Assembly (NCBI GenBank): GCA_965217865.1 | Contig: CBDCJO010000002.1 | Location: forward strand, 2,272,001-2,336,000 | DNA: 64,000 nucleotides | Source: Candidatus Latescibacterota bacterium | GTDB taxonomy: Bacteria; Latescibacterota; UBA2968; SICM01 | Direction of reading: 5' to 3' | Shown here: one piece after another, positions 1 to 64,000 of the stretch | How positions within the stretch are numbered: position 1 is the first letter of the stretch | How the letters are laid out: each line of letters starts with the position of its first letter | Position numbers and translations under genes: made by a program | The notes under the pieces: model-generated | Told to the model about the DNA's origin: nothing | Database searches by the model: none | Seen by the model: only the letters and a program-made list of their open reading frames with translations

Positions 1-246
1 GCGATAAAAAGTAAATTCTGGTACGTCGTTAATGGCGAAAGGCCAGAGCATGCTTCTTACGGGCCGGATCTGTGCACGAAACCCCGGGTGAAGAAGAGTC
101 CGAGGTCGGATTCCGGCCCCTTCGAATGATAAAATTCCGCGGTGTGTCTATTTTTCATCAACAATTTTTTTGGAGGTAGGGGTGATTTTAATATATCTTC
201 TGGAGTTGTCCAATCCCCTTCATTAGTTACTGAAAGGATTATCGTC

Positions 247-2262
247 ATGAGTAAAAACCAGGAAAGGTCGAATGAATTCTTAGTTACCGAGCAGGACGGC
301 CTGTTTTTTCCACCCACAGATTTCAGCAAGCGGGCCCATTTCAAGAACCTCGAGGATTACGAGAAGCTCTATCGTGAATCGGTTGAGGATCCGGAGGGAT
401 TCTGGGGGGGGGTTGCAGACGATTTTCACTGGTTCCGAAGATGGGACAGGGTGAGATCTTATAACTTCGATTTAGACAAAGGGCCCATCCAGATCGAATG
501 GTTCAAAGGCGGGCAGACCAACATCACCTACAACTGTCTGGATCGGCATCTCGAGACCCGGGGCGATCAGGTCGCCATCATCTGGGAGGGGAACGAACCG
601 GGTGAGGATAAGAAACTCACTTACCGAGAACTTTACGAAGAGGTTTGCCGCTGCGCTAACGTGCTTAAATCACGAGGTGTGAAAAGAGGGGACAGGGTAT
701 CGATTTATATGCCGATGATCCCTGAGTTGGCCGTAGCGATGCTGGCCTGCGCCCGGATCGGAGCCATACACAGCATCGTATTCGGCGGATTTTCGTCCGA
801 CTCACTGGCCGATCGGATCGTGGACTCGACCTGCCAGGTGGTGTTGACGACGGATGGGATGTTTCGCGGTGATAAGCCCATGCCCCGCAAAGGTCCGGCC
901 GATGAAGCGATGGCTCTGGCGGATCAGAGGATGGGAGGGAAGGTCGTGGAAACCTGCATCGTGGTTCGACGGGTGGGTGAGGGGAAGGGGATCACGTGCG
1001 GTATGAAGGAGGGTCGAGACCTCTGGTGGGACGAAGCCATGGCCCAAGCCGAACCCGAGTGCCCCTGCGAACCGATGGATGCAGAGGACCCGCTTTTCAT
1101 TCTGTATACCTCAGGTTCCACCGGCAAGCCCAAAGGGGTACAGCACAATGTGGGGGGGTACATGGTCTATACTGCTTTTTCCCACAAGTATATTTTCGAC
1201 TACCACGACGGGGACATCTACTTTTGTGCTGCAGACATCGGATGGGTTACGGGACATTCCTACATTATTTATGGCCCCCTTGCAAATGGGGCCACCACCG
1301 TGATGTTTGAAAGCACTCCTCTCTATCCCGAACCCGATCGTTACTGGAGCGTGGTCGATAAATACAGGGTAAACCAGTTTTACACGGCCCCAACGGCCAT
1401 CCGGGCTGTGGCCAGAGAGGGTGATAAATGGCCTGGCAGCCATGACCTTTCCTCACTTCGGTTATTGGGGACGGTGGGCGAACCGATCAACCCGGAGGCA
1501 TGGCTGTGGTACCATCGGAACGTAGGCCGGGGACGCTGTCCGATCGTGGACACCTGGTGGCAAACTGAAACCGGAGGCATCCTGATCACTCCGCTCCCAG
1601 GGAGTATTCCGACAAAACCGGGTTCGGCCACGCTCCCGTATTTCGGAATCAAGCCGGTGGTTATCGACCCTGAAAGCGGGAAAGTCCAGGAGGGAAACGG
1701 GGTGAACGGGGTCCTCGGGATCGCAGAACCCTGGCCCGGTCTAATGCGCACCGTGTACGGGGATCACCGACGGTTCGAAGAGACATACTTCCAAACCTAT
1801 AAGGGATTCTACTTCACCGGAGATGGTTGTCGGCGAGATGAGGACGGCTACTATTGGATCACCGGCCGGGTGGACGATGTGATCAATGTTTCCGGACACC
1901 GAATGGGCACGGCCGAGGTGGAAAGCGCCCTCGTTTCGCATTCAAAGGTTGCTGAAGCAGCGGTGGTCGGGTTTCCTCACGAGATCAAGGGACAGGGGAT
2001 TTATGCCTACGTGACGCTCAACACGGGTGAGGAGTACACGGAGGACCTTCGGAAGGAACTCCAACAGTGGGTGAGAAAGGAGATCGGTCCAATCGCTACG
2101 CCGGATGTGATTCACTGGGCGCCCGGGCTGCCGAAGACGCGTTCTGGGAAGATCATGCGGCGCGTGCTTCGCAAGATCGCCGAACAGGACACCGACTCCC
2201 TGGGAGATATCTCCACCCTGGCCGATCCAGGGGTGGTGGAACAACTGTTGACGAAGAGATAA
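247..2262 (+). CDS. acs: acetate--CoA ligase (AMP-forming acetyl-CoA synthetase)
   Basis: Motifs [38 protein letters not shown] and [11 protein letters not shown]. Start moved to ATG 247 (MSKNQ), which follows GAAAGGA. Confidence 0.96.
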
Positions 2263-2607
2263 CAAGAGGTCGCGACGGCTGGGATTCGGGTCAGATCGGA
2301 ACTCAGAGGCCCAGTGCAGAGCAACGGGCCGACGGAGGAGATCCTTCCGCATCCTTCGACTTCGCTCAGGATTTTCGACCAGTGGGTTCAATCCGTCATT
2401 CTCATTCGATGATTCATCCACCCGTTTTTCATAGTTGAGGTGGACCCCATATATACCCTACCTCCTGCTTCCTCCACCCGCATCCCCCACCCCCAGTGAA
2501 CCACTCGGCGCTTCTTCCACCCAAGAAGAAGCGCCCATAAGAACCGCCAGCATCCACGGTCTCGATGACAGGGTGCGGGCTGATCCTCTCTGACAAGGAA
2601 AACCACT

Positions 2608-4011
2608 ATGCCCTCAGACGTGAACTACGCGAGCTGGCCCCTACACGTGGGCCGGCATATCGATGTAGGAGACAGGAAGCAGCTTTTCCTGGACGATGGC
2701 TTTCTCGTGGAGAGAACCGAGGGCGTGCGCTATGTCCTGCACCAGCCGACCCGGCATCCGGATAATCCGCTCATCGTTCCCGACACATCCTGGGAAAGTC
2801 AGGTACAGCTCTACGGCACGGTAATGTGCGATGAGGGAATCCACAAGATGTGGTACACGGTTCGGACGACAAAGTATGGAAAAGACAGCGCCGTACTTGT
2901 TGGTTACGCAACGTCGAAAAACGGTCTCCAGTGGCGCAAGCCCAACCTCGGGATACTTGAGCACGAAGGCTCAGTCGAAAACAACCTTCTCCTGGATCCA
3001 GGTCCGGGAGGCAGCGGGGGAGTGTGCGTTCTGAAAACTCCGTGGGAAGCGGACCCCTCAAGGCTCTACAAGATGCTTTACAAGACCATCGAAGACGGCG
3101 GGGGACTGAAGATCGCTTTCTCCCCGGACGGGATCCGCTGGACCCCCCACCCAGAGACTGTTCTACCGGGTGTCTTCGACACGTTCAACGTCGTCCTCTG
3201 GGACGATCGCCGAGGAAAGTACGTCGCATATCTACGGATTAACCAGAGACCTCGGAAAAGGCAACGGTCCGTCGGACGGATAGAATCAGAGGACTTTATC
3301 CACTGGACGACGCCCGCGATCGTCCTGCGACCCGACGCTCAGGACCCCCCGGATTCCGACCTGTACACCTCGGCGGCTTTCAAGTACGGCGAGGGGGAAA
3401 GCGCTTACTTCATGATGCCCAGCTTCTTCGACTGGAGGCGGGGTCAGCTCTGGGTTCAACTGGCCACCAGCCGGGACGGTGTGAACTGGAGTCGGGCGGG
3501 AAACCGGGAAGGCTTCATCCCGCTGGGCCGGCCGAACAGCTTCGAATCGGATGGCATCTATGCGGGTGTCCCGCCCCTGGTGAAGGACGATCAGCTCTTC
3601 ATATACTACCACGGGACCAATCAGCTCCACTGGAGCGGCATGGGCCGGGGTATTGGTCATACCACCGGGATATGTGTTGCGACGTTGCGTCTTGACGGCT
3701 TCATATCGATAGATGCAGGCGAGCATCCCGCCGGGGGAACGGTTACGACGGTGCCGATACAGTTCTGCGGTTCGCATCTCGAGATCAACGCCGATGCAAT
3801 CTGGGGGGAAATCCGGGTAGAGGTCCTTGACGAAAACCGCGAAGTCATTCCGGGTTTTGGTCGTTCTGAATGCACTCCTGTCATCGGTGATTCTGTCCGC
3901 CATCGACTGGTGTGGGAAGGCGGAGACCTGAGCGCACTCGCTGGTACGGCGGTGAAGCTGCGCTTTTTCCTGCGTTGTGCAAGGCTCTATGCTTTTCAGT
4001 TCAAGGCGTGA
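2608..4011 (+). CDS. putative glycosidase, five-bladed beta-propeller (GH32/GH43/GH130-like) with C-terminal beta-sandwich
   Basis: KQLFLDD N-terminus, SxDGxxW repeats, LRLDGFISI and LYAFQF tail. Paralog of 4032 and 8628. RBS AAGGA. Confidence 0.7.
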   Translation: MPSDVNYASWPLHVGRHIDVGDRKQLFLDDGFLVERTEGVRYVLHQPTRHPDNPLIVPDTSWESQVQLYGTVMCDEGIHKMWYTVRTTKYGKDSAVLVGYATSKNGLQWRKPNLGILEHEGSVENNLLLDPGPGGSGGVCVLKTPWEADPSRLYKMLYKTIEDGGGLKIAFSPDGIRWTPHPETVLPGVFDTFNVVLWDDRRGKYVAYLRINQRPRKRQRSVGRIESEDFIHWTTPAIVLRPDAQDPPDSDLYTSAAFKYGEGESAYFMMPSFFDWRRGQLWVQLATSRDGVNWSRAGNREGFIPLGRPNSFESDGIYAGVPPLVKDDQLFIYYHGTNQLHWSGMGRGIGHTTGICVATLRLDGFISIDAGEHPAGGTVTTVPIQFCGSHLEINADAIWGEIRVEVLDENREVIPGFGRSECTPVIGDSVRHRLVWEGGDLSALAGTAVKLRFFLRCARLYAFQFKA

Positions 4012-4031
4012 AGCCAGGAAAAAAATAGGAT

Positions 4032-5669
4032 ATGCCGTCCAGACCGATCGCAGCAGGTTCACGACGTCAGCTCTTTGTCGATGACCATATCGTGGAGCGC
4101 ACAGAAGATGTCCAGCGACGATTTCACCGGCCGGTCCGGTATACGGGCAACCCCGTCATCCGCGCGGACCAGCCGTGGGAGCAGGGTGAGAATGGGGTCT
4201 ATCTGTTCGGGGGTACGGTGCTTTTTGACGAGGAGGAGCAGATCTTCAAGATGTGGTACCGGGCGGCCGGGACCGTCGAGTCCGGGGCCGGGGAAGAGGA
4301 ACAGGGTCTGTACAAGGCATGCTACGCCGTTTCAGCGGACGGGCTGAACTGGGAGAAGCCGGATCTGGGACTGGTCTCGTACCGAGGATCAACGCAAAAC
4401 AATATCCTTCCTCCAGACCCGAGCGGGATGGAACAGATCAGGCGACCCAATATCATCAAGGACTACGAGGAAACCGATCTTGATAAGCGCTATAAGATGC
4501 TCTACATGGATTGTATCGATGGCCGGTGGGCACTTGCAAAGGGATATTCTCGTGATGGTGTTCACTGGCGCATGAACGCGGCGGAACCAACATACCTCAA
4601 AGGAAGCGCGGCCAACGGCATCCTCTTCGGATGGGATCCGAGGCGTAAAAAATTTGCCCATTTCCACCGCATTGGGAAGCAGGTTCCAGCAGATGTTGAC
4701 GGGCGGAACGCGCGTTCGATAGTCGCTGTCGTGTGTTCTACCAGCAAGGACTTTGTAACGTGGGGTGATACCCGGGACGTGCTCCGAGCGGAGCCGAACG
4801 ATCCGCCCGGATGGAATCCGACCCACGGCGCCTTTGCCGCCATCCTCTACACCGATGATCTCTATATCGGTTCCACCGATACGTGCACGCCCCACTGTGT
4901 AGAGGACGTGCCTGAAGGACTGTGGGACAACGTCTACAGGGGGGAGTTCGCCGAGTACAGGACCGAGCTTGTCATCAGCAGGGACGGAGACAACTGGGTT
5001 CGTGTTGCGCCACGCTGGGAGTTTTTGCAGCCCGGGCTCTGGGGGGCCTGGGATCACGACCACGTGCAGCTGGCCAAGCCGATCGTGCGGGACGACGAGA
5101 TCCTGATCTACTATACCGGGAGCAATCTTCCCATGAGCGTGGGGTCTCCAGAGCATCCCCAACATGCGCTGGCGAACAAGGTGATCAAGGGGGCGCGGAT
5201 GGGTCACGCGGTCGGCCTTGCCCGGATGCGTCTGGACGGCTTTGTATCCATGGATGGTTACGCACCCGGGGGGACGCTCACAACCCGGCTTATGACCTTT
5301 ACGGGAAATCGTCTGGTGGTCAACGCCCGAGTACCGGAAAAACCCTTCGGGTCGTACTCAAAAAGGCAGAGGCCTTATGGAAAGCTGCGCGTGGAGGTCC
5401 TCGATGCAGAGGGCCGGCCTCAGGCGGGATACAGTTCGGCAGATTGCGATGCCTTCACCGGGGACGAGGTCCGGCAGGGTGTTACCTGGAAGGGCAAATC
5501 GGAGCTGGGCAAATTGGCCAGCGAACCGATCCGCTTGAAATTCTATCTCGACAACGCGGCGCTCTACTCCTTCATGTTCGTGGGAGATGAGACGTTGCCG
5601 GAGCCGATGAACCTCCTGTGCCCGGGATGCCGAGGTCGTCCAGGACCGGGGGAAACGGGGATGGTTTGA
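4032..5669 (+). CDS. putative beta-propeller glycosidase, paralog 2
   Basis: RQLFVDD, SxDGxxW repeats, MRLDGFVS, LYSFMF. Starts 20 bp after the previous gene. Confidence 0.7.
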   Translation: MPSRPIAAGSRRQLFVDDHIVERTEDVQRRFHRPVRYTGNPVIRADQPWEQGENGVYLFGGTVLFDEEEQIFKMWYRAAGTVESGAGEEEQGLYKACYAVSADGLNWEKPDLGLVSYRGSTQNNILPPDPSGMEQIRRPNIIKDYEETDLDKRYKMLYMDCIDGRWALAKGYSRDGVHWRMNAAEPTYLKGSAANGILFGWDPRRKKFAHFHRIGKQVPADVDGRNARSIVAVVCSTSKDFVTWGDTRDVLRAEPNDPPGWNPTHGAFAAILYTDDLYIGSTDTCTPHCVEDVPEGLWDNVYRGEFAEYRTELVISRDGDNWVRVAPRWEFLQPGLWGAWDHDHVQLAKPIVRDDEILIYYTGSNLPMSVGSPEHPQHALANKVIKGARMGHAVGLARMRLDGFVSMDGYAPGGTLTTRLMTFTGNRLVVNARVPEKPFGSYSKRQRPYGKLRVEVLDAEGRPQAGYSSADCDAFTGDEVRQGVTWKGKSELGKLASEPIRLKFYLDNAALYSFMFVGDETLPEPMNLLCPGCRGRPGPGETGMV

Positions 5670-5730
5670 ATCTCGAAGAGGTAGCAAAAGAATGTGGAAG
5701 ATGGTTATTGATCACGGACCGTAATCCCAA

Positions 5731-6519
5731 ATGGTATCGAGACAATATATAGAAGAGGCCTGGACGCGATTTAGCGTCACGGTGGGTGATGAATCGGTGT
5801 TGTGTAATTTTAACGGCGATCCGGGCAGTGGAGGGGACGCGACGCTGTGCGTCATTCCCACTCAGGCCATGCGGGTGGTCGAGGATCCCGTGAGCATGAA
5901 GGAGAAGCCCAACGTCATGACCCAGTGGCTGGACCGGCTTACCGCAGCCGGGGCCAGCACCCTCCTGGTCCACGGCAAGTGGTTTGACGATCTGTGGAAA
6001 CTTGCGGACCTGGTTCGTGCTGGGCAGGACGCATTTGCCGGAATGGAGAAGCGGATCAGGATCGCAATAAACGAATCGCTTAATCGAGGCTATGTCAAGC
6101 CGGGCAAGATCCTGGTCATGGGCAGTTCTCGCCACGGGTTTGCGATCCTGCACGCCATGGCCAACAACCCCGTCATCAACGGGGCCATCGCACACCAGCC
6201 GATCGTGCACTGGCCGTACATGAAAGAGTTTCACGGGATGGACGACGATCCGATTATCGAGAAGAACAGCCTGTACCAGTGGGCTGAACGGTTCGTTCCC
6301 CGACCTGTCCTTATTCAGACGGGGTACGCAGACGAGCGGGTGGGTTCCAACTGGCTACAAAAACTAATAGACGCCATGGCAGCGGCCTATAGAACTGAAG
6401 GCGCAGAGGCGAGATTCTGCCACGATTTAATGGATCTCCCCGGCCACGACGGCACTCGCATACCGGACTGGGCACTCGACAGTGTGGTTCGATGGCCTGC
6501 TGGGCAGGGGCTGTTGTGA
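5731..6519 (+). CDS. alpha/beta-fold hydrolase
   Basis: Nucleophile-elbow-like MGSSRHG, acid in GYADERV, His in PGHD. Confidence 0.6.
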   Translation: MVSRQYIEEAWTRFSVTVGDESVLCNFNGDPGSGGDATLCVIPTQAMRVVEDPVSMKEKPNVMTQWLDRLTAAGASTLLVHGKWFDDLWKLADLVRAGQDAFAGMEKRIRIAINESLNRGYVKPGKILVMGSSRHGFAILHAMANNPVINGAIAHQPIVHWPYMKEFHGMDDDPIIEKNSLYQWAERFVPRPVLIQTGYADERVGSNWLQKLIDAMAAAYRTEGAEARFCHDLMDLPGHDGTRIPDWALDSVVRWPAGQGLL

Positions 6520-6712
6520 AATGGAAATGAAAAATAAAAAATGTAAATTGCAAAATGCAAAAGTCAGGGGTCAGAAGTCGGAGGCCAGGGAAAGAAAACG
6601 TGAGACGTGAGATGTGAGACGTGAGATGGGAAAGGCAGTAGCAGTTGGCAGTGGCAGGAAAGGCAAAGGCAGGGGTCTGAAGTCGGAGGTCAGGGAAAGA
6701 AAAAGCAAAACC
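6518..6712 (+). repeat. mosaic short-word intergenic repeat tract
   Basis: Runs of AAAATGC/AAATTGC, TCAGGGG/TCGGAGG, TGAGAYG x4 and GCAGTR directly after the stop codon. Confidence 0.85.
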
Positions 6713-6784
6713 GGTAGTGAGGGAGCAAGCCGTGATTCACCTTCCACCTATCGCCGAGCGAAAACGGCGCTAGTTAGGTCAACG

Positions 6785-6960
6785 CCCTCATCCCCTGTAT
6801 CCCCCTTCTCCCGTCCTTCGACGAGCTCAGGACAGGCTCCGCAGGAGAAGGGGACGATGACATTCGTTTTTTATATATTAGAATCACGCCTTTCCCTTCA
6901 TAAAACAATTAGATCATTTCGATCTTCTCCTCCTCCCGCTACCCGGGAGAAAGGTTCCGA
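6785..6960. repeat. REP-like palindromic elements
   Basis: CCCCTTCTCC...GGAGAAGGGG stem enclosing CCTTCGACGAGCTCAGGA (similar CCTTCGACTTCGCTCAGGA near 2353). Second stem CTCCCG-CTACC-CGGGAG. Confidence 0.5.
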
Positions 6961-7010
6961 GCTTGGAAGGCGCTGACAATGTCATCGATTAACCGATTAC
7001 TGCCCACTAG

Positions 7011-8536
7011 CAGCCTGTTGAAAAAGTGCGTTTATGCCAAGATGACTGTTGTCTTTCCTTGTGGTTTGGTCCTATGATATATCAGGTTCAAACTGAGAAG
7101 GGAGGACGAGCAAATGGCAATGGGAAAACGAGGACGACAGAGACAGGAAAACCTGTTCATCGCATCGAACACTTTGGTGAAATCTCCGGGTCATCCGTTC
7201 TACGAGAAGCTGAATCAGGTATTGGGGGCGAACGGCTTCGACGAGTTCGTCGAGGGGCTTTGCCAGCGGTATTACGCTCCTCATATGGGTCGCAAGGGCA
7301 TTCCGCCCGGGGTTTATTTTCGGATGCTTTTGATTGGGTATTTCGAGGGACTTGATTCGGAACGTGGGATCGAATGGCGTGTATCTGACTCGCTGACGTT
7401 GCGCCGGTTTTTGGGGTATGCCCTTGACGAACAGACCCCGGATCATTCCAGCCTGTCTCGCATCCGGCATCGGCTTCCCTTGGAAGTTCACGAAGCGGTT
7501 TTCAAGTGGATCCTGAGGGTCTTGTGCAAAGCGGGTCTGGTGAAGGGGAAGACGTTGGGCGTGGATGCTACGACACTGGAGGCCAACGCCGCGATGCGCA
7601 GCATTGTACGCCGTGACACGGGTGAAGGCTACCAGGCATTCCTTGAGAATCTGGCCAAGGCCTCGGGCATTGAAACGCCTACCCGCGAGGACTTGTCCAA
7701 GATCGATAAGAAGCGACCGAAGAAGGGATCGAACCAGGACTGGGAGCACCCGCACGACCCGGATGCCAAGATCGCTAAGATGAAGGACGGTCGCACGCAC
7801 ATGGCGCACAAGGTGGAGCACGCGGTGGATCTGGACACCAATGCCATTGTGGCAGTGGCGTTGTCGGGAGCAGATGAAGGAGATACCGAGTCGTTGCCCT
7901 GGACGCTGCTCGAGGCGCAGCTCAATCTCAAGCAGGTCGCGAAGGACGAAAAAGCTGCCAAACGTTTGCACAGACAGCGTATACGGGAGGTGGTTGCGGA
8001 CAAAGGATATCATAGCAACGATGTATTGACCAGTCTGAAGCAAGGCGGCATCCGGAGTTACATTTCAGAACCGGATCGGGGACGCCGCAAGTGGAACGGC
8101 CGACGAGATGAGCAGGCCGCGGTATATGCGAATCGACGCCGGATCAAGGGAGATCGCGGCAAGGCCTTGCGCCGAAGTCGTGCAGAACGGGTGGAAAGAA
8201 CCATCGCTCACACATATGATACCGGTGGCATGCGCAGGTTGCACTTGAGAGACCGCGGCAATATCCTCAAGCGTTTGCTGATCCACATCGGGGGCTGCAA
8301 CCTGGCTCTGCTCATGCGCAAAGTGATGGGCGTAGGTACTCCGAAGGCCCTCCAGGACCTGGCCAAGGCCTTGCAGCGTCTACTGCTCGTCCTACAATCA
8401 CGTTTGCTGCCCTCGGTCACCTTTTTAACCTCTTATCAGCGTCTCCTGCTCAATCTCCTTACCTTGATTTATCCGACCCGCACTCCAGGCGTCTTTTCCG
8501 TTTATGTGCGTTGAAAGGTAGTTCTTCAACGGGCTG
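7011..8536 (+). mobile_element. IS1182/IS5-like insertion sequence, copy 1 (1526 bp)
   Basis: Terminal IRs CAGCCTGTTGAAAAA and TTCTTCAACGGGCTG. CTAG duplication at 7007-7010 and 8537-8540. Near-identical copy at 60094. Confidence 0.93.
7114..8514 (+). CDS. DDE transposase (IS1182-like)
   Basis: TPDHSSLSRIR, GVDATTLEANA, HDPDA, VADKGY, VERTIAH. Confidence 0.92.
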   Translation: MAMGKRGRQRQENLFIASNTLVKSPGHPFYEKLNQVLGANGFDEFVEGLCQRYYAPHMGRKGIPPGVYFRMLLIGYFEGLDSERGIEWRVSDSLTLRRFLGYALDEQTPDHSSLSRIRHRLPLEVHEAVFKWILRVLCKAGLVKGKTLGVDATTLEANAAMRSIVRRDTGEGYQAFLENLAKASGIETPTREDLSKIDKKRPKKGSNQDWEHPHDPDAKIAKMKDGRTHMAHKVEHAVDLDTNAIVAVALSGADEGDTESLPWTLLEAQLNLKQVAKDEKAAKRLHRQRIREVVADKGYHSNDVLTSLKQGGIRSYISEPDRGRRKWNGRRDEQAAVYANRRRIKGDRGKALRRSRAERVERTIAHTYDTGGMRRLHLRDRGNILKRLLIHIGGCNLALLMRKVMGVGTPKALQDLAKALQRLLLVLQSRLLPSVTFLTSYQRLLLNLLTLIYPTRTPGVFSVYVR

Positions 8537-8627
8537 CTAGGCTGCTGGCCCTCCCGGAACCAGGTAAAATTGCAAAATGAAACGTCGAATTGGTTCATAG
8601 AAAATCTACAAACGAAAGTCATTGGCA

Positions 8628-10016
8628 ATGGACGATAGATCTCCGGAAGATATTGGTACAGACCGCCAGCTTTTTGTGGATAACTTCTGGATTGCTGAGG
8701 CGAGAGACGTAACGAGAACTCTGCACCATCCTGAACGCAAAGAGGTCGCGATCGCCGGAGAGCATCCCTGGGAACAGAGGGCCATCGGCTGCGCGGGCTT
8801 CATGCACGATGGCGACCGGTTCCGGGCCTGGTACCGCTGCGCGGTGGATGAGGCCAGCACTTACTGTACGGCGTACGCAGAGAGCATTGACGGCATCCAC
8901 TGGGAGAAACCGAAACTGGGTCTCTTCGAATTCGGCGGCTCGAAGGAAAACAACCTCGTGTGGATGGGGCCGGGCACCAATCTCGCGCCATTCCGTGACC
9001 CCAACCCCGATGTTCCCGACGACGAACGCTACAAGGGGGTGGCGCGGACCGAGGGCTCGATGGGGAGCGAAACCCTGCTGGCCCTGGCCTCCCCCGACGG
9101 CATTCGCTGGCGGTTGAATCAGGAAGCCCCGATTCTCACGGAAGGCCCCTACGACTCACCCAACGTCTCCTTCTGGGACGACCGGCGGCGCGAATACGTG
9201 GCCTACGTCCGTGGCATTATTGGCTGTGGAACCCCCGGCAAGCGGAAGAAGGACATTAGTATCTGGAAAGAGGGCGTTCGCTGGATCCGGCGTTCGACTT
9301 CCAGGGATTTCCGTCAATGGACAAAGCCGGAGTTGATCCAGGTGGCAGAGACGTCCACCATAGATCACTATTCTAACGCCTCTATTCTCTACGATCGCGC
9401 ACCCGGCATGTACCTGATTTTTTCATCACGCTTCAACGTTGAACGCCAACCCGATCCGGAACATCCAGACTCCGGGGTCAGCGACATCGTCTTCATGTCC
9501 AGCCGCGACGGGCTGCACTTCGACAGCAGCTTCAGGGAGGCATTCATCCGCCCCGGTCTCGACAAGAACAACTGGCACGACCGCGGTGTCTATATCGAGC
9601 GCGGCATCCTGCACACAACACCAGGCGAGATCTCATTATACGGCATGGAAAACTCTCATTTGGCGACCGTACGCATCCGGCGCTATGCCCTGCGCACCGA
9701 CGGCTTTGTGTCCGTTCGCGCCGGATACGAAGGCGGTGGGTTCATAACCCGGCCGCTCATCTTCTCCGGAAAATCCATGGAACTCAACTACTCCACTTCG
9801 GCGGTTGGCAGTGTGCATGTTGAAATCCAGGACATTAACGGCAATCCGCAAACCGGCTTTACCCTGGACGATTGCCCAGAGATGTTCGCCGACAAAATTG
9901 AAGGCGCGGTTGCCTGGAAAGGAGGAAGCGACGTGAGCGCGCTGGCGGGAAAACCCGTCCGCCTTCATTTCACCCTGAACGACGCGGATATTTACGCCTT
10001 CAAGTTTAACAGTTGA
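8628..10016 (+). CDS. putative beta-propeller glycosidase, paralog 3
   Basis: RQLFVDN, SxDGxxW repeats, LRTDGFVSV, IYAFKF. Confidence 0.7.
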   Translation: MDDRSPEDIGTDRQLFVDNFWIAEARDVTRTLHHPERKEVAIAGEHPWEQRAIGCAGFMHDGDRFRAWYRCAVDEASTYCTAYAESIDGIHWEKPKLGLFEFGGSKENNLVWMGPGTNLAPFRDPNPDVPDDERYKGVARTEGSMGSETLLALASPDGIRWRLNQEAPILTEGPYDSPNVSFWDDRRREYVAYVRGIIGCGTPGKRKKDISIWKEGVRWIRRSTSRDFRQWTKPELIQVAETSTIDHYSNASILYDRAPGMYLIFSSRFNVERQPDPEHPDSGVSDIVFMSSRDGLHFDSSFREAFIRPGLDKNNWHDRGVYIERGILHTTPGEISLYGMENSHLATVRIRRYALRTDGFVSVRAGYEGGGFITRPLIFSGKSMELNYSTSAVGSVHVEIQDINGNPQTGFTLDDCPEMFADKIEGAVAWKGGSDVSALAGKPVRLHFTLNDADIYAFKFNS

Positions 10017-10262
10017 GTCAGGGGTCGGAGGTCAGGGGTCAGGGAAAGCAGGGTAAGAGGTCGGGGGAAAGCAGGATCAGGGGCCAGTGGAATTGAAGAT
10101 TGAAAGCGCAACTGAGCCAGTAGCAGTGGCAGTGGCAGGGAAAGCAAAGGAAGTGAGGGCCAGAAGTCGGGAAAGGCAAGAGAAAAGCATGGTCAGGGGC
10201 TGGAGACCAGAGGTCGGGGGAAGGCAAAAACAGTAGCAGTGGCGAGGTGGCAGGAAAAAGCA
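10017..10262 (+). repeat. mosaic short-word intergenic repeat tract
   Basis: TCAGGGG/TCGGAGG, GATTGAA and GCAGTR words, purine-rich on the sense strand of the upstream gene. Confidence 0.85.
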
Positions 10263-10299
10263 AGCCACCCCATATAGGGGAGGTCGTTGTCATTCTCTA

Positions 10300-10575
10300 T
10301 CAGGTGGTTTTCGGCTTCCCTTCGCATGCAAACCGATTGTAGACCCAGGCAAAAATCAGACCGCCGATGGCGCCGTCGATCAGGCCGTAGAGCGTTCCCA
10401 CGATCACACTTCTACCACCGGTTCCGGCGTGGTATCCGGGATAGATCGAGTCCACGATTTGAAGAAAACCTAGGGCATAAGACGGCCAGATAACATTCGC
10501 GATCCCCAAGAGGAGGATCGACCCCCCCCAGATGATCCCGGCCGTTATGGCGAGGGACTTGATTGAGAGTTTCAT
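10300..10575 (-). CDS. small two-TM membrane protein
   Basis: 91 aa with two hydrophobic segments, SIYPGY loop and DGAIGGLIFAWVYN end. RBS AGGAGG. Confidence 0.75.
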   Translation of the reverse strand: MKLSIKSLAITAGIIWGGSILLLGIANVIWPSYALGFLQIVDSIYPGYHAGTGGRSVIVGTLYGLIDGAIGGLIFAWVYNRFACEGKPKTT

Positions 10576-10818
10576 CTTTCGGCCTCCTGTTAAAGGTCAT
10601 ACCACGGGGCCAACTGCCAATGCTTGTGTCAGATGATAATACGATCAAAAAAGTTTGAAGCAAACAAAAAGATTGAAGCATGAAGGGCCAAGGTGGCGAT
10701 TGGTTTCTCAGCATCCTGGATCATGGTCTATTTTTTCGATGATCGGATATAAGATTTAAAAATAGGGTTTTAGAAAGTGATAAGTTAATTTATAATTAGT
10801 ATATTATAAATTATATCC

Positions 10819-10842
10819 AATTTTCCACGCGTGTGGAAAATT
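10819..10842. promoter_or_regulatory. 24-bp palindromic operator-like site in an AT-rich divergent intergenic region
   Basis: AATTTTCCACGC-GTGTGGAAAATT, with one mismatched pair. Confidence 0.5.
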
Positions 10843-11016
10843 CAACTTGAACTCTCATTGGGTACACAATCTCTTTGGTTATTGATAAAGTGCGCGGTAA
10901 GACGATTCAAATTTTCTCCGCTTTACCATCATTTTTCATTACCTTATAGGGCTCAAAAAAGAAAGTTCCCTTGGCGTTTAGCCAAAATCGAGAATAGCAA
11001 TTGAGAAGAGGGAAAA

Positions 11017-11448
11017 ATGAGACGAAAGACAAAAGTTGTGCTCTGCCTGAGCGTGATCGTGGCGTGTCTGGTCTATCTGGTCGTCTCGGGTTTCCAGGGT
11101 GCTTCGGTCTTCTTCTTCACCGTGAGTGAACTCCAGGCCAAAGAGGCGACGATTGGGGGGCAGCGGGTGAAGGTGGCCGGAAAGGTCGTAGACGGGTCGA
11201 TCGAACAGGACAAAGGCACGATGAAGGTCAGCTTCCAGGCTGAAGAGGGCGGACATATCCTTCCGGTTACTTACAAAGGAATCGTTCCGGATACTTTTAA
11301 GGATGGGGCAGAAGTCGTCGTGGAGGGGAAGAGTGGTGCGGACGGTGTGTTCCATGCGGATGTCTTGCTGGCCAAGTGCCCATCGAAATACGAGGGACTT
11401 GACCTGGAAGAGATGAAGAAGATGCGGGATTCGAATACGGATCTATAA
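11017..11448 (+). CDS. ccmE: cytochrome c maturation heme chaperone CcmE (CxxxY variant)
   Basis: N-terminal membrane anchor, YKGIVPDTFKDG and LLAKCPSKYE. Confidence 0.9.
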   Translation: MRRKTKVVLCLSVIVACLVYLVVSGFQGASVFFFTVSELQAKEATIGGQRVKVAGKVVDGSIEQDKGTMKVSFQAEEGGHILPVTYKGIVPDTFKDGAEVVVEGKSGADGVFHADVLLAKCPSKYEGLDLEEMKKMRDSNTDL

Positions 11449-11492
11449 GGCCTGTCCTTTTTAGGAAGGATAGCGTGCTTAGGAGGTAGGAA

Positions 11493-12806
11493 ATGGGCAA
11501 AGATTCGTTGACCATTACAGATAATCGGACCGGTAAGTCATACGAAGCACCGATTTTTTATGGGACTTATCCTCACTACGGTGCGGCGATCAATGCGTCT
11601 ATTTTCAGGCAGATCAAAGACTCGGACGAAGATTTCGGCCTCCTGAGTTATGACCCCGGTTACCGGAACACGGCCTCGTGCAAAAGCGATGTTACCTTCA
11701 TCGACGGAGAGAAGGGGATCCTCCGGTATCGCGGATACCCGATTGATCAACTTGCAGAGAAGAGCGAATACCTTGAAGTGGCCTATCTTCTTCTATCCGG
11801 AAGGCTTCCAAACGCTGAAGAATACAATTTATGGACCGTGAAAATCAAATCTCATTCCATGCTCCACGAAAGCATTAAGAACCTCCTGGAAGGGTTCAGG
11901 TTCGGCTCCCATACCATGGGTATGCTTGTGGGGGTTCTGGGAGCCAAGTCCACCTTCTATCCCGATGCGCGGGATATTTCTGATCCGGAGGTCATGGATC
12001 TTCACATCTCCCGTCTGGTCAGCAAGATTGCCATTGTCGCGGCCTATGGCTACCGGCACAGCCGGGGGTTCCCCTATATCTATCCCGATCAGGACATGAG
12101 CTATTGTGGAAATGTCCTGAATATGCTCTTCGCCCAGCCCGGAGAGAAATATACCCCCGATCCTATACTCGAGCGGGCATTGAATGTCCTTTTTATCCTG
12201 CACGCCGACCACGAGCAGAACTGCAGTGCAAGCGTCATGCGCAACATCGGGAGTTCGCTCGCGGATCCTTATTCGTCCCTTGCCGGGGCCGCGGCTGCCC
12301 TTTACGGCTCGAGACACGGCGGGGCAAACGAAGCTGTGCTCAGGATGCTGACGGAGATCGGATCGATAAAGAATGTGCCGGCGTATATCGAGCGAGCCAA
12401 GAAAAAGGAGGTTCTCGTACAGGGCTTCGGCCACGCCGTTTATAGGAATTACGATCCAAGGGCTGCGGTCATTAAAAAGACGGCGTACGAGGTGTTCGAG
12501 GTAACCGGAAAAAACCCGCTGATCGACATCGCCCTGGAGTTGGAGCGGATCGCCCTGGAGGACGAGTATTTTGTCTCCCGGAAGCTGTATCCAAATGTCG
12601 ATTTCTACTCCGGTATCATTTACCAGGCGATGGGGCTACCGTTCGATATGTATCCGGTGTTGTTTGCGATTCCCCGGACGTCCGGATGGCTGGCGCAATG
12701 GAAGGAGATGATGTTGGATAAAGAGGCGGGAGGGATCGCCCGTCCCAGGCAGATCTACACGGGGGAGGACAAGAAGGATTTCGTGCCGATCGAAAAGCGG
12801 GGGTAG
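11493..12806 (+). CDS. gltA: citrate synthase
   Basis: LHADHEQNCS, HGGANE, GFGHAVY..YDPRA, YPNVDFYSG, IARPRQIY. RBS AGGAGG. Confidence 0.95.
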   Translation: MGKDSLTITDNRTGKSYEAPIFYGTYPHYGAAINASIFRQIKDSDEDFGLLSYDPGYRNTASCKSDVTFIDGEKGILRYRGYPIDQLAEKSEYLEVAYLLLSGRLPNAEEYNLWTVKIKSHSMLHESIKNLLEGFRFGSHTMGMLVGVLGAKSTFYPDARDISDPEVMDLHISRLVSKIAIVAAYGYRHSRGFPYIYPDQDMSYCGNVLNMLFAQPGEKYTPDPILERALNVLFILHADHEQNCSASVMRNIGSSLADPYSSLAGAAAALYGSRHGGANEAVLRMLTEIGSIKNVPAYIERAKKKEVLVQGFGHAVYRNYDPRAAVIKKTAYEVFEVTGKNPLIDIALELERIALEDEYFVSRKLYPNVDFYSGIIYQAMGLPFDMYPVLFAIPRTSGWLAQWKEMMLDKEAGGIARPRQIYTGEDKKDFVPIEKRG

Positions 12807-12813
12807 GGAGTGG

Positions 12814-12858
12814 GACCCTTCCGCCCATCCCCACCGGAATACAGAATACAGAAGAAGA
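12814..12858 (+). repeat. ~50-bp dispersed repeat, copy 1
   Basis: GACCCTTCCGCCCATCCCCACCGGAATACAGAATACAGAAGAAGA. Related copies at 25886-25938 and 59983-60036 on the minus strand. Confidence 0.75.
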
Positions 12859-12978
12859 AATAAAAACGGAAATCGGGGGCCGGAGGTGGGAAGTCAGGGC
12901 CAGGGAAGTCAAAACCGATAGATAGGGATCAGCTGTGGAGAAGGGACCGTGATTTGAAGTCTTGGTGAGTGAGATATA

Positions 12979-13022
12979 GGCCGGCGGAGGTCTCGGAAGG
13001 GGAGATTTCGCCGGTCTTTTTT
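12979..13022 (+). terminator. intrinsic terminator after ccmE-gltA
   Basis: GGCCGGCGGAGGTCTC / GAGATTTCGCCGGTC stem (with G-U pairs) followed by a T tract. Confidence 0.7.
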
Positions 13023-13073
13023 GTGTCGAACCCCAGGGTCAACCTGGCGAAGCAGTGCCTCTTCGCAAATTGT

Positions 13074-16000
13074 CTAATCAACACTCCTCCGACGAAGCTC
13101 CCACTCCTTCCAGATCGCGTAGATTGCCGGGATGACGACCAGGGTCAGGATCGTGGAGGAGACCATCCCGCCCACCATCGGTGCGGCGATCCGCTTCATC
13201 ACCTGAGACCCGGCCCCGTGGCCCCACATAATGGGAAGCAGGCCGGCCATAATCGCCGTTACCGTCATCATCTTGGGCCGCACCCTTTCAACCGCACCGA
13301 TCATAATCAACTCGTAGATGTCTTTTATCCCCATCCCCCTGCCCTTCTCCCGGCGCATCGCTTCGTAGGCGTGGTCCAGGTAAATCAGCATGACCACCCC
13401 GGTCTCCGCGGCGACTCCTCCGAGGGCGATAAAGCCCACCCCCACAGCGATGCTCATATTATAATCCAGGAGGTACATTAGCCAGATGCCGCCGACCAGG
13501 GAAAACGGGAGGGAGAGCATCACAATCAGGCTTTCTGTCACATTCCGGAAGTTCAAAAAGAGAAGCAGGAAGATAATCCCGAGCGTCACAGGCACGACCA
13601 CCCTCAGCCGTTTTTCCGCCCGCTGCATGTATTCGTATTGCCCGCTCCAGATCACGGTATAGCCCGGGGGCATTTCCACGTTCTCGAGGACGGCCTGCTG
13701 CGCGCGTGTCACGTAAGTCCCCACGTCGATCCCCTTGATATCGACGTAGATCCAGGCGTTCAGGCGGGCGTTCTCGCTCTTGATACCGGGAGGGCCTTTC
13801 CGGATGCGAATGTCCGCCAACTGCCCCATGGGCACCTGAGCGCCGGTCGGCGTGGGTACAAGCACCCGCCTCAGGGACGGCAGGTTGTCGCGAAGCTCCC
13901 GGCCGTAGCGCAGGTTGACCGGATAACGCTCCAGACCCTCCACGGTGTAGGTGATGTTCATTCCCCCGACGGCCGACATGATAACGTCCTGTACGTCCCC
14001 CACGACCAGCCCGTATCGCGCGGCAGCCTCCCTATCGATCTCGAAATCCAGATAGTTCCCCCCGGCCACCCGTTCGGCATAGACGCTGAGCGTCCCGGGC
14101 AGCCGACGGACGACCTTCTCGATCTTTTGGCCCAGCCGCTGGAGGATATCCAGATCATCCCCCACGACCTTGATGCCGACCGGTGTCTTGATGCCGGTGG
14201 AAAGCATATCGATCCGGGTCTTGATCGGCATCGTCCAGGTGTTCGTCAGGCCGGGAAACTGAAGGGCTGCGTTGAGCTCATCGACAAGCTTCTCGGGTGT
14301 CATCCCGGGCCGCCACTGGTCCTCCGGCTTGAGCATGATCGTGGTCTCGATCATAGACAAGGGGGCGGGATCGGTGGCGGTCTCCGCTCTGCCGATCTTC
14401 CCGAACACTTGGTGCACCTCCGGGAAGGTCCTGATGATTTTGTCGGTCTGCTGGAGGAGCTCTCGCGCCTTGGTGACCGAGACCCCCGGGAGCGTGGTCG
14501 GCATGTAGAGGAGGTCCCCCTCGTATAGGGGAGGCATAAACTCCGACCCGATCTTCTCAAGGGGAAATAGCCGTCCCAGCTTTACGAGCGCCCGGTAGGT
14601 GACGCTCCGGGGGTCGTCGGACAAAGGGGCCAGGACCACTCTTTCAAAAGGGAAAACGGTCATGAGAAGAATAAAGCCGGCAATAGCGATCGTAGATCCT
14701 TTGTGGCCGAGCACCCAGTCGATGACAGGACGGTAGATCCATATCAGGAAGCGGTTGACGGGGTTCTTCCTCTCGGGCAAAATCCGCCCTCGGATGAAGT
14801 AGCCCATCAGTACGGGGACGACGGTGATGGCCAACAGGGCGGAAGCGGCCATCGCGAATGTCTTGGTAAAGGCCAGGGGCTTGAACAGCCGGCCCTCCTG
14901 GGCCTGCAGTGAGAAGACGGGCAGGAACGAAAGGGTGATGATCAGAAGGGAGTAGAACAAGGCAGGCCCGACCTCTTTGGAAGCGTCTCGGATGATTTCC
15001 CAGTGATCTTTCTTTCCGCCGTCGCGCTCGATGTGCTTGTGCGCATTTTCGATCATCACGATTGCGGCATCCACCATCGCCCCGATCGCGATGGCGATCC
15101 CCCCCAGGGACATGATGTTCGCGTTGATCCCCTGATTCAACATCACGATGAAGGAGATGAGGATGGCCATCGGAAGGGTGAAGATGGCCACGAAGGCGCT
15201 TCTGAAGTGAAGCAGGAAGAGGAGGCAGACCAGCGCGACCACGGCGCTCTCTTCGATCAGCTTCCACTTCAGGTTGTCGATCGCCCGCCTGATCAGGTTG
15301 GATCGGTCGTATGCCGTCCTGATCGCCACCCCTTCTGGCAGCCCGGGCTTCAAACTCTCCAGTTTTTTCTTCACCCGATCGATCACGGCAAGGGCGTTTT
15401 CCCCGTAGCGCATCACCACGATGCCCCCAACGATTTCCCCTTCGCCGTTCCATTCGGCCAAACCCCTCCGCAACTCGGGCCCTGTCTGAACGGTTGCGAT
15501 ATCTCGGACTCGAATCGGCGTCCCATTTTTGTCCACACCCAACGGGACGCTTCGGATGTCGTCGAGGGATCGGATGTAACCCAGACCTCTCACCATAAAC
15601 TCGGTCTCTCCCATCTCGATCAGACGTCCGCCGACGTCGTTGTTGCTGCGCCGGATAGCCGTCCGGATCTTCTGCAAGGGGATGTTGAATGCCACGAGTT
15701 TATTCGGGTCTACGGTTACCTGGTACTGTTTTACGAATCCTCCGATGCTGGCCACCTCGGAGACACCCGGGACGCTGGTGAGCTCATAGCGCAGGTACCA
15801 ATCCTGGATCGAACGCAACTCGGCCAGGTCGTGCCTCCCGGTCGTATCCTCCAGGACATACTCGTAGACCCAGCCCACGCCCGTCGCATCAGGCCCGAGG
15901 GTCGGGTTTACCCCCTGGGGTAGCCTGCCGGACACGAAGTTGAGGTATTCCAGGACGCGGCTGCGGGCCCAGTACATATCCGTACCGTCCTCGAAGATCA

Positions 16001-16283
16001 CGTAAACGAAAGACAGCCCGAAGAATGAATAACCCCGGACGACTTTGGCAAAAGGCACCGCGAGCATGGCCGTGGTCAGGGGATAGGTGATCTGGTCCTC
16101 CACCACCTGGGGGGCCTGCCCCGGGTACTCCGTGAAGATGATGACCTGCACATCCGAAAGGTCCGGGATCGCGTCCAGGGGAGTATCCCACATCGCATAG
16201 ACTCCCCACCCGATGGTGAACAGGGTCCCGAGTACGATCAGGAACCGGTTTCGCAGACTTGCGTCGATGATTTTGTTCAACAT
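13074..16283 (-). CDS. cusA: CusA/CzcA family heavy-metal efflux RND permease
   Basis: DAIPDLSDVQVI, GPDATGVGW, GSEFMP, RVRPKMMT, RIAAPMVGGM. 1069 aa. Confidence 0.95.
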   Translation of the reverse strand: MLNKIIDASLRNRFLIVLGTLFTIGWGVYAMWDTPLDAIPDLSDVQVIIFTEYPGQAPQVVEDQITYPLTTAMLAVPFAKVVRGYSFFGLSFVYVIFEDGTDMYWARSRVLEYLNFVSGRLPQGVNPTLGPDATGVGWVYEYVLEDTTGRHDLAELRSIQDWYLRYELTSVPGVSEVASIGGFVKQYQVTVDPNKLVAFNIPLQKIRTAIRRSNNDVGGRLIEMGETEFMVRGLGYIRSLDDIRSVPLGVDKNGTPIRVRDIATVQTGPELRRGLAEWNGEGEIVGGIVVMRYGENALAVIDRVKKKLESLKPGLPEGVAIRTAYDRSNLIRRAIDNLKWKLIEESAVVALVCLLFLLHFRSAFVAIFTLPMAILISFIVMLNQGINANIMSLGGIAIAIGAMVDAAIVMIENAHKHIERDGGKKDHWEIIRDASKEVGPALFYSLLIITLSFLPVFSLQAQEGRLFKPLAFTKTFAMAASALLAITVVPVLMGYFIRGRILPERKNPVNRFLIWIYRPVIDWVLGHKGSTIAIAGFILLMTVFPFERVVLAPLSDDPRSVTYRALVKLGRLFPLEKIGSEFMPPLYEGDLLYMPTTLPGVSVTKARELLQQTDKIIRTFPEVHQVFGKIGRAETATDPAPLSMIETTIMLKPEDQWRPGMTPEKLVDELNAALQFPGLTNTWTMPIKTRIDMLSTGIKTPVGIKVVGDDLDILQRLGQKIEKVVRRLPGTLSVYAERVAGGNYLDFEIDREAAARYGLVVGDVQDVIMSAVGGMNITYTVEGLERYPVNLRYGRELRDNLPSLRRVLVPTPTGAQVPMGQLADIRIRKGPPGIKSENARLNAWIYVDIKGIDVGTYVTRAQQAVLENVEMPPGYTVIWSGQYEYMQRAEKRLRVVVPVTLGIIFLLLFLNFRNVTESLIVMLSLPFSLVGGIWLMYLLDYNMSIAVGVGFIALGGVAAETGVVMLIYLDHAYEAMRREKGRGMGIKDIYELIMIGAVERVRPKMMTVTAIMAGLLPIMWGHGAGSQVMKRIAAPMVGGMVSSTILTLVVIPAIYAIWKEWELRRRSVD

Positions 16284-16298
16284 GGCAAAAAAGCGGGC

Positions 16299-16340
16299 AA
16301 ACGTCAGACGTCAAACGTGAGACGGCAGACGGCAGACGGA
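16299..16340 (+). repeat. heptamer tract (TCAGACG/TCAAACG/TGAGACG/GCAGACG)
   Basis: Five to six degenerate nnARACG units between cusB and cusA, oriented opposite to the flanking genes. Confidence 0.7.
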
Positions 16341-16419
16341 AGATCTATTTGTCGGTGCGGAGAACCTCTCCTAAAAACACGTGAAGCGTAAAACAGCCCG
16401 GAATGGTCTTGACGGTCCT

Positions 16420-17835
16420 CTAATGCTGGTTCCCGGCCGGAATCGACTCCTTCTCCTTACCATCCGGTTTTTCCTCGGACATGGCCGACAAAGCGGCATT
16501 CAGGTTGCTTTCCGAATCGATCAGGAACTGAGCGGAGGTCACGATCCGCTCCCCTTCCTTCAACCCGTTGATCACTTCGTGGACGCTTTCCGCCTCGGCA
16601 CCCAGGACAATCTCCCGGGGGAGAAAACGCCCTTCCCCCAGATCCAGGATGACCAGATTCCGCTCGCCTGAACGGATCACCGCCTGGGCGGGCACGACCA
16701 GCGCATCCCGGGATACTAACGGCTTGATCTTCACGTTTGCGTACATCCCGGGTTTCAGGCTCATGTCGGGATTCGGGAAGACCATTCGTACCTTTACGGT
16801 CCGCGTTTTAGACTCCAGAAAGGGATAGATGTAAGTGACCTTTCCCCGGAAGGTCCTTCCAGGTTCATAGGCCAGTTCCACCTCCGCTTCCTGACCTTCC
16901 TTAATCCAGGGCAGCTCGTACTCGTAGATATCGGCGTAAATCCAGACACGGGAGAGGTCCGCGATCCGGTAGAGGTGTTCTCCCGCCTTGATATGCGCCC
17001 CGTCAAAGACCGCCTTGTGAACCACCACCCCCTCCTGAGGGGAATGGATCGTCATGGTCCGTTTTACCTTCCGACTCAGCTCCAGCTCGGCGATCTGGTC
17101 CTGCCGGATGTCCCAATAGAGCAATCTCTGCTTCGCAGAATGAAGAAGATCCTGACCCCCTTCCGCAATCTCCGCTGCCGCGCTTTTCGCCAATCGCCGA
17201 CTGTAGTCCAAGGCGGTAAGGTATTCCTCTTGTGCAGCCACGAGTTCGGGGCTATAGATCTCCAACAGGCGCTCCCCTTTTTTAACCGATTGCCCGGTGT
17301 AGTCCACGAACAATTTTTCCACCCACCCGTCAATCTTGGTGTTCACGTCCGTCATCCGGGTCTCGTCGTAGTCCACACGGCCCACGGTGCGAACGGTCCG
17401 CGCCAGGGACTGCCGCTTCACCACCGTGGTCTTTACTCCGATGTTCTGCACGGTCGCCGGATCGATCTTCACGCCGGCTCCGCCTGCCATCACCTCGTCC
17501 TCGTAAACCGGAATAAGGTCCATCCCCATCGGAGATACCCCGGGCATATCCGAGATATAGTTCGGATCCATCGGCGCCCGCCAGTGGAGGATTTTCCGCT
17601 CTTTGGAAACGACTTCATCTTCGTGAAGGTGGCCCCCTTCGTCTTTTACCAGGTCCATCCCGCAGACTGGACAGACCCCAGGCCTCTCTGATGTGTAAGT
17701 CGGGTGCATCTGACACCGGTAGATCTCCATCTCCTTCCCAACAAGCCCAACCCCATCATCCCCTCCCATCCAGAACCCCAAGCCCAGGCCAATCCCCAAG
17801 GCAAGAACAAACACGAGAGTCGGCTTTGTTTTCAT
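16420..17835 (-). CDS. cusB: CusB-like efflux RND periplasmic adaptor with N-terminal heavy-metal-binding domains
   Basis: YRCQMHP..CPVCGMDL, WRAPMDP..SPMGMDL, IYSPELVAAQEE, LKPGMYA, QFLIDSES. Confidence 0.9.
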   Translation of the reverse strand: MKTKPTLVFVLALGIGLGLGFWMGGDDGVGLVGKEMEIYRCQMHPTYTSERPGVCPVCGMDLVKDEGGHLHEDEVVSKERKILHWRAPMDPNYISDMPGVSPMGMDLIPVYEDEVMAGGAGVKIDPATVQNIGVKTTVVKRQSLARTVRTVGRVDYDETRMTDVNTKIDGWVEKLFVDYTGQSVKKGERLLEIYSPELVAAQEEYLTALDYSRRLAKSAAAEIAEGGQDLLHSAKQRLLYWDIRQDQIAELELSRKVKRTMTIHSPQEGVVVHKAVFDGAHIKAGEHLYRIADLSRVWIYADIYEYELPWIKEGQEAEVELAYEPGRTFRGKVTYIYPFLESKTRTVKVRMVFPNPDMSLKPGMYANVKIKPLVSRDALVVPAQAVIRSGERNLVILDLGEGRFLPREIVLGAEAESVHEVINGLKEGERIVTSAQFLIDSESNLNAALSAMSEEKPDGKEKESIPAGNQH

Positions 17836-17930
17836 GAAAACACTCCAGTTGAATTCATTGACAAACGGTAAGCCAAACAGAAACACTTGTTCGTCATTCG
17901 TGATTTTTGTGATACAGTATGGTTTTGACG

Positions 17931-19202
17931 TTAGAAAATGCGCTTTCCGACTATGGCCTCCAATTCGGCGAGTTGCTTTTCGTGGTTCGTCACGTGCCGA
18001 TAGTAGTCGATTTCAAAATTGAACAAGGTCACCTGATTATCCAGGAGGGTCAGGAAGTCGACTTTGTCCACCTGGTAGCCGGCCATTGCGGACTCAAATG
18101 ACTGCTCGGCCTGGGGGAGTATCGCGGTACGGAACAGTTCCGCCTGTTCCCCGTGCTTATCGATATCCAGGTTGATCGTGCGCACCTGAAAAAGGATGCG
18201 CTGTCTCGCCGCCTCGTGTTGCGCCTGGGCCATACGTGTGTTTGCTTGAGCCTCCTGAACCCGGCGTCCCTGTTTGCGCCCGCTGTACAGGGGGAGATTC
18301 AGATCCACCCCGAATGTCAGGAAATCGCTACCCCTAACGGGATCGACTGGCATGAACGATCGCTGTCGGTAGCTAAAGCTGAAGTTGAAACTTGGCCAGT
18401 AGGCTCTGCGGGCGAAAATCTCCGCGGCTTTCCACTGGCTGATGGTGCTGGCGATTCCCTTCAGAAGGGGCCGGCTTTCGAGTGCCGCCCTCTGCATCTC
18501 TTCAAGGGGGACGCTGAACGGTGTCAGGACAATCTGACCAGGAATCCCGACAGGTTCCTGGGGGGAGTGATTGAGGACAAGGTTCAACCCGGCTTCAGCC
18601 GTTTTGCGCCTCTGCCTGAGGACGATCAACCGATCCATCAAAGCCGAGAGGGACACCTGCGCTTTGAGGACGTCCTGCTGGAGGCCGCGTCCAACTGAAT
18701 ACTTCGCCTGAGCGATCCGGATAAAGTCCTTAAGCAAGGCCTTGTTCTTCTCCGTAGTCTCGATCGCCCTATCCAGGAATGCCAGGTCAAAATAGGCCTG
18801 CTTGACGAGGTTTACAATCGTACCCTCCCGATCCCGGAAGGTCTCTTCGGCAGCCCCAGCAGCGTGCCTGGCCACCCTTTCTTTCGCGGAGCGTGTACCG
18901 GGGAAGGGGATCCTCTGGCTGACGGCGATTAACTTACCCGACATGGGGGTGCTGTCGAAGTCGAAGGAACTGGACGGGAGGTTCACCGCATCGAACCGGA
19001 GAATCGGATCGTCCAGGGCCCCGGCCTGGGGGACCCGTGCATCAAACGCCTCCCACCGGGCTTTCAAAACCGCCAGTTCGGGATTATTTTCCAGTGCCTG
19101 AACGATCAGCGCGTTGAGATCCAGTTCTTCTGCCTTCAGAGCGCCGGAGGGGAGGAGTATCAGAGCGGAAAATATCGAAATGGATTTTTTGAGGCGTTTC
19201 AC
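17931..19202 (-). CDS. TolC family outer-membrane efflux protein (CusC-like)
   Basis: Signal peptide, ALENNPEL, SQRIPFPG, helical repeats. Lies directly upstream of cusB. Confidence 0.88.
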   Translation of the reverse strand: MKRLKKSISIFSALILLPSGALKAEELDLNALIVQALENNPELAVLKARWEAFDARVPQAGALDDPILRFDAVNLPSSSFDFDSTPMSGKLIAVSQRIPFPGTRSAKERVARHAAGAAEETFRDREGTIVNLVKQAYFDLAFLDRAIETTEKNKALLKDFIRIAQAKYSVGRGLQQDVLKAQVSLSALMDRLIVLRQRRKTAEAGLNLVLNHSPQEPVGIPGQIVLTPFSVPLEEMQRAALESRPLLKGIASTISQWKAAEIFARRAYWPSFNFSFSYRQRSFMPVDPVRGSDFLTFGVDLNLPLYSGRKQGRRVQEAQANTRMAQAQHEAARQRILFQVRTINLDIDKHGEQAELFRTAILPQAEQSFESAMAGYQVDKVDFLTLLDNQVTLFNFEIDYYRHVTNHEKQLAELEAIVGKRIF

Positions 19203-19262
19203 GTGGTTTCCTTTCCGTTTGTTAACCGGAATAGCTCCCTCTGAGGAGCGAGCCCACAGGTT

Positions 19263-21548
19263 TCAAAGTGCCAATTTGCGCAGCCTCAGGGCGTTGCCGA
19301 TGACGGACAAAGAGCTGAAGGTCATGGCCGCACTGGCGATCATGGGGCTGAGCAGGAGGCCGATTGCGGGATAGAGAATTCCTGCGGCAATGGGGACCCC
19401 GAGGAGGTTGTAGATGAAGGCGAAAAAGAGGTTCTGCCTGATATTCCTCATGGTTCCCCGGCTGAGCCTGCGGGCCCGTGCGATGCCCCGCAGATCCCCC
19501 TTCACGAGTGTCACCCCGGCGCTCTCCATAGCCACTTCAGTTCCCGTGCCCATTGCGATCCCGACGTGAGCCTGGGCGAGGGCCGGGGCATCGTTGATCC
19601 CATCGCCGGCCATTGCCACGACGCTTCCTTCGGCTTGAAGACGCTTCACCACATCGACTTTGCCTGCAGGTAGGACTTCGGCTTCCACGCCGTCGATTCC
19701 AAGCTCAAGGGCTACGGCCTCGGCCGTCCTACGATTGTCTCCGGTGAGCATGATGATCCGGATCCCTTCCCGCTGCAGCATTCCGATGGCTTCGTTCGTG
19801 GACGCCTTGATCGTGTCCGTTATCCCCAGAAAGCCTGCGGGCTGATTGTCGATGATGACGAACATCACGGTCTGGCCTTCCTGAAGTAATTTCTCACTCT
19901 TTTCAAGGAGCGGTCCCGGCTCTATGGCCAGTTCCTCGAGGAGCTTGCGGTTGCCTATCACCACGGACCGGCCTTCAACCGTGCCGATCACACCCTGACC
20001 GGTGATGGAGCGGAAGCCTTCCGCCTCCTGGAGTTCAATGTTTCTCTCTCGAGAGGCGGAGACGATTGCATCAGCAAGGGGATGTTCGCTCCCGCGTTCC
20101 AGGCTCGCAGCGAACCTGATGATCTCTGCCTCGTTGTGGCCATCCATGGGTATCACTGAGGTGAGGCGGGGCTTTCCCTCGGTGAGCGTGCCGGTCTTGT
20201 CCACGAGGATGGTGTCCACTTTTTCCAGGATTTCCAGGGCCTCCGCGGTCTTGATCAACACACCTGCAGTCGCTCCTCGGCCGGTCCCGACCATGATCGA
20301 CATCGGTGTGGCCAGCCCCAATGCGCAAGGGCACGCGATGATGAGCACGGCCACTGCGTTGACCAGGGCGTAGGCCATCGGCGGCTCCGGTCCGAAAAAG
20401 CCCCAGATGATGAAGGTGAAAACGGCCGCGGTGATGACCCCTGGGACGAAGTAGCCCGAGACGACATCCGCCAGGCGCTGAATCGGGGCCCGGCTGCGCT
20501 GGGCGTCGCTCACCATACGGACGATCTGGGCGAGGAGGGTTTCACTTCCCACCCGCTCGGCTCGGATCAGAAAGCTTGCCGTGCCGTTCAGGGTGCCGCC
20601 CGTGACTCCTGCCCCAGGGGTCTTCTCGGCAGGAATCGGCTCGCCTGTGACCATCGACTCGTCCACGGAACTAAAACCATCTACTACGACGCCGTCTACG
20701 GGGATCTTTTCTCCGGGTCGGACCCGGAGGAGATCGCCAGGTTCGACGCGATCCAGAGGGATATCCTCTTCGGTTCCATCGTCCGTGAGTATCCGCGCGG
20801 TCTTCGGCGCTAAGCCCAGGAGTGCCCTGATGGCGCTGCTGGTACGGCTGCGGGCCCGCAGCTCGAGCACCTGCCCGAGGAGCACCAGGGTTGTGATGAC
20901 CGCGGCCGCCTCGAAGTAGACATCCGGGACACCGTGGTGACTGCGGAAGGAATCGGGAAAGATGTCCGGGAACACGGCCGCAACCAGACTGTAGAAGTAT
21001 GCCGCACCGGTGCCGACGGCGATGAGGGTAAACATATTAAGGCTGCGATTGACGATCGATGTCCACCCCCGCTGGAAAAAGGGCCAGCCTCCCCAGAGGA
21101 CCACCGGGGTGGCCAGCCCGAGCTGCAACCAGACCCCGGAAAGGATTTCGAGGACGAGGCTATCCAGGACCATCTCGGACATCGCCAGGAAGAGGATCGG
21201 GGCCGTCAACACGAGGCACACCCAGAACCGGCGGTTTATATCGACCAATTCCGGATTGATTTCTTCCTTTTCACCCGCTGTTCGAGGTTCCAGGGCCATT
21301 CCGCATATCGGACAATCCCCGGGCTTCTCTCGGACGATCTCCGGATGCATCGGGCAGACATATTCCGTCCTGGGGGCCGAAGGGGTAACCATCAAGGGTT
21401 CGAGGGCCATACCACATTCGGGACAGACGCCCGGCTCGTGCTTGATGACATCAGGATGCATGGGGCAGGTGAATTCTTCGCCATTCCCATGGGTCCGAGG
21501 GGGTTGGCCATCCTCGGGAGGATGGTACACGTTTTCACGGTCGTTCAT
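19263..21548 (-). CDS. copA: copper-translocating P1B-type ATPase
   Basis: Two CPMHP..CPxCGM domains, [28 protein letters not shown] and MTFSS. Confidence 0.95.
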
Positions 21549-21700
21549 GACCGGACCTCGTTCTGGAGATTATACTTCGTGTAGCGAATGTCCGCGATGG
21601 CTGATAGACGTCAGGAATGGGCATCAATGGAAGTGGATAAACGAGACCACTCCATCGGCCTTATCGATATCGGTTTTAATCGTGTATGGGATGGTAAGGT

Positions 21701-22075
21701 TTAGATCAGGTAGGCGGAATGAAGCCGGAAGAGTTTGGGAGGATCTTGCAGTGAATGGAGTGCATTCAAGTGGATGGAAGCAGTCCAGTTCGGATGAAGG
21801 ATCGCACCAGGAAAGGTGTGATTGTTGAGTTGGAGGTGCACCCGGGCAGGAGCATCCACCCGAGCAGAGGAGGGTGGAAGGCTGGATGTTGACGGCGGCA
21901 TGGATCGGATTTCGCAGCACGGCATAGGGTTCGCCGTCCGGTCGCATCCCGAGGTGGCGGCTTGCGTTCCACAACCTGTGCACTCATCCATGGCCGGAAC
22001 GGCATAAACCTCGAAGATCCCGACGGTTGCAGCGCAAATCACGAGGACGACAATGAAAGTGAGGGTTAAACGCAC
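21701..22075 (-). CDS. Cys/His-rich exported leader protein upstream of the copper operon
   Basis: N-terminal hydrophobic helix, CTGC/CC motifs, several His, DPPKLFRLHSAYLI end. GTG start after AAGGA. Confidence 0.55.
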   Translation of the reverse strand: MRLTLTFIVVLVICAATVGIFEVYAVPAMDECTGCGTQAATSGCDRTANPMPCCEIRSMPPSTSSLPPSSARVDAPARVHLQLNNHTFPGAILHPNWTASIHLNALHSLQDPPKLFRLHSAYLI

Positions 22076-22227
22076 GATGTAGATCCTTAAAAGTTAGCGG
22101 TCCATATTGTCGATCGGTTATCCGGTCGAACCCGCGTAGCTTTGACGATTGAGTTCGTTATGAGTTCCAAGCCTTGAGTTATTTCGGCTGTATAAATAGA
22201 GTAGGCAATTTTTGGACCATAGTCAAG

Positions 22228-23154
22228 TCATAGACTTGGGAGAAACGACTTCTGTTGGAATCTGCCAGGTTTTAATGGGTTGAGATGGACAAGCAACCTG
22301 TTGAAAAGAAGGATGGGGTATCTCAATCGTACGCTATCTGTGACAGCCGCTGCTGATTGCTCATTATCCTCATAAAAATTTGCTAAATGCGCCGCACCCA
22401 AACCCAGCCCTATACCAAAGTCTCCTCCGACTCCTATTACCTCTGCTGTTCCCGCGCTCATATTCGATCTGCTGGCAATAACAAAACCAGAAATAGCTTC
22501 GGGGATGCTTACAAGCATTCCTGCGCCAATAATCGATTTATCAGATGGTCTTTTACTAAATAAGTAAGCCAAAGTTATTCCATGCACAATGCCACGTGTT
22601 CCTCCATAGAAAGACAAGTTTGATGCTGCATTCGTTACAGGGATATTTTTGGTTGCGGAAAATGGGAGGAAAAATCCAGCACTACTGGTAAGCATGTAAA
22701 GTCCTACAGCTAACTTGCCATCACCATCAAAATCAAGGGCCACTGGAAGCGCCCATCCATAATACCCCAGAGAAAGGGCCATGTTACCAATAATTAGCTT
22801 AGTGCGTCCGCTTTGATCGAGGGCAGCTTGTGGTGCTTGCTGTTTAATTCGTGCTGTCACTTTTTGTTGAAAACTAGAAACTTCTTCCAGGGAAAACTGC
22901 AACCGTTTTTTGAATAACTTTTCTTGTGGGCGATAATAGATCTCAAGCACGAAGAGGGAATTGGAAATCTGGAATAATCGAGCTTCTCTAAAATTTACGT
23001 ACTCGGTAAATAGATTTAGTTTTTGCTCAAGTTTTGAATCAATGTATTCAATTTTGCCCTCCTCGTCTATCGGAATTTGAATCTCTTGTGCATTGGCCAG
23101 TTCTAAATAAAGATTGAATAAAAACACGAAGATAATAAAAAGGATATTCTTCAT
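22228..23154 (-). CDS. AT-rich hypothetical exported/membrane protein, possibly 3'-truncated
   Basis: Signal peptide MKNILFIIF..ANAQ, Gly-rich hydrophobic helices, visibly lower GC than its flanks. The last ~35 aa look unrelated to the rest. Confidence 0.65.
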   Translation of the reverse strand: MKNILFIIFVFLFNLYLELANAQEIQIPIDEEGKIEYIDSKLEQKLNLFTEYVNFREARLFQISNSLFVLEIYYRPQEKLFKKRLQFSLEEVSSFQQKVTARIKQQAPQAALDQSGRTKLIIGNMALSLGYYGWALPVALDFDGDGKLAVGLYMLTSSAGFFLPFSATKNIPVTNAASNLSFYGGTRGIVHGITLAYLFSKRPSDKSIIGAGMLVSIPEAISGFVIASRSNMSAGTAEVIGVGGDFGIGLGLGAAHLANFYEDNEQSAAAVTDSVRLRYPILLFNRLLVHLNPLKPGRFQQKSFLPSL

Positions 23155-23261
23155 CAGTTTTGCCTCATGTGAGCGAACTATAGAGGTCAATATATGCTCA
23201 TAGAACCTAACTATTAATTATACAGACCTGTATAGCAACTGCAAACACTGCCAGATCGGTC

Positions 23262-24119
23262 TGTTACTGCTGGTACTGGCTGGCTGACGGATGTCACAAG
23301 GCCGGAATTCCATTCTACCTGGGACACGCCCTGTATATGAAGGCGATCCACGGGGGCAAAAAGAAGAACGACCGTCTCGATTCCAGAATGCTGGCAGAGC
23401 TGATGCGCTGCAACCTGTTCCCGATGGCCTATGCCTATCCGCAAGAGATGCGGGCAACCCGGGACCTGCTCCGGCGAAGGCACCGGTTTGTGGCCTTACG
23501 GGCTGAGTGCTACACCCACATCCAGAACACCTTCTCTCAGCAGGCTATCCTGGATCCTCTCAGCGACCAGGTCAAAAAGAAGACCAGCAGGAGAAAGCTG
23601 TGCGAACGTCTGGCCGACCCAGATCTGGGTATGTCTGTGGGCTGCGATCTGGACCTGGTTGACTCCCTGGACAAAATGATCTACAAAGTCGAGAAGCAAG
23701 TCCTTGCACAGGCCAAACATCACGATCGCAATGCCCTGTCTATCCTGATGACGGTTCCCGGACTTGGGGAGATGCTGGCCATGACCATCCTGTATGAAAT
23801 CCACACGGTTGAACGGTTCAAATCCGCTTCAGCCTTCTCCTCCTACAGCCGGCTGATCAAAGTCGAGAGAGAGTCCGCTGGGAAGAAGACAAAGGACGGG
23901 AATAACAAAATCGGAAACCCACACCTAAAGTGGGCCTTCTCGGAAATCATCCTCGTGGCTCAGCGATGGTCAGAACCGATCAATAGAAACTACGAGAAAC
24001 TCAAGAGCAAACACGGTCCGGGAAAAGCCAAGAGCGTCATCGCTCATAAATTCGGCGTGGCCGCCTACCAAATGCTCAAAAGTGGCCAGGCATTCGACGA
24101 GAAACGGTTTGTAGCATAA
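23262..24119 (+). pseudogene. IS110 family transposase lacking its N-terminus
   Basis: In-frame CWYWLADG..LGHALYMKAIHGGKKKNDRLDS, TVPGLG, ESAGK, GNPHLKWAF. The first RuvC acidic motifs are missing and no start codon lies upstream (in-frame TAA at 23208). Confidence 0.88.
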
Positions 24120-24120
24120 T

Positions 24121-24560
24121 GGGTGGGGCGGTTAACCCGGCAGCTAACTGGCAGGGCAACGTCCGGACAATAGCCCAGCTTTCCCGCTGTGATTGGGAAG
24201 CCGCCTTCACCCCTTATATAGAACATAGATGAGCGGATCTGAGACAGTCAGTCCGTCTGCCCCCGCGATGAACCCGAACCTAACTGGCGTTCCCCCTCAC
24301 AAAAAGGGGAGAACAGCCATCCTTCTTGATTGGGTCGCAAGGGGTACCGATTATTTTCTGGAGGGAGAGGAAAAGCCTCTCCCAGGGCGCTCCACAGAAT
24401 ACCGTGAGAGACGCTTGATTTCCAATACGTGTTTGGTGCAGATGGCTCACATCTAGCCCGGTATGTGAAAATCGAGCCAGACTGGCGACTGACAAAGATC
24501 CGAACATCGCTAAACCTCTTCGGATCGGCTCATTGCAAGTCCCGACCGTTAGGGTCGCAA
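24121..24560 (+). ncRNA. candidate IS110 bridge/seek RNA
   Basis: Two repeated stem/internal-loop/stem modules AACCCG-N3-4-CTAACTGGC...GCC...TGATTGGG plus further hairpins downstream of the transposase. Confidence 0.5.
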
Positions 24561-24622
24561 AAAAACGGTGAAAATCGTGATGAAGGGGTCTTTTTTTCTT
24601 GACCCGGGGCCTTTAATATGTG

Positions 24623-25172
24623 TATACTGGATCAGATCTATCCGCTCTGCAAGGCGGTCCCAGTAAGGCGGCCGGAGGTGCTTGATGACGGCGGGATGGG
24701 AAAAGTCCCAGGTTATCTTGAGCGGACGTTTCTCCGCCTTTTCGAAACCCTCGGCAAGGGCATAAGTCTTCTCCGGCGTCTCGGTGCAGGTATCCCGATG
24801 GACCTCGATGGCCACATCCATCTCCAACCGATCCCCCTCGGCCATTATTCGCCTCGCAAGGTCCACCGCCCTTTTCGTAGGGGTATCGTGATCGAGCAGC
24901 TGCACGTTAACGCACCGGGCCCCCGCTGCTTTTATCCTCCTGAGTTTTGGCACGACCTCTTTTGCCTTCGCGTGATCGGATTGGCACGCAAACAGAAGTC
25001 CTGTTTTGTCCACGATCTCCCGGGTCACCGCCGGAACCCGTCCCGTAAACCCGTCGAAACCCGCTTTTTTGATCTTCTTCAGTTTCTTCTCGATCGACCA
25101 CTCCCCCTTTTTCCCCCCATATCCCCCGAGCGTCCACAGACTTCCCATGTGATGAATCTGAGGTTTTTGCAC
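24623..25172 (-). pseudogene. sugar phosphate isomerase/epimerase (xylose isomerase-like TIM barrel), 3'-truncated by IS110
   Basis: KIKKAGFDG, AIEVHRDT, TWDFSH. The reading frame runs into the IS end after IDLIQY and stops at 24549. Confidence 0.75.
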
Positions 25173-25354
25173 CTCCGTTCCTTTCTTTTGCCATCGCTTC
25201 TCCCTTTCCCAAGTGGTTTGGTAAGGAACTCAAACTGTATTCTCAGTTCCTGATCAATTTCTTTTTGCCACATCGTGGTTTCTCTTCGTCTTTGAGACAA
25301 CTCAAAGTCAAAAATGTCTCGCTGATCCCCACGACCTTCGCCATCACCCCCAGC

Positions 25355-25458
25355 TTTTCCCGGCCTCTGACCCCTGTCCTTCGTCTCCGGTCTACCCTTA
25401 ATTTTGCATTTTCCATTTTGCATTTTTCACCTTGCATTTTCCTCCTGACCCCCGACCC
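25355..25458 (-). repeat. mosaic short-word repeat tract
   Basis: TTTTGCA/TTTTCCA runs and CTGACCC/CCGACCC words on the plus strand. Confidence 0.75.
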
Positions 25459-25627
25459 AAGATCTAACCCTGTTTTAGTTGCTTATTGCTCATTGTCGGG
25501 AGAGAACCGGCCCGGATCTGTGCGGCCAGTTCCCGCTGCTCCAACTCTGCCTATCTACTTTCTGTGCAAAGAGTTATCGGTCAGCATCCGGTGGGATTTT
25601 CATCAGCGTACGGTAGTGGTTCCGGGT

Positions 25628-25653
25628 CAATTCTGCACGCGCGTGCAGAATTG
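25628..25653. promoter_or_regulatory. perfect 26-bp palindrome
   Basis: CAATTCTGCACGC-GCGTGCAGAATTG. Related to the palindrome at 10819. Confidence 0.55.
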
Positions 25654-25714
25654 GAAAGGTCCGGTGGAATCCAAGAGATTCATACAAAATCCTCTCGCCG
25701 ATTCCTTACTTTTT

Positions 25715-25777
25715 CCGACCTCCGACCTCCGACCTCTGACCTCTGACCTCTGACCTCTGACCTCTGACCTCTGACCC
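25715..25777 (-). repeat. tandem heptamer array (CYGACCT) x9
   Basis: CCGACCT x3, CTGACCT x5, CTGACCC. Confidence 0.95.
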
Positions 25778-25885
25778 CCGTTCCTATACATAACGTCTTA
25801 AATAATTGCGCATATTTTCGGAAAGTTTCGCCTCAACCGTTCAACCTGCCACTTCGGCTAAACCTGAAGACTCAGTTAAATTAGA

Positions 25886-25938
25886 GTCTTCTTCTGACTC
25901 CTGTATTCTGTATTCCAGTGGGGATGGACTGAAGGGTC
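25886..25938 (-). repeat. ~50-bp dispersed repeat, copy 2
   Basis: Reverse complement GACCCTTCAGTCCATCCCCACTGGAATACAGAATACAGGAGTCAGAAGAAGAC. Confidence 0.75.
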
Positions 25939-26023
25939 TTTGGAGCCCGCCGGATCTCACCCTATAGCGCGAGGATGACACGCTCTGTATCGCGTATCGT
26001 AAGCTTTTTCATAACGGCACGCC

Positions 26024-26434
26024 TTAATCTGGCAGCTTTGCGCCTACCCTTTGAACCTCTTCGTATGGCTGAAGCCAGGCCGTAGATTCATCGTGCATGT
26101 CTACCACTTGGATCCGGTTCCCCCAAGGATCTCGGAAATCACACCGAAAAGGTGGAATCGTCTTCAAGCCATATTTTTGGGTTATCTTCTCACGAACTTC
26201 TGTAACTTGTGCATCGTCTCGGACAATGAGTCCGAAGTGTCTGTGATTGTCCACATGTGGCGCATCAGATTGAAATAGGGCCAAGAATTGGTGATTGCCG
26301 AGTTGGAAAAAAGCGTCTCCTTCACCTTCTTTTTTTGGTTCGAGATTGAAGACATCGGTGTAGAATTCGATCGCGTTGTCAAGATCACCGACCTCTATAA
26401 CGATGTGGTTACAGCCAAACACACGTACAGCCAT
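26024..26434 (-). CDS. VOC (glyoxalase/bleomycin resistance) family protein
   Basis: NHIVIEVGDLDNAIEFYTDVF, RHFGL, FRDPWGNRIQVV. RBS GAGG. Confidence 0.88.
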   Translation of the reverse strand: MAVRVFGCNHIVIEVGDLDNAIEFYTDVFNLEPKKEGEGDAFFQLGNHQFLALFQSDAPHVDNHRHFGLIVRDDAQVTEVREKITQKYGLKTIPPFRCDFRDPWGNRIQVVDMHDESTAWLQPYEEVQRVGAKLPD

Positions 26435-27029
26435 GGGGATTCCTCTGTTGATTGGTGGAATGGGTCGGAAGCTCAAGCGGCTCTGTGGGATGAAGACATC
26501 CGCATAGTTTACTCAGCGAGATATTCGACCCCGTACTTTCTGACCAACACATTCAATGCCTCGATCACGGACTCAAATCGCCTTTGGGTTCATCCATTTC
26601 AGCAAATTCGTTAAACGTCGAGCTTCCTTAGGGAGGCGATTCTGACACTCGGGGGGAACCTGATGACTCTCGACTCATTCGATCCTTCGCAGGCAAGAGG
26701 TGTTAAATGCAAGGCTCATTCTGTTACACCCCACTATAAACCAGGAAGATCTTGATTTTGGGGGGTCGTTGCACGGGAGAGGTTATAGATGCAGCTCCTT
26801 TTTCTCCCCGATTTGGTGCTGGTTTCCGCCCAATTGCTGAATACCGTATAGATTGGTTCGGGGCCTTGTAGCGCCTTTCCTGTTTTCCTTGACATCCGAC
26901 ATTTCCCGCGAAGCAGGTATTATCTGGGACGTAAAAATTGTTGAAGGTATGATCGTGAGGCCCCTGGGTAGGCATTCTGGGAGATTAATGCCATTTACAC
27001 AAAGAAATGTACGCTCTCAATTTTTTCCT

Positions 27030-30000
27030 TCAAGCATCGACGATGTGCTCTCGACCGGAATCCGCTTTTTGGGCGTATTCATCCCTGACCTGGTCCGACA
27101 GGGTCCGCCAGATCAAAAACTGCTTGCGAAGAAGCGTCAAAAACTGCCGGTTCGTCCGGATCCAGGCCTGCAACTCTCCGCTCATCCGATCCAACACCGT
27201 CTCGATCTCGTATATCCCATAACGACCCGTCGGCATCGCACGCAACACCGTCTCCTGGCTCACACCCATGTCGAACGGCGCAAGCCACGTCTGCATTTGG
27301 ATCGTATAAGACGGACCCTCCGGCGTCTCCTCCTCCCGGAAGCTCACACCCTCCGCGTAAAACTCCCCCAGCGAATAGCGGCTGTAAGCACGGAAATAGG
27401 TCGCCAAAAACGAAAACATACCCCGCACATCTCGACTCGAAACCGTAAACGGAAACTCGAACCGCCAGTGGTCCCCCTCCGGATCCGTCAACTCCCAACG
27501 ACGCATCACATCCGGAACCGCCATCTGTGAGGCCTTCTTCGAGGGATAAAGCGTCGAAAGCATCACCACACTCATCACCAGGCCCATCGCCATCACCGCA
27601 GACAACGACGAGTAGTTCAACGACAGCCCCTGCAACAATCCCGACTCGAAAAGAACCCGACCCACACCCTGTGCCACCAGATACCCCCCAACCGCTCCGA
27701 TCACCGCATACACGCACGACTCCGCCATAAACAACATCCCGATGTGGGACGGCGCCAAGCCCACCGCCGAGTAGACCCCGATGTCCCGAAAACGCTCATA
27801 CACGGCACCCATCATCGTGTTCAACACGATCAAGGCCGCAATCGCGATCGGAATCAGCAAGATCCCCAAACCCGAGACCGACGTCATGCCGTGAGAACTG
27901 AAGACAAACACCTCCGAAGGGCCGGACTCCTGCGGAATACTGCCGAACACCGTCAACTCCAGGCGCGATACGAAACTCTCAACCACCTTCCCAACGTCGA
28001 TGCCCTCGTCGAATCCGACCGCGACGGAACGGAGGTCACCCGTCCCTCCCCACCAGTTTCCGGTGCCCCCCATCTCCCGCATCATATGATACGGCAGGAA
28101 CAACACACGACCCGGGTTCAGGTGCTTGTAAACGTGGATCCCCACCGTCGATCCCGCAGTCCGGCCGGACTGCTGCTGTGCGGCTCGCTGAGAAGTCGCT
28201 CCCTGCTGAAGCTGCTCCGCGAGCACATCCTCCGGAACGACACCGAAATCAACCGGCGTCAACGGCGCCCCGTCAAGATCTTTCAACCCCTTCAACCGCT
28301 CCGAATCCATGATCCCCACCACCGCAAGCTCTCGACCGAACACTCGAACCGTCGACCGGCCAACATCCTCCCCCGTGAGACCAAGATCTCCTGCCATGCT
28401 GTCCGGTATCACGCACTCCGCGTTTCCCGCGAGCCAACGACCAGAAGAAAGACAACTGTCGATCCCCGTGATAAAACGCTCCTCCGGAACCATACCCACA
28501 ACAGACGCCGCCTCCACCGTCTGACCCCCCCCTGTATCTTCGTCGCCTGCGTATACCACGCCCGGGGAACGACCCGCCCGACGTCCCGAAACTCATCCGA
28601 CGTATACTCCAATACCGAGTCGTCAAGCTCCTTCCAGGCCCCATCCCGGATCATTGCGCCCGCCCGAAACGGACCCTCCGTCCATGGAATCCGCATGTGA
28701 CGAAGTACGAACTTCAACGACGTAAATGACATCACCGTGAACGTCAACAACAGGACCGTCAACAACGTCAAACTCGTCCGGAGCTTCCGACGACGCATGT
28801 TCGAAATCCCCAGCATAAACGCCACATAAAACGCACTCCCCCGCCCGATGTCCGTCCCGTGAGCCACCGCAGCATCCGTCCGCAACGCACGCATCTGTGC
28901 GCTGAATCGGGAGGAAATCACCTTCAACACGAGCGTCGCAAGTGCGAGTATCAAAAACGCGACCAGGACAAGAGCCGGATTTGCGAGAGAAAAAGCAGGA
29001 TGAACCACGCTCAGGCAAAACCACACAAAAAAGAAAAACCCGAAGAAACCCGCGATCTGCTTCCGGATGTCCGCAAACGCGAACACCAGACGCTCCGCGA
29101 AAAATGAACACGGGATCAGCATCGCCATAAAGAATACCACCCCGTGAATCACGTCGTTCTGTGTCTCCTTCACATCCGGATACGCCCGCGCCTCAGTCCC
29201 CTGGGCTGCTCGGGCGTTCTGGATAAATCCGCTCCACCGACGTTCCTTCAACGCTTCCTCCGCCTCCCTCAGATGGCCCCCCGCCTTGTCGTGAAGCGCC
29301 GTCAAACGGGTGTTCTCGATCCCGTAGGACAGAAGCTCCCGGATCCGGCCGTCGTCGACACGCCACATGTCACGCGCAGCTTTGTGCGACGTCTGTACGA
29401 ACGCTGACGGAACTTCCGTCAGGAATCCCGCCCCATCACCCCCCTCGGGGTCCGCATTGACCAGGAGAAATCGCACGCCGAACAGACCCGTCGAAAGCGT
29501 CAGCTTCACACGCTTACCCGGCTCCGTAAATACCACACCGATCGTCGGCTCCTCCTCACGATAAAAGGGGATCATCGTTTCGAAAAAATAACCGTAGTGA
29601 GCCGGGATCGAATTCCCCGCGTCCATGATCACGATGTCCGAAAGCCGCCCGAGCTGTCGGGGGTCCACCGTCTCGTAGAACGACGTCGGCACGCACCGGA
29701 ACAGCACCACAAGCGGCTTCGTAATCGCCCGGCTTATGCGCGCGGAGATCGGATAGATATCCCCACCCCGGTCCGGAGCGGACATGATGTCCCCCGACTC
29801 CGGGTCGAGCATAAAGGGATGCACCTCCATTTCGTACTCCCGGAACAGCCGGGTCACGCTGAACTCCCCGTTTTCGTCGGCGACCTCGATATAATCCCCA
29901 CGAACCCCTTTGTGGACCTTCGACTCACGGCCTGAACGGAGAACAACCACAGCCCCACCCATCTTGATGTCCGGGATGATGGCATAACGGGAAAACGCCT

Positions 30001-31538
30001 TCACCCGCCCCTCGATCGCCCATGCCGTATCGGTGAGATCAAGGTTGATGACATCGTCAAGGGCATCCTTATTGTTCAGGACCTGCTTCAGCATCCCCCC
30101 GAGGAACACGAGCTGCGTCCGGAGGTTGTCGAAATTGACCCCTTCGATCCGGTCCAGCGGGGAGTCTACACCCATGCGGGCGTCGTAGGAAGTGATCAAA
30201 GACAGCGCGGGAGTCCCGCACGCGAGCGCATACTCGCTCTCGATCGGAAGCGGACGGCCCGGGATCACCTTTGAAAAGGCCACATCGCTCTGGATGGAGG
30301 CGATCACGTTGGCGAACATGTCCTCGGGATCGCGTTCCATCTTCGTGGAAACGATCTCTGCGATCTTCGAAAGGCGTCTGCCCAGAGAGACTCCGAAGAA
30401 ATGCTTTTCCCGGGTGAATCCAGAGGCGCCCATGCGCTCCCTGGAGTCCCATACCGTAAGCCCGTCGTTGCCGCTCGACAGGTCCAGGCCCAGGAACAGC
30501 TTCGGAAACACAGGCTCGATTACGCTTTCTAAGAACGGTTCTTTCTTCCGGCTGTGACGCTGCATGTACGCATCGATCCCACGGAGGTTTTGGCAGTGAC
30601 CCGACGTCGCCAGAAACAGAACCGTCCGCGCAGGGGGATGCGCGCGAAGCATCTCCCCCAGTTCAAGCAAACCCGCGATACCGCAAGCCATCTCCGCCGC
30701 AGGCGCAAGGCTGGGCACAACCGACATCCCATCGTAATAGGCCGAGAGCATCACCTCCTGATCCCTCAGATCCGGATCCGATCCCGGAAACGTCCCCACA
30801 ACGTTGTAGCCCTCCCGGACCTCCCAGTCCATACGACCCTTCACCTCAACCTCTAAGTCTTCACCCGCAAGGCCCCTCAAACGCTCTCCCGCCTCGCGGT
30901 CCACGTAAAACCGCGGCATCGCAACCGGAACCTCGGCGAACTTGCCCTCCGCCTCGCCCGATGTCGTGCTTTCGGGCGCGATGAAAACGACCGCACCGGC
31001 CCCCGCTGTTGAAGTCCATCAAAACCACGTTCCCCGAGACATCATGTCCGTCGAAATCCGAAAACTCTCCGTCCCCCGCGTAGATCAGGCGGCCCCGGAC
31101 CCCCGGCGTCGTCGGCGTCCGAACCACGTTCGGCCAGACGCATCGGAGCGGGATCTCCTCCCCGGACTCCAAAAGCCGAAGGGACGCACCCTTGTCCACC
31201 GGCACCGTCACTTGAAACGGCTCCTGGTGAACGTCCTGCATCCCAAGCCGGAGAAACTCCGATTCCAGGAAGTCCGCCGACGCCTTGGCACCCGGATATC
31301 CCGTCACCCGCGAACCGACCGACGACAGACGGGCGACCGTGGAGCGGATCCGATCCACCGATACCTCAGGAAGAAAGACACCTCCTGTCGAGATCTCCTT
31401 GTCCTGCTTCCCCGACCCGATCGAAGACAATCCCCGGAAAAACTCGAGCAGGCCGAACATCGCGGCCACCAGGGCTGCAACAAGGACGAATGTGGAAAGG
31501 ACACGAAGAGGTGAAACAGAGGTGGTCATAGCAAACAT
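27030..31538 (-). pseudogene. large M28-peptidase-like / FtsX-like permease fusion membrane protein, split into three ORFs
   Basis: GSRVTGYPG, LSAYYDGMS, TSGHCQNLRG, FLGLDLS, GISNMRRRKLRT, NTMMGAVYERFRDIGVYSAVGLAP. Breaks near 31000 and in the C8 run at 28525-28532. Confidence 0.8.
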
Positions 31539-31710
31539 CGTTTCCTGTTTTTAAAGGCCTCAGCGAAGGTCTTTAACGAACCTAATCGAATCTTGTTTTG
31601 AGCTCTGTCGGAATGTTCTGCGCATCTGGACGAATTTGCGAATTTTTTAGGGGTGTCAAGAGTTTTGTGTAAACGGCCTTCTGCCCTAAGGAGGTTAGGC
31701 GGTTCCTCTT

Positions 31711-32016
31711 TTATGATTGGTCTTCGAGAGGTTGAAAAAGCGCTTCCTTGAGGATCTTGCCGGGCTTGAACCTCACCTTTCTCCGAGCCGGAATGTAAAT
31801 TGTCTCCCCAGTCTTGGGATTGCGGGCATTCGGCCTTGAATTCGTTTCCTTCACCTTCCATGCTCCAAATCCACGGATTTCAACCGTGTCCCCTCGAATT
31901 ATGGCCTCTCTCAACTCCTCGAAAAATGCATCCACCGCCTTTTTTGCACGGTTCTTGGGAAGGCCCAGATCATGGACAAGGCTGTTGGCCAGGTCAGCTT
32001 TCGTGCTTGTTGCCAC
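31711..32016 (-). CDS. HU/IHF family DNA-binding protein
   Basis: TKADLA, VEIRGFG, ARNPKTGE, VRFKPGKIL. GTG start after AGGAGGA. Confidence 0.93.
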   Translation of the reverse strand: MATSTKADLANSLVHDLGLPKNRAKKAVDAFFEELREAIIRGDTVEIRGFGAWKVKETNSRPNARNPKTGETIYIPARRKVRFKPGKILKEALFQPLEDQS

Positions 32017-32053
32017 TTCTCCTCCTGAATAGGGGGCGTCTAATTGAAGAGAC

Positions 32054-32312
32054 TTTTCAATCTTCAATACTCAATCTTCAATTCCCCGAACCCTTCCACG
32101 GCCTTTGCTTTTCCTGCTACTGCCACCTGCTATTGCTCTTCCCGCTCAGTTTCACGTCTCACGTTTGACGTTTGACGGCCTTTCAATCTTCAATTCCCCG
32201 ACCCCCGCCCCTGCCTTTTCTTTTCCTGCTACCGCCACCTGCCACTGCTACTGCTTTTCTGACCTCTGACCTCTGACCTCTGACCTCCGGCCCCTGCTTT
32301 TTGCATTTCCCC
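32054..32312 (-). repeat. mosaic short-word intergenic repeat tract
   Basis: TCAATCT, CTGCYA, CACGTCT/GACGTTT, CTGACCT and TTTGCAT words fill the spacer. Confidence 0.9.
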
Positions 32313-33191
32313 CTATTCGGGAAAGCCGTCGTCGCGCGCATCGCGACGAAACCGGGCCATCCTCCGCCAATCGTGATCCTTGCCCACGACCCAGTCGGTC
32401 GGAGGCCGTGGCTCACCGAGCAGCCACCGCTCCTCGTCCGTGAACTGGGACATGTCACCCGGATAGGGCACGTCCCGATGGATCGGGTGCATTAAGGTCG
32501 GGCAGTACTGAAAATAACAGATCCGGCGGGGATGCTCGGACGCGTTCGGCTGCGCCTGATGCCAGATTCCGTTGTGAAAGCAGACAATCGTGCCTGCCTT
32601 TGCCCTGACGGTAACATGGTTGTGGCTGAAATCCACTTCACGGTTCTTATTCCATCGCACGTAACGCAGCGATGTGCGGGCCTGTAATACAGGTTTGAGG
32701 TGCGAGCCGCGAATCACCTCCAGAGTGCCCGAGTCCTCGTGCAGCGCATCCGAGAGAAAATAACCGAACCGCAGGGTGTGCATAGGGCAGCGGCCGTCTA
32801 CTTCCGGGAATCCGACCGGACCGTCGGAATGCCAGCCAATGCTTCCACGACTCCGTTCCGGATTCTGGTATTTCACCCGCCACGTATCTTGTCCCAGGTG
32901 AAACATCGGGCCAAAGACATCGTAGCTCAACTGCAAGGCGGGCTTGTACATCAGAAACTCACGGAAAACCGGGTCCGACTCCACGATATTCGTCTCTATG
33001 AAGAAACGCTGTTCGGGATCTTCCGCCCGGCCTTTTTCACAGAACGTGTCCATATAAGCTATGGCGCGATCGACCATGTCCTGCGGCAATGTGAACGGCA
33101 GGATGGCATAACTGTCTGCCCCTATGCGCGCAAGGATCTCGTCGCGCTGTGCATCGGTCAATGAGTGTTCGGCCTCTCTTGTTCCGTTCAT
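32313..33191 (-). CDS. phytanoyl-CoA dioxygenase (PhyH) family Fe(II)/2-oxoglutarate dioxygenase
   Basis: WHSDG, GTLEVIRGSH, AGTIVCFHNGIWH, PRR. Confidence 0.88.
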   Translation of the reverse strand: MNGTREAEHSLTDAQRDEILARIGADSYAILPFTLPQDMVDRAIAYMDTFCEKGRAEDPEQRFFIETNIVESDPVFREFLMYKPALQLSYDVFGPMFHLGQDTWRVKYQNPERSRGSIGWHSDGPVGFPEVDGRCPMHTLRFGYFLSDALHEDSGTLEVIRGSHLKPVLQARTSLRYVRWNKNREVDFSHNHVTVRAKAGTIVCFHNGIWHQAQPNASEHPRRICYFQYCPTLMHPIHRDVPYPGDMSQFTDEERWLLGEPRPPTDWVVGKDHDWRRMARFRRDARDDGFPE

Positions 33192-33326
33192 GGCCCTCTT
33201 TCATTCACGCATCGGGTTCGTATAGGACCTTCGCTGAAACCCTACACCCGATCCTGACTATCGGTTTTGACTTCCCTGACCTCTGACCTCCGGCCTCTGC
33301 TTTTTGCATTTCCATTTTGCATTCCC

Positions 33327-34217
33327 TTAATCTGGAAACCCATCGTCCCGCGCATCGCGACGAAACCTCGACATGCGTTTCCATTCCTCTTCGGTTCCGA
33401 CCCCCCAGCTGGCGGGGGGGCGCGGCTCGCCCAGAAGCCAGCGCTCCTCGTCCGTGAAGGGCGACATATCCCCCGGATAGGGCGTGACCCGATGGAAGGA
33501 ATGCATCATTGTTGGGCAGTACTGAAAAAAACAGATCTTTCGCGGCTGATCCGACCGGTTCGGTTGGGCCTGATGCCAGATCGCATTGTGGAAGGCGACA
33601 ATCGTGCCTGCTTTTCCCTTCACCGTCACATGGTTGAGCGTAAAATTGTCGTCACGTTTATCCTCCCGCACGTAGCGAATCGACCGGCGGGCGTGCAGGA
33701 CCGTCTTCAGATGAGAGCCACGGATCACTTCCAGGGTCCCCGAATCGTCATGCAAGGCATCCGATAGAAGATAGCCGAAGCGCAACGTATGTAGGGCGCA
33801 GCGCCCGTCCACCTGGGGAAAGTTCACCGGGCCGTCAGAGTGCCAGGTAATTGATCCCGGATCTGCTAACGTCGTCAGATCCTTTGGATCATGGTATTTC
33901 ACGCGCCACGTATCCTGTCCCAGGTGAAACATCGGGCCAAAGACATCGTAGCTCAACTGCAAGGCAGGCTTGTACATCAGAAACTCGCGGAAAACCGGGT
34001 CCGACTCCACGATATTCGTCTCACTGAAATAATATTGCTGTGGGTTTTCTGCCCGGCCTTTATCGCAGCACGTGTCCATATAAGCAACGGCGCGATCGAT
34101 CATGTCCTGCGGCAATGTGAACGGCAGGATGACAAAACTTTCTGCCTCTATGCGCGCGAGGATCTCGTCGCGTTGTGCATCGGTCAATGAGTGTCCGGCC
34201 TCTGTTGTTCCTTTCAT
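33327..34217 (-). CDS. PhyH family dioxygenase, tandem paralog
   Basis: Same motifs as 32313-33191, with long identical stretches. Confidence 0.88.
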   Translation of the reverse strand: MKGTTEAGHSLTDAQRDEILARIEAESFVILPFTLPQDMIDRAVAYMDTCCDKGRAENPQQYYFSETNIVESDPVFREFLMYKPALQLSYDVFGPMFHLGQDTWRVKYHDPKDLTTLADPGSITWHSDGPVNFPQVDGRCALHTLRFGYLLSDALHDDSGTLEVIRGSHLKTVLHARRSIRYVREDKRDDNFTLNHVTVKGKAGTIVAFHNAIWHQAQPNRSDQPRKICFFQYCPTMMHSFHRVTPYPGDMSPFTDEERWLLGEPRPPASWGVGTEEEWKRMSRFRRDARDDGFPD

Positions 34218-34399
34218 AGCCCCCCTCCCTTAATACAAAGGTTTCGTATCGAAACGATCCTGGAATTGAAATAAAACCCGGGTTCAATCGTGTTATTAGA
34301 GTCTTACGATCCAACTTCTACTCAAGATCATACACATCTTTTTGTTTCGGTTGAATACTGCGAAACCCGCAAAAGGGAGTATGACATTCAACCGAACTT

Positions 34400-34455
34400 C
34401 CCCCTCTCCCCGTACCCTGGGAGAGGGGTGCCGAGCTTGCGAGGCGGGGTGAGGG
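34400..34455. repeat. REP-like palindrome
   Basis: CCCCTCTCCC-CGTACCCT-GGGAGAGGGG...GGGGTGAGGG. Related stem at ~39014 (CCCCCTTCCC-TTTA-GGGAAGGGGG). Confidence 0.6.
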
Positions 34456-34608
34456 AGCACGACGGCATGTCAAAATATCATATCACCTTCCGGAAAATTC
34501 ATACGCACAGTGCTTGCATCTTTTTGGTTGCTGGTGAGGAAACCGAAGGCGCGATAGGATAAAAAACGAAAAGAACAGATCGAAAGCCTATTTTGCTGCA
34601 GAATCACT

Positions 34609-35553
34609 TTACAAAAGATTAAGTTGAGTCTGACTGGCTTGACGGTCGTGGTGGCCCTTCGATTCTTGCACCACCCTGCAGGAGTAATCGAAGTATTCAT
34701 CGTCTATCTCGAATCCCGTGAAATCGATCCCAAGACTTTTTGCAGCCAGAGCAGAATGTCCTAAGCCCAGGAAGGGATCCAAAACGTGCTCTGCTCTTTC
34801 GATTCCATGAAGAAGGATGCAGTTCCGGGGGATTTTCCAGGGGAAGGTTGCGGGGTGGGGTCGTTCCCTGTCCCGCCTCTGTATTGTCGTATACGGAACG
34901 AACCAGGTATTGCCACGACACCTCAGGTCCTTTCCTCCGGTATTCCACCTGGAAACGTTCGACTTGTCCTGGTACTCAACACCGATTGCCAGCCGATCGA
35001 GCGGCACATCGCCGTTCTTTGTCAGATGAAAGATGTATTCGTGACAGTCATGGATGAATCGAGGACTGTTAATCGGCTTGTAGTGGCCGACTGCAAATCC
35101 CCCGGGAATCCCAGTTTGTTTTCCGACATCGTCAGCGTCGACGGCGATCGACTTGATCCAATGAATCACATTTTGTAGACAGAAATGTTGTCGTAATGCT
35201 GACACCACCTCAAACGGCCCCCAGGGATCGGATGGTTTATGGCCAATGTTGAGAAAAAGAGACCCGCTGTCATCCATCACTTCCTTTAGGACTTTCCCCC
35301 AGGATGCGATCCAGGCGATGTATTCCTCCCGGGGAACAGAATCATCGTATTTTCCGTATTTGACTCCAAGATTATAAGGCGGGGAAGTCACCACAACATC
35401 GATTGACCTGGGCTTCAATCCCTCTCTGATGCCTGCGATGCAGTCCTTGTGATAAAGTGTAATCTTCGAGTTTTCCGTCTTCCAGACATACGAGTCCTCG
35501 GATTTCCTTTTTTGTCCTTCGTCCATTACGTTCGCTTTTCCAGACAATGCCAT
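34609..35553 (-). CDS. site-specific DNA methyltransferase, beta class (N4-C/N6-A)
   Basis: Motif IV VVTSPPYN precedes HPATFP and motif I VLDPFLGLG, GFEID. Confidence 0.92.
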   Translation of the reverse strand: MALSGKANVMDEGQKRKSEDSYVWKTENSKITLYHKDCIAGIREGLKPRSIDVVVTSPPYNLGVKYGKYDDSVPREEYIAWIASWGKVLKEVMDDSGSLFLNIGHKPSDPWGPFEVVSALRQHFCLQNVIHWIKSIAVDADDVGKQTGIPGGFAVGHYKPINSPRFIHDCHEYIFHLTKNGDVPLDRLAIGVEYQDKSNVSRWNTGGKDLRCRGNTWFVPYTTIQRRDRERPHPATFPWKIPRNCILLHGIERAEHVLDPFLGLGHSALAAKSLGIDFTGFEIDDEYFDYSCRVVQESKGHHDRQASQTQLNLL

Positions 35554-35589
35554 CTGCTACATCCTTTTGCACGCCTCATGTTTCACAGT

Positions 35590-35700
35590 TTCTCTTCCCC
35601 GACCCCTGATCTCCGACCTCCGACACCTGACTTTGCCTATCCTGTCTCCTGCTACTACTACTGCTACTACCTTTTCCCGTTTCACGTCTGACGTCTCACG
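35590..35700 (-). repeat. mosaic short-word repeat tract
   Basis: CCGACCT, CTGCTA/CTACTA and CACGTCT words. Confidence 0.8.
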
Positions 35701-38700
35701 ATTTCCCTTCCACCTCTCCGACCAACCCTTTATCTCGAACCGCCTTCAGCAAAACCTCATCCTCCATCAGTCTCAGAAACCGCAGCGCTTCAGCCCGGTC
35801 TCCCGGATCAGTGCCCAGAAGTGCCACCCGCGCAAGCAAGTCAGCCGCTTTCTGTTCTCCGCTCCTGGCCAGAGACGCCTGTGCGGTCCGCCGGACGATT
35901 GGATGCGGGTCGTCCAACATAGACTGAATCCTCTCCAGGTCCGGGGACGAGAAAGCGCCTATCCTGCGTAAGGCATCCTGTCGGACCTTCCAGTCCCGGC
36001 TCCCGAGATTTTCCATCAGAGTCTCATAACCAACCGGAAGCTCCGGGTCCACCTCCCACTGCCATCTATTGGCGGACGAATCCAGGGAAGCCATCGGATC
36101 GGTCGGAATGCCCGAAGACGGGTCCGGCATGCCGATGTAAAGATTTCCATCCCGTACGATCTGCCCGGCCCCTCGGAGCCAGGGATAGAAATTTTGATCC
36201 TTGCCGCAGCGCTGAACCTCTGAGGACGTTGCGATGCGCGGTCCGGACATCCGTTCTCCGGACAACTCCTGGTGATCAATGTCATCCCACGCGGTCCCAA
36301 AAGGCGTCACGCCGTAAATTTCCCCCTCTCGGGTCTCGATGGACAGGACCTCCCCGCTGATTTCCGAAACGTCGCCCTGCGTCAACGATTCGACGCGTAC
36401 CCTCTCCCGGCCCCAGGGGTTTGCGACCCGGCAGGTTCCGTCGTGTGTTCCCCGGACCGAAAAGGTGGCCACCTGATCGCCCCTCCGTTCGGAACTGAGC
36501 AGGAACCCCCCCTCGATCCTGAAGTTCGCGAACCGCATCGGTTCCCCCGGCAAGGCCCCCGGGAAAAGATGCACCACCCCGTGCCTAACTTGTAAAAGCC
36601 ACTCGTGGACACACGCGCAGAGGACATTCGTCCCCTCGACGATCGACAGCCGTCCGATCTCCCACTCCCCCTGTCTCAGATCGGCGAGGGCGACCTGTCC
36701 GTTCGGCTTCAGGCAGAACCTCAGAAACGGACTGTAGAACAGATTCCGGGAAAGATCAGGAAGGTCGAGCCGGGAAGCGACGATCGGAAGCCACCCCGAC
36801 GTGAACCCGACCGGTTCAAATCCTCCATCAAATCCCGGAAACGCCTCGTGCCTGGCCACACCCCGGTAAGCGATCAGGTCCGTCGTGATCTCCAGAGTCT
36901 TCAGGAATTTTTCATAAAGGGGATGGTTGGGTGTGACCTCGCAGACGGGATAGACCCCCGCGAACACCGAGGGGTGACAGCGGTACGGATGGGCGACCAT
37001 TTGGGACTCATGAACCGATTGGCCGTCCTGGGGGTAGTCGAATAGACGCTCTCTCATCTCCAGCCATGTCCGGTTCTCATCCTCCTCTCCAAGAACCTCC
37101 CCCGCCTCGATCAGGTGGTCCATGAGCGAACCGAACATCGCCCGGTCGATGGCAGGGTCGAACCCGGACCCGGATTGTTCGGGAGATTGCGATTCGACCA
37201 GGTGGACCCTGCCGTCCTTCCCCTCACTCATCACCGACTCGCCGTACCGGGCGCAAGAGGCCATGAGCGGATAGAGATAGTCTCGAAGAAAGGCCACGTC
37301 CCCGGTCAGCTTGTAGTGCTGCCAGAAATTAAGATGGAACCACGGCGTCGACGATTTGTGAGGGTTCGGATAGACGGTTGCCAGCCAGCGATGCCCCCCT
37401 GCCCATAGCGGGAGCGCCTGGTGCGCGACCTCCATTCCCCCGTGGGGAGAATGCTCGATGAACTCCGGGATCATCTCCAGGAAAGTGCGCACGTAGGGAT
37501 ACCCCAGATCGAGTCTGTTGGAGGGATAGATGGACCACCAGATCACGGGTACCTGTGCGTCCGTGGTGTACCCGTCCATCCAGGGTGGATTATCGCGCAT
37601 GTAGGATAGCCCCATAAAGGAGGTAGCCTGTTCGCTGCGCGACACGCACGCCTGCTGATACATCCCAAAGTAGTACGCGTGCTCGATGAACTTATCCGGC
37701 AAGTCCACGAACGATGCGTTCCAGTATCTGCCCCACCTGTCGCGATGCGTCGACCGGTCCGCTTCGGGATCCACGGATGCGCCTTCCGCTGTCATGTCCC
37801 TTGCTCGGGCAAGAGGCGTCCCGCACTCCCGGTCTGTGACGATCGATACCAGGATTTCAAAGTCGAACGAACGGGAAGACGGAAGTTTCAAGCTTCGTCC
37901 GTTCCTGTCCGCCACGTTCTCGTGGCCGACTTGCGCCTCGGAGCTTTTGACGATTGCCGAGATCGCATACGACATGTTCGGAAGCAAGTGTTCCATCCAG
38001 ATCTCCCGGTCTTTCCCGTCGTAGCCGATTGAGCTCGAAGCCCCTGTAGCAGGGAATTTATGAGCTGGCCGTTCCAGACTGATCCGTGGCGACACCGGCC
38101 CATCCGATCGGACGTGACAACGAATCCTCGCCAGGTTCCGGTCCCCCTGAACGTAAGCGGCCACACGAGCTTCCCACCCATCCCCTGACCAGGTGCGCTC
38201 GACCCTCCCCTCATACAGCGACAGCCGGTCCTCGAATCGGTCGGCTTCGGGATTGAAGGGCCTTCCTATGTCGATGCTTAACAGCCCCCCCCAGCAGCGG
38301 CCCGTCCCCACGCCCCGGTCATCTGTTGCCCAGAGATCCGTCTTCTGCATCCAGAAACAGAATCCTTCCCCTCCAGTAATCATGCCCCCGAAATCCCCAT
38401 TTCCGACCAAGAGCCCGTCCTGCCAGTGATCCACGGGACGTCGATAAACGATATCGTGCTGAGAAAGGTAGGCCTCCACGTCAGGCCGGAATCGAGATCC
38501 CGCAAAACAATCTCCCGCCCAGGCAGATTCCTGGATTCGCTGCCGCAGCGTCTCCCCCATTCGATCGAGGCGCAGGGGAATTCGCACGCGTTTTGGGACC
38601 GTGAAATTTCCCGCGGCCCACTGAACTCCCCGGGTTAATTCTACCTCCACCCCAACTGGAATCTCCTTCCCAACTTCACCCTCATCCACCGGAATCCAGA

Positions 38701-38923
38701 ACCCCAACCGGACCTCCTCTTTCTCACGAACATCGTGCGTCACCGACTTGACTTCTTCCCCATTCCCGTCCGTACGCCGCAAAGTGATTCGACACCCCTC
38801 CGGGAAACCATCTCCATCCGAAAGGGTCACAAATACGATCTGCCGGTATACCCCGTCCTTATCGATCACCGCTTCCGGTGCTGCGCGAATGGCGTGGATA
38901 TTCACGTGTAAAACCTTGTCCAT
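35696..38923 (-). CDS. GH95/GH65-like (alpha/alpha)6 glycoside hydrolase with C-terminal HEAT repeats
   Basis: GLLVGNGDFG, HRDRWGRYW, SQSPEQ, HPS..AGVYP, LLQ..VHLFP, RIEGGFLLS. HEAT-like VRQDALR and DDPHPIVRRTA. Confidence 0.7.
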   Translation of the reverse strand: MDKVLHVNIHAIRAAPEAVIDKDGVYRQIVFVTLSDGDGFPEGCRITLRRTDGNGEEVKSVTHDVREKEEVRLGFWIPVDEGEVGKEIPVGVEVELTRGVQWAAGNFTVPKRVRIPLRLDRMGETLRQRIQESAWAGDCFAGSRFRPDVEAYLSQHDIVYRRPVDHWQDGLLVGNGDFGGMITGGEGFCFWMQKTDLWATDDRGVGTGRCWGGLLSIDIGRPFNPEADRFEDRLSLYEGRVERTWSGDGWEARVAAYVQGDRNLARIRCHVRSDGPVSPRISLERPAHKFPATGASSSIGYDGKDREIWMEHLLPNMSYAISAIVKSSEAQVGHENVADRNGRSLKLPSSRSFDFEILVSIVTDRECGTPLARARDMTAEGASVDPEADRSTHRDRWGRYWNASFVDLPDKFIEHAYYFGMYQQACVSRSEQATSFMGLSYMRDNPPWMDGYTTDAQVPVIWWSIYPSNRLDLGYPYVRTFLEMIPEFIEHSPHGGMEVAHQALPLWAGGHRWLATVYPNPHKSSTPWFHLNFWQHYKLTGDVAFLRDYLYPLMASCARYGESVMSEGKDGRVHLVESQSPEQSGSGFDPAIDRAMFGSLMDHLIEAGEVLGEEDENRTWLEMRERLFDYPQDGQSVHESQMVAHPYRCHPSVFAGVYPVCEVTPNHPLYEKFLKTLEITTDLIAYRGVARHEAFPGFDGGFEPVGFTSGWLPIVASRLDLPDLSRNLFYSPFLRFCLKPNGQVALADLRQGEWEIGRLSIVEGTNVLCACVHEWLLQVRHGVVHLFPGALPGEPMRFANFRIEGGFLLSSERRGDQVATFSVRGTHDGTCRVANPWGRERVRVESLTQGDVSEISGEVLSIETREGEIYGVTPFGTAWDDIDHQELSGERMSGPRIATSSEVQRCGKDQNFYPWLRGAGQIVRDGNLYIGMPDPSSGIPTDPMASLDSSANRWQWEVDPELPVGYETLMENLGSRDWKVRQDALRRIGAFSSPDLERIQSMLDDPHPIVRRTAQASLARSGEQKAADLLARVALLGTDPGDRAEALRFLRLMEDEVLLKAVRDKGLVGEVEGKS

Positions 38924-39111
38924 CGTGTTGATGAATGTTACCCAGAACTTGGAATCCGGAACTATGGAGAGAGGAGATCATATGTTTGAAGTTTTGAGGA
39001 AATAAAGCGACATCCCCCTTCCCTTTAGGGAAGGGGGCGCAGGGGGTCTGACACTTAACCGAATTCTATAAGTCCGTCGCTGGTTTTCCGAATCACGATC
39101 CACGGTCCCCG

Positions 39112-39262
39112 GTTTTTTCCGACCTCCGACCCTTGCCTTCGCATTTCCTGCTGCTGCCACCTGCCACTGCTTTTCCCTGCCTCCGCCACTAGTTCAGTTG
39201 AATCTTCAATATTTAATTTCCTTTGTCCCCCGACCTCTGACCCCTGCCTTTCCTGCCACTGG
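39112..39262 (-). repeat. mosaic short-word repeat tract
   Basis: CCGACCT, CTGCCA and TCTTCAA words. Confidence 0.8.
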
Positions 39263-39265
39263 ATT

Positions 39266-41029
39266 TTATCCATCCGACGGCATCGACCATGGTCCCCCCA
39301 TCCTGAAACCGTCCAGGGAAACCATCGGCACGCACCGGAACAGGCTCTTGGCGAACGATTCCATCTCCGGGGTCCCAAGTTCTTCCTGATGGCCAAGCAT
39401 CCTGTGCATCGCCCATCCGGAAAGACGTGAGATGCGTCCGTGGGTGTCCCAGAAGCACAGGCCATCCACCCCCATTGCATAGCAGGTCATCGCACGAACC
39501 CTCATCGAGTCCCCGGATTGGCGACGCGGATAGAGGTCTGCATACAACCGGGTCTCCGTCCCGTCCGTAAACTTTTTAAACGCTTTAAGAATCGGCACGG
39601 CCCCGCTACCGTCCGGAGCCCCCGTGGCTTCAATGTGAACGACAAGATGGTCGACAAGCCCATCGTTCACCCAGGTTTCTACATCCATCCCGTAACATTT
39701 GCAGCTGGTCAGCGGACCTTTGTCCGGGAAGTCTGGCAGCCTGTACGTCGTGGGTATCACATAGCAGGTCTCCAGCCGCCGTCCCTGCTTCACCCCCACC
39801 TCGTCCAGCATGGCTCTCGTCTCCCGCAGGAGTTGCGTCAGGAATCCCGCCTGGTGAGCCAGCACCCGCTCGTCGTAAGGCTCAAGGCTGAGGATGTCCT
39901 CGCCGTGTTTCTCTCGGAACGATTCTCGAACCAGTTCTTCGAAGAGGGCATAAGGCCAGGATCTACAAAAGATGATGTTCACCCCGTCGGCTTCGTAGTC
40001 TTCGACCCACTCCCTGAACAGCGCGACGTACTTCGCCCGTACCTCCGGGAAGGCATGGCTCAATACCCGGGCCGGGTGGCCCTCGCGGGTCACGCAACAC
40101 CACTCAGGATGATCAAGTTGAAACTGTCCGGGACCGCAGTAGCCGAGGTGATTCGGAGGCAGCTGCACCCCCTCCATCCTAACTTGCGGAAATATTTCGA
40201 CTCCGATCTCGTGTGCGCAGCTCACCGCCGCCTCAAGCGGATCGAATCCGGCTTTCCGGTACCGATTTCGGGTTTCATTCGCGATCGCGCGGTACCCGCG
40301 AAACCCCGGTGTCCAGACCTGCTCCGTACCCACCCTCGACGGATAAAAAGTACCCAGCCCCAATGCACACCCCCAGAGGATCGTCCTGAAATCGCTGTCA
40401 AGGAGTCCCTGGAATTCGTTCTGCATATCCTCCTCGGATGCATAACCCCACCGGGAGTGCTGTCCGCTGTCGTGGTTGGCGATCAGCCGCCGCGTATCCC
40501 TCCGGGCCCGGTCCCCTTCAGCCCGTTCAGCCTCGGTCTGCGAAAGCGGAACGATTCGCACATAGCATATGTTTGTTGGGGACTCAGCGTCAACTCCCGC
40601 TTGGGGACGGTGAAACACCAGATCCTGTCCGGTCAGGTTTGCGAATTTCCAGAACGCCTCGCTGATGTCGGCCTCACCCGGAATCATCTCCGGAGGCACG
40701 ATATCCTTATTCGGCCTGAAGTTCTCAACGGTCGCATACGAATAGGCCGGATCCCCCGTTAACTTCAGAAACAAGATCAGGTCATCCGACTGATATGAAG
40801 CGCCGGGATAGGTTCCCACATAAATCGCGTGCCAGCCCTCGGCACTCAGCTTGAGGACGATCGGGGGGGCATCCATATCCGGCCCACAGAAAAGCATCCG
40901 GCCGGTGCCCGCCTCGATCTCATATTCGACCGCCGTCCATTTTCCCTTCTCAAACTTCGAGGAGATGGAGGATTTCGGCTCGCATCGGGAAAGGTCCAGA
41001 AAATATTTCGATTCGGATTCTCTATCCAT
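39266..41029 (-). CDS. putative TIM-barrel glycoside hydrolase (GHL10/DUF187-like)
   Basis: FYPSRVG, DPLEAAVSCAHEIG, HPEW, AFPEVR, DGV..IFCR, GVDGLCFWD. Paralog of 55224-56978, which fixes the MDRE start. Confidence 0.65.
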   Translation of the reverse strand: MDRESESKYFLDLSRCEPKSSISSKFEKGKWTAVEYEIEAGTGRMLFCGPDMDAPPIVLKLSAEGWHAIYVGTYPGASYQSDDLILFLKLTGDPAYSYATVENFRPNKDIVPPEMIPGEADISEAFWKFANLTGQDLVFHRPQAGVDAESPTNICYVRIVPLSQTEAERAEGDRARRDTRRLIANHDSGQHSRWGYASEEDMQNEFQGLLDSDFRTILWGCALGLGTFYPSRVGTEQVWTPGFRGYRAIANETRNRYRKAGFDPLEAAVSCAHEIGVEIFPQVRMEGVQLPPNHLGYCGPGQFQLDHPEWCCVTREGHPARVLSHAFPEVRAKYVALFREWVEDYEADGVNIIFCRSWPYALFEELVRESFREKHGEDILSLEPYDERVLAHQAGFLTQLLRETRAMLDEVGVKQGRRLETCYVIPTTYRLPDFPDKGPLTSCKCYGMDVETWVNDGLVDHLVVHIEATGAPDGSGAVPILKAFKKFTDGTETRLYADLYPRRQSGDSMRVRAMTCYAMGVDGLCFWDTHGRISRLSGWAMHRMLGHQEELGTPEMESFAKSLFRCVPMVSLDGFRMGGPWSMPSDG

Positions 41030-41064
41030 AAACCAACCCCCCTTGAGAGATACCCTAATTTTCA

Positions 41065-41240
41065 TTTCCCCTGACTTCCGACCCACTGTCTTTGTTCCTG
41101 CCACTGCCCCCTACCACTGCTTCTGCTTTCCCTGACCGTCCTACCTCTGACCTACTGCTCTTCCCGTTTCACGTTTGACGTTTGACAGCTTTTCCGACCT
41201 CCGACCCCTTTTGCATTTTCCAATTTCCATTTTTCATTTC
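41065..41240 (-). repeat. mosaic short-word repeat tract
   Basis: CTGAC/CCGAC, CTGCCA, GACGTTT and TTTGCAT words. Confidence 0.8.
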
Positions 41241-41241
41241 C

Positions 41242-43743
41242 CTACAACTCAATCCCCAGTTCCTCCATCCTCCGATATATCGCTTCCCGTGCCTCTATGA
41301 AGGGCCTCTGCAGGTAGCCAAGATGATCCGCCTCACCGTGATGGTGCGTCACCCCGCCCCTGTGCCGCGCGGCCGTCTCCCGGATATAGATCAGGTCACC
41401 CTCGATCAGCGTGAGCATGTATTGCGCCGCCTCCTTATCGAACAGCCACCACTCTCCCCCGCACGCGACGTAGATCGGTGAGGTGTGCGCAAAGATCCCT
41501 CTCTGCCAACTATCGAGATGTGGAATACTCGTGTAGTTCGGACCCCCGCAGCGAGCGGCCAGCCACGTGTGACCGTCCACTTTGACCTTCGCCGTCAACG
41601 TCAACCGGCGCGTCCCACCATCCTCCTCCGTCGAAGCCACGACCCGCCCCTGCTGAACGACCTGGAGTGTGTGGATCGGGAAGATGCTCTCCGCCCAGGC
41701 CTCCACCTCGACGGTCCCGGGTCCGGACATCTGTAAGGTATCCCCCACGCGTTGTCCATCCACCGTGAACTGAATAATCGGACCCCCGCTGTGAAAAGTC
41801 CTTCCCAGTGTCACGCTCCGGCACCAGTTATCATAGTTGAACTCCTCGTCCTCCGGAACATATGCATAGGTCCGGTAGATCCCCACCGGGACATCGCTGC
41901 TCATCTTGTCCGTTCCGCCGACGAGAGGCAGGCGATAACCGCAGTTCAGATATCGATAGTATTCGATGTGAGGGAACGAATCGTGACGGAGCATCTCGAT
42001 GCCGTCGGCGCGACCTGTGGCGATCAATGCCACGGGTTCTCCGTTCGGGCTGGGCAGGTGGGGGATGATCACCGTCCCCCCCTGCTCGCGGCACTGGTCC
42101 GCCCAGTCGGACATCGTGATCTCCAGTGTGCCCCCCGGTTCCGCCTCTGACGGACCGTCGCTGCACCATGGCATCACCGGCCGCTTCAATCCCCAGAGAA
42201 TCAGGTGTCCCAGGAAATGCTGTCGGTTCTCCTGAGAGATATAGACGATGTTGTTCCCATCCCGCGAAAGGCTCGGCCCGCCGGTGAACTCCTCCGTGTT
42301 GGTGAACAGGCTCCCCCACTGGGACTGAAGCAGGTTGACCACATTCAGATCCTCCCCCTGGGACTCCGTATGGCTACCCTGCGTCGAGAGGAAATGGACG
42401 TGCGAGTCGCCGCTGAACCATCGCTCGGCGTTCATGTTCGTCCAGCGCTTCAGGCGCAGCGTGAGTTCCCGCTGACCCGGTTCGATCTTCACCTGCGTCC
42501 GAAGCGGTTCATACTCGAATCCGCGCGCTACGTCGGCGATCACATCTCCCCTTGGAAGCCATCCCTGGCAGGTGCCGTCGATGTAGGCGTAGGTGATCTG
42601 CCCCAGGCGCATGTCACCTCCCACGTCGATGTGCCAGGTCCCCAGGTTGGAGTTCACCTGATTGTGGTAACCGTGCGGCTGATACGGGATTCCTTCGGGC
42701 GATCGAAAGTGGACGCGGCAGGGAACCGGTTTGTTCGTCTCATCGTCGAGAACCGTCACGTGCACCCAGTTCCTGCCCCGATCCAGCAATTCCACCCGCA
42801 TACGCGGGGTTTCCACTGCACCCTTTTCCGCTACCTCTCCCCAGTTGACCGTCCCGATCTCCTCCCGGCTGTTGCTCACCTTCACCGAGGCCGAAGGGAC
42901 CGCAGCGATCTCCACATAGGCCGGGCTGGACTTGCGATTCTGGGCCTCCCCCCAGCCTTTTCGCGGATCGTCCAGAAACGCCTCCGAAGTTGCCTCCGGT
43001 AGAGGATGGACATAAGTGGCCAGGCCCCGGTCGACCGCCACATCCAGATCGAACGGCGCCTCCGCATCCTCGGGGTTTTTCAGGATAATCCGGGTCTCCT
43101 GCCTGCCGTGTCGGACAAAGGGGTGCTCGTCCACGTGCCCCAGCGTAACCGCAGCGATGATAAACCCGGGCCCTTTCGGAACCACTTCAAACGACTCGAT
43201 CGTCCCGTCAGGCATCGGATTCTCCCATGCCCACAGATAATATCCCTTGGGGGTCGCGCCCGACGCCTCGGTCTGCCGGCGTCCGGTCTGTTCCCAGGGG
43301 CCCTCGTAGCGAGGAATCATGGCCACCTTCTGGTCCGGGACCGCACTGAATGGACCCCCGGCTCGACTCGGTGGGACCACCCCGATCTCGAAACGTTCCC
43401 GGATCGGGACGCTTGCCGGTTTCTCCCCCTGAGCTCCGGTGAGATGAAATATATACTCCGCCACCGGAATCCCGAGTGCCCCGCCCTCCATCAAGGAAGA
43501 CTCCAAAAGCCGGTGCGCGACGATAATCCGGCGGGCGTTTTTTCCGACCGGAATGGTCACCCCGCCGTCTGAGTCTCCGAACGCGATAAAACAATCATCC
43601 TGGCTATCGGTCCCTTCCTCCCCAATCAGGAACGGCAGCCCGTGAAAGGTCTGTTTGCCGACGGGGGCTTGCACACCTTCACCGAGTAGATCCGTCCCTG
43701 CGTTACACTGACCCGACAAATCAATAGGTTCGTAGTCCGCCAT
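41242..43743 (-). CDS. CehA/McbA family metallohydrolase
   Basis: PCRVHFRS, RGFEYEP, SGDSHVH, QENRQH..GH, YYRYLNCG..GGTD, GRTF..GP, AHTSPIYV. Confidence 0.85.
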   Translation of the reverse strand: MADYEPIDLSGQCNAGTDLLGEGVQAPVGKQTFHGLPFLIGEEGTDSQDDCFIAFGDSDGGVTIPVGKNARRIIVAHRLLESSLMEGGALGIPVAEYIFHLTGAQGEKPASVPIRERFEIGVVPPSRAGGPFSAVPDQKVAMIPRYEGPWEQTGRRQTEASGATPKGYYLWAWENPMPDGTIESFEVVPKGPGFIIAAVTLGHVDEHPFVRHGRQETRIILKNPEDAEAPFDLDVAVDRGLATYVHPLPEATSEAFLDDPRKGWGEAQNRKSSPAYVEIAAVPSASVKVSNSREEIGTVNWGEVAEKGAVETPRMRVELLDRGRNWVHVTVLDDETNKPVPCRVHFRSPEGIPYQPHGYHNQVNSNLGTWHIDVGGDMRLGQITYAYIDGTCQGWLPRGDVIADVARGFEYEPLRTQVKIEPGQRELTLRLKRWTNMNAERWFSGDSHVHFLSTQGSHTESQGEDLNVVNLLQSQWGSLFTNTEEFTGGPSLSRDGNNIVYISQENRQHFLGHLILWGLKRPVMPWCSDGPSEAEPGGTLEITMSDWADQCREQGGTVIIPHLPSPNGEPVALIATGRADGIEMLRHDSFPHIEYYRYLNCGYRLPLVGGTDKMSSDVPVGIYRTYAYVPEDEEFNYDNWCRSVTLGRTFHSGGPIIQFTVDGQRVGDTLQMSGPGTVEVEAWAESIFPIHTLQVVQQGRVVASTEEDGGTRRLTLTAKVKVDGHTWLAARCGGPNYTSIPHLDSWQRGIFAHTSPIYVACGGEWWLFDKEAAQYMLTLIEGDLIYIRETAARHRGGVTHHHGEADHLGYLQRPFIEAREAIYRRMEELGIEL

Positions 43744-43842
43744 ATCCAATTCCTCCCAAGACTAGATTGAAGATTGAATATCGGAAATTTGAATGTTTGA
43801 AAAGCCCAGGACTCTCTTATAACTCAATGGATCTCTTTGAGC

Positions 43843-43970
43843 TTCAATCTTCGATCATCCATTTCCCTGGCCCCTGCCTTTGCTCTTCCTGCCACAGCCA
43901 CTGCCACTGCATTTGAACTTCCTCTAACCTCCGACCCCTACTTTTTTCACCTTGCACTTTCCTCCTTGCT
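43843..43970 (-). repeat. mosaic short-word repeat tract
   Basis: TCAATCT/TCGATCA, CTGCCA and CCGACCC words. Confidence 0.75.
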
Positions 43971-43973
43971 TCC

Positions 43974-46200
43974 CTACCCGATCTCGATCTCATACCTCCA
44001 GGCGTGCGAGTCCTGGGAGGGCTCGAACATAAGCTTTCCGTCCTCAATCCGGGAACCGCGGATCTCATAAACCGGATCTCGTCTAACGCGACGACCTTCA
44101 AACACCGTGTGAATGGCCTTCAGCTTATAAGGCCCGGGTCTGCCCAGGATCTCCCGCAAACGCAGGATGATCAAATCCCTCATCTTCCGGATCTCATACA
44201 CTATGAGGTGATTGATATCGGGAACTCGGATGGCATAGGCACCGTGGATCGAGGCGGGGCCGAAGTCGTGCATCTCCGGGGATGCAAAAAGCCAGTAGTC
44301 AGGGCTTTTGACGAACTCTACGCAGAAGTCTTTTCCCTTCGGCACCTCGCAGTACTGAAGAAAACGCGGACCTTTTATGGTATAGCAGGCCTCTTTGAGC
44401 CGACGTCCCTCAACCGTCCATTCCCGATCTCTCAGATTCACCCGTATCGTGACCCCGTGGTCGTACATCACCTCAAGGTGATGAAGGTTTCCCTCGGCGA
44501 ACCCGATTTCACGGATTCCCTTCGTCCCGAGCAGCCGGTGAAAAGCGCTGTGAAGGTAATAGGACATCAACCGCGAGTCGATGCGACTCAGGTCGGTGGG
44601 CCAGTAGCATCCGATCAGCTCCGATCGGCCGAACAATACATTAAGGGCTGCCCGTCGTTGAAACATTGACTTACGGTCTCCCCAATCCTTTTCACCATTA
44701 AGATTATCCCCGTGGTGGCCAACCGAAACTGGCAGGTGATGCCGTCGGTGAACCTGGTCCAGGTTCGGATAGTATTCCCAGTCCTTCCCCTTGATCCCCC
44801 AGTAAGCCGGACCGAAGACCGCATTGAACGCGCCCCCGTCCATCGCCTCCGCAAGCCATTCATTCCCGAACTCCGAGAAGATCGGAGCATCCCCTCCGGT
44901 TCGGCGAGCAAGTGCAAACAAGTCTGAGGTGTGTTTCAGGAATTCACGCTGTGAGTAGTGGTTGCCCTTGTTGTCGAAATAGTGTGCAGGGTAGATTGCC
45001 GCGTGCACGTCGAAGTAGAAGGCATTGGCGCGCATCACCTCCCGGTAATCCGTCAAGTTGAAAAAACCCTTCCACATCTTCCCCCGTCTCGCCCACTTCT
45101 GGTAGAGGTTTGGAAGAAGGCGCGTCGATTGGTGATACCCTCGCTGGAAGTCCCCGTTCTCTTCGCAGATGCAATGTTCGGGAGCCCAATCCGGAGAAGG
45201 CCGTCTCCCCGCCTCGGCAACGGAGTCGAAGTAGTCGATATAATTCGTGTACGGACAGAATAGGCTGTTGGACTCATCGGTCATCCGCCGGTTCACGTCG
45301 TTGTGCCAGTTCGTATAGCATAACCAGATCAGATCCCTTGCTCCCCGTCCGGTGAACTCCCGATACCACCATTCCAGATTGTTTCTGAGGGGGTACCACG
45401 TCATCACAATACATCGGCCCGGAAGTTTCGCGAGTGCCTTTGTGCGCAAGACTTTTGCTGTGTTGCCGGATCGCTTCCTGGCCGCCTTTCGAAGTCACCA
45501 CGAAAGTGTACGTCACGGGGGAGGAGCAGTAGGTGTGCATGTCGTATACCGCCCGACTGCCCCCGGGTTTACACCTAAAACCAACGGGTGCGACGTCCAT
45601 TCCCTGCATCTCGGTCAGGCCGTTCTCGAACTCCATCGTCCAGTAGCGATTCGTCGACCGCATCGTATGTGTCTCGGGGCGGTCGCCGGGACAGCCGATT
45701 TCGAAAGGTTTGATCGGTCCATTGATCACACACGTCCCGAAATACATTCGCTTACACCCGAGGCCCCTTCCGGAGTGCGGTCCCACCCCCAGGTAGTCCA
45801 GGTGCTGCCCTTTTCCGGCAAGCGCGATCCGAAACCGCACCGCCTTATCCCTGGATGATATCCAGACTTCGAACCGTGCCCGCGTAAGTGAATCCAGCTC
45901 GGGATGCTTAAGCTCCTGAGTGATGATGACCCGGTTGTTTTTCACATTGGATCGTTCCTTCAGAACGACCCATCCGTTCGTCGATTTTCCGTTTAAGGAG
46001 GCTGAGAAACCCTCAAATTGAAGGACCCTGCCTTCCACCTGGAAGGTCACGGGCTGATTTAACAATCCACCCTGTCCCGGGAAAGAGACTCGAATATCCT
46101 CATCCCCCTGGCGCCAAAGAATGAATTGCCCCCTCCATTTTGAAACTGAAATCCGACCCGAACTGTTTTTAGTATTCTTCACACGGACATTCCTGTTCAT
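43974..46200 (-). pseudogene. putative glycoside hydrolase-like protein split by a frameshift near 45445
   Basis: Overlapping ORFs 45274-46200 and 43974-45449 read as one protein (..GQEAIRQHSKSL / TKALAKLPGR..). PYTNYIDY, YFDVH, PIFSE. Confidence 0.55.
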
Positions 46201-46221
46201 AGATCAGGTTCTTCTTGTTTC

Positions 46222-46340
46222 ACTCTTCAATCTTCAATTTCCCCCGACCTCTGACTTCTGCCTCTGCCTTTCCTGCAACTGCAACTGCAACTGCTACTGC
46301 TACTGCTTTCCCCCGACCCCCAATCTCAATATTCATTCCT
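46222..46340 (-). repeat. mosaic short-word repeat tract
   Basis: TCTTCAA, CYGACYT, CTGCAA x3, CTGCTA x2. Confidence 0.8.
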
Positions 46341-49010
46341 TTATTCGTACCCCTTGATCACCCCCAACGACCTTCGCTTGGGCCGACCCTTTAGCCCCGG
46401 TTTCTTCGGCAGCTTCTTCGCAACATCCTCGACCTCCTGGATCCACTCCTGCTCCAGGCGATCCAGCTCCTCCGCACTGTGTTTAGTCTCCGCTTTTCTC
46501 ACGGCCTCCATCATCGGCGGGATGATGCTTCCCCAGCACACATATGTGAATGTCGTTTCCTCGGAAAAGGTGGGGAAGTGCTCGCGGATGTAATAACGGC
46601 AGAAGGCCGCGTACGCGGGGTCTTCGGTCACCTCGTAAGAATAGGCGATAAGAGGCCCGTTGAAGTAGGGATCGATCCGCATGACTTTTTTGGGGCCGAC
46701 AAGAAATGTTTCGATGATGACCGGCTCCGGCCCCCGGATGAAATGATTCGACATCCCGAGCAAGGCCTCCTTGTAGATCGGGTCGTCTTTCCCGAAAAGA
46801 CGATGCCCGTCATAGAGCATCTGAGGCGTCATCCCGCCCGCTTGTCGCAGATGCCAGCCGTCCTGCTCCACCTCAGCCTCGTCCCCCCGTTCGCCGGCCG
46901 TGTAGATGCTCTCGGGAAAACTTCCCGGTTCGGGCAGAGCCAGAAGGAGCCACTTGAGACTTCGCCGGGCGAGCTCCCCGTACTTGTGGTCCCACGTCGC
47001 CTGGTAGACCTCCAGGAGGTTCGCCACCGGCGTCGTGAATTCCCGCACGAGCGTACCCTTATTCCGGTAGATGCCGCAGGGTTCCTGCCTGGCCAGGATC
47101 CAATCCGCCACCTCACGGCAGACATCCAGAATCCTGCGGTTCCCCGTCAGGTAATACTGCAGCATCAACCCGGCCAAGCACGTGTGCGATGGTGAATATC
47201 CTCCCGTCCAGTGTTCACAGTTGTGGTAGTGCATCACCCCACCCGGCGTTCCGTCCGGATAGACGTGGATGATGTCCAGATCCGCCATGTGCTCGCCATA
47301 GGCCTCCGCCGCCAGGAAGTACTTCCGTTGACCCGTGTGCACGAAAAAACTCCACAGGGCGTTGACCTGGTCGTTCGCCTCGTTGTTGTACGAACGCGCG
47401 CAGTGCTTCATCCGCTCGATAATGTCCGGCTCATCCTTGAAGTTGAGCCACATCTCCACCGGGGATCCGGAGTGGGAGCACATTAAATCCCCGTAGTCGA
47501 TCATCCCGTAGGTCCTCAGCACGCGGCGCAGCTCCGTCACGATCCGCTCGAACAGGCCGTCAAGCCCCTTTTCAGCTTCTGCAAAACGCTCCTTATCAAT
47601 CGGGGCCATAGTCCGCATCGCCCCCGTACCGCAGGCATAGGAAACGTCCGCAGGTGCGATCACCGGTTCCTGAACGCAGATCCCGAGGGCTTCGGCCGTT
47701 CCATCCGAAATCCGGTCGGCCGAAAACTGCAGATGGAACTCCGTGGTCTTAGCCGCCCCGAACCCGTTATTCGTCCCCGTGTCATTGTAACAGGCCGGAC
47801 GATCAGGCGCGTACTTCGCCACCATCTCTTCCACCCAGAGCAACTCTTCGGGAGTCCCGGCCCCGGTGCTCTTCAGGTTCAAAGGAGCCGTGGGCTTCTC
47901 CTCGACAAGCCGCTTGAACTCCGCCTCGTCTCGCGTCCCATTGAAGAAAACAGCCCATTCTTTCCACGGGGTTGAAAACTTGAGCGTCTGGCCGTACTCC
48001 ATCGGCCAAATCTGCACATCGATCCCGTCGCTGTCGATTCGAATCCCCTTCGGATACTCCTTCCACATATCCCTGATCACCGCGACAGCCGAACCCGCAT
48101 CCCCGCTCAGACACCCCCAGCCCTGTGTCTTTCCCCCTGAGCCAAAGGGTTCCTCATCCCGATTCACCCGATACGCGATGTCCGAGGTCTGAAGAATGCG
48201 GCCCTCCTCAAACCGGGTCGCCCAGTGAGATCTCTCCTCGCCCCCAAACGCCATTCGCAAGTCACTGCCCAATTCCAGCGGGAACGAGACCCCCACCTCC
48301 GACAGCTCAATCCGTTCGACGTCCTGGTCAAACACGAAGGTATGATAAACGTGCATGTCGGATCGGCCGGCATAGAGATGGATCCGGAGCACGTATGGGC
48401 AAAATCGCCTCCCATCGTCCGAAGCGTGAAATCCCCTGATGCACACGGATGCCCGTAGAGGGCCCGAATCCTCAACGAGGATTTCGGGGGGTGGGGCCCC
48501 ACTGCAGGAATCGTAATAGGACCCCCACTGATCCGACATGTAGAGATAAGGACCCGGCTTTCCCCTGATAAGGTTCCTCCATCCGTCAGATGTTCGTAAC
48601 CGGCAAGCGGCCATAAAGTCCGGGTCCCCTCTCCGAAAGTCCACCTGCATCGCCCCGGTGTCGATCCGGATAACTTCATCGATCTTCTCGACAACTACCG
48701 CCTGTTCCGGCGTAACGGGCGTTACGCCCGGTCCGTACTCCAGGAAGACCTCTTTCGTCTGATTTGCCGGAAGGTCAACCTGAAAGTCCACGAGCAGCCA
48801 TTTCACGTACTTAAGATCGGGATGCCACGTCGTCTGACAAAAGGCCTGCGCAGGCAACTCCTTTCCATCTTCCGCCACCACGCGAACAGGGTCCCCACGC
48901 TCCAGTTCACCCTCTGTAAACGGCACACCTTGCGTGATCGGCCACATCTCACGATCCACGCCTCCCGGTTCCTCGATGCTGAGCCTGACCCGCTTTACCT
49001 CATTGGCCAC
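46341..49010 (-). CDS. PcRGLX/YetA-like (exo-rhamnogalacturonan lyase-like) protein
   Basis: PITQGVPF..G.L, KWLLVDF, EDSGPLRA, WKEYPK, YGMIDYGD, HMADLD, SPSH, YYLTG. Confidence 0.65.
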   Translation of the reverse strand: MANEVKRVRLSIEEPGGVDREMWPITQGVPFTEGELERGDPVRVVAEDGKELPAQAFCQTTWHPDLKYVKWLLVDFQVDLPANQTKEVFLEYGPGVTPVTPEQAVVVEKIDEVIRIDTGAMQVDFRRGDPDFMAACRLRTSDGWRNLIRGKPGPYLYMSDQWGSYYDSCSGAPPPEILVEDSGPLRASVCIRGFHASDDGRRFCPYVLRIHLYAGRSDMHVYHTFVFDQDVERIELSEVGVSFPLELGSDLRMAFGGEERSHWATRFEEGRILQTSDIAYRVNRDEEPFGSGGKTQGWGCLSGDAGSAVAVIRDMWKEYPKGIRIDSDGIDVQIWPMEYGQTLKFSTPWKEWAVFFNGTRDEAEFKRLVEEKPTAPLNLKSTGAGTPEELLWVEEMVAKYAPDRPACYNDTGTNNGFGAAKTTEFHLQFSADRISDGTAEALGICVQEPVIAPADVSYACGTGAMRTMAPIDKERFAEAEKGLDGLFERIVTELRRVLRTYGMIDYGDLMCSHSGSPVEMWLNFKDEPDIIERMKHCARSYNNEANDQVNALWSFFVHTGQRKYFLAAEAYGEHMADLDIIHVYPDGTPGGVMHYHNCEHWTGGYSPSHTCLAGLMLQYYLTGNRRILDVCREVADWILARQEPCGIYRNKGTLVREFTTPVANLLEVYQATWDHKYGELARRSLKWLLLALPEPGSFPESIYTAGERGDEAEVEQDGWHLRQAGGMTPQMLYDGHRLFGKDDPIYKEALLGMSNHFIRGPEPVIIETFLVGPKKVMRIDPYFNGPLIAYSYEVTEDPAYAAFCRYYIREHFPTFSEETTFTYVCWGSIIPPMMEAVRKAETKHSAEELDRLEQEWIQEVEDVAKKLPKKPGLKGRPKRRSLGVIKGYE

Positions 49011-49071
49011 CTTGAACCCTCCTTTTATACTGCTACTGCCGTCTCACGTTTGACGGTTTTTCAATCTTCAT

Positions 49072-49676
49072 GAAAGTATTTGGACTTGGATACCCCTTCC
49101 TTTGGAAGGGGAGGAAAAGTTTAGCTTGCCGAAGGCAAGCTAAAAGGCTGTCTTATCGTGTGCAGACCACTGAGACTCATATCGACTCAGGAGGCATACG
49201 ATGGGACTCCGACGGACCAGTCACGCAGTCTATGATAGCCAGTATCATCTGGTATGGGCACCGAAGTATCGGAAATGGATTTTGCGAGGTGACCTTCGAG
49301 AGTATGTGGGCAAGCTGTTTCATCGGATAGCAGAGGATTTTGGTTTTGACATCCAAGAGATGGAAGTGGCCGAAGATCATGTGCATATTTTCTTGTCGTT
49401 TCCTCCCCAGTATTCGATTTCTAAGGTAGTGGGCATTTTGAAGAGTATTTCGGGCAGCGGGGTCTTCCGAGAACATCCAGAGGTGAAACGGGAGTTATGG
49501 GGTGGAGAATTCTGGGAAGATGGTTATTTTGCCCGCACCGTAGGCGACAAGGTGACTTCTGAAGTGATTGAGCAATATATTCGGTATCATCGTCAAGAGC
49601 AGAAAGGGCCCCTACAGTTGGATCTGTTTGGGGATGGGAGTGGTTAATGCCCCGCCCTTTGGGCGGGGTGGTTTAC
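49072..49676 (+). mobile_element. IS200/IS605 family element (tnpA only)
   Basis: Subterminal hairpins CCCCTTCC-TTT-GGAAGGGG and CCCCGCCC-TTT-GGGCGGGG, right end TTAC. Inserted 3' of TTCAT with no duplication. Confidence 0.85.
49201..49647 (+). CDS. tnpA: IS200/IS605 Y1 HUH transposase
   Basis: YHLVWAPKYR, EDHVH, FWEDGYF, IEQYI. RBS AGGAGG. Confidence 0.95.
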   Translation: MGLRRTSHAVYDSQYHLVWAPKYRKWILRGDLREYVGKLFHRIAEDFGFDIQEMEVAEDHVHIFLSFPPQYSISKVVGILKSISGSGVFREHPEVKRELWGGEFWEDGYFARTVGDKVTSEVIEQYIRYHRQEQKGPLQLDLFGDGSG

Positions 49677-49830
49677 CCTTCGATCTTCGATCTTCAATTT
49701 CTCTGACCCCTGCCTTTGCCTGCTACTTCCTTTGCTTTCCCCTGACCTCTGACCTCCGACCCTTGTCATTGCATTTCCTGCCACTGCTACTGCCTTTCCG
49801 TCTCACGTTTGACGTTTGACGGCTTTTCCG
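49677..49830 (-). repeat. mosaic short-word repeat tract, continuing 49030-49071
   Basis: TCGATCT, CTGACCT, CTGCYA and GACGTTT words. Confidence 0.85.
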
Positions 49831-49832
49831 AC

Positions 49833-51782
49833 TTACGTCTTGCCCGTCAATATTCCGATAATCGATCCCACGACAGTGATCACTGCGTGTCCCATCATCA
49901 AACCCAGAAAGAAGGGTCGGAGCTGGCCGTAAAGAGACGGCCCCCCATACTTCAACACATTCTTCTTGATCAGCCAGGCCAGAAAAACATTGATCAACCA
50001 GGCATGGTAATATATCCCGATCGGAAAGCCGACGGGGTGGACAGGCCACCAGAACAGCCGCTTACGAATCAGGGTCAGTAGCACCATCACGATCCCCCCG
50101 ATACCCAACCACAAGATCCGAATCGGTTGTCCTTCTCCCGTGGGTTCGCTGATGGCGCCCCCGTAGTATGTGAGGTGGTAATTCAGGGCTTTGATCACAT
50201 ACCACGTGTATGAAAACCCATATGTCCCCAGAGTATAAGCATAATGGATCAGCGTCACCGCCGCGGTCCCCCCACCCACCACAAGGGCAAGTACCATCAG
50301 ATAGAAAAGGTTTCGGGATCTGCGTCCCGGTCGGTGTGTCAGTTTTAACGACGTGGATGCACTGGCCATCACGTGCGGACCGCCGGGGAAAGCCCATGGC
50401 TGGGCAAGAAAGAATCCGGACATCGTCGACGCTCCGACGGTTTCAGTTCCCGCTGAATGGAACAGCACCTGCATCGGGCTCAGGGGGGCCTGCAGTACCA
50501 CCCCGGACTCGGCAAGGATACGGGTCACCCCCAGAAAGGTTCCCAGCATCAATACCATAAAAATCGGGACAACCCACACGGATATCCCCGTGACCATCAG
50601 CCACAGGGTGATGAAAGCCGTCCCCCCCAGGGTCCCTACCACGGCCGCACGATAGGAGAGCATCTCATCTCCGTCATCCACCTCCGGAGCCGTCCCAAAC
50701 GCCTTCCGAAAGACATCCCGGAGGTGATGTCTGGCCTCGTAAAGGCCGAATAACACAAACAAGATCAGCGCCCCCAGAGCCTCATGGTGCAGATGGAAAT
50801 TATATGCGGATGGACGGTAGGGAGGGGTGGAAGGAACCGCGGTTCCGGTGAGGTTGACGAAAAATTGCTGAATGTACCCGACTAAATTGAACAGGAGGAT
50901 GCTCCCCAGGACCTCCAACGATACCAGGTAGCTGATCCCCAGAATGAAAAAATGAGTGTAAAAGTATAGTCCTATGGAGTTCCGGAAGATTCGCGTGTAG
51001 AAATTGAGATTCGGCGAGGGGATAAATGAGACGAATCGATGAACGATGGACGATAAACCCAGGAGGGCGGGGATGGAAAACCCGTACCAAAAAATCGAAT
51101 TCCGGGAAAGGGATTTTTCTCCCCCGGTGCCCTCCACCAGCGCCTGGGGAAGCTGCGCCATCGGAAATGGCAGTCGCTCCTCCTCCATCCAGCGTTTTCG
51201 CAGGATCACCACCAGTGAAATCATCGTGACATACAGGCCGCCGAGAAATACACCCCACGCACACAAAGTCCACACCCAGGCACCATAGGGGATCTCTCCT
51301 TCAGGACCGATACCCTCAAAAAAACTTTTTGCTACAACGGGATCTTTGATGGCCAGGCCGTCCGGCAGCTGGGGCAAAACCTTGCTCTCCCATTTGTTTT
51401 CCGGTGTGGCATAATGCGCGAAACCTGCCAGATGGGGGATCAAATAGACGATTCCCCCTCTTGTGGTGACCCCGGAGACAATCAGGAGCATGGAGAAGAT
51501 GACCAACAGTTCCTGTGGCCTGAGTCCCAAACGTACGGAGAAAAACCGTTTTAGAAGAGACAGCAAACCCATAAGGGAAAAAATCAGGAACAGCGCACCC
51601 GTTCCGAATCCGCGTGCCGAAACACCGTCATTTGCTCCCAGGGCTTGCGAGCAGATATCAAAGAAACCCAGAAGGGCACACAGAACCGTCCCGATCAAAG
51701 CCGCCTTCCAGGTCGCCCCCGAAGATGATTGGTCCTCTTCTGCGGACGATTCGATCCTGGGCACCGATTCTGTTTTGATCAT
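49833..51782 (-). CDS. multi-pass membrane protein, DUF6785/DUF6784-like putative transporter
   Basis: ATPENKW, WMEEERLPFP, RILAESG, WWPVHPVGF, KYGG..LY..LRPFFLGLMMG. Many TM segments. Confidence 0.7.
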   Translation of the reverse strand: MIKTESVPRIESSAEEDQSSSGATWKAALIGTVLCALLGFFDICSQALGANDGVSARGFGTGALFLIFSLMGLLSLLKRFFSVRLGLRPQELLVIFSMLLIVSGVTTRGGIVYLIPHLAGFAHYATPENKWESKVLPQLPDGLAIKDPVVAKSFFEGIGPEGEIPYGAWVWTLCAWGVFLGGLYVTMISLVVILRKRWMEEERLPFPMAQLPQALVEGTGGEKSLSRNSIFWYGFSIPALLGLSSIVHRFVSFIPSPNLNFYTRIFRNSIGLYFYTHFFILGISYLVSLEVLGSILLFNLVGYIQQFFVNLTGTAVPSTPPYRPSAYNFHLHHEALGALILFVLFGLYEARHHLRDVFRKAFGTAPEVDDGDEMLSYRAAVVGTLGGTAFITLWLMVTGISVWVVPIFMVLMLGTFLGVTRILAESGVVLQAPLSPMQVLFHSAGTETVGASTMSGFFLAQPWAFPGGPHVMASASTSLKLTHRPGRRSRNLFYLMVLALVVGGGTAAVTLIHYAYTLGTYGFSYTWYVIKALNYHLTYYGGAISEPTGEGQPIRILWLGIGGIVMVLLTLIRKRLFWWPVHPVGFPIGIYYHAWLINVFLAWLIKKNVLKYGGPSLYGQLRPFFLGLMMGHAVITVVGSIIGILTGKT

Positions 51783-51897
51783 GAAGCTTCTCCCGAGTTG
51801 ATGATGACTTTTTTCCCCTCCCCGATTTGGCATTGTCGAACGAGGACCTGCCAAAACTTCGCCCACGATAATTCAATTTCCGACCCGTGTCAATATG

Positions 51898-51930
51898 AAA
51901 AAGACCCCGAAGGAACCTCCTTCAGGGTCT
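51898..51930 (-). terminator. intrinsic terminator
   Basis: On the minus strand AGACCCTGAAGG-AGGTT-CCTTCGGGGTCT followed by TTTT. Confidence 0.7.
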
Positions 51931-52104
51931 ATTTTAACCCTGCATAACTGTGTGTATTGTATCTTTTTCCGGGTCGGGAGACAAAGCAACGGCCCCTCAC
52001 CCAAACCACCAGCCCCTTAATGCTCACCACCCGGTCAGATGCAGCCGTCAGATCAGCAAAGGCCACCGGTGTGAAATTATCACTTTGCACTTTCCATTTC
52101 CCTT

Positions 52105-52623
52105 CTAGTTTCCCGCATCCCTCGGTTCGCCGATCAGATCCTCCATTTTTGTCATCAAGCGCTCGATCGTATCACCGGAACGGTCCAGCCTGGAATTCGT
52201 TTCACGCAACCGCTCTGCCATCATTCGGACCACATTTTGTAATACCTTGAGGAATATCCCTTGCTCGATCTTCAACAGGGCGTCGAATTCCATTTTTCGA
52301 ATCTTAAAACCCGTCACAGCCTGCTTGGTCACAATATCGGCAGAGCGGGGCTCCCCCGTAAACAGACCCATCTCGCCGATGCTCATCCCCGATTTCGCCT
52401 CCCCCAGTTCGGTGCCATCAGGTGTGAGCACCGAGAGTGTCCCGCTCACCAGTAAAAACATCTCATCAGCGGCGTCCCCACACCGGTAGACCGTCTCCCC
52501 TTCATCATAGCGCTCTGGCCGGCAAACCTGCAATAAAGTCATGACCTCCCCTGTGGTCAGCCCCTGAAAAATCGCTACCTTCTGGGCGATTGAGATCAAT
52601 CGTTGTGTTTGCGCTTTGTCCAT
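52105..52623 (-). CDS. stand-alone cyclic nucleotide-binding domain protein
   Basis: Phosphate-binding cassette IGEMGLFTGEPRSA, C-terminal helix, no HTH. Confidence 0.88.
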   Translation of the reverse strand: MDKAQTQRLISIAQKVAIFQGLTTGEVMTLLQVCRPERYDEGETVYRCGDAADEMFLLVSGTLSVLTPDGTELGEAKSGMSIGEMGLFTGEPRSADIVTKQAVTGFKIRKMEFDALLKIEQGIFLKVLQNVVRMMAERLRETNSRLDRSGDTIERLMTKMEDLIGEPRDAGN

Positions 52624-52647
52624 ACGTTCCGTCTCCTGGAACCGTCT

Positions 52648-53253
52648 TTACTCTTTTTTCCCCGGTTCAGGCTCTGGCGCTGGAACTTTCTTTCCCTCAT
52701 CGGCCTCAGGCGCTGGAACATCCTTTGCCTCTTCGGCACTCGACCCGGGATCCTTCTTCACCGCTTCCGCGCTTTTCTCTTCTTTCTCTTCCTCTTGACT
52801 TTTCTTGGCAAATCTTTCGATCTGGATGTTTGCCTCAATGAGACGCTCGCTTAGCAACTGTATGATGTTTTCGAGCACTTTGCAACGCATCGCCCAATCC
52901 CGATCCAGCAGAGCATCTAATTCGGGTTTGCGAATGACAACCCCAACGGTTGCGTCCGTGGATAAGACACTTGCGGATCGAGGTTGGCCCGTGAACACCC
53001 CCATCTCGCCCGTTGACGCCCCCGGCAAAATCTCTCCCAGGACGGCTCCGGTGGCACTGACGGCTTTAAGCTTGCCTTTGACCAGGATCAACATTTCGTC
53101 ACTCGGTTCACCGGCCGTGTAAATCTGTTCCTTTGGTTCGAAATTTTTAAAGTGGCACAAATTGAGAAGACCCTGCAAGTCCCTTGGAGAGAACCCCTTG
53201 AACACCCTCATTTTATTTATGATCTGCTCTAAAAAATATTGTCTCTTGTCCAT
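52648..53253 (-). CDS. stand-alone cyclic nucleotide-binding domain protein
   Basis: TGEMGVFTGQPRSA, charged low-complexity tail, no HTH. Confidence 0.88.
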   Translation of the reverse strand: MDKRQYFLEQIINKMRVFKGFSPRDLQGLLNLCHFKNFEPKEQIYTAGEPSDEMLILVKGKLKAVSATGAVLGEILPGASTGEMGVFTGQPRSASVLSTDATVGVVIRKPELDALLDRDWAMRCKVLENIIQLLSERLIEANIQIERFAKKSQEEEKEEKSAEAVKKDPGSSAEEAKDVPAPEADEGKKVPAPEPEPGKKE

Positions 53254-53290
53254 GGCGAGATAATCCTTTGTCCTGATGCTCTCTTGACAT

Positions 53291-54751
53291 TCAACTTTTA
53301 CTGGGCAGGGTGAGCTTGAAAGACGTTCCTTTGCCGACTTCGCTCACGACCTGGAGATCGCCTCCGTGATTTTCAACGATCCTATTACAAATCGACAAGC
53401 CGAAACCGTGTCCCGTTCGCTTGGTTGTAAAACCGGTTTCGAAAATCTTGGCTAGGACCTCATCTGACATTCCCGGCCCATTGTCGTTCACCTCGACGAC
53501 CACCTTTCCCACATCTCTCAGGTATTCGGTCCTCGCAACGACTTTACCCTTGCCCATAGCGTCAGCGGCGTTGGAGAAGAGGTTAAGGAGAACCTGCTGG
53601 ATTTGGCCGGGGTCGACATTTAACTTTGGGAGTTTCTCTTCAAGACCAAGATCGAACATCACGCTTCGAAACCTGTGCTGGGGCTGGATGAACTCGATTA
53701 GTTTGACAATCAGATCGTTCAGGTCCGTGGCCTGTTTCTTGGCATTCTGTGCTGAGAAGTCCATCAGGCTGGAGGTAAACTTAGATATTTTTTGAACTTG
53801 ATCATTGATTATGCCAAGGGTTTTGACGGCCTGAGGAGATGCCTGGAACTCCGGCCTGGCGCCGAGCAGTTGGGCATGTCCGGAAATGATGAAGATGTAG
53901 TTGTTGAGTTCATGTCCGATATCCGCCGCCATCTGTCCCGACATGGCAAGTTTTTCTGATTGGATAAGTTGGTTTTCGAGAGATTTGACTCCTGTAATAT
54001 CCCTGTTGGCGATGACCGCCCCCAGCACCTGTCCGCTGGGCTGGTATGGAACAACGATCGTATCGATGTAGACCATGCCGGCTTCTTCGTCCTCGTACTC
54101 GACCTGAAAACGGGCATCCTTTCCGTTCTCGATAACACCCTCGATCCGCTCCCGGAACCCTTCCTGTAAATGGGGCAGAAGCACGAATACATCACCTCCG
54201 ATGAAGTGTTCCGGCGACACGTCGTGGGCGATGAGCTGCCAACGATTCGGAGCTCGGTTCCATTCCAGGATGCGCAGGTCCCGGTCCACCACGATGACGC
54301 TGTCATAGATGCTCTGGATCAGATTTTCGTCCACCCGACGCAAACGGCCCGACATGATTCGGACCAGGTTTTCAAGAATAATGTGATGAACAGAGGGGCT
54401 TTTTGCGAAAATCTCGTCGATATAAACCCTTTTAAAAACCCGGACCTTCGTATCGCCTATAGAACGGACAGTGGCGCTTCGGGGATGGCTGTCGACCAGG
54501 GACAGCTCGCCGAAACATTCTCCCGGCCCGAGCGATATGAGGGCTTCCTGTTGCTGGTCCAGAGTCACCTTTTCCACCATCACGGATCCGGACGCCACAA
54601 TGAAAAGGTTGTCGCCTTCTTCCCCTTCGACGATGATCACGTTCCCGTCTGAAAAAGACCGTTCCTCGGAGATGCCGAATAAAGACGCTTTCTCTTCATC
54701 CGTCAGGCCATCAAAGAGAGGTAGATGGAGTTTTTCGAAGGTCGAGGTCAC
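53291..54751 (-). CDS. cNMP-binding / PAS / histidine kinase
   Basis: FGELSLVDSHPRSA, PAS-like middle, H-box IGHELNN, NAADA, DNGPG, GFTTK, GHGFGL. Confidence 0.9.
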   Translation of the reverse strand: MTSTFEKLHLPLFDGLTDEEKASLFGISEERSFSDGNVIIVEGEEGDNLFIVASGSVMVEKVTLDQQQEALISLGPGECFGELSLVDSHPRSATVRSIGDTKVRVFKRVYIDEIFAKSPSVHHIILENLVRIMSGRLRRVDENLIQSIYDSVIVVDRDLRILEWNRAPNRWQLIAHDVSPEHFIGGDVFVLLPHLQEGFRERIEGVIENGKDARFQVEYEDEEAGMVYIDTIVVPYQPSGQVLGAVIANRDITGVKSLENQLIQSEKLAMSGQMAADIGHELNNYIFIISGHAQLLGARPEFQASPQAVKTLGIINDQVQKISKFTSSLMDFSAQNAKKQATDLNDLIVKLIEFIQPQHRFRSVMFDLGLEEKLPKLNVDPGQIQQVLLNLFSNAADAMGKGKVVARTEYLRDVGKVVVEVNDNGPGMSDEVLAKIFETGFTTKRTGHGFGLSICNRIVENHGGDLQVVSEVGKGTSFKLTLPSKS

Positions 54752-54862
54752 GTCGATTGCACCCTTTCGTATTCTATATTCGGATGATTCACCGACAACT
54801 GACTTCAGAATCGATTAAAAAGAAACGATGTAAATTCTATAAGGAATTTTCGGCCCATACGG

Positions 54863-54890
54863 AAAAACCGCACCTCTGCGGATGCGGTTT
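54863..54890 (-). terminator. putative intrinsic terminator
   Basis: On the minus strand AAACCGCA..TGCGGTTTTT. Confidence 0.45.
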
Positions 54891-55059
54891 ATCACCGTCG
54901 ATCTCCTGAGATGCCTTAATACTACCACCACCTCCCGACGTGAAGGCAAGGATATCAGGGAGAATTTACCCCGTAAATATTGCCCTCTCGGGGGCGAAAG
55001 TCAAGTAGAATCCAACTTAGTTCCTCTCTCTACCTCCAACCCCCATTTTCGCCTCAAGG

Positions 55060-55212
55060 ATTTCAAATCTTCAATCTTCGATCTTCAATTTTCCCTGACA
55101 TCCGACCTTTGACCCCTGCCTTTGCCTTTCCTGCCACTGCCATCTGCTACTGCCTTTTCCCGTCTCACATCTCACGTCTCACGGTTTTCTTTTCCCTGAC
55201 CTCCGACCTCTA
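55060..55212 (-). repeat. mosaic short-word repeat tract
   Basis: TCAATCT/TCGATCT x4, CYGACCT, CTGCYA and CACRTCT words. Confidence 0.85.
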
Positions 55213-55223
55213 GCCTCTTTCAC

Positions 55224-56978
55224 CTATCCATCGGTCGGCAGACAATACGGATTCTCGATCATATATCCGTCCAGGGAAATCATTGGAACGACGCGGAAAA
55301 AGCTATCCGCGAACGCCTTCATCTCTGGAAATTCGTCCCTGTGACCCAGCAACCGGTGCATGGCCCATCCGCTCAGGCGATTTGACCTTCCGTGGCTGTC
55401 CCAGAAGCAGAGTCCGTCCACACCCGCCTCGTAGCAGGCCATGGCCCGGACCCGCATCGAATCCGCCGACTGCCTTCTGGGATACAGGTCCGCATGTACC
55501 TGAGTCTGGGTCCCTTTCGCCAGATCTACACAGGTTTTGATGATAGGAACCCTGTCGCTGGCATCCGGTTTCCCCACGCCTTCGATGTGCACCACGAAGT
55601 GGTCCACCAGTCCCTCCTTCACCCACGTCTCCGGATCTATTCCGTGAGAGCGAGCTCCTGTAAACAGACCCAGATCCGGGCAACCCTTCACCCCGTAGCT
55701 ATCTACAGGTACGACATAGCAGGTGCCCAGGCGACGGCCTTGCTTTGCCCCGACCTCATCCAGCATCTCCCGGGTTTCACGCAGAAGTTGGGTGAGAAAT
55801 TCTGCCCGGTGGTTGAGGACCCGCTCGTCGAAGGGATCCATCTCTTTCATATTCTCACCGTACTTCTCGCGGAAAGACCGGGTGACAGGTTCCTCGTAGA
55901 GGGCATAAGGCCAGGAGCGGCAGAAGATGATGCACACACCATCAGCCCCATAATCCTCCACCCACTCCCGGAACAGTTCGACGTACTTGGCCCGGACTTC
56001 CGGGAAGGCCTGGCTCAGATGGTGGGTCCGGTATCCCTCCCGTGTGAGGCACCGCCACTCGGGATGTTGCGTCTGGAAATCACCGGGGCCCACATAGCCC
56101 CGATGGTTTGGTGGGAGTTGCTCGCCGATCATCCGCACCTGCGCATAGATCTCGATCCCGATGTCATGGGCACACTGCACCGCCTCTTTCAGGGGATCAA
56201 ATCCGTGACGGCGATATCGGTCCAGAGTCTGCCAGGCTTTTCGGATTCGACCCGGCAGGCCGAAGGACCACTTCATCTCGGAACCTACATGGGAGGGATA
56301 GAAGGTCGCGAAGGATCCCGCGCATCCCCAGAGCATCATCCTGAAGTCGCTGTTGGCCAGGGCCTGGAACTCGTCCACCATCTCCTGATGCGTGGCATAG
56401 GCCCACATGTTGTGCTGCCCGGAATCGTAGTTGGCGATCAGAAGCCGGGTGTCCGTTCGAGTTAAATCGTGCTCAGCACGCTTCTGTTCCGCACGGGACA
56501 GAGGCACGAGACGGATATAGGAAATATTTGTAGCCCTCTCGGACATTTCGCCCCCTGAAGGCCGATGAAAGATGATCTCCCGTCCTGTAAGGTCCGCCGA
56601 CTTCCAGTAGGCCTCGCAGAGATCCGTTGCTCCGGGAATCATCTCCTCCGCCACCAGATCCTTTCCGACACGAAAGTTCTCGGGCACAGATCTGGTAAAT
56701 CCCGGATCATCACTCAACTTGATCAGGAGACACGTCGACGGATTAAGCGGAGGAAGGAAAGTCCCAACGAAGATGTGGTGCCATCCGGTCACCCCGGGTG
56801 ACAGCCTGATCGGAGGCGCCGCCGTGTCCGGACCGCAGAAAAGCATCTTGCCCTCTCCCTGCTCGATCGCGAAGTCAACGGCCGTCCACTTGCCCTTCTC
56901 AAAGTCCTCGGATACGGCATCCCGGGGTTCACAAGCCGTCATATCCAACAGATAGATCGATTCGTTTTCCCTGTCCAT
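55224..56978 (-). CDS. putative TIM-barrel glycoside hydrolase (GHL10-like), paralog of 39266-41029
   Basis: Colinear shared motifs NYDSGQH, AFPEVR, CRSWP, ADLYPRRQS, GVDGLCFWD. RBS GGAGG. Confidence 0.65.
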   Translation of the reverse strand: MDRENESIYLLDMTACEPRDAVSEDFEKGKWTAVDFAIEQGEGKMLFCGPDTAAPPIRLSPGVTGWHHIFVGTFLPPLNPSTCLLIKLSDDPGFTRSVPENFRVGKDLVAEEMIPGATDLCEAYWKSADLTGREIIFHRPSGGEMSERATNISYIRLVPLSRAEQKRAEHDLTRTDTRLLIANYDSGQHNMWAYATHQEMVDEFQALANSDFRMMLWGCAGSFATFYPSHVGSEMKWSFGLPGRIRKAWQTLDRYRRHGFDPLKEAVQCAHDIGIEIYAQVRMIGEQLPPNHRGYVGPGDFQTQHPEWRCLTREGYRTHHLSQAFPEVRAKYVELFREWVEDYGADGVCIIFCRSWPYALYEEPVTRSFREKYGENMKEMDPFDERVLNHRAEFLTQLLRETREMLDEVGAKQGRRLGTCYVVPVDSYGVKGCPDLGLFTGARSHGIDPETWVKEGLVDHFVVHIEGVGKPDASDRVPIIKTCVDLAKGTQTQVHADLYPRRQSADSMRVRAMACYEAGVDGLCFWDSHGRSNRLSGWAMHRLLGHRDEFPEMKAFADSFFRVVPMISLDGYMIENPYCLPTDG

Positions 56979-57059
56979 GACTCGCCTCCCTTCGTTCCAG
57001 GTTTAATAGTCTTCGGCCAATAATTCTTCACACTCTCCGCCACTTAACGTTCTCTGGGT

Positions 57060-57168
57060 CTTTCCTTTCCCCGACCTCTGACCTCTGACCTCTGGCCTTC
57101 GACATCTGCCCTTGCCATTCCTGCCACTGCTACTGCTTTTCTCTTAGCTCCGACCCCTGGCCTCTGAC
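57060..57168 (-). repeat. mosaic short-word repeat tract
   Basis: CYGACCT x3 and CTGCYA words. Confidence 0.8.
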
Positions 57169-58224
57169 TTACCATTCCGTTTGGACGACCTTACCGTTCA
57201 GCAGAGCAGAGCGAAAATCCTCAAGCGACAGTTTCTCCGTCCTGACAAGAGTTCCCTCATACCGGGTGTGGCCCCCACAACCGACACTCATCACAACACG
57301 GCCGGATCGTGCGTCTATACCGACGTGGCGCTCGATCGGTTCACCCCAGAGGTCCACCCTTGTGACGGAAGCCGGGGGGAAGTCGACCACCACAACGTGA
57401 GGGGGGTCCATGATCCCGTGGATCCCTTCGAAGAATTGGGCTGCGAAACGCCCGTCTTTCGTCTTGACGATATAGAGGCGGACATGGTCGGGCATGGAGA
57501 TGTCGTCCTCGACGACCGTGGCCTCCAACAGCATGGGGCTGCAGGAGCGGTTGATAAACTCGAAGCTGCGCTTCATCGGCCTGGACAGACCAAAGGCGCG
57601 GGCCATGTGAATCGGGAAAGTCGCACTGCAGTAGGACCAATCTCCGCCGAATACCACAAACTCGACACTGGCCGGGTCGAAGGTATAGCCGCGTTCTTCC
57701 AGCTGCCTCCTGAGATCGAAAGCCCAGGCCTTGGAAAGAGCCCAGTTGCGAAGCTCCGGTCCCGTCTCCATACCCGGAACGGCGTCGTCAGTTTCCATGA
57801 GTGCCCGTTCCTGGAGTCCTCGATTCTTCAGGGCCTGGATGCGGTCCTCCTCTATTCCCTCGAAGAGGCTGTCGCCGGGCTCGCCCATCTCCGCCCGCAT
57901 TCTATTCCAATCCGCTCTGGAATAAGTGCCTCCGAACCGGCAGACGACGCAACGGGGGCCGAATTGTTCCTGGGAAAACCGGGTCAGCGCTTTGTTTGCG
58001 TCGAAATTCGGATCCGGCAGCAGGAAGATGCCTTCATCCTCGCAGGGGTCACTGATCAACCGGTAAATCATCTCTTTCTGCTCTAACTCAGCCTTGTAAC
58101 TAAGCTCGCACCTTCCCGGGAATTGGTCCCACCCGGGCTCTTTTCGTCTCGGGTCACCCGGGGGAAGATCAAGCCAGACCAGCGAGTGAACGGAAAGGTA
58201 TATCTTGCGCAGTGTGATCATCAT
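57169..58224 (-). CDS. hypothetical protein
   Basis: Long ORF in operon position, ATG after GGAG, 7 bp from the upstream stop. No family recognised. Confidence 0.65.
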   Translation of the reverse strand: MMITLRKIYLSVHSLVWLDLPPGDPRRKEPGWDQFPGRCELSYKAELEQKEMIYRLISDPCEDEGIFLLPDPNFDANKALTRFSQEQFGPRCVVCRFGGTYSRADWNRMRAEMGEPGDSLFEGIEEDRIQALKNRGLQERALMETDDAVPGMETGPELRNWALSKAWAFDLRRQLEERGYTFDPASVEFVVFGGDWSYCSATFPIHMARAFGLSRPMKRSFEFINRSCSPMLLEATVVEDDISMPDHVRLYIVKTKDGRFAAQFFEGIHGIMDPPHVVVVDFPPASVTRVDLWGEPIERHVGIDARSGRVVMSVGCGGHTRYEGTLVRTEKLSLEDFRSALLNGKVVQTEW

Positions 58225-58231
58225 TTCTCCA

Positions 58232-59898
58232 TTACGCCTGCGTTGGCCAGCTCGCGGAAACATCGGCCTCGACGGCCTCGACAACGAGCGATCCGACTTC
58301 CGGTCTTTCCGCGAGGGAACGCAGCCGGAGGTACGACAGCCCGCCTGATTCCCGTCGTAGATGCAGTGAACCTACCTGCTCGCCGTCCAGCAAGACCTGG
58401 CACTGCCATGCCTCGCAATCCCAGTGGAGTTCTAGATCGTGCCAGCGTCCCTTTTGCAGTTTCCCCCCGATGCTCATATTGCCATCCGGGGCGATGTCCA
58501 GATTGACCACGTTGTTGAGCACGTCTTCAAAATCGAACGGGGTGGAGAAGTGGTCTGTGAGCCCGATGTTGACGCCATGTTTTCCATCCTGAACCATCAG
58601 TCGCAGTCGCAAAATGCCCTTTTTTCCTATCGGAAAGTTCCAGACCGCCGTCGCCGGAAACTCATGGTCTGTTCTTTGAATGCGCAGAACCTTGGTTTTT
58701 GTTCTCTCCGGATGGGGCGCCGTTTCGACGCCCCTCGTTCCGAACACGGACCAGTCGTCGAGTCCCTCCCAGAAATCGGTGCTCTGAGCCGTTTCTTCCA
58801 GATATGCGGGGGTCCATGCGTATGACGCGCACTCGACCCTCGCCCTGCCCGGTACGGACGATCACCGCATTATCCGCGGTTGTCGCCGGAAATGGGTATG
58901 CCGTTCCGAAGTCTCCTTTTGTGGGTGGGGGTTCGTTTCGGAGCGGGTCCCGACCTACCTCACGATAGCCCCGCCATGTGTCTCCATCATCATCCGAAAT
59001 GGCTGCGTGGATTACGTGTCGACCGCCGTAGGCGTAGGGAAACCGGAGGCAGTTGTTCCAGAACAGAACGATGCGCCCGTCATCCAGCCGGAGGATGCCG
59101 GCCGGAGAATCAGACGAGATGAAACGCGAAGGCCGTGGCTTCGACCAGGAGGCCCCGTCATCCGAGAACGACTCATATATCCGCCCCATCTGCGTACGCA
59201 TCAACATCCAAACGCGTCTGTCCTCGAGTTCTAACACCACCGGCTCATTCCGCACCGAAGGCAAAGGTTATGTCCGGCACGACTCCCTTGGCATCGTCGG
59301 AAAGTGTCCAGCTCGTACCCCCGTCGTCGCTGTAGATCGCGACGGAATTGAAGGCGCCAATGAACGTGAATGCTTCCAGACCTTCATTACGGTTGCGCCA
59401 GGTGCGCGATGTCGCATAGGAGAACGGTAGAAGAATCCTTCCGTTCCTGAGCTGGATGACTGAATTCAACGCCCCGGCATATCCCTTCCAGATGCACTTG
59501 GGAGCCTGCCAGTGTTGACGCTCGTTCTCCGTGCGCGCGTGCCAGATGTCGATCCGCTGCCCGCGATACCTGAACCACCCTTCTTCTTCCCTTTCCGCCT
59601 CGCCGCTGTCATCGGGCTTCCACATGCGGAGTAGAAACGCATGGACCTCCCCCTGTTGGTCAACAAGCGCAACAGTCACTCCCCCCAGCCCCTCAGGCTG
59701 ATCAGCAAGCGAGAAGAGCGTCCGGGGCACGCTCCAGGTCATGCCGTTGTCATCGGAAAAAAGGCCAGAGACCACCCGGTCACTTCGGTCCGCGTCGTGG
59801 ACGAAGGCCATCAACGCGCCGTCGGGGAACCGTACGATCAGGGGGACCTCCTCAAACACGTCCGCTCCGATCCGCTTCAGTAATTCACACCTCGCCAC
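58232..59898 (-). pseudogene. sialidase/BNR-repeat family protein split by two +1 frameshifts
   Basis: Asp-boxes SDDNGMTW, SDDGGTSW, SDDGASW, SDDDGDTW, plus EP and TAYP. Breaks at ~59248 and in the G5 run at 58808-58812. Confidence 0.8.
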
Positions 59899-59982
59899 GG
59901 TCGTCTCTCCTGTGCCTTCTGTTCCTCATACCCATACCCCACACGCTCTCTCCCCGGCACCTGACGCCTGACTTTGCATTTG

Positions 59983-60036
59983 GTCTTCTTCTGACTTCTG
60001 TATTCTGTACTCCGGGGAGGGTGGAATGGAAGGGTC
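59983..60036 (-). repeat. ~50-bp dispersed repeat, copy 3
   Basis: Reverse complement GACCCTTCCATTCCACCCTCCCCGGAGTACAGAATACAGAAGTCAGAAGAAGAC, next to the TGA at 60038-60040. Confidence 0.75.
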
Positions 60037-60093
60037 TTCATTCCGACTTCGGATAATTGTACTTCTCCCCGGGCGGCGGCACCTCAAGCCTAG

Positions 60094-61615
60094 CAGCCTG
60101 TTGAAAAAGTGCGTTTATGCCAAGATGACTGTTGTCTTTCCTTGTGGTTTGGTCCTATGATATATCAGGTTCAAACTGAGAAGGGAGGACGAGCAAATGG
60201 CAATGGGAAAACGAGGCAGAGACAGGAAAACCTGTTCATCGCATCGAACACTTTGGTGAAATCTCCGGGTCATCCGTTCTACGAGAAGCTGAATCAGGTA
60301 TTGGGGGCGAACGGCTTCGACGAGTTCGTCGAGGGGCTTTGCCAGCGGTATTACGCTCCTCATATGGGTCGCAAGGGCATTCCGCCCGGGGTTTATTTTC
60401 GGATGCTTTTGATTGGGTATTTCGAGGGACTTGATTCGGAACGTGGGATCGAATGGCGTGTATCTGACTCGCTGACGTTGCGCCGGTTTTTGGGGTATGC
60501 CCTTGACGAACAGACCCCGGATCATTCCAGCCTGTCTCGCATCCGGCATCGGCTTCCCTTGGAAGTTCACGAAGCGGTTTTCAAGTGGATCCTGAGGGTC
60601 TTGTGCAAAGCGGGTCTGGTGAAGGGGAAGACGTTGGGCGTGGATGCTACGACACTGGAGGCCAACGCCGCGATGCGCAGCATTGTACGCCGTGACACGG
60701 GTGAAGGCTACCAGGCATTCCTTGAGAATCTGGCCAAGGCCTCGGGCATTGAAACGCCTACCCGCGAGGACTTGTCCAAGATCGATAAGAAGCGACCGAA
60801 GAAGGGATCGAACCAGGACTGGGAGCACCCGCACGACCCGGATGCCAAGATCGCTAAGATGAAGGACGGTCGCACGCACATGGCGCACAAGGTGGAGCAC
60901 GCGGTGGATCTGGACACCAATGCCATTGTGGCAGTGGCGTTGTCGGGAGCAGATGAAGGAGATACCGAGTCGTTGCCCTGGACGCTGCTCGAGGCGCAGC
61001 TCAATCTCAAGCAGGTCGCGAAGGACGAAAAAGCTGCCAAACGTTTGCACAGACAGCGTATACGGGAGGTGGTTGCGGACAAAGGATATCATAGCAACGA
61101 TGTATTGACCAGTCTGAAGCAAGGCGGCATCCGGAGTTACATTTCAGAACCGGATCGGGGACGCCGCAAGTGGAACGGCCGACGAGATGAGCAGGCCGCG
61201 GTATATGCGAATCGACGCCGGATCAAGGGAGATCGCGGCAAGGCCTTGCGCCGAAGTCGTGCAGAACGGGTGGAAAGAACCATCGCTCACACATATGATA
61301 CCGGTGGCATGCGCAGGTTGCACTTGAGAGACCGCGGCAATATCCTCAAGCGTTTGCTGATCCACATCGGGGGCTGCAACCTGGCTCTGCTCATGCGCAA
61401 AGTGATGGGCGTAGGTACTCCGAAGGCCCTCCAGGACCTGGCCAAGGCCTTGCAGCGTCTACTGCTCGTCCTACAATCACGTTTGCTGCCCTCGGTCACC
61501 TTTTTAACCTCTTATCAGCGTCTCCTGCTCAATCTCCTTACCTTGATTTATCCGACCCGCACTCCAGGCGTCTTTTCCGTTTATGTGCGTTGAAAGGTAG
61601 TTCTTCAACGGGCTG
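60094..61615 (+). mobile_element. IS1182/IS5-like insertion sequence, copy 2 (1522 bp)
   Basis: Same IRs as copy 1. CTAG duplication at 60090-60093 and 61616-61619. Confidence 0.93.
60197..61593 (+). pseudogene. DDE transposase with a 4-bp deletion shortly after the start
   Basis: AAACGAGG-CAGAG versus AAACGAGGACGACAGAG in copy 1. The native ATG is now out of frame. Confidence 0.75.
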
Positions 61616-62894
61616 CTAGGCCCGTACACGCCCCGGTAACTCCGTGTCCAACGGCTTCCTCCCACAAACACCCAGTCCCTGCTATCATCGTCATACTTCT
61701 TGGCCTGAAAAGGAGTGAACAGCGTACCGTCGGAACACTCCACCGTGTTGACCGTGCACAGGCCGTCGGAGACGGGAATGTCGTCGCGGAGCACCTACTT
61801 CCTCACTCCAGGTCTTGCCGTGGTCAGAGGTGAAACGCGCGCGCACACCGTAGGGCTGCGCAAACCGCCTCTGGTAGGAGCATACTATCGTTCCATCGGC
61901 CAATGCTGTCGGCCAGGGATGCTTGGCGCGAATCGGTGTCTGTTGCGGCTCAGACCAGCTCCTGCCTCCGTCCGAAGACGATATGCAATAGGCAAAGTTG
62001 GCCAGCTCCGTGCGCAGGATGACGAACATGCTGCCGTCGCCATTGATGATTGGAAAAGTCTCGTTGAAGCCTTGCTGGGCCGGCGACTTCTTGCCGTCGG
62101 CCGCGCGGACCGCTTCCCACGTCTCGCCGGCGTCGTCGGATCGTACGCAGTAGACGCTCCAGCGCCCATGGCCGTAACTGTGGAGGCGGCCCTCCACCGT
62201 CGCGGAATGATCCTCCTTTGCGGAGATGCGTTCCTCCGGGGTACAGCCATAGGCGAAGTAGACTAGGGAGCCATCCTCCAGCAGTCGCAACGGGCCGCGT
62301 GCTACGAAGTGCGCGAAGAAGGGCAACTGCTCGTAGATGTCCCGCTTCTCCCAGGTCTTGCCGCCGTCCGTTGATCGCTTCTGCCACATGTCATAGATGA
62401 TGGCGCAGAAGTTCTGCCCGGATCCCGCTTCTCCCCGGTTGCCTGGGCCGGCGGCCTCCTTCCCGCCCAGGTCCCACACATGATACCCTCCTTCTCCAGC
62501 CGCTTCACCTCCGTCCGCGGGTACCGGACATAGCCGCTGCCGCCCACCTCGATGATGGTGCCACCGGGCATCGTTACGCGATTGTGGCTCGGCCCCGGCC
62601 ACGGCTGGTCGGTGATCTGCCAGGTCAGCCCTTGGTCCTCCGAGACGAGCACGATGCTGCTGGCCACGAACCACCCGGCGTCACTGGTCTGACTGGCATC
62701 AAAACTGATGCTCACAGTCATCCATATTTTGTCCTGCTCATCGAGGTGGAGCAGCCCCGCGCTCACGTTCTCGTACTGCGGGCTGCTCAGGATGTCGACG
62801 TCAATTTTCCAGGGCTTTGATGAATCCGGCACAAAAACCTCCAATCGTCAATTTGCCCAGGTTCGATTCGGTTCCCGATCCCCGCCCTTCACGC

Positions 62895-64000
62895 TCATCT
62901 TGGATAGTTGTACTTCTCCCCGGGCGGAGGAACCTCCAGCTTCGGACCGTACGGGCCCCGGTAACTCCGTGTCCAACGGCTGCCTCCCACGAAGTACCAC
63001 TCCCGGCCCTCATCGTCATACTTCTTCGCCCCGAACGCCGTAAACAGTGTCCCATCCGACAACTCCACCGTGTTTGGCTCGGCAACACGTCCCCCTTTGC
63101 TCGGAGCTGGAATGTCATCACGTATCACCACTTCCTCGCTCCAGGTCTTCCCCATGTCCGACGTGAATCTAGCTCGCACCCCGTACGGTTGAGCAAATCG
63201 CCTCGGATACGAGCACACCACCGTCCCGTCTCTCAAGGCCGTCGGAATCGGATGTTTCCCTCGAATCGGGGTCTGAACTGGCTCAGACCAGCTACTGCCT
63301 CCGTCTGGAGACCATACAGAAAACGCAGGTTCGCCCAGAGTCGTTCGCAGCATCACGAAGATGTTCCCATCCCCCTGGATTATCGGAAAGGTTTCGGTAA
63401 ACCCTGCGCTGGAACAGGAATGCCGCCCGTCCGCCATCAGGACAAGATCCCAGGTGGTGCCATTATCAGTACTTCGTAGGATATAGGTGCTGGACCGGCC
63501 ACTATTGTAGCTGGATCGTAACCCCTCCTGTTTCTCGAGGTGCCTGTCTTCCACCCCATACCCGTACGCAAGGAAGATCAACGTGCCGTCGTCCAGCAAT
63601 CTCAATGGACCCCGGGCGGCGAAGTGCGCAAAAAATGGAAGCTGATCGCCAATCGATCGCTCCTCCCAGATCTGCCCCCCATCCCTGGAAACCTTCACAT
63701 TTGCGCCATCGAGAACCGCACAATAGCCTTGTTTTTCACCGAGGTCCCAAACGTAGTAGCCCTCGGCCTCGAGACGCTCGACCTCGGTGGGGGGGTACCG
63801 AGTCCAGCCCCTCCCCCCCATCTCGATCATCGTGCCATCTGGAAGGACAACACGGGTGCGGGATGGGGCAGGGCTCGGACGATCGGTGATCTGCCAGGTC
63901 ACCCCCCCGTCCTCCGACAGCAGGACGATCACGGTCTCCAACGCAGAAAAGGCATCCTCACTCTGACTTTCATCGAAGCAAATCCACACAGGCAGCCAGA
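62895..64000 (-). CDS. BNR/sialidase-like protein (5' end outside the window)
   Basis: Asp-boxes SEDGGVTW, SRDGGQIW, STDNGTTW, SPDGGSSW, TSDMGKTW. Confidence 0.8.
   Translation of the reverse strand, partial: WLPVWICFDESQSEDAFSALETVIVLLSEDGGVTWQITDRPSPAPSRTRVVLPDGTMIEMGGRGWTRYPPTEVERLEAEGYYVWDLGEKQGYCAVLDGANVKVSRDGGQIWEERSIGDQLPFFAHFAARGPLRLLDDGTLIFLAYGYGVEDRHLEKQEGLRSSYNSGRSSTYILRSTDNGTTWDLVLMADGRHSCSSAGFTETFPIIQGDGNIFVMLRTTLGEPAFSVWSPDGGSSWSEPVQTPIRGKHPIPTALRDGTVVCSYPRRFAQPYGVRARFTSDMGKTWSEEVVIRDDIPAPSKGGRVAEPNTVELSDGTLFTAFGAKKYDDEGREWYFVGGSRWTRSYRGPYGPKLEVPPPGEKYNYPR

Follow-up and report, generated by a model that had tools for sequence, protein, structure and literature searches.

Ordered stacks of six- and seven-base words at gene boundaries of a Candidatus Latescibacterota genome and their probable relation to four-helix-bundle cassettes

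Many spacers in a 64,000-nt stretch of a Candidatus Latescibacterota bacterium genome (contig CBDCJO010000002.1, positions 2,272,001 to 2,336,000; hereinafter designated the window) consist of runs of a few short words, raising the question of whether these tracts spell out a signal in RNA or are the residue of a repeat-writing process. The words are designated A (TCRGAGG/TCAGGGG), B (TGAGACG/TCAAACG), C (GATTGAA/GATCGAA), D (AAAATGC/AAATTGC) and E (the hexamer GCAGTR); F is an additional heptamer, arrayed at 12837-12853, and G and H are further words beyond A-F.

Tracts in the window, in the genome and among strains

Tracts are present at every place named in the initial annotation of the window (Table 1). 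Using a tract model trained on the genome's own tracts, we obtained 786 matches, 704 of them intergenic, versus 30 on the reversed genome that served as control. After merging, 565 tracts remain genome-wide, and 445 of 3870 spacers bear one. Tandem segments of period 7 number 753, versus 49 and 72 for periods 5 and 8, and 654 of the 753 are intergenic, though intergenic DNA makes up 22.7% of the genome by our own gene calls; a single word pattern gives 103 matches versus 0 when read backwards. Both comparisons, with the reversed genome and with other periods, bear out a genome-wide enrichment. The tracts are clumped along the genome (variance/mean 8.9 per 64 kb), and their density has no relation to G+C across the genome. 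The assumption that the purine-rich strand is forward for every word was dropped; the G family had been counted on both strands, and the model was retrained.

In the window, the tracts have periods of 6-8 nt and none of the unique spacers that separate the regular 24-47-nt repeats of CRISPR arrays, an Rfam search gives no match, and no model match falls in the four transposase ORFs, in line with the earlier observations that CRISPR spacers are lacking and that IS elements are free of tracts. The assembly is repeat-rich and 9.3% contaminated, which could suggest an assembly artefact, but contigs (not raw reads) of runs X3 and X5, from two studies, agree fully with the assembly across the four tracts at 33266, 35595, 43759-43964 and 46224, and the same words occur at stop codons in other genomes. 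An artefact is largely refuted by these observations and retains almost no probability.

Table 1 Tracts of the window
Feature	Position	Strand	Context
Composite tract, blocks D-A-B-E-A	6518..6710	+	begins within stop codon of ORF 5731-6519; 128 aligned columns (87.5%) in common with 55066-55216
Short D block	8562..8585	+	just past IS1182-like transposase ORF
Composite tract, A/C/E units	10014..10243	+	from stop of ORF 8628-10016
F-A tract, convergent spacer	12836..12913	+	29 nt past citrate synthase stop
B tract	16298..16344	+	anchored 14 nt before start of minus-strand CusA-family gene; purine strand antisense
A-D-A tract	25353..25464	-	no called gene end as anchor; model match 25401-25464, A units ~25353-25379 by eye
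Near-perfect A array	25714..25784	-	8.6 copies, 98% match
F block	25890..25916	-	tract model
Composite, A/E/C/B units, longest in window	32054..32312	-	from stop of PhyH-family gene; internal 112-nt duplication (1.9 copies)
D-A tract	33266..33323	-	3 nt past a stop
B-E-A tract	35595..35704	-	overlaps stop of ORF 35696-38923
Composite, A/C/E units	39112..39265	-	from stop of ORF 39266-41086; then non-repeat module and G+C-rich palindrome
Composite, D/A/B/E units	41065..41243	-	from stop of ORF 41242-43743
Complete gene-less C-type mini-element	43759..43964	-	forward composite (D-A-E, then A and C units), ~50-nt core, backward C arm ending 15 nt upstream of next start
E-A-C tract	46219..46323	-	17 nt past a stop
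Short C-B-E tract	49028..49074	-	far side of IS200/IS605 transposase (49201-49647)
B-E-A-C tract	49678..49833	-	from stop of ORF 49833-51782
Short D block	52080..52103	-	1 nt past a stop
A-B-E-A-C tract	55066..55216	-	7 nt past a stop
A-E-A tract	57061..57174	-	overlaps a stop
F block	59987..60011	-	tract model

Many window tracts begin right at a stop codon, as had been noted. Little intrinsic structure is seen in the five tracts tested (z -0.3 to -2.4), and the mini-element forms a long stem that is no better than those of shuffled sequences (z -0.81). In the window's long series of minus-strand genes, which are hydrolase-like or unknown, most genes are followed by a tract; one ORF of the window, 43974-45404, has no relatives in the metagenome contigs searched.

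Comparison of strains reveals that tracts are rewritten by whole blocks where genes differ by about 2%. In a 3.5-kb contig of strain X7, 38 of 39 gap letters lie within one 110-nt tract; at 35595..35704 this strain has a 22-nt insertion and deletions of 14 nt and 2 nt, and 58 letters replace the stretch 49013-49831. In relatives, the tract is absent at 12 of 12 orthologous gene ends.

Orientation at gene boundaries and along the G-rich strand

Among tracts within 15 nt of a stop codon, 217 run forward on the mRNA and 9 backward, whereas at start codons 74 run backward and 18 forward. The orientation rule is therefore 'away from the gene boundary' and not 'mRNA sense'. The earlier statement that the purine-rich strand follows the sense of the adjacent genes stands at stops but fails at starts, and likewise in the 339 co-directional spacers with tracts, of which 203 hold forward tracts only, 102 backward tracts only and 34 both, placing the complement on the mRNA in 102 of 305 single-orientation cases. 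The window itself contains two exceptions (16298-16344 and 43759-43789). The description of the tracts as not palindromic also gives way, since 39 of the 445 tract-bearing spacers contain a forward and then a backward arm (the opposite order occurs in 1) and 43759-43964 is two-armed.

The second determinant of orientation is the G-rich strand. When this strand is assigned from genes at a distance of 6-20 kb, it carries the purine strand in 421 of the 565 merged tracts, with counts by word of 124/132 (D), 102/119 (E), 136/162 (A), 91/108 (B), 41/49 (F) and 23/23 (G). Samples from related genomes give 9/10 (G074) and 6/7 (G057); a sample from G056, though taken at two-armed cassettes, gives 14 versus 13. 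We read the leading strand from synonymous G/C skew, with which rplB and rpoB agree; the 16S gene is on the weakly C-rich strand, and in this 9.3%-contaminated assembly the skew changes sign several times. The purine strand of the tracts likely follows the leading strand of replication. Transcription and the local G-rich strand weigh about equally in the choice of strand, and replichore alone does not explain orientation, as stop-anchored tracts run forward in both strand classes (163 versus 2 and 54 versus 7).

Genes with a stop-anchored tract show G enrichment at the silent sites of their last 12 codons (+0.114 versus -0.013, n=61), a shift that fades past 12 codons and may represent tract sequence absorbed into C-termini. 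Pooled counts had hinted at a mutational effect reaching far into the flanking genes, but when tracts were masked and genes tested one by one, only the last 12 codons retained a clear effect. Gene-wide G or C richness of tract-flanking genes results from strand class, and higher ribosomal-like codon scores beside tracts were set aside as confounded by the same strand effect.

Block order, two-armed elements and cassettes

Although the words had been described as shuffled, their order is polar, with an asymmetry of 148 versus at most 92 in 2000 random reversals, and 6 of 56 possible types of block transition account for 216 of 354 transitions. Window tracts look as if they entered a single order at different points and all stopped at the same far end (ABEAC, BEAC, EAC). 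Perfect G-word arrays reach 276 nt, and all of these have one orientation relative to skew. Of 198 multi-block tracts, 140 align over at least 60 nt, across blocks, with another locus, a count inflated by low-complexity sequence. Such multi-block stretches common to several loci support the copying part of the templated repeat-writing suggested earlier. We could associate no transposase, recombinase or reverse transcriptase (RT) with the elements. A B-E junction was not found in the viral contigs searched.

The C-type elements carry no gene. One fixed right end occurs in 41 copies, most behind a common core, and 34 of the 41 point along the G-rich strand. As a short, multi-copy, non-coding element with inverted ends, the C-type element is MITE-like in this respect, but it accounts for a minority of tracts only. 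In the five cases with forward and backward arms 200-1300 nt apart, no long ORF was recognised between them. Neither the end in public genome contigs nor the core in metagenome contigs was found, in searches from which near genomes may be left out, and none of 109 four-helix-bundle loci of other genomes is a cassette with C-word arms.

The initial annotation had suspected four-helix-bundle genes of co-occurring with the repeats, and here it proves right. All four PF05635/TIGR02436 loci of the genome (C2:852894, 1734300, 3991568 and 5354459) have repeat arms of one word family each (B, D, E and H), three of them words of the window. Two of the four genes are broken, whereas those at C2:852894 and C2:3991568 encode intact proteins; in the intact cassettes, the forward arm begins at the upstream stop codon and the complementary arm ends before the next start. 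The window contains no four-helix-bundle gene, and the genome has four such loci versus 565 merged tracts.

The same arrangement recurs in other phyla. Among the 109 loci, 97 have full flanks, and of these 62 have a 6-8-nt tandem upstream (2 being runs of N), 64 downstream and 45 on both sides, versus 3 and 8 tandem matches in control windows further out; the two arms are complementary within one mismatch in 29 of the 97. Forty-two of 60 arms begin within 20 nt of the upstream stop. An A-run resembling the block linkers is found behind the arm in 29 of 67 cases and ahead of it in 9. Only 42 of the 62 upstream arms and 43 of the 64 downstream arms keep to the purine/pyrimidine rule. When the tract model of the present genome is applied to the 109 loci, seven of them score, with words A, B or G; these lie in Balneolaceae, Burkholderiales, Luteimonas, Mariprofundus, Syntrophaceae and two genomes of the same phylum. 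Tracts without a PF05635 match are present in G002 (36 A-pattern matches, 91% complete) and G074 (C tracts, 97% complete).

Three RT-family matches (C2:451254, 487638 and 814892) all lie away from the PF05635 loci, so that the RT gene adjoining an Avd-like gene that marks a diversity-generating retroelement (DGR) is not seen. A compact RNA polymerase-like gene, considered as a candidate writer, was dropped because it is present in 13 of 13 genus-g4 genomes, 12 of which have no A-pattern match.

Origin of the tracts and comparison with known repeats

The tracts are ordered stacks of 6-7-base blocks anchored at gene boundaries. We think it probable, with appreciable room for doubt, that they represent solo arms and gene-less derivatives of PF05635 cassettes, that copying from spacer to spacer together with recombination and slippage built the stacks, and that the replication fork sets their polarity. 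Each word would descend from one cassette lineage. Arms would be added at, or converted into, spacers already holding an arm, and junctions would therefore have formed a few times and then been inherited (D-A-B-E-A-C and short cuts of it), while unit numbers would drift through slippage. The step that deposits or keeps one arm may act on single-stranded DNA at the fork, with a preference for the arm that has its purine strand on the leading strand. On this view the tracts are selfish DNA that the host tolerates, with no regulatory code. The genome unites likely intermediates of such a history, namely armed cassettes both intact and broken, two-armed elements without a gene, solo arms, and stacks of several words in a set order.

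One of the two readings offered by the initial annotation is a combinatorial single-stranded RNA code; host or four-helix-bundle proteins would land on the words and thereby adjust processing, stability or termination in long operons. The forward orientation of 217 of the 226 tracts near stops, the low structure of the five tested tracts, the pentamers formed by PF05635 proteins (structure 2GSC), their resemblance to the DGR protein Avd, and a regulator-binding role suggested for Beggiatoaceae repeats in the available text of PMC4679880 would all suit such a code. It is nevertheless improbable, because in about one third of co-directional spacers with a single orientation the mRNA carries the complement, strand choice tracks the G-rich strand, and tracts are rewritten between close strains and absent at orthologous gene ends; the ribosomal cluster at C1:228-266 kb has no tract inside. 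A slightly better, still low, chance goes to plain microsatellites arising by slippage at each spacer under strand-dependent mutation and expansion, with four-helix-bundle genes merely among them. Unit-sized indels between strains, the long perfect G arrays in a single orientation to skew and the tract-bearing genomes without a PF05635 match agree with this, whereas the common non-repeat cores and fixed end in 41 copies, the recurrent type-specific linkers, the polar block order and the complementary arm pairs of cassettes are left unexplained.

Retro-writing, in which an RT, borrowed or of the host, works with a pentamer of an Avd-like four-helix-bundle protein to copy arm RNA into DNA at gene ends, fork-primed and with template jumps building the stacks, is about as improbable as the RNA code. 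It draws on the likeness of PF05635 to Avd in the available text of PMC10053308, the nested window tracts, the silent-site G enrichment and the RT-family matches; none of the three matches is near a PF05635 locus, the silent-site shift fades past 12 codons and may be absorbed tract sequence, 79 start-anchored tracts lie on the antisense strand, and the nested pattern is one of window tracts. Least plausible of these is that tracts are kept as gene-boundary homology for inserting or shuffling accessory genes, as cassette sites are; the clustering of tracts and their position behind most genes of the long minus-strand run would fit, but strain contigs keep the same neighbour genes while tracts differ, and the joints have short sides that cannot show gene exchange. 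A bolder reading, which we regard as a long shot, is that Avd-like pentamers drive an undescribed, transposase-free class of mobile DNA, each protein lineage reading its own 6-8-base word and writing arms at gene boundaries with RT or host repair enzymes at the fork, events and template jumps leaving an ordered, strand-polarised stack that records invasions. If true, it would give a testable origin for long-unexplained bacterial heptamer repeats. Directional block order and strand polarity offer two measurable handles on repeat origin that are open to experiment. Should the elements turn out to be inert, they would still mark the extreme of a known repeat class and warn against taking tracts of this kind for regulatory codes.

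The analogy drawn earlier with the heptameric STRR repeats of cyanobacteria holds, as the tracts have period 7, are mainly intergenic and are boundary-oriented. Like MITEs and the small dispersed repeats of cyanobacteria reportedly described by Elhai and colleagues in 2008, C-type elements are short and non-coding, occur in many copies, have complementary ends and sit within heptamer arrays. The ends of C-type elements differ in being tandem words and asymmetric, a variable composite on one side and a fixed end on the other.

According to the available text of Rehm et al. 2015 (PMC4692102), an excess of heptamers between bacterial genes has long been recognised with no mechanism given, and the published rule for Xanthomonas and Nostoc is forward after stops and backward before starts. 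Those repeats share with ours the 7-nt units, the ~90% intergenic location, the convergent inverted pairs, and a G/purine strand that is the coding strand just past stops and the non-coding strand just before starts. One word per genome was studied there, where we find at least eight word families stacked in polar order. The Xanthomonas repeats show no leading/lagging preference or replichore bias (a described property, not a class definition), whereas the present tracts follow the G-rich strand, and most are one-armed. G-quadruplex formation is a feature of a subset of the Xanthomonas and Nostoc repeats.

Heptamer direct repeats of Beggiatoaceae, cyanobacteria and Bacteroidetes, as described in the available text of MacGregor 2015 (PMC4679880), similarly occur as scattered short arrays, some interrupted or interspersed with related heptamers, are common to distant lineages and show 7-nt indels between strains, again with no mechanism; in the Beggiatoaceae genome, they lie mostly forward just upstream of starts. 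Terms for a four-helix-bundle link do not occur in that portion of the text.

The 23S rRNA intervening sequence of Coxiella, a selfish element under reductive evolution in the available text of PMC4990558, encodes the same protein family (S23p/PF05635/TIGR02436) between complementary arms as the four cassettes elsewhere in our genome. It sits in an rRNA gene and, as a class feature, is excised from RNA by RNase III, whereas our cassettes and tracts lie between protein genes and the window has no Rfam match. It also has an ORF; the window tracts have none, most lack a partner arm, and a PF05635 ORF between complementary ends is confined to the cassettes outside the window. DGRs, which comprise Avd, an RT and a template/variable repeat pair (TR/VR) with adenine-specific mismatches, resemble the present system in that Avd and PF05635 are structurally related and changes concentrate at gene 3' ends (PMC10053308, available text), but here no RT lies beside the PF05635 loci and no such repeat pair was seen. 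To these known repeats, the present locus adds ordered multi-word stacks and their strand polarity.

Occurrence and turnover of the tracts

The initial annotation, whose observation is partly confirmed overall, described intergenic spacers built from four heptamers (A, TCRGAGG/TCAGGGG; B, TGAGACG/TCAAACG; C, GATTGAA/GATCGAA; D, AAAATGC/AAATTGC) and one hexamer (E, GCAGTR), and a tract is present at every place it listed. A genome-wide count in the source assembly G000 (6.43 Mb in two contigs, 55% G+C, 96% complete and 9.3% contaminated) added the heptamer words F, G and H. There are 753 segments of period 7, 654 of them in intergenic DNA, against 49 of period 5 and 72 of period 8. A Markov model trained on G000's own tracts gave 786 matches (704 intergenic) and 30 in the reversed-genome control, and placed tracts in 445 of the 3870 spacers longer than 30 nt; these intergenic counts are approximate because gene calls from our own script miss some short or atypical genes. 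Tracts are unevenly spread, with a variance/mean of 8.9 per 64 kb, and the window is among the dense parts.

Genes for acetate-CoA ligase and citrate synthase lie in the window, together with four transposase ORFs and a Cus-type efflux operon; on the minus strand, hydrolase-like and unknown genes form a long run. No other phage genes were recognised near the window's isolated holin-like ORF. Elsewhere on contig C2, a compact 1031-aa protein combines RNA polymerase beta and beta-prime domains and follows directly on an ECF sigma factor gene; 15 of the 30 related genomes encode a full-length relative, among them 13/13 of genus g4, and G000 has a second, partial copy.

Features in the window and elsewhere in G000
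Feature	Location	Remark
IS1182-like transposases, two	window 7114-8514, 60112-61593	matches below cut-off
IS110-like fragment	window 23337-24119	
IS200/IS605 transposase	window 49201-49647	between two tracts; missing from strain X7
Variant gene-less element	window 43759-43964	
HU-family DNA-binding gene	window 31711-32016	inside tract-rich run
Adenine methyltransferase-like gene	window 34609-35553	inside tract-rich run
Isolated holin-like ORF	window 10300-10575	NCBIfam holin_4, 60.5 bits, cut-off 70
G+C-rich palindromic elements, another family	near window 6790-6860, 39030-39070, 49095-49125	adjoin tracts
G-word arrays (examples)	C1:31014-31290, C2:4645410-4645674	
Cassette, B-word arms		downstream arm absent
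Cassette, H-word arms		hairpins both sides
Cassette, D-word arms		gene with in-frame stop
Cassette, E-word arms		gene split over two frames
Compact RNA polymerase-like gene	C2:2645329-2649023 (L032:5330-9024)	
Partial second copy	C2:2438878-2439585	
Reverse transcriptase and overlapping ORF	C2:487149-489072 (L030:5150-7073)	371 aa, then 286 aa

Contigs of sequencing runs X3 and X5, from two studies, cross four tracts without a difference, which supports the tracts in other sequencing at the level of contigs rather than raw reads, one study possibly being the assembly's own source. The tracts change fast. Over window 35560-39033 the contig of strain X7 shows 69 substitutions, and of its 39 gap letters 38 fall within the tract at 35595-35704 (a 22-nt insertion and deletions of 14 and 2 nt), and window 49013-49831 is exchanged for 58 letters. 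Seven relatives were compared by eye at 12 orthologous gene ends, and the window's tracts are missing from every one of these ends; one of them, in G001, carries a hairpin of another heptamer, matching the arm of a G001 cassette (a PF05635/TIGR02436 four-helix-bundle gene flanked by tracts).

Orientation and block order

Forward here denotes the purine-rich orientation, except that for word G it is the one found after stops. Tracts no more than 15 nt from a stop are forward in 217 cases and backward in 9, and those no more than 30 nt from a start are backward in 74 and forward in 18, indicating that a tract takes a gene boundary as its starting point and points outwards from that gene, on either strand. 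The proposal that the purine-rich strand follows the sense of the adjacent genes holds after stops and fails before starts, and 102 of 339 co-directional tract-bearing spacers are backward only (203 forward only, 34 mixed). Spacers with one arm of each orientation have the order forward-then-backward in 39 cases and the opposite in one.

Strand polarity also follows local GC skew: when skew is measured at the silent sites of genes lying 6-20 kb from the tract, the forward strand coincides with the G-rich strand for 421 out of 565 merged tracts. Among clear-skew tracts this holds for D in 124/132, E in 102/119, A in 136/162, B in 91/108, F in 41/49 and H in 10/13; for C, which is present in both arms, it holds in 82/127, and for G in 0/23, meaning that the purine-rich strand of G lies on the G-rich strand in 23/23. 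Of the 2086 genes whose coding strand is the G-rich one, 158 are followed by a stop-anchored tract and 19 preceded by a start-anchored one; for the 1806 genes on the other strand these numbers are 41 and 49. Where local skew flips, the tract strand flips along. In other genomes, the purine-rich strand of the tracts is the G-rich strand in 9/10 cases in G074 (regions picked around C-word matches), 6/7 in G057 (three C-word regions and one cassette region) and 14/27 in G056 (sampled at two-armed cassettes). From what GC skew generally indicates, the G-rich strand is probably the leading strand; the orientation of rplB and rpoB agrees with this, and that of the 16S gene, which sits in a weakly opposite skew bin, disagrees. 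On C2, silent-site skew is locally flipped at 0.8-1.04 Mb and 1.36-1.8 Mb, and the principal switch in skew, near 2.92 Mb, is 0.7 Mb from dnaA (2.24 Mb), possibly reflecting inversions or mis-assembly.

Block order, previously described as shuffled, is directional: its asymmetry is 148, and 2000 random reversals never exceeded 92. Direct and reverse transitions number 41/5 for B-to-E, 37/3 for A-to-C, 12/1 for C-to-B and 27/13 for D-to-A; six transitions account for 216/354, and next-block entropy is 1.72 bits, below the minimum of 1.95 reached by 500 within-tract shuffles. Tracts in the window read DABEA, ABEAC, BEAC and EAC, and recurring linkers are specific to each block transition. Cross-block alignments of at least 60 nt with another locus exist for 140 of 198 multi-block tracts (median best identity 85%), alignments that low-complexity sequence inflates; the tracts at window 6518 and 55066 have 128 common columns at 87.5% identity.

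Cassettes, gene-less elements and the proposed origin of the tracts

G000 contains four PF05635/TIGR02436 loci, none of them inside the window. The comparison set comprised 109 PF05635 loci in other genomes (29 from the same phylum, plus the 80 best found in 2 of 64 parts of the genome collection), arms being counted over the 97 with full flanks. Tandem 6-8-mers occur upstream at 62 (two being runs of N), downstream at 64 and on both sides at 45, and in control windows at 3 and 8; complementary arm pairs occur at 29/97. Cassette arms start within 20 nt of the upstream stop in 42/60 cases, and an A-run lies after the arm in 29/67 and before it in 9. Words A, B and G serve as arms in unrelated phyla, and no C-armed cassette was found among the 109 loci. 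In G001, G012, G008, G067 and G114 (loci L018, L019, L021, L036 and L040), an armed cassette lies within a coding frame at the same site and splits a gene that, by its motifs, resembles a DNA methyltransferase.

Gene-less elements consist of a forward composite, a conserved core of ~50 nt and a fixed backward C arm; their exact end recurs in 41 copies, 34 of them along the G-rich strand. Further non-repeat modules trail tracts genome-wide in smaller clusters (clusters 3-5 and 8-13). Word G forms near-perfect arrays of up to 276 nt at 24 loci in G000, most often with a shared core and a short return arm behind them. All 23 scorable arrays have a single orientation to skew, and orientation-dependent expansion is possible.

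Two readings had been proposed, a single-stranded RNA code and templated repeat writing; the former is not supported, and the footprint of copying is. Beyond the observed anchoring, polarity and block order of the tracts, their shared stretches and fast change, and the armed cassettes and gene-less elements, we propose that every word derives from one cassette lineage, whose arms would be copied or converted into spacers and stacked by recombination with earlier arms, while slippage would vary unit number. A single-strand step tied to the fork could favour the deposition or retention of one arm over the other. As a possible precedent for such a step, Pinder et al. 1998 reportedly described palindrome deletion as asymmetric and lagging-strand, a direction that may or may not fit the tracts. 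In the 12 codons that immediately precede a tract, silent sites carry an excess of G, which may represent absorbed tract sequence. Tracts in G002 and G074, where a PF05635 match is absent, count against strict cassette dependence. No copying enzyme was identified for the tracts or elements, and the three reverse transcriptase matches in G000 all lie away from cassettes. The tabulated reverse transcriptase and its overlapping ORF, preceded by a presumably Fic-like gene, are possibly a split defence-type reverse transcriptase.

Comparison with known systems

The PF05635 family, with structure 2GSC on record, has been reported in rRNA intervening sequences (PMC4990558), described as Avd-like (PMC10053308) and found in cas loci (PMC3936711). 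Searches of the open-access literature yielded no published link between this family and heptamer arms or between heptamer tracts and the leading strand. The heptamer repeat class and its stop/start rule are already published (PMC4692102 and PMC4679880), and the orientation rule found here is the one that Rehm et al. describe for Xanthomonas and Nostoc heptamers (PMC4692102). The two systems differ in strand, in that the tracts of G000 prefer the G-rich strand whereas Xanthomonas heptamers have no leading-strand preference (PMC4692102).
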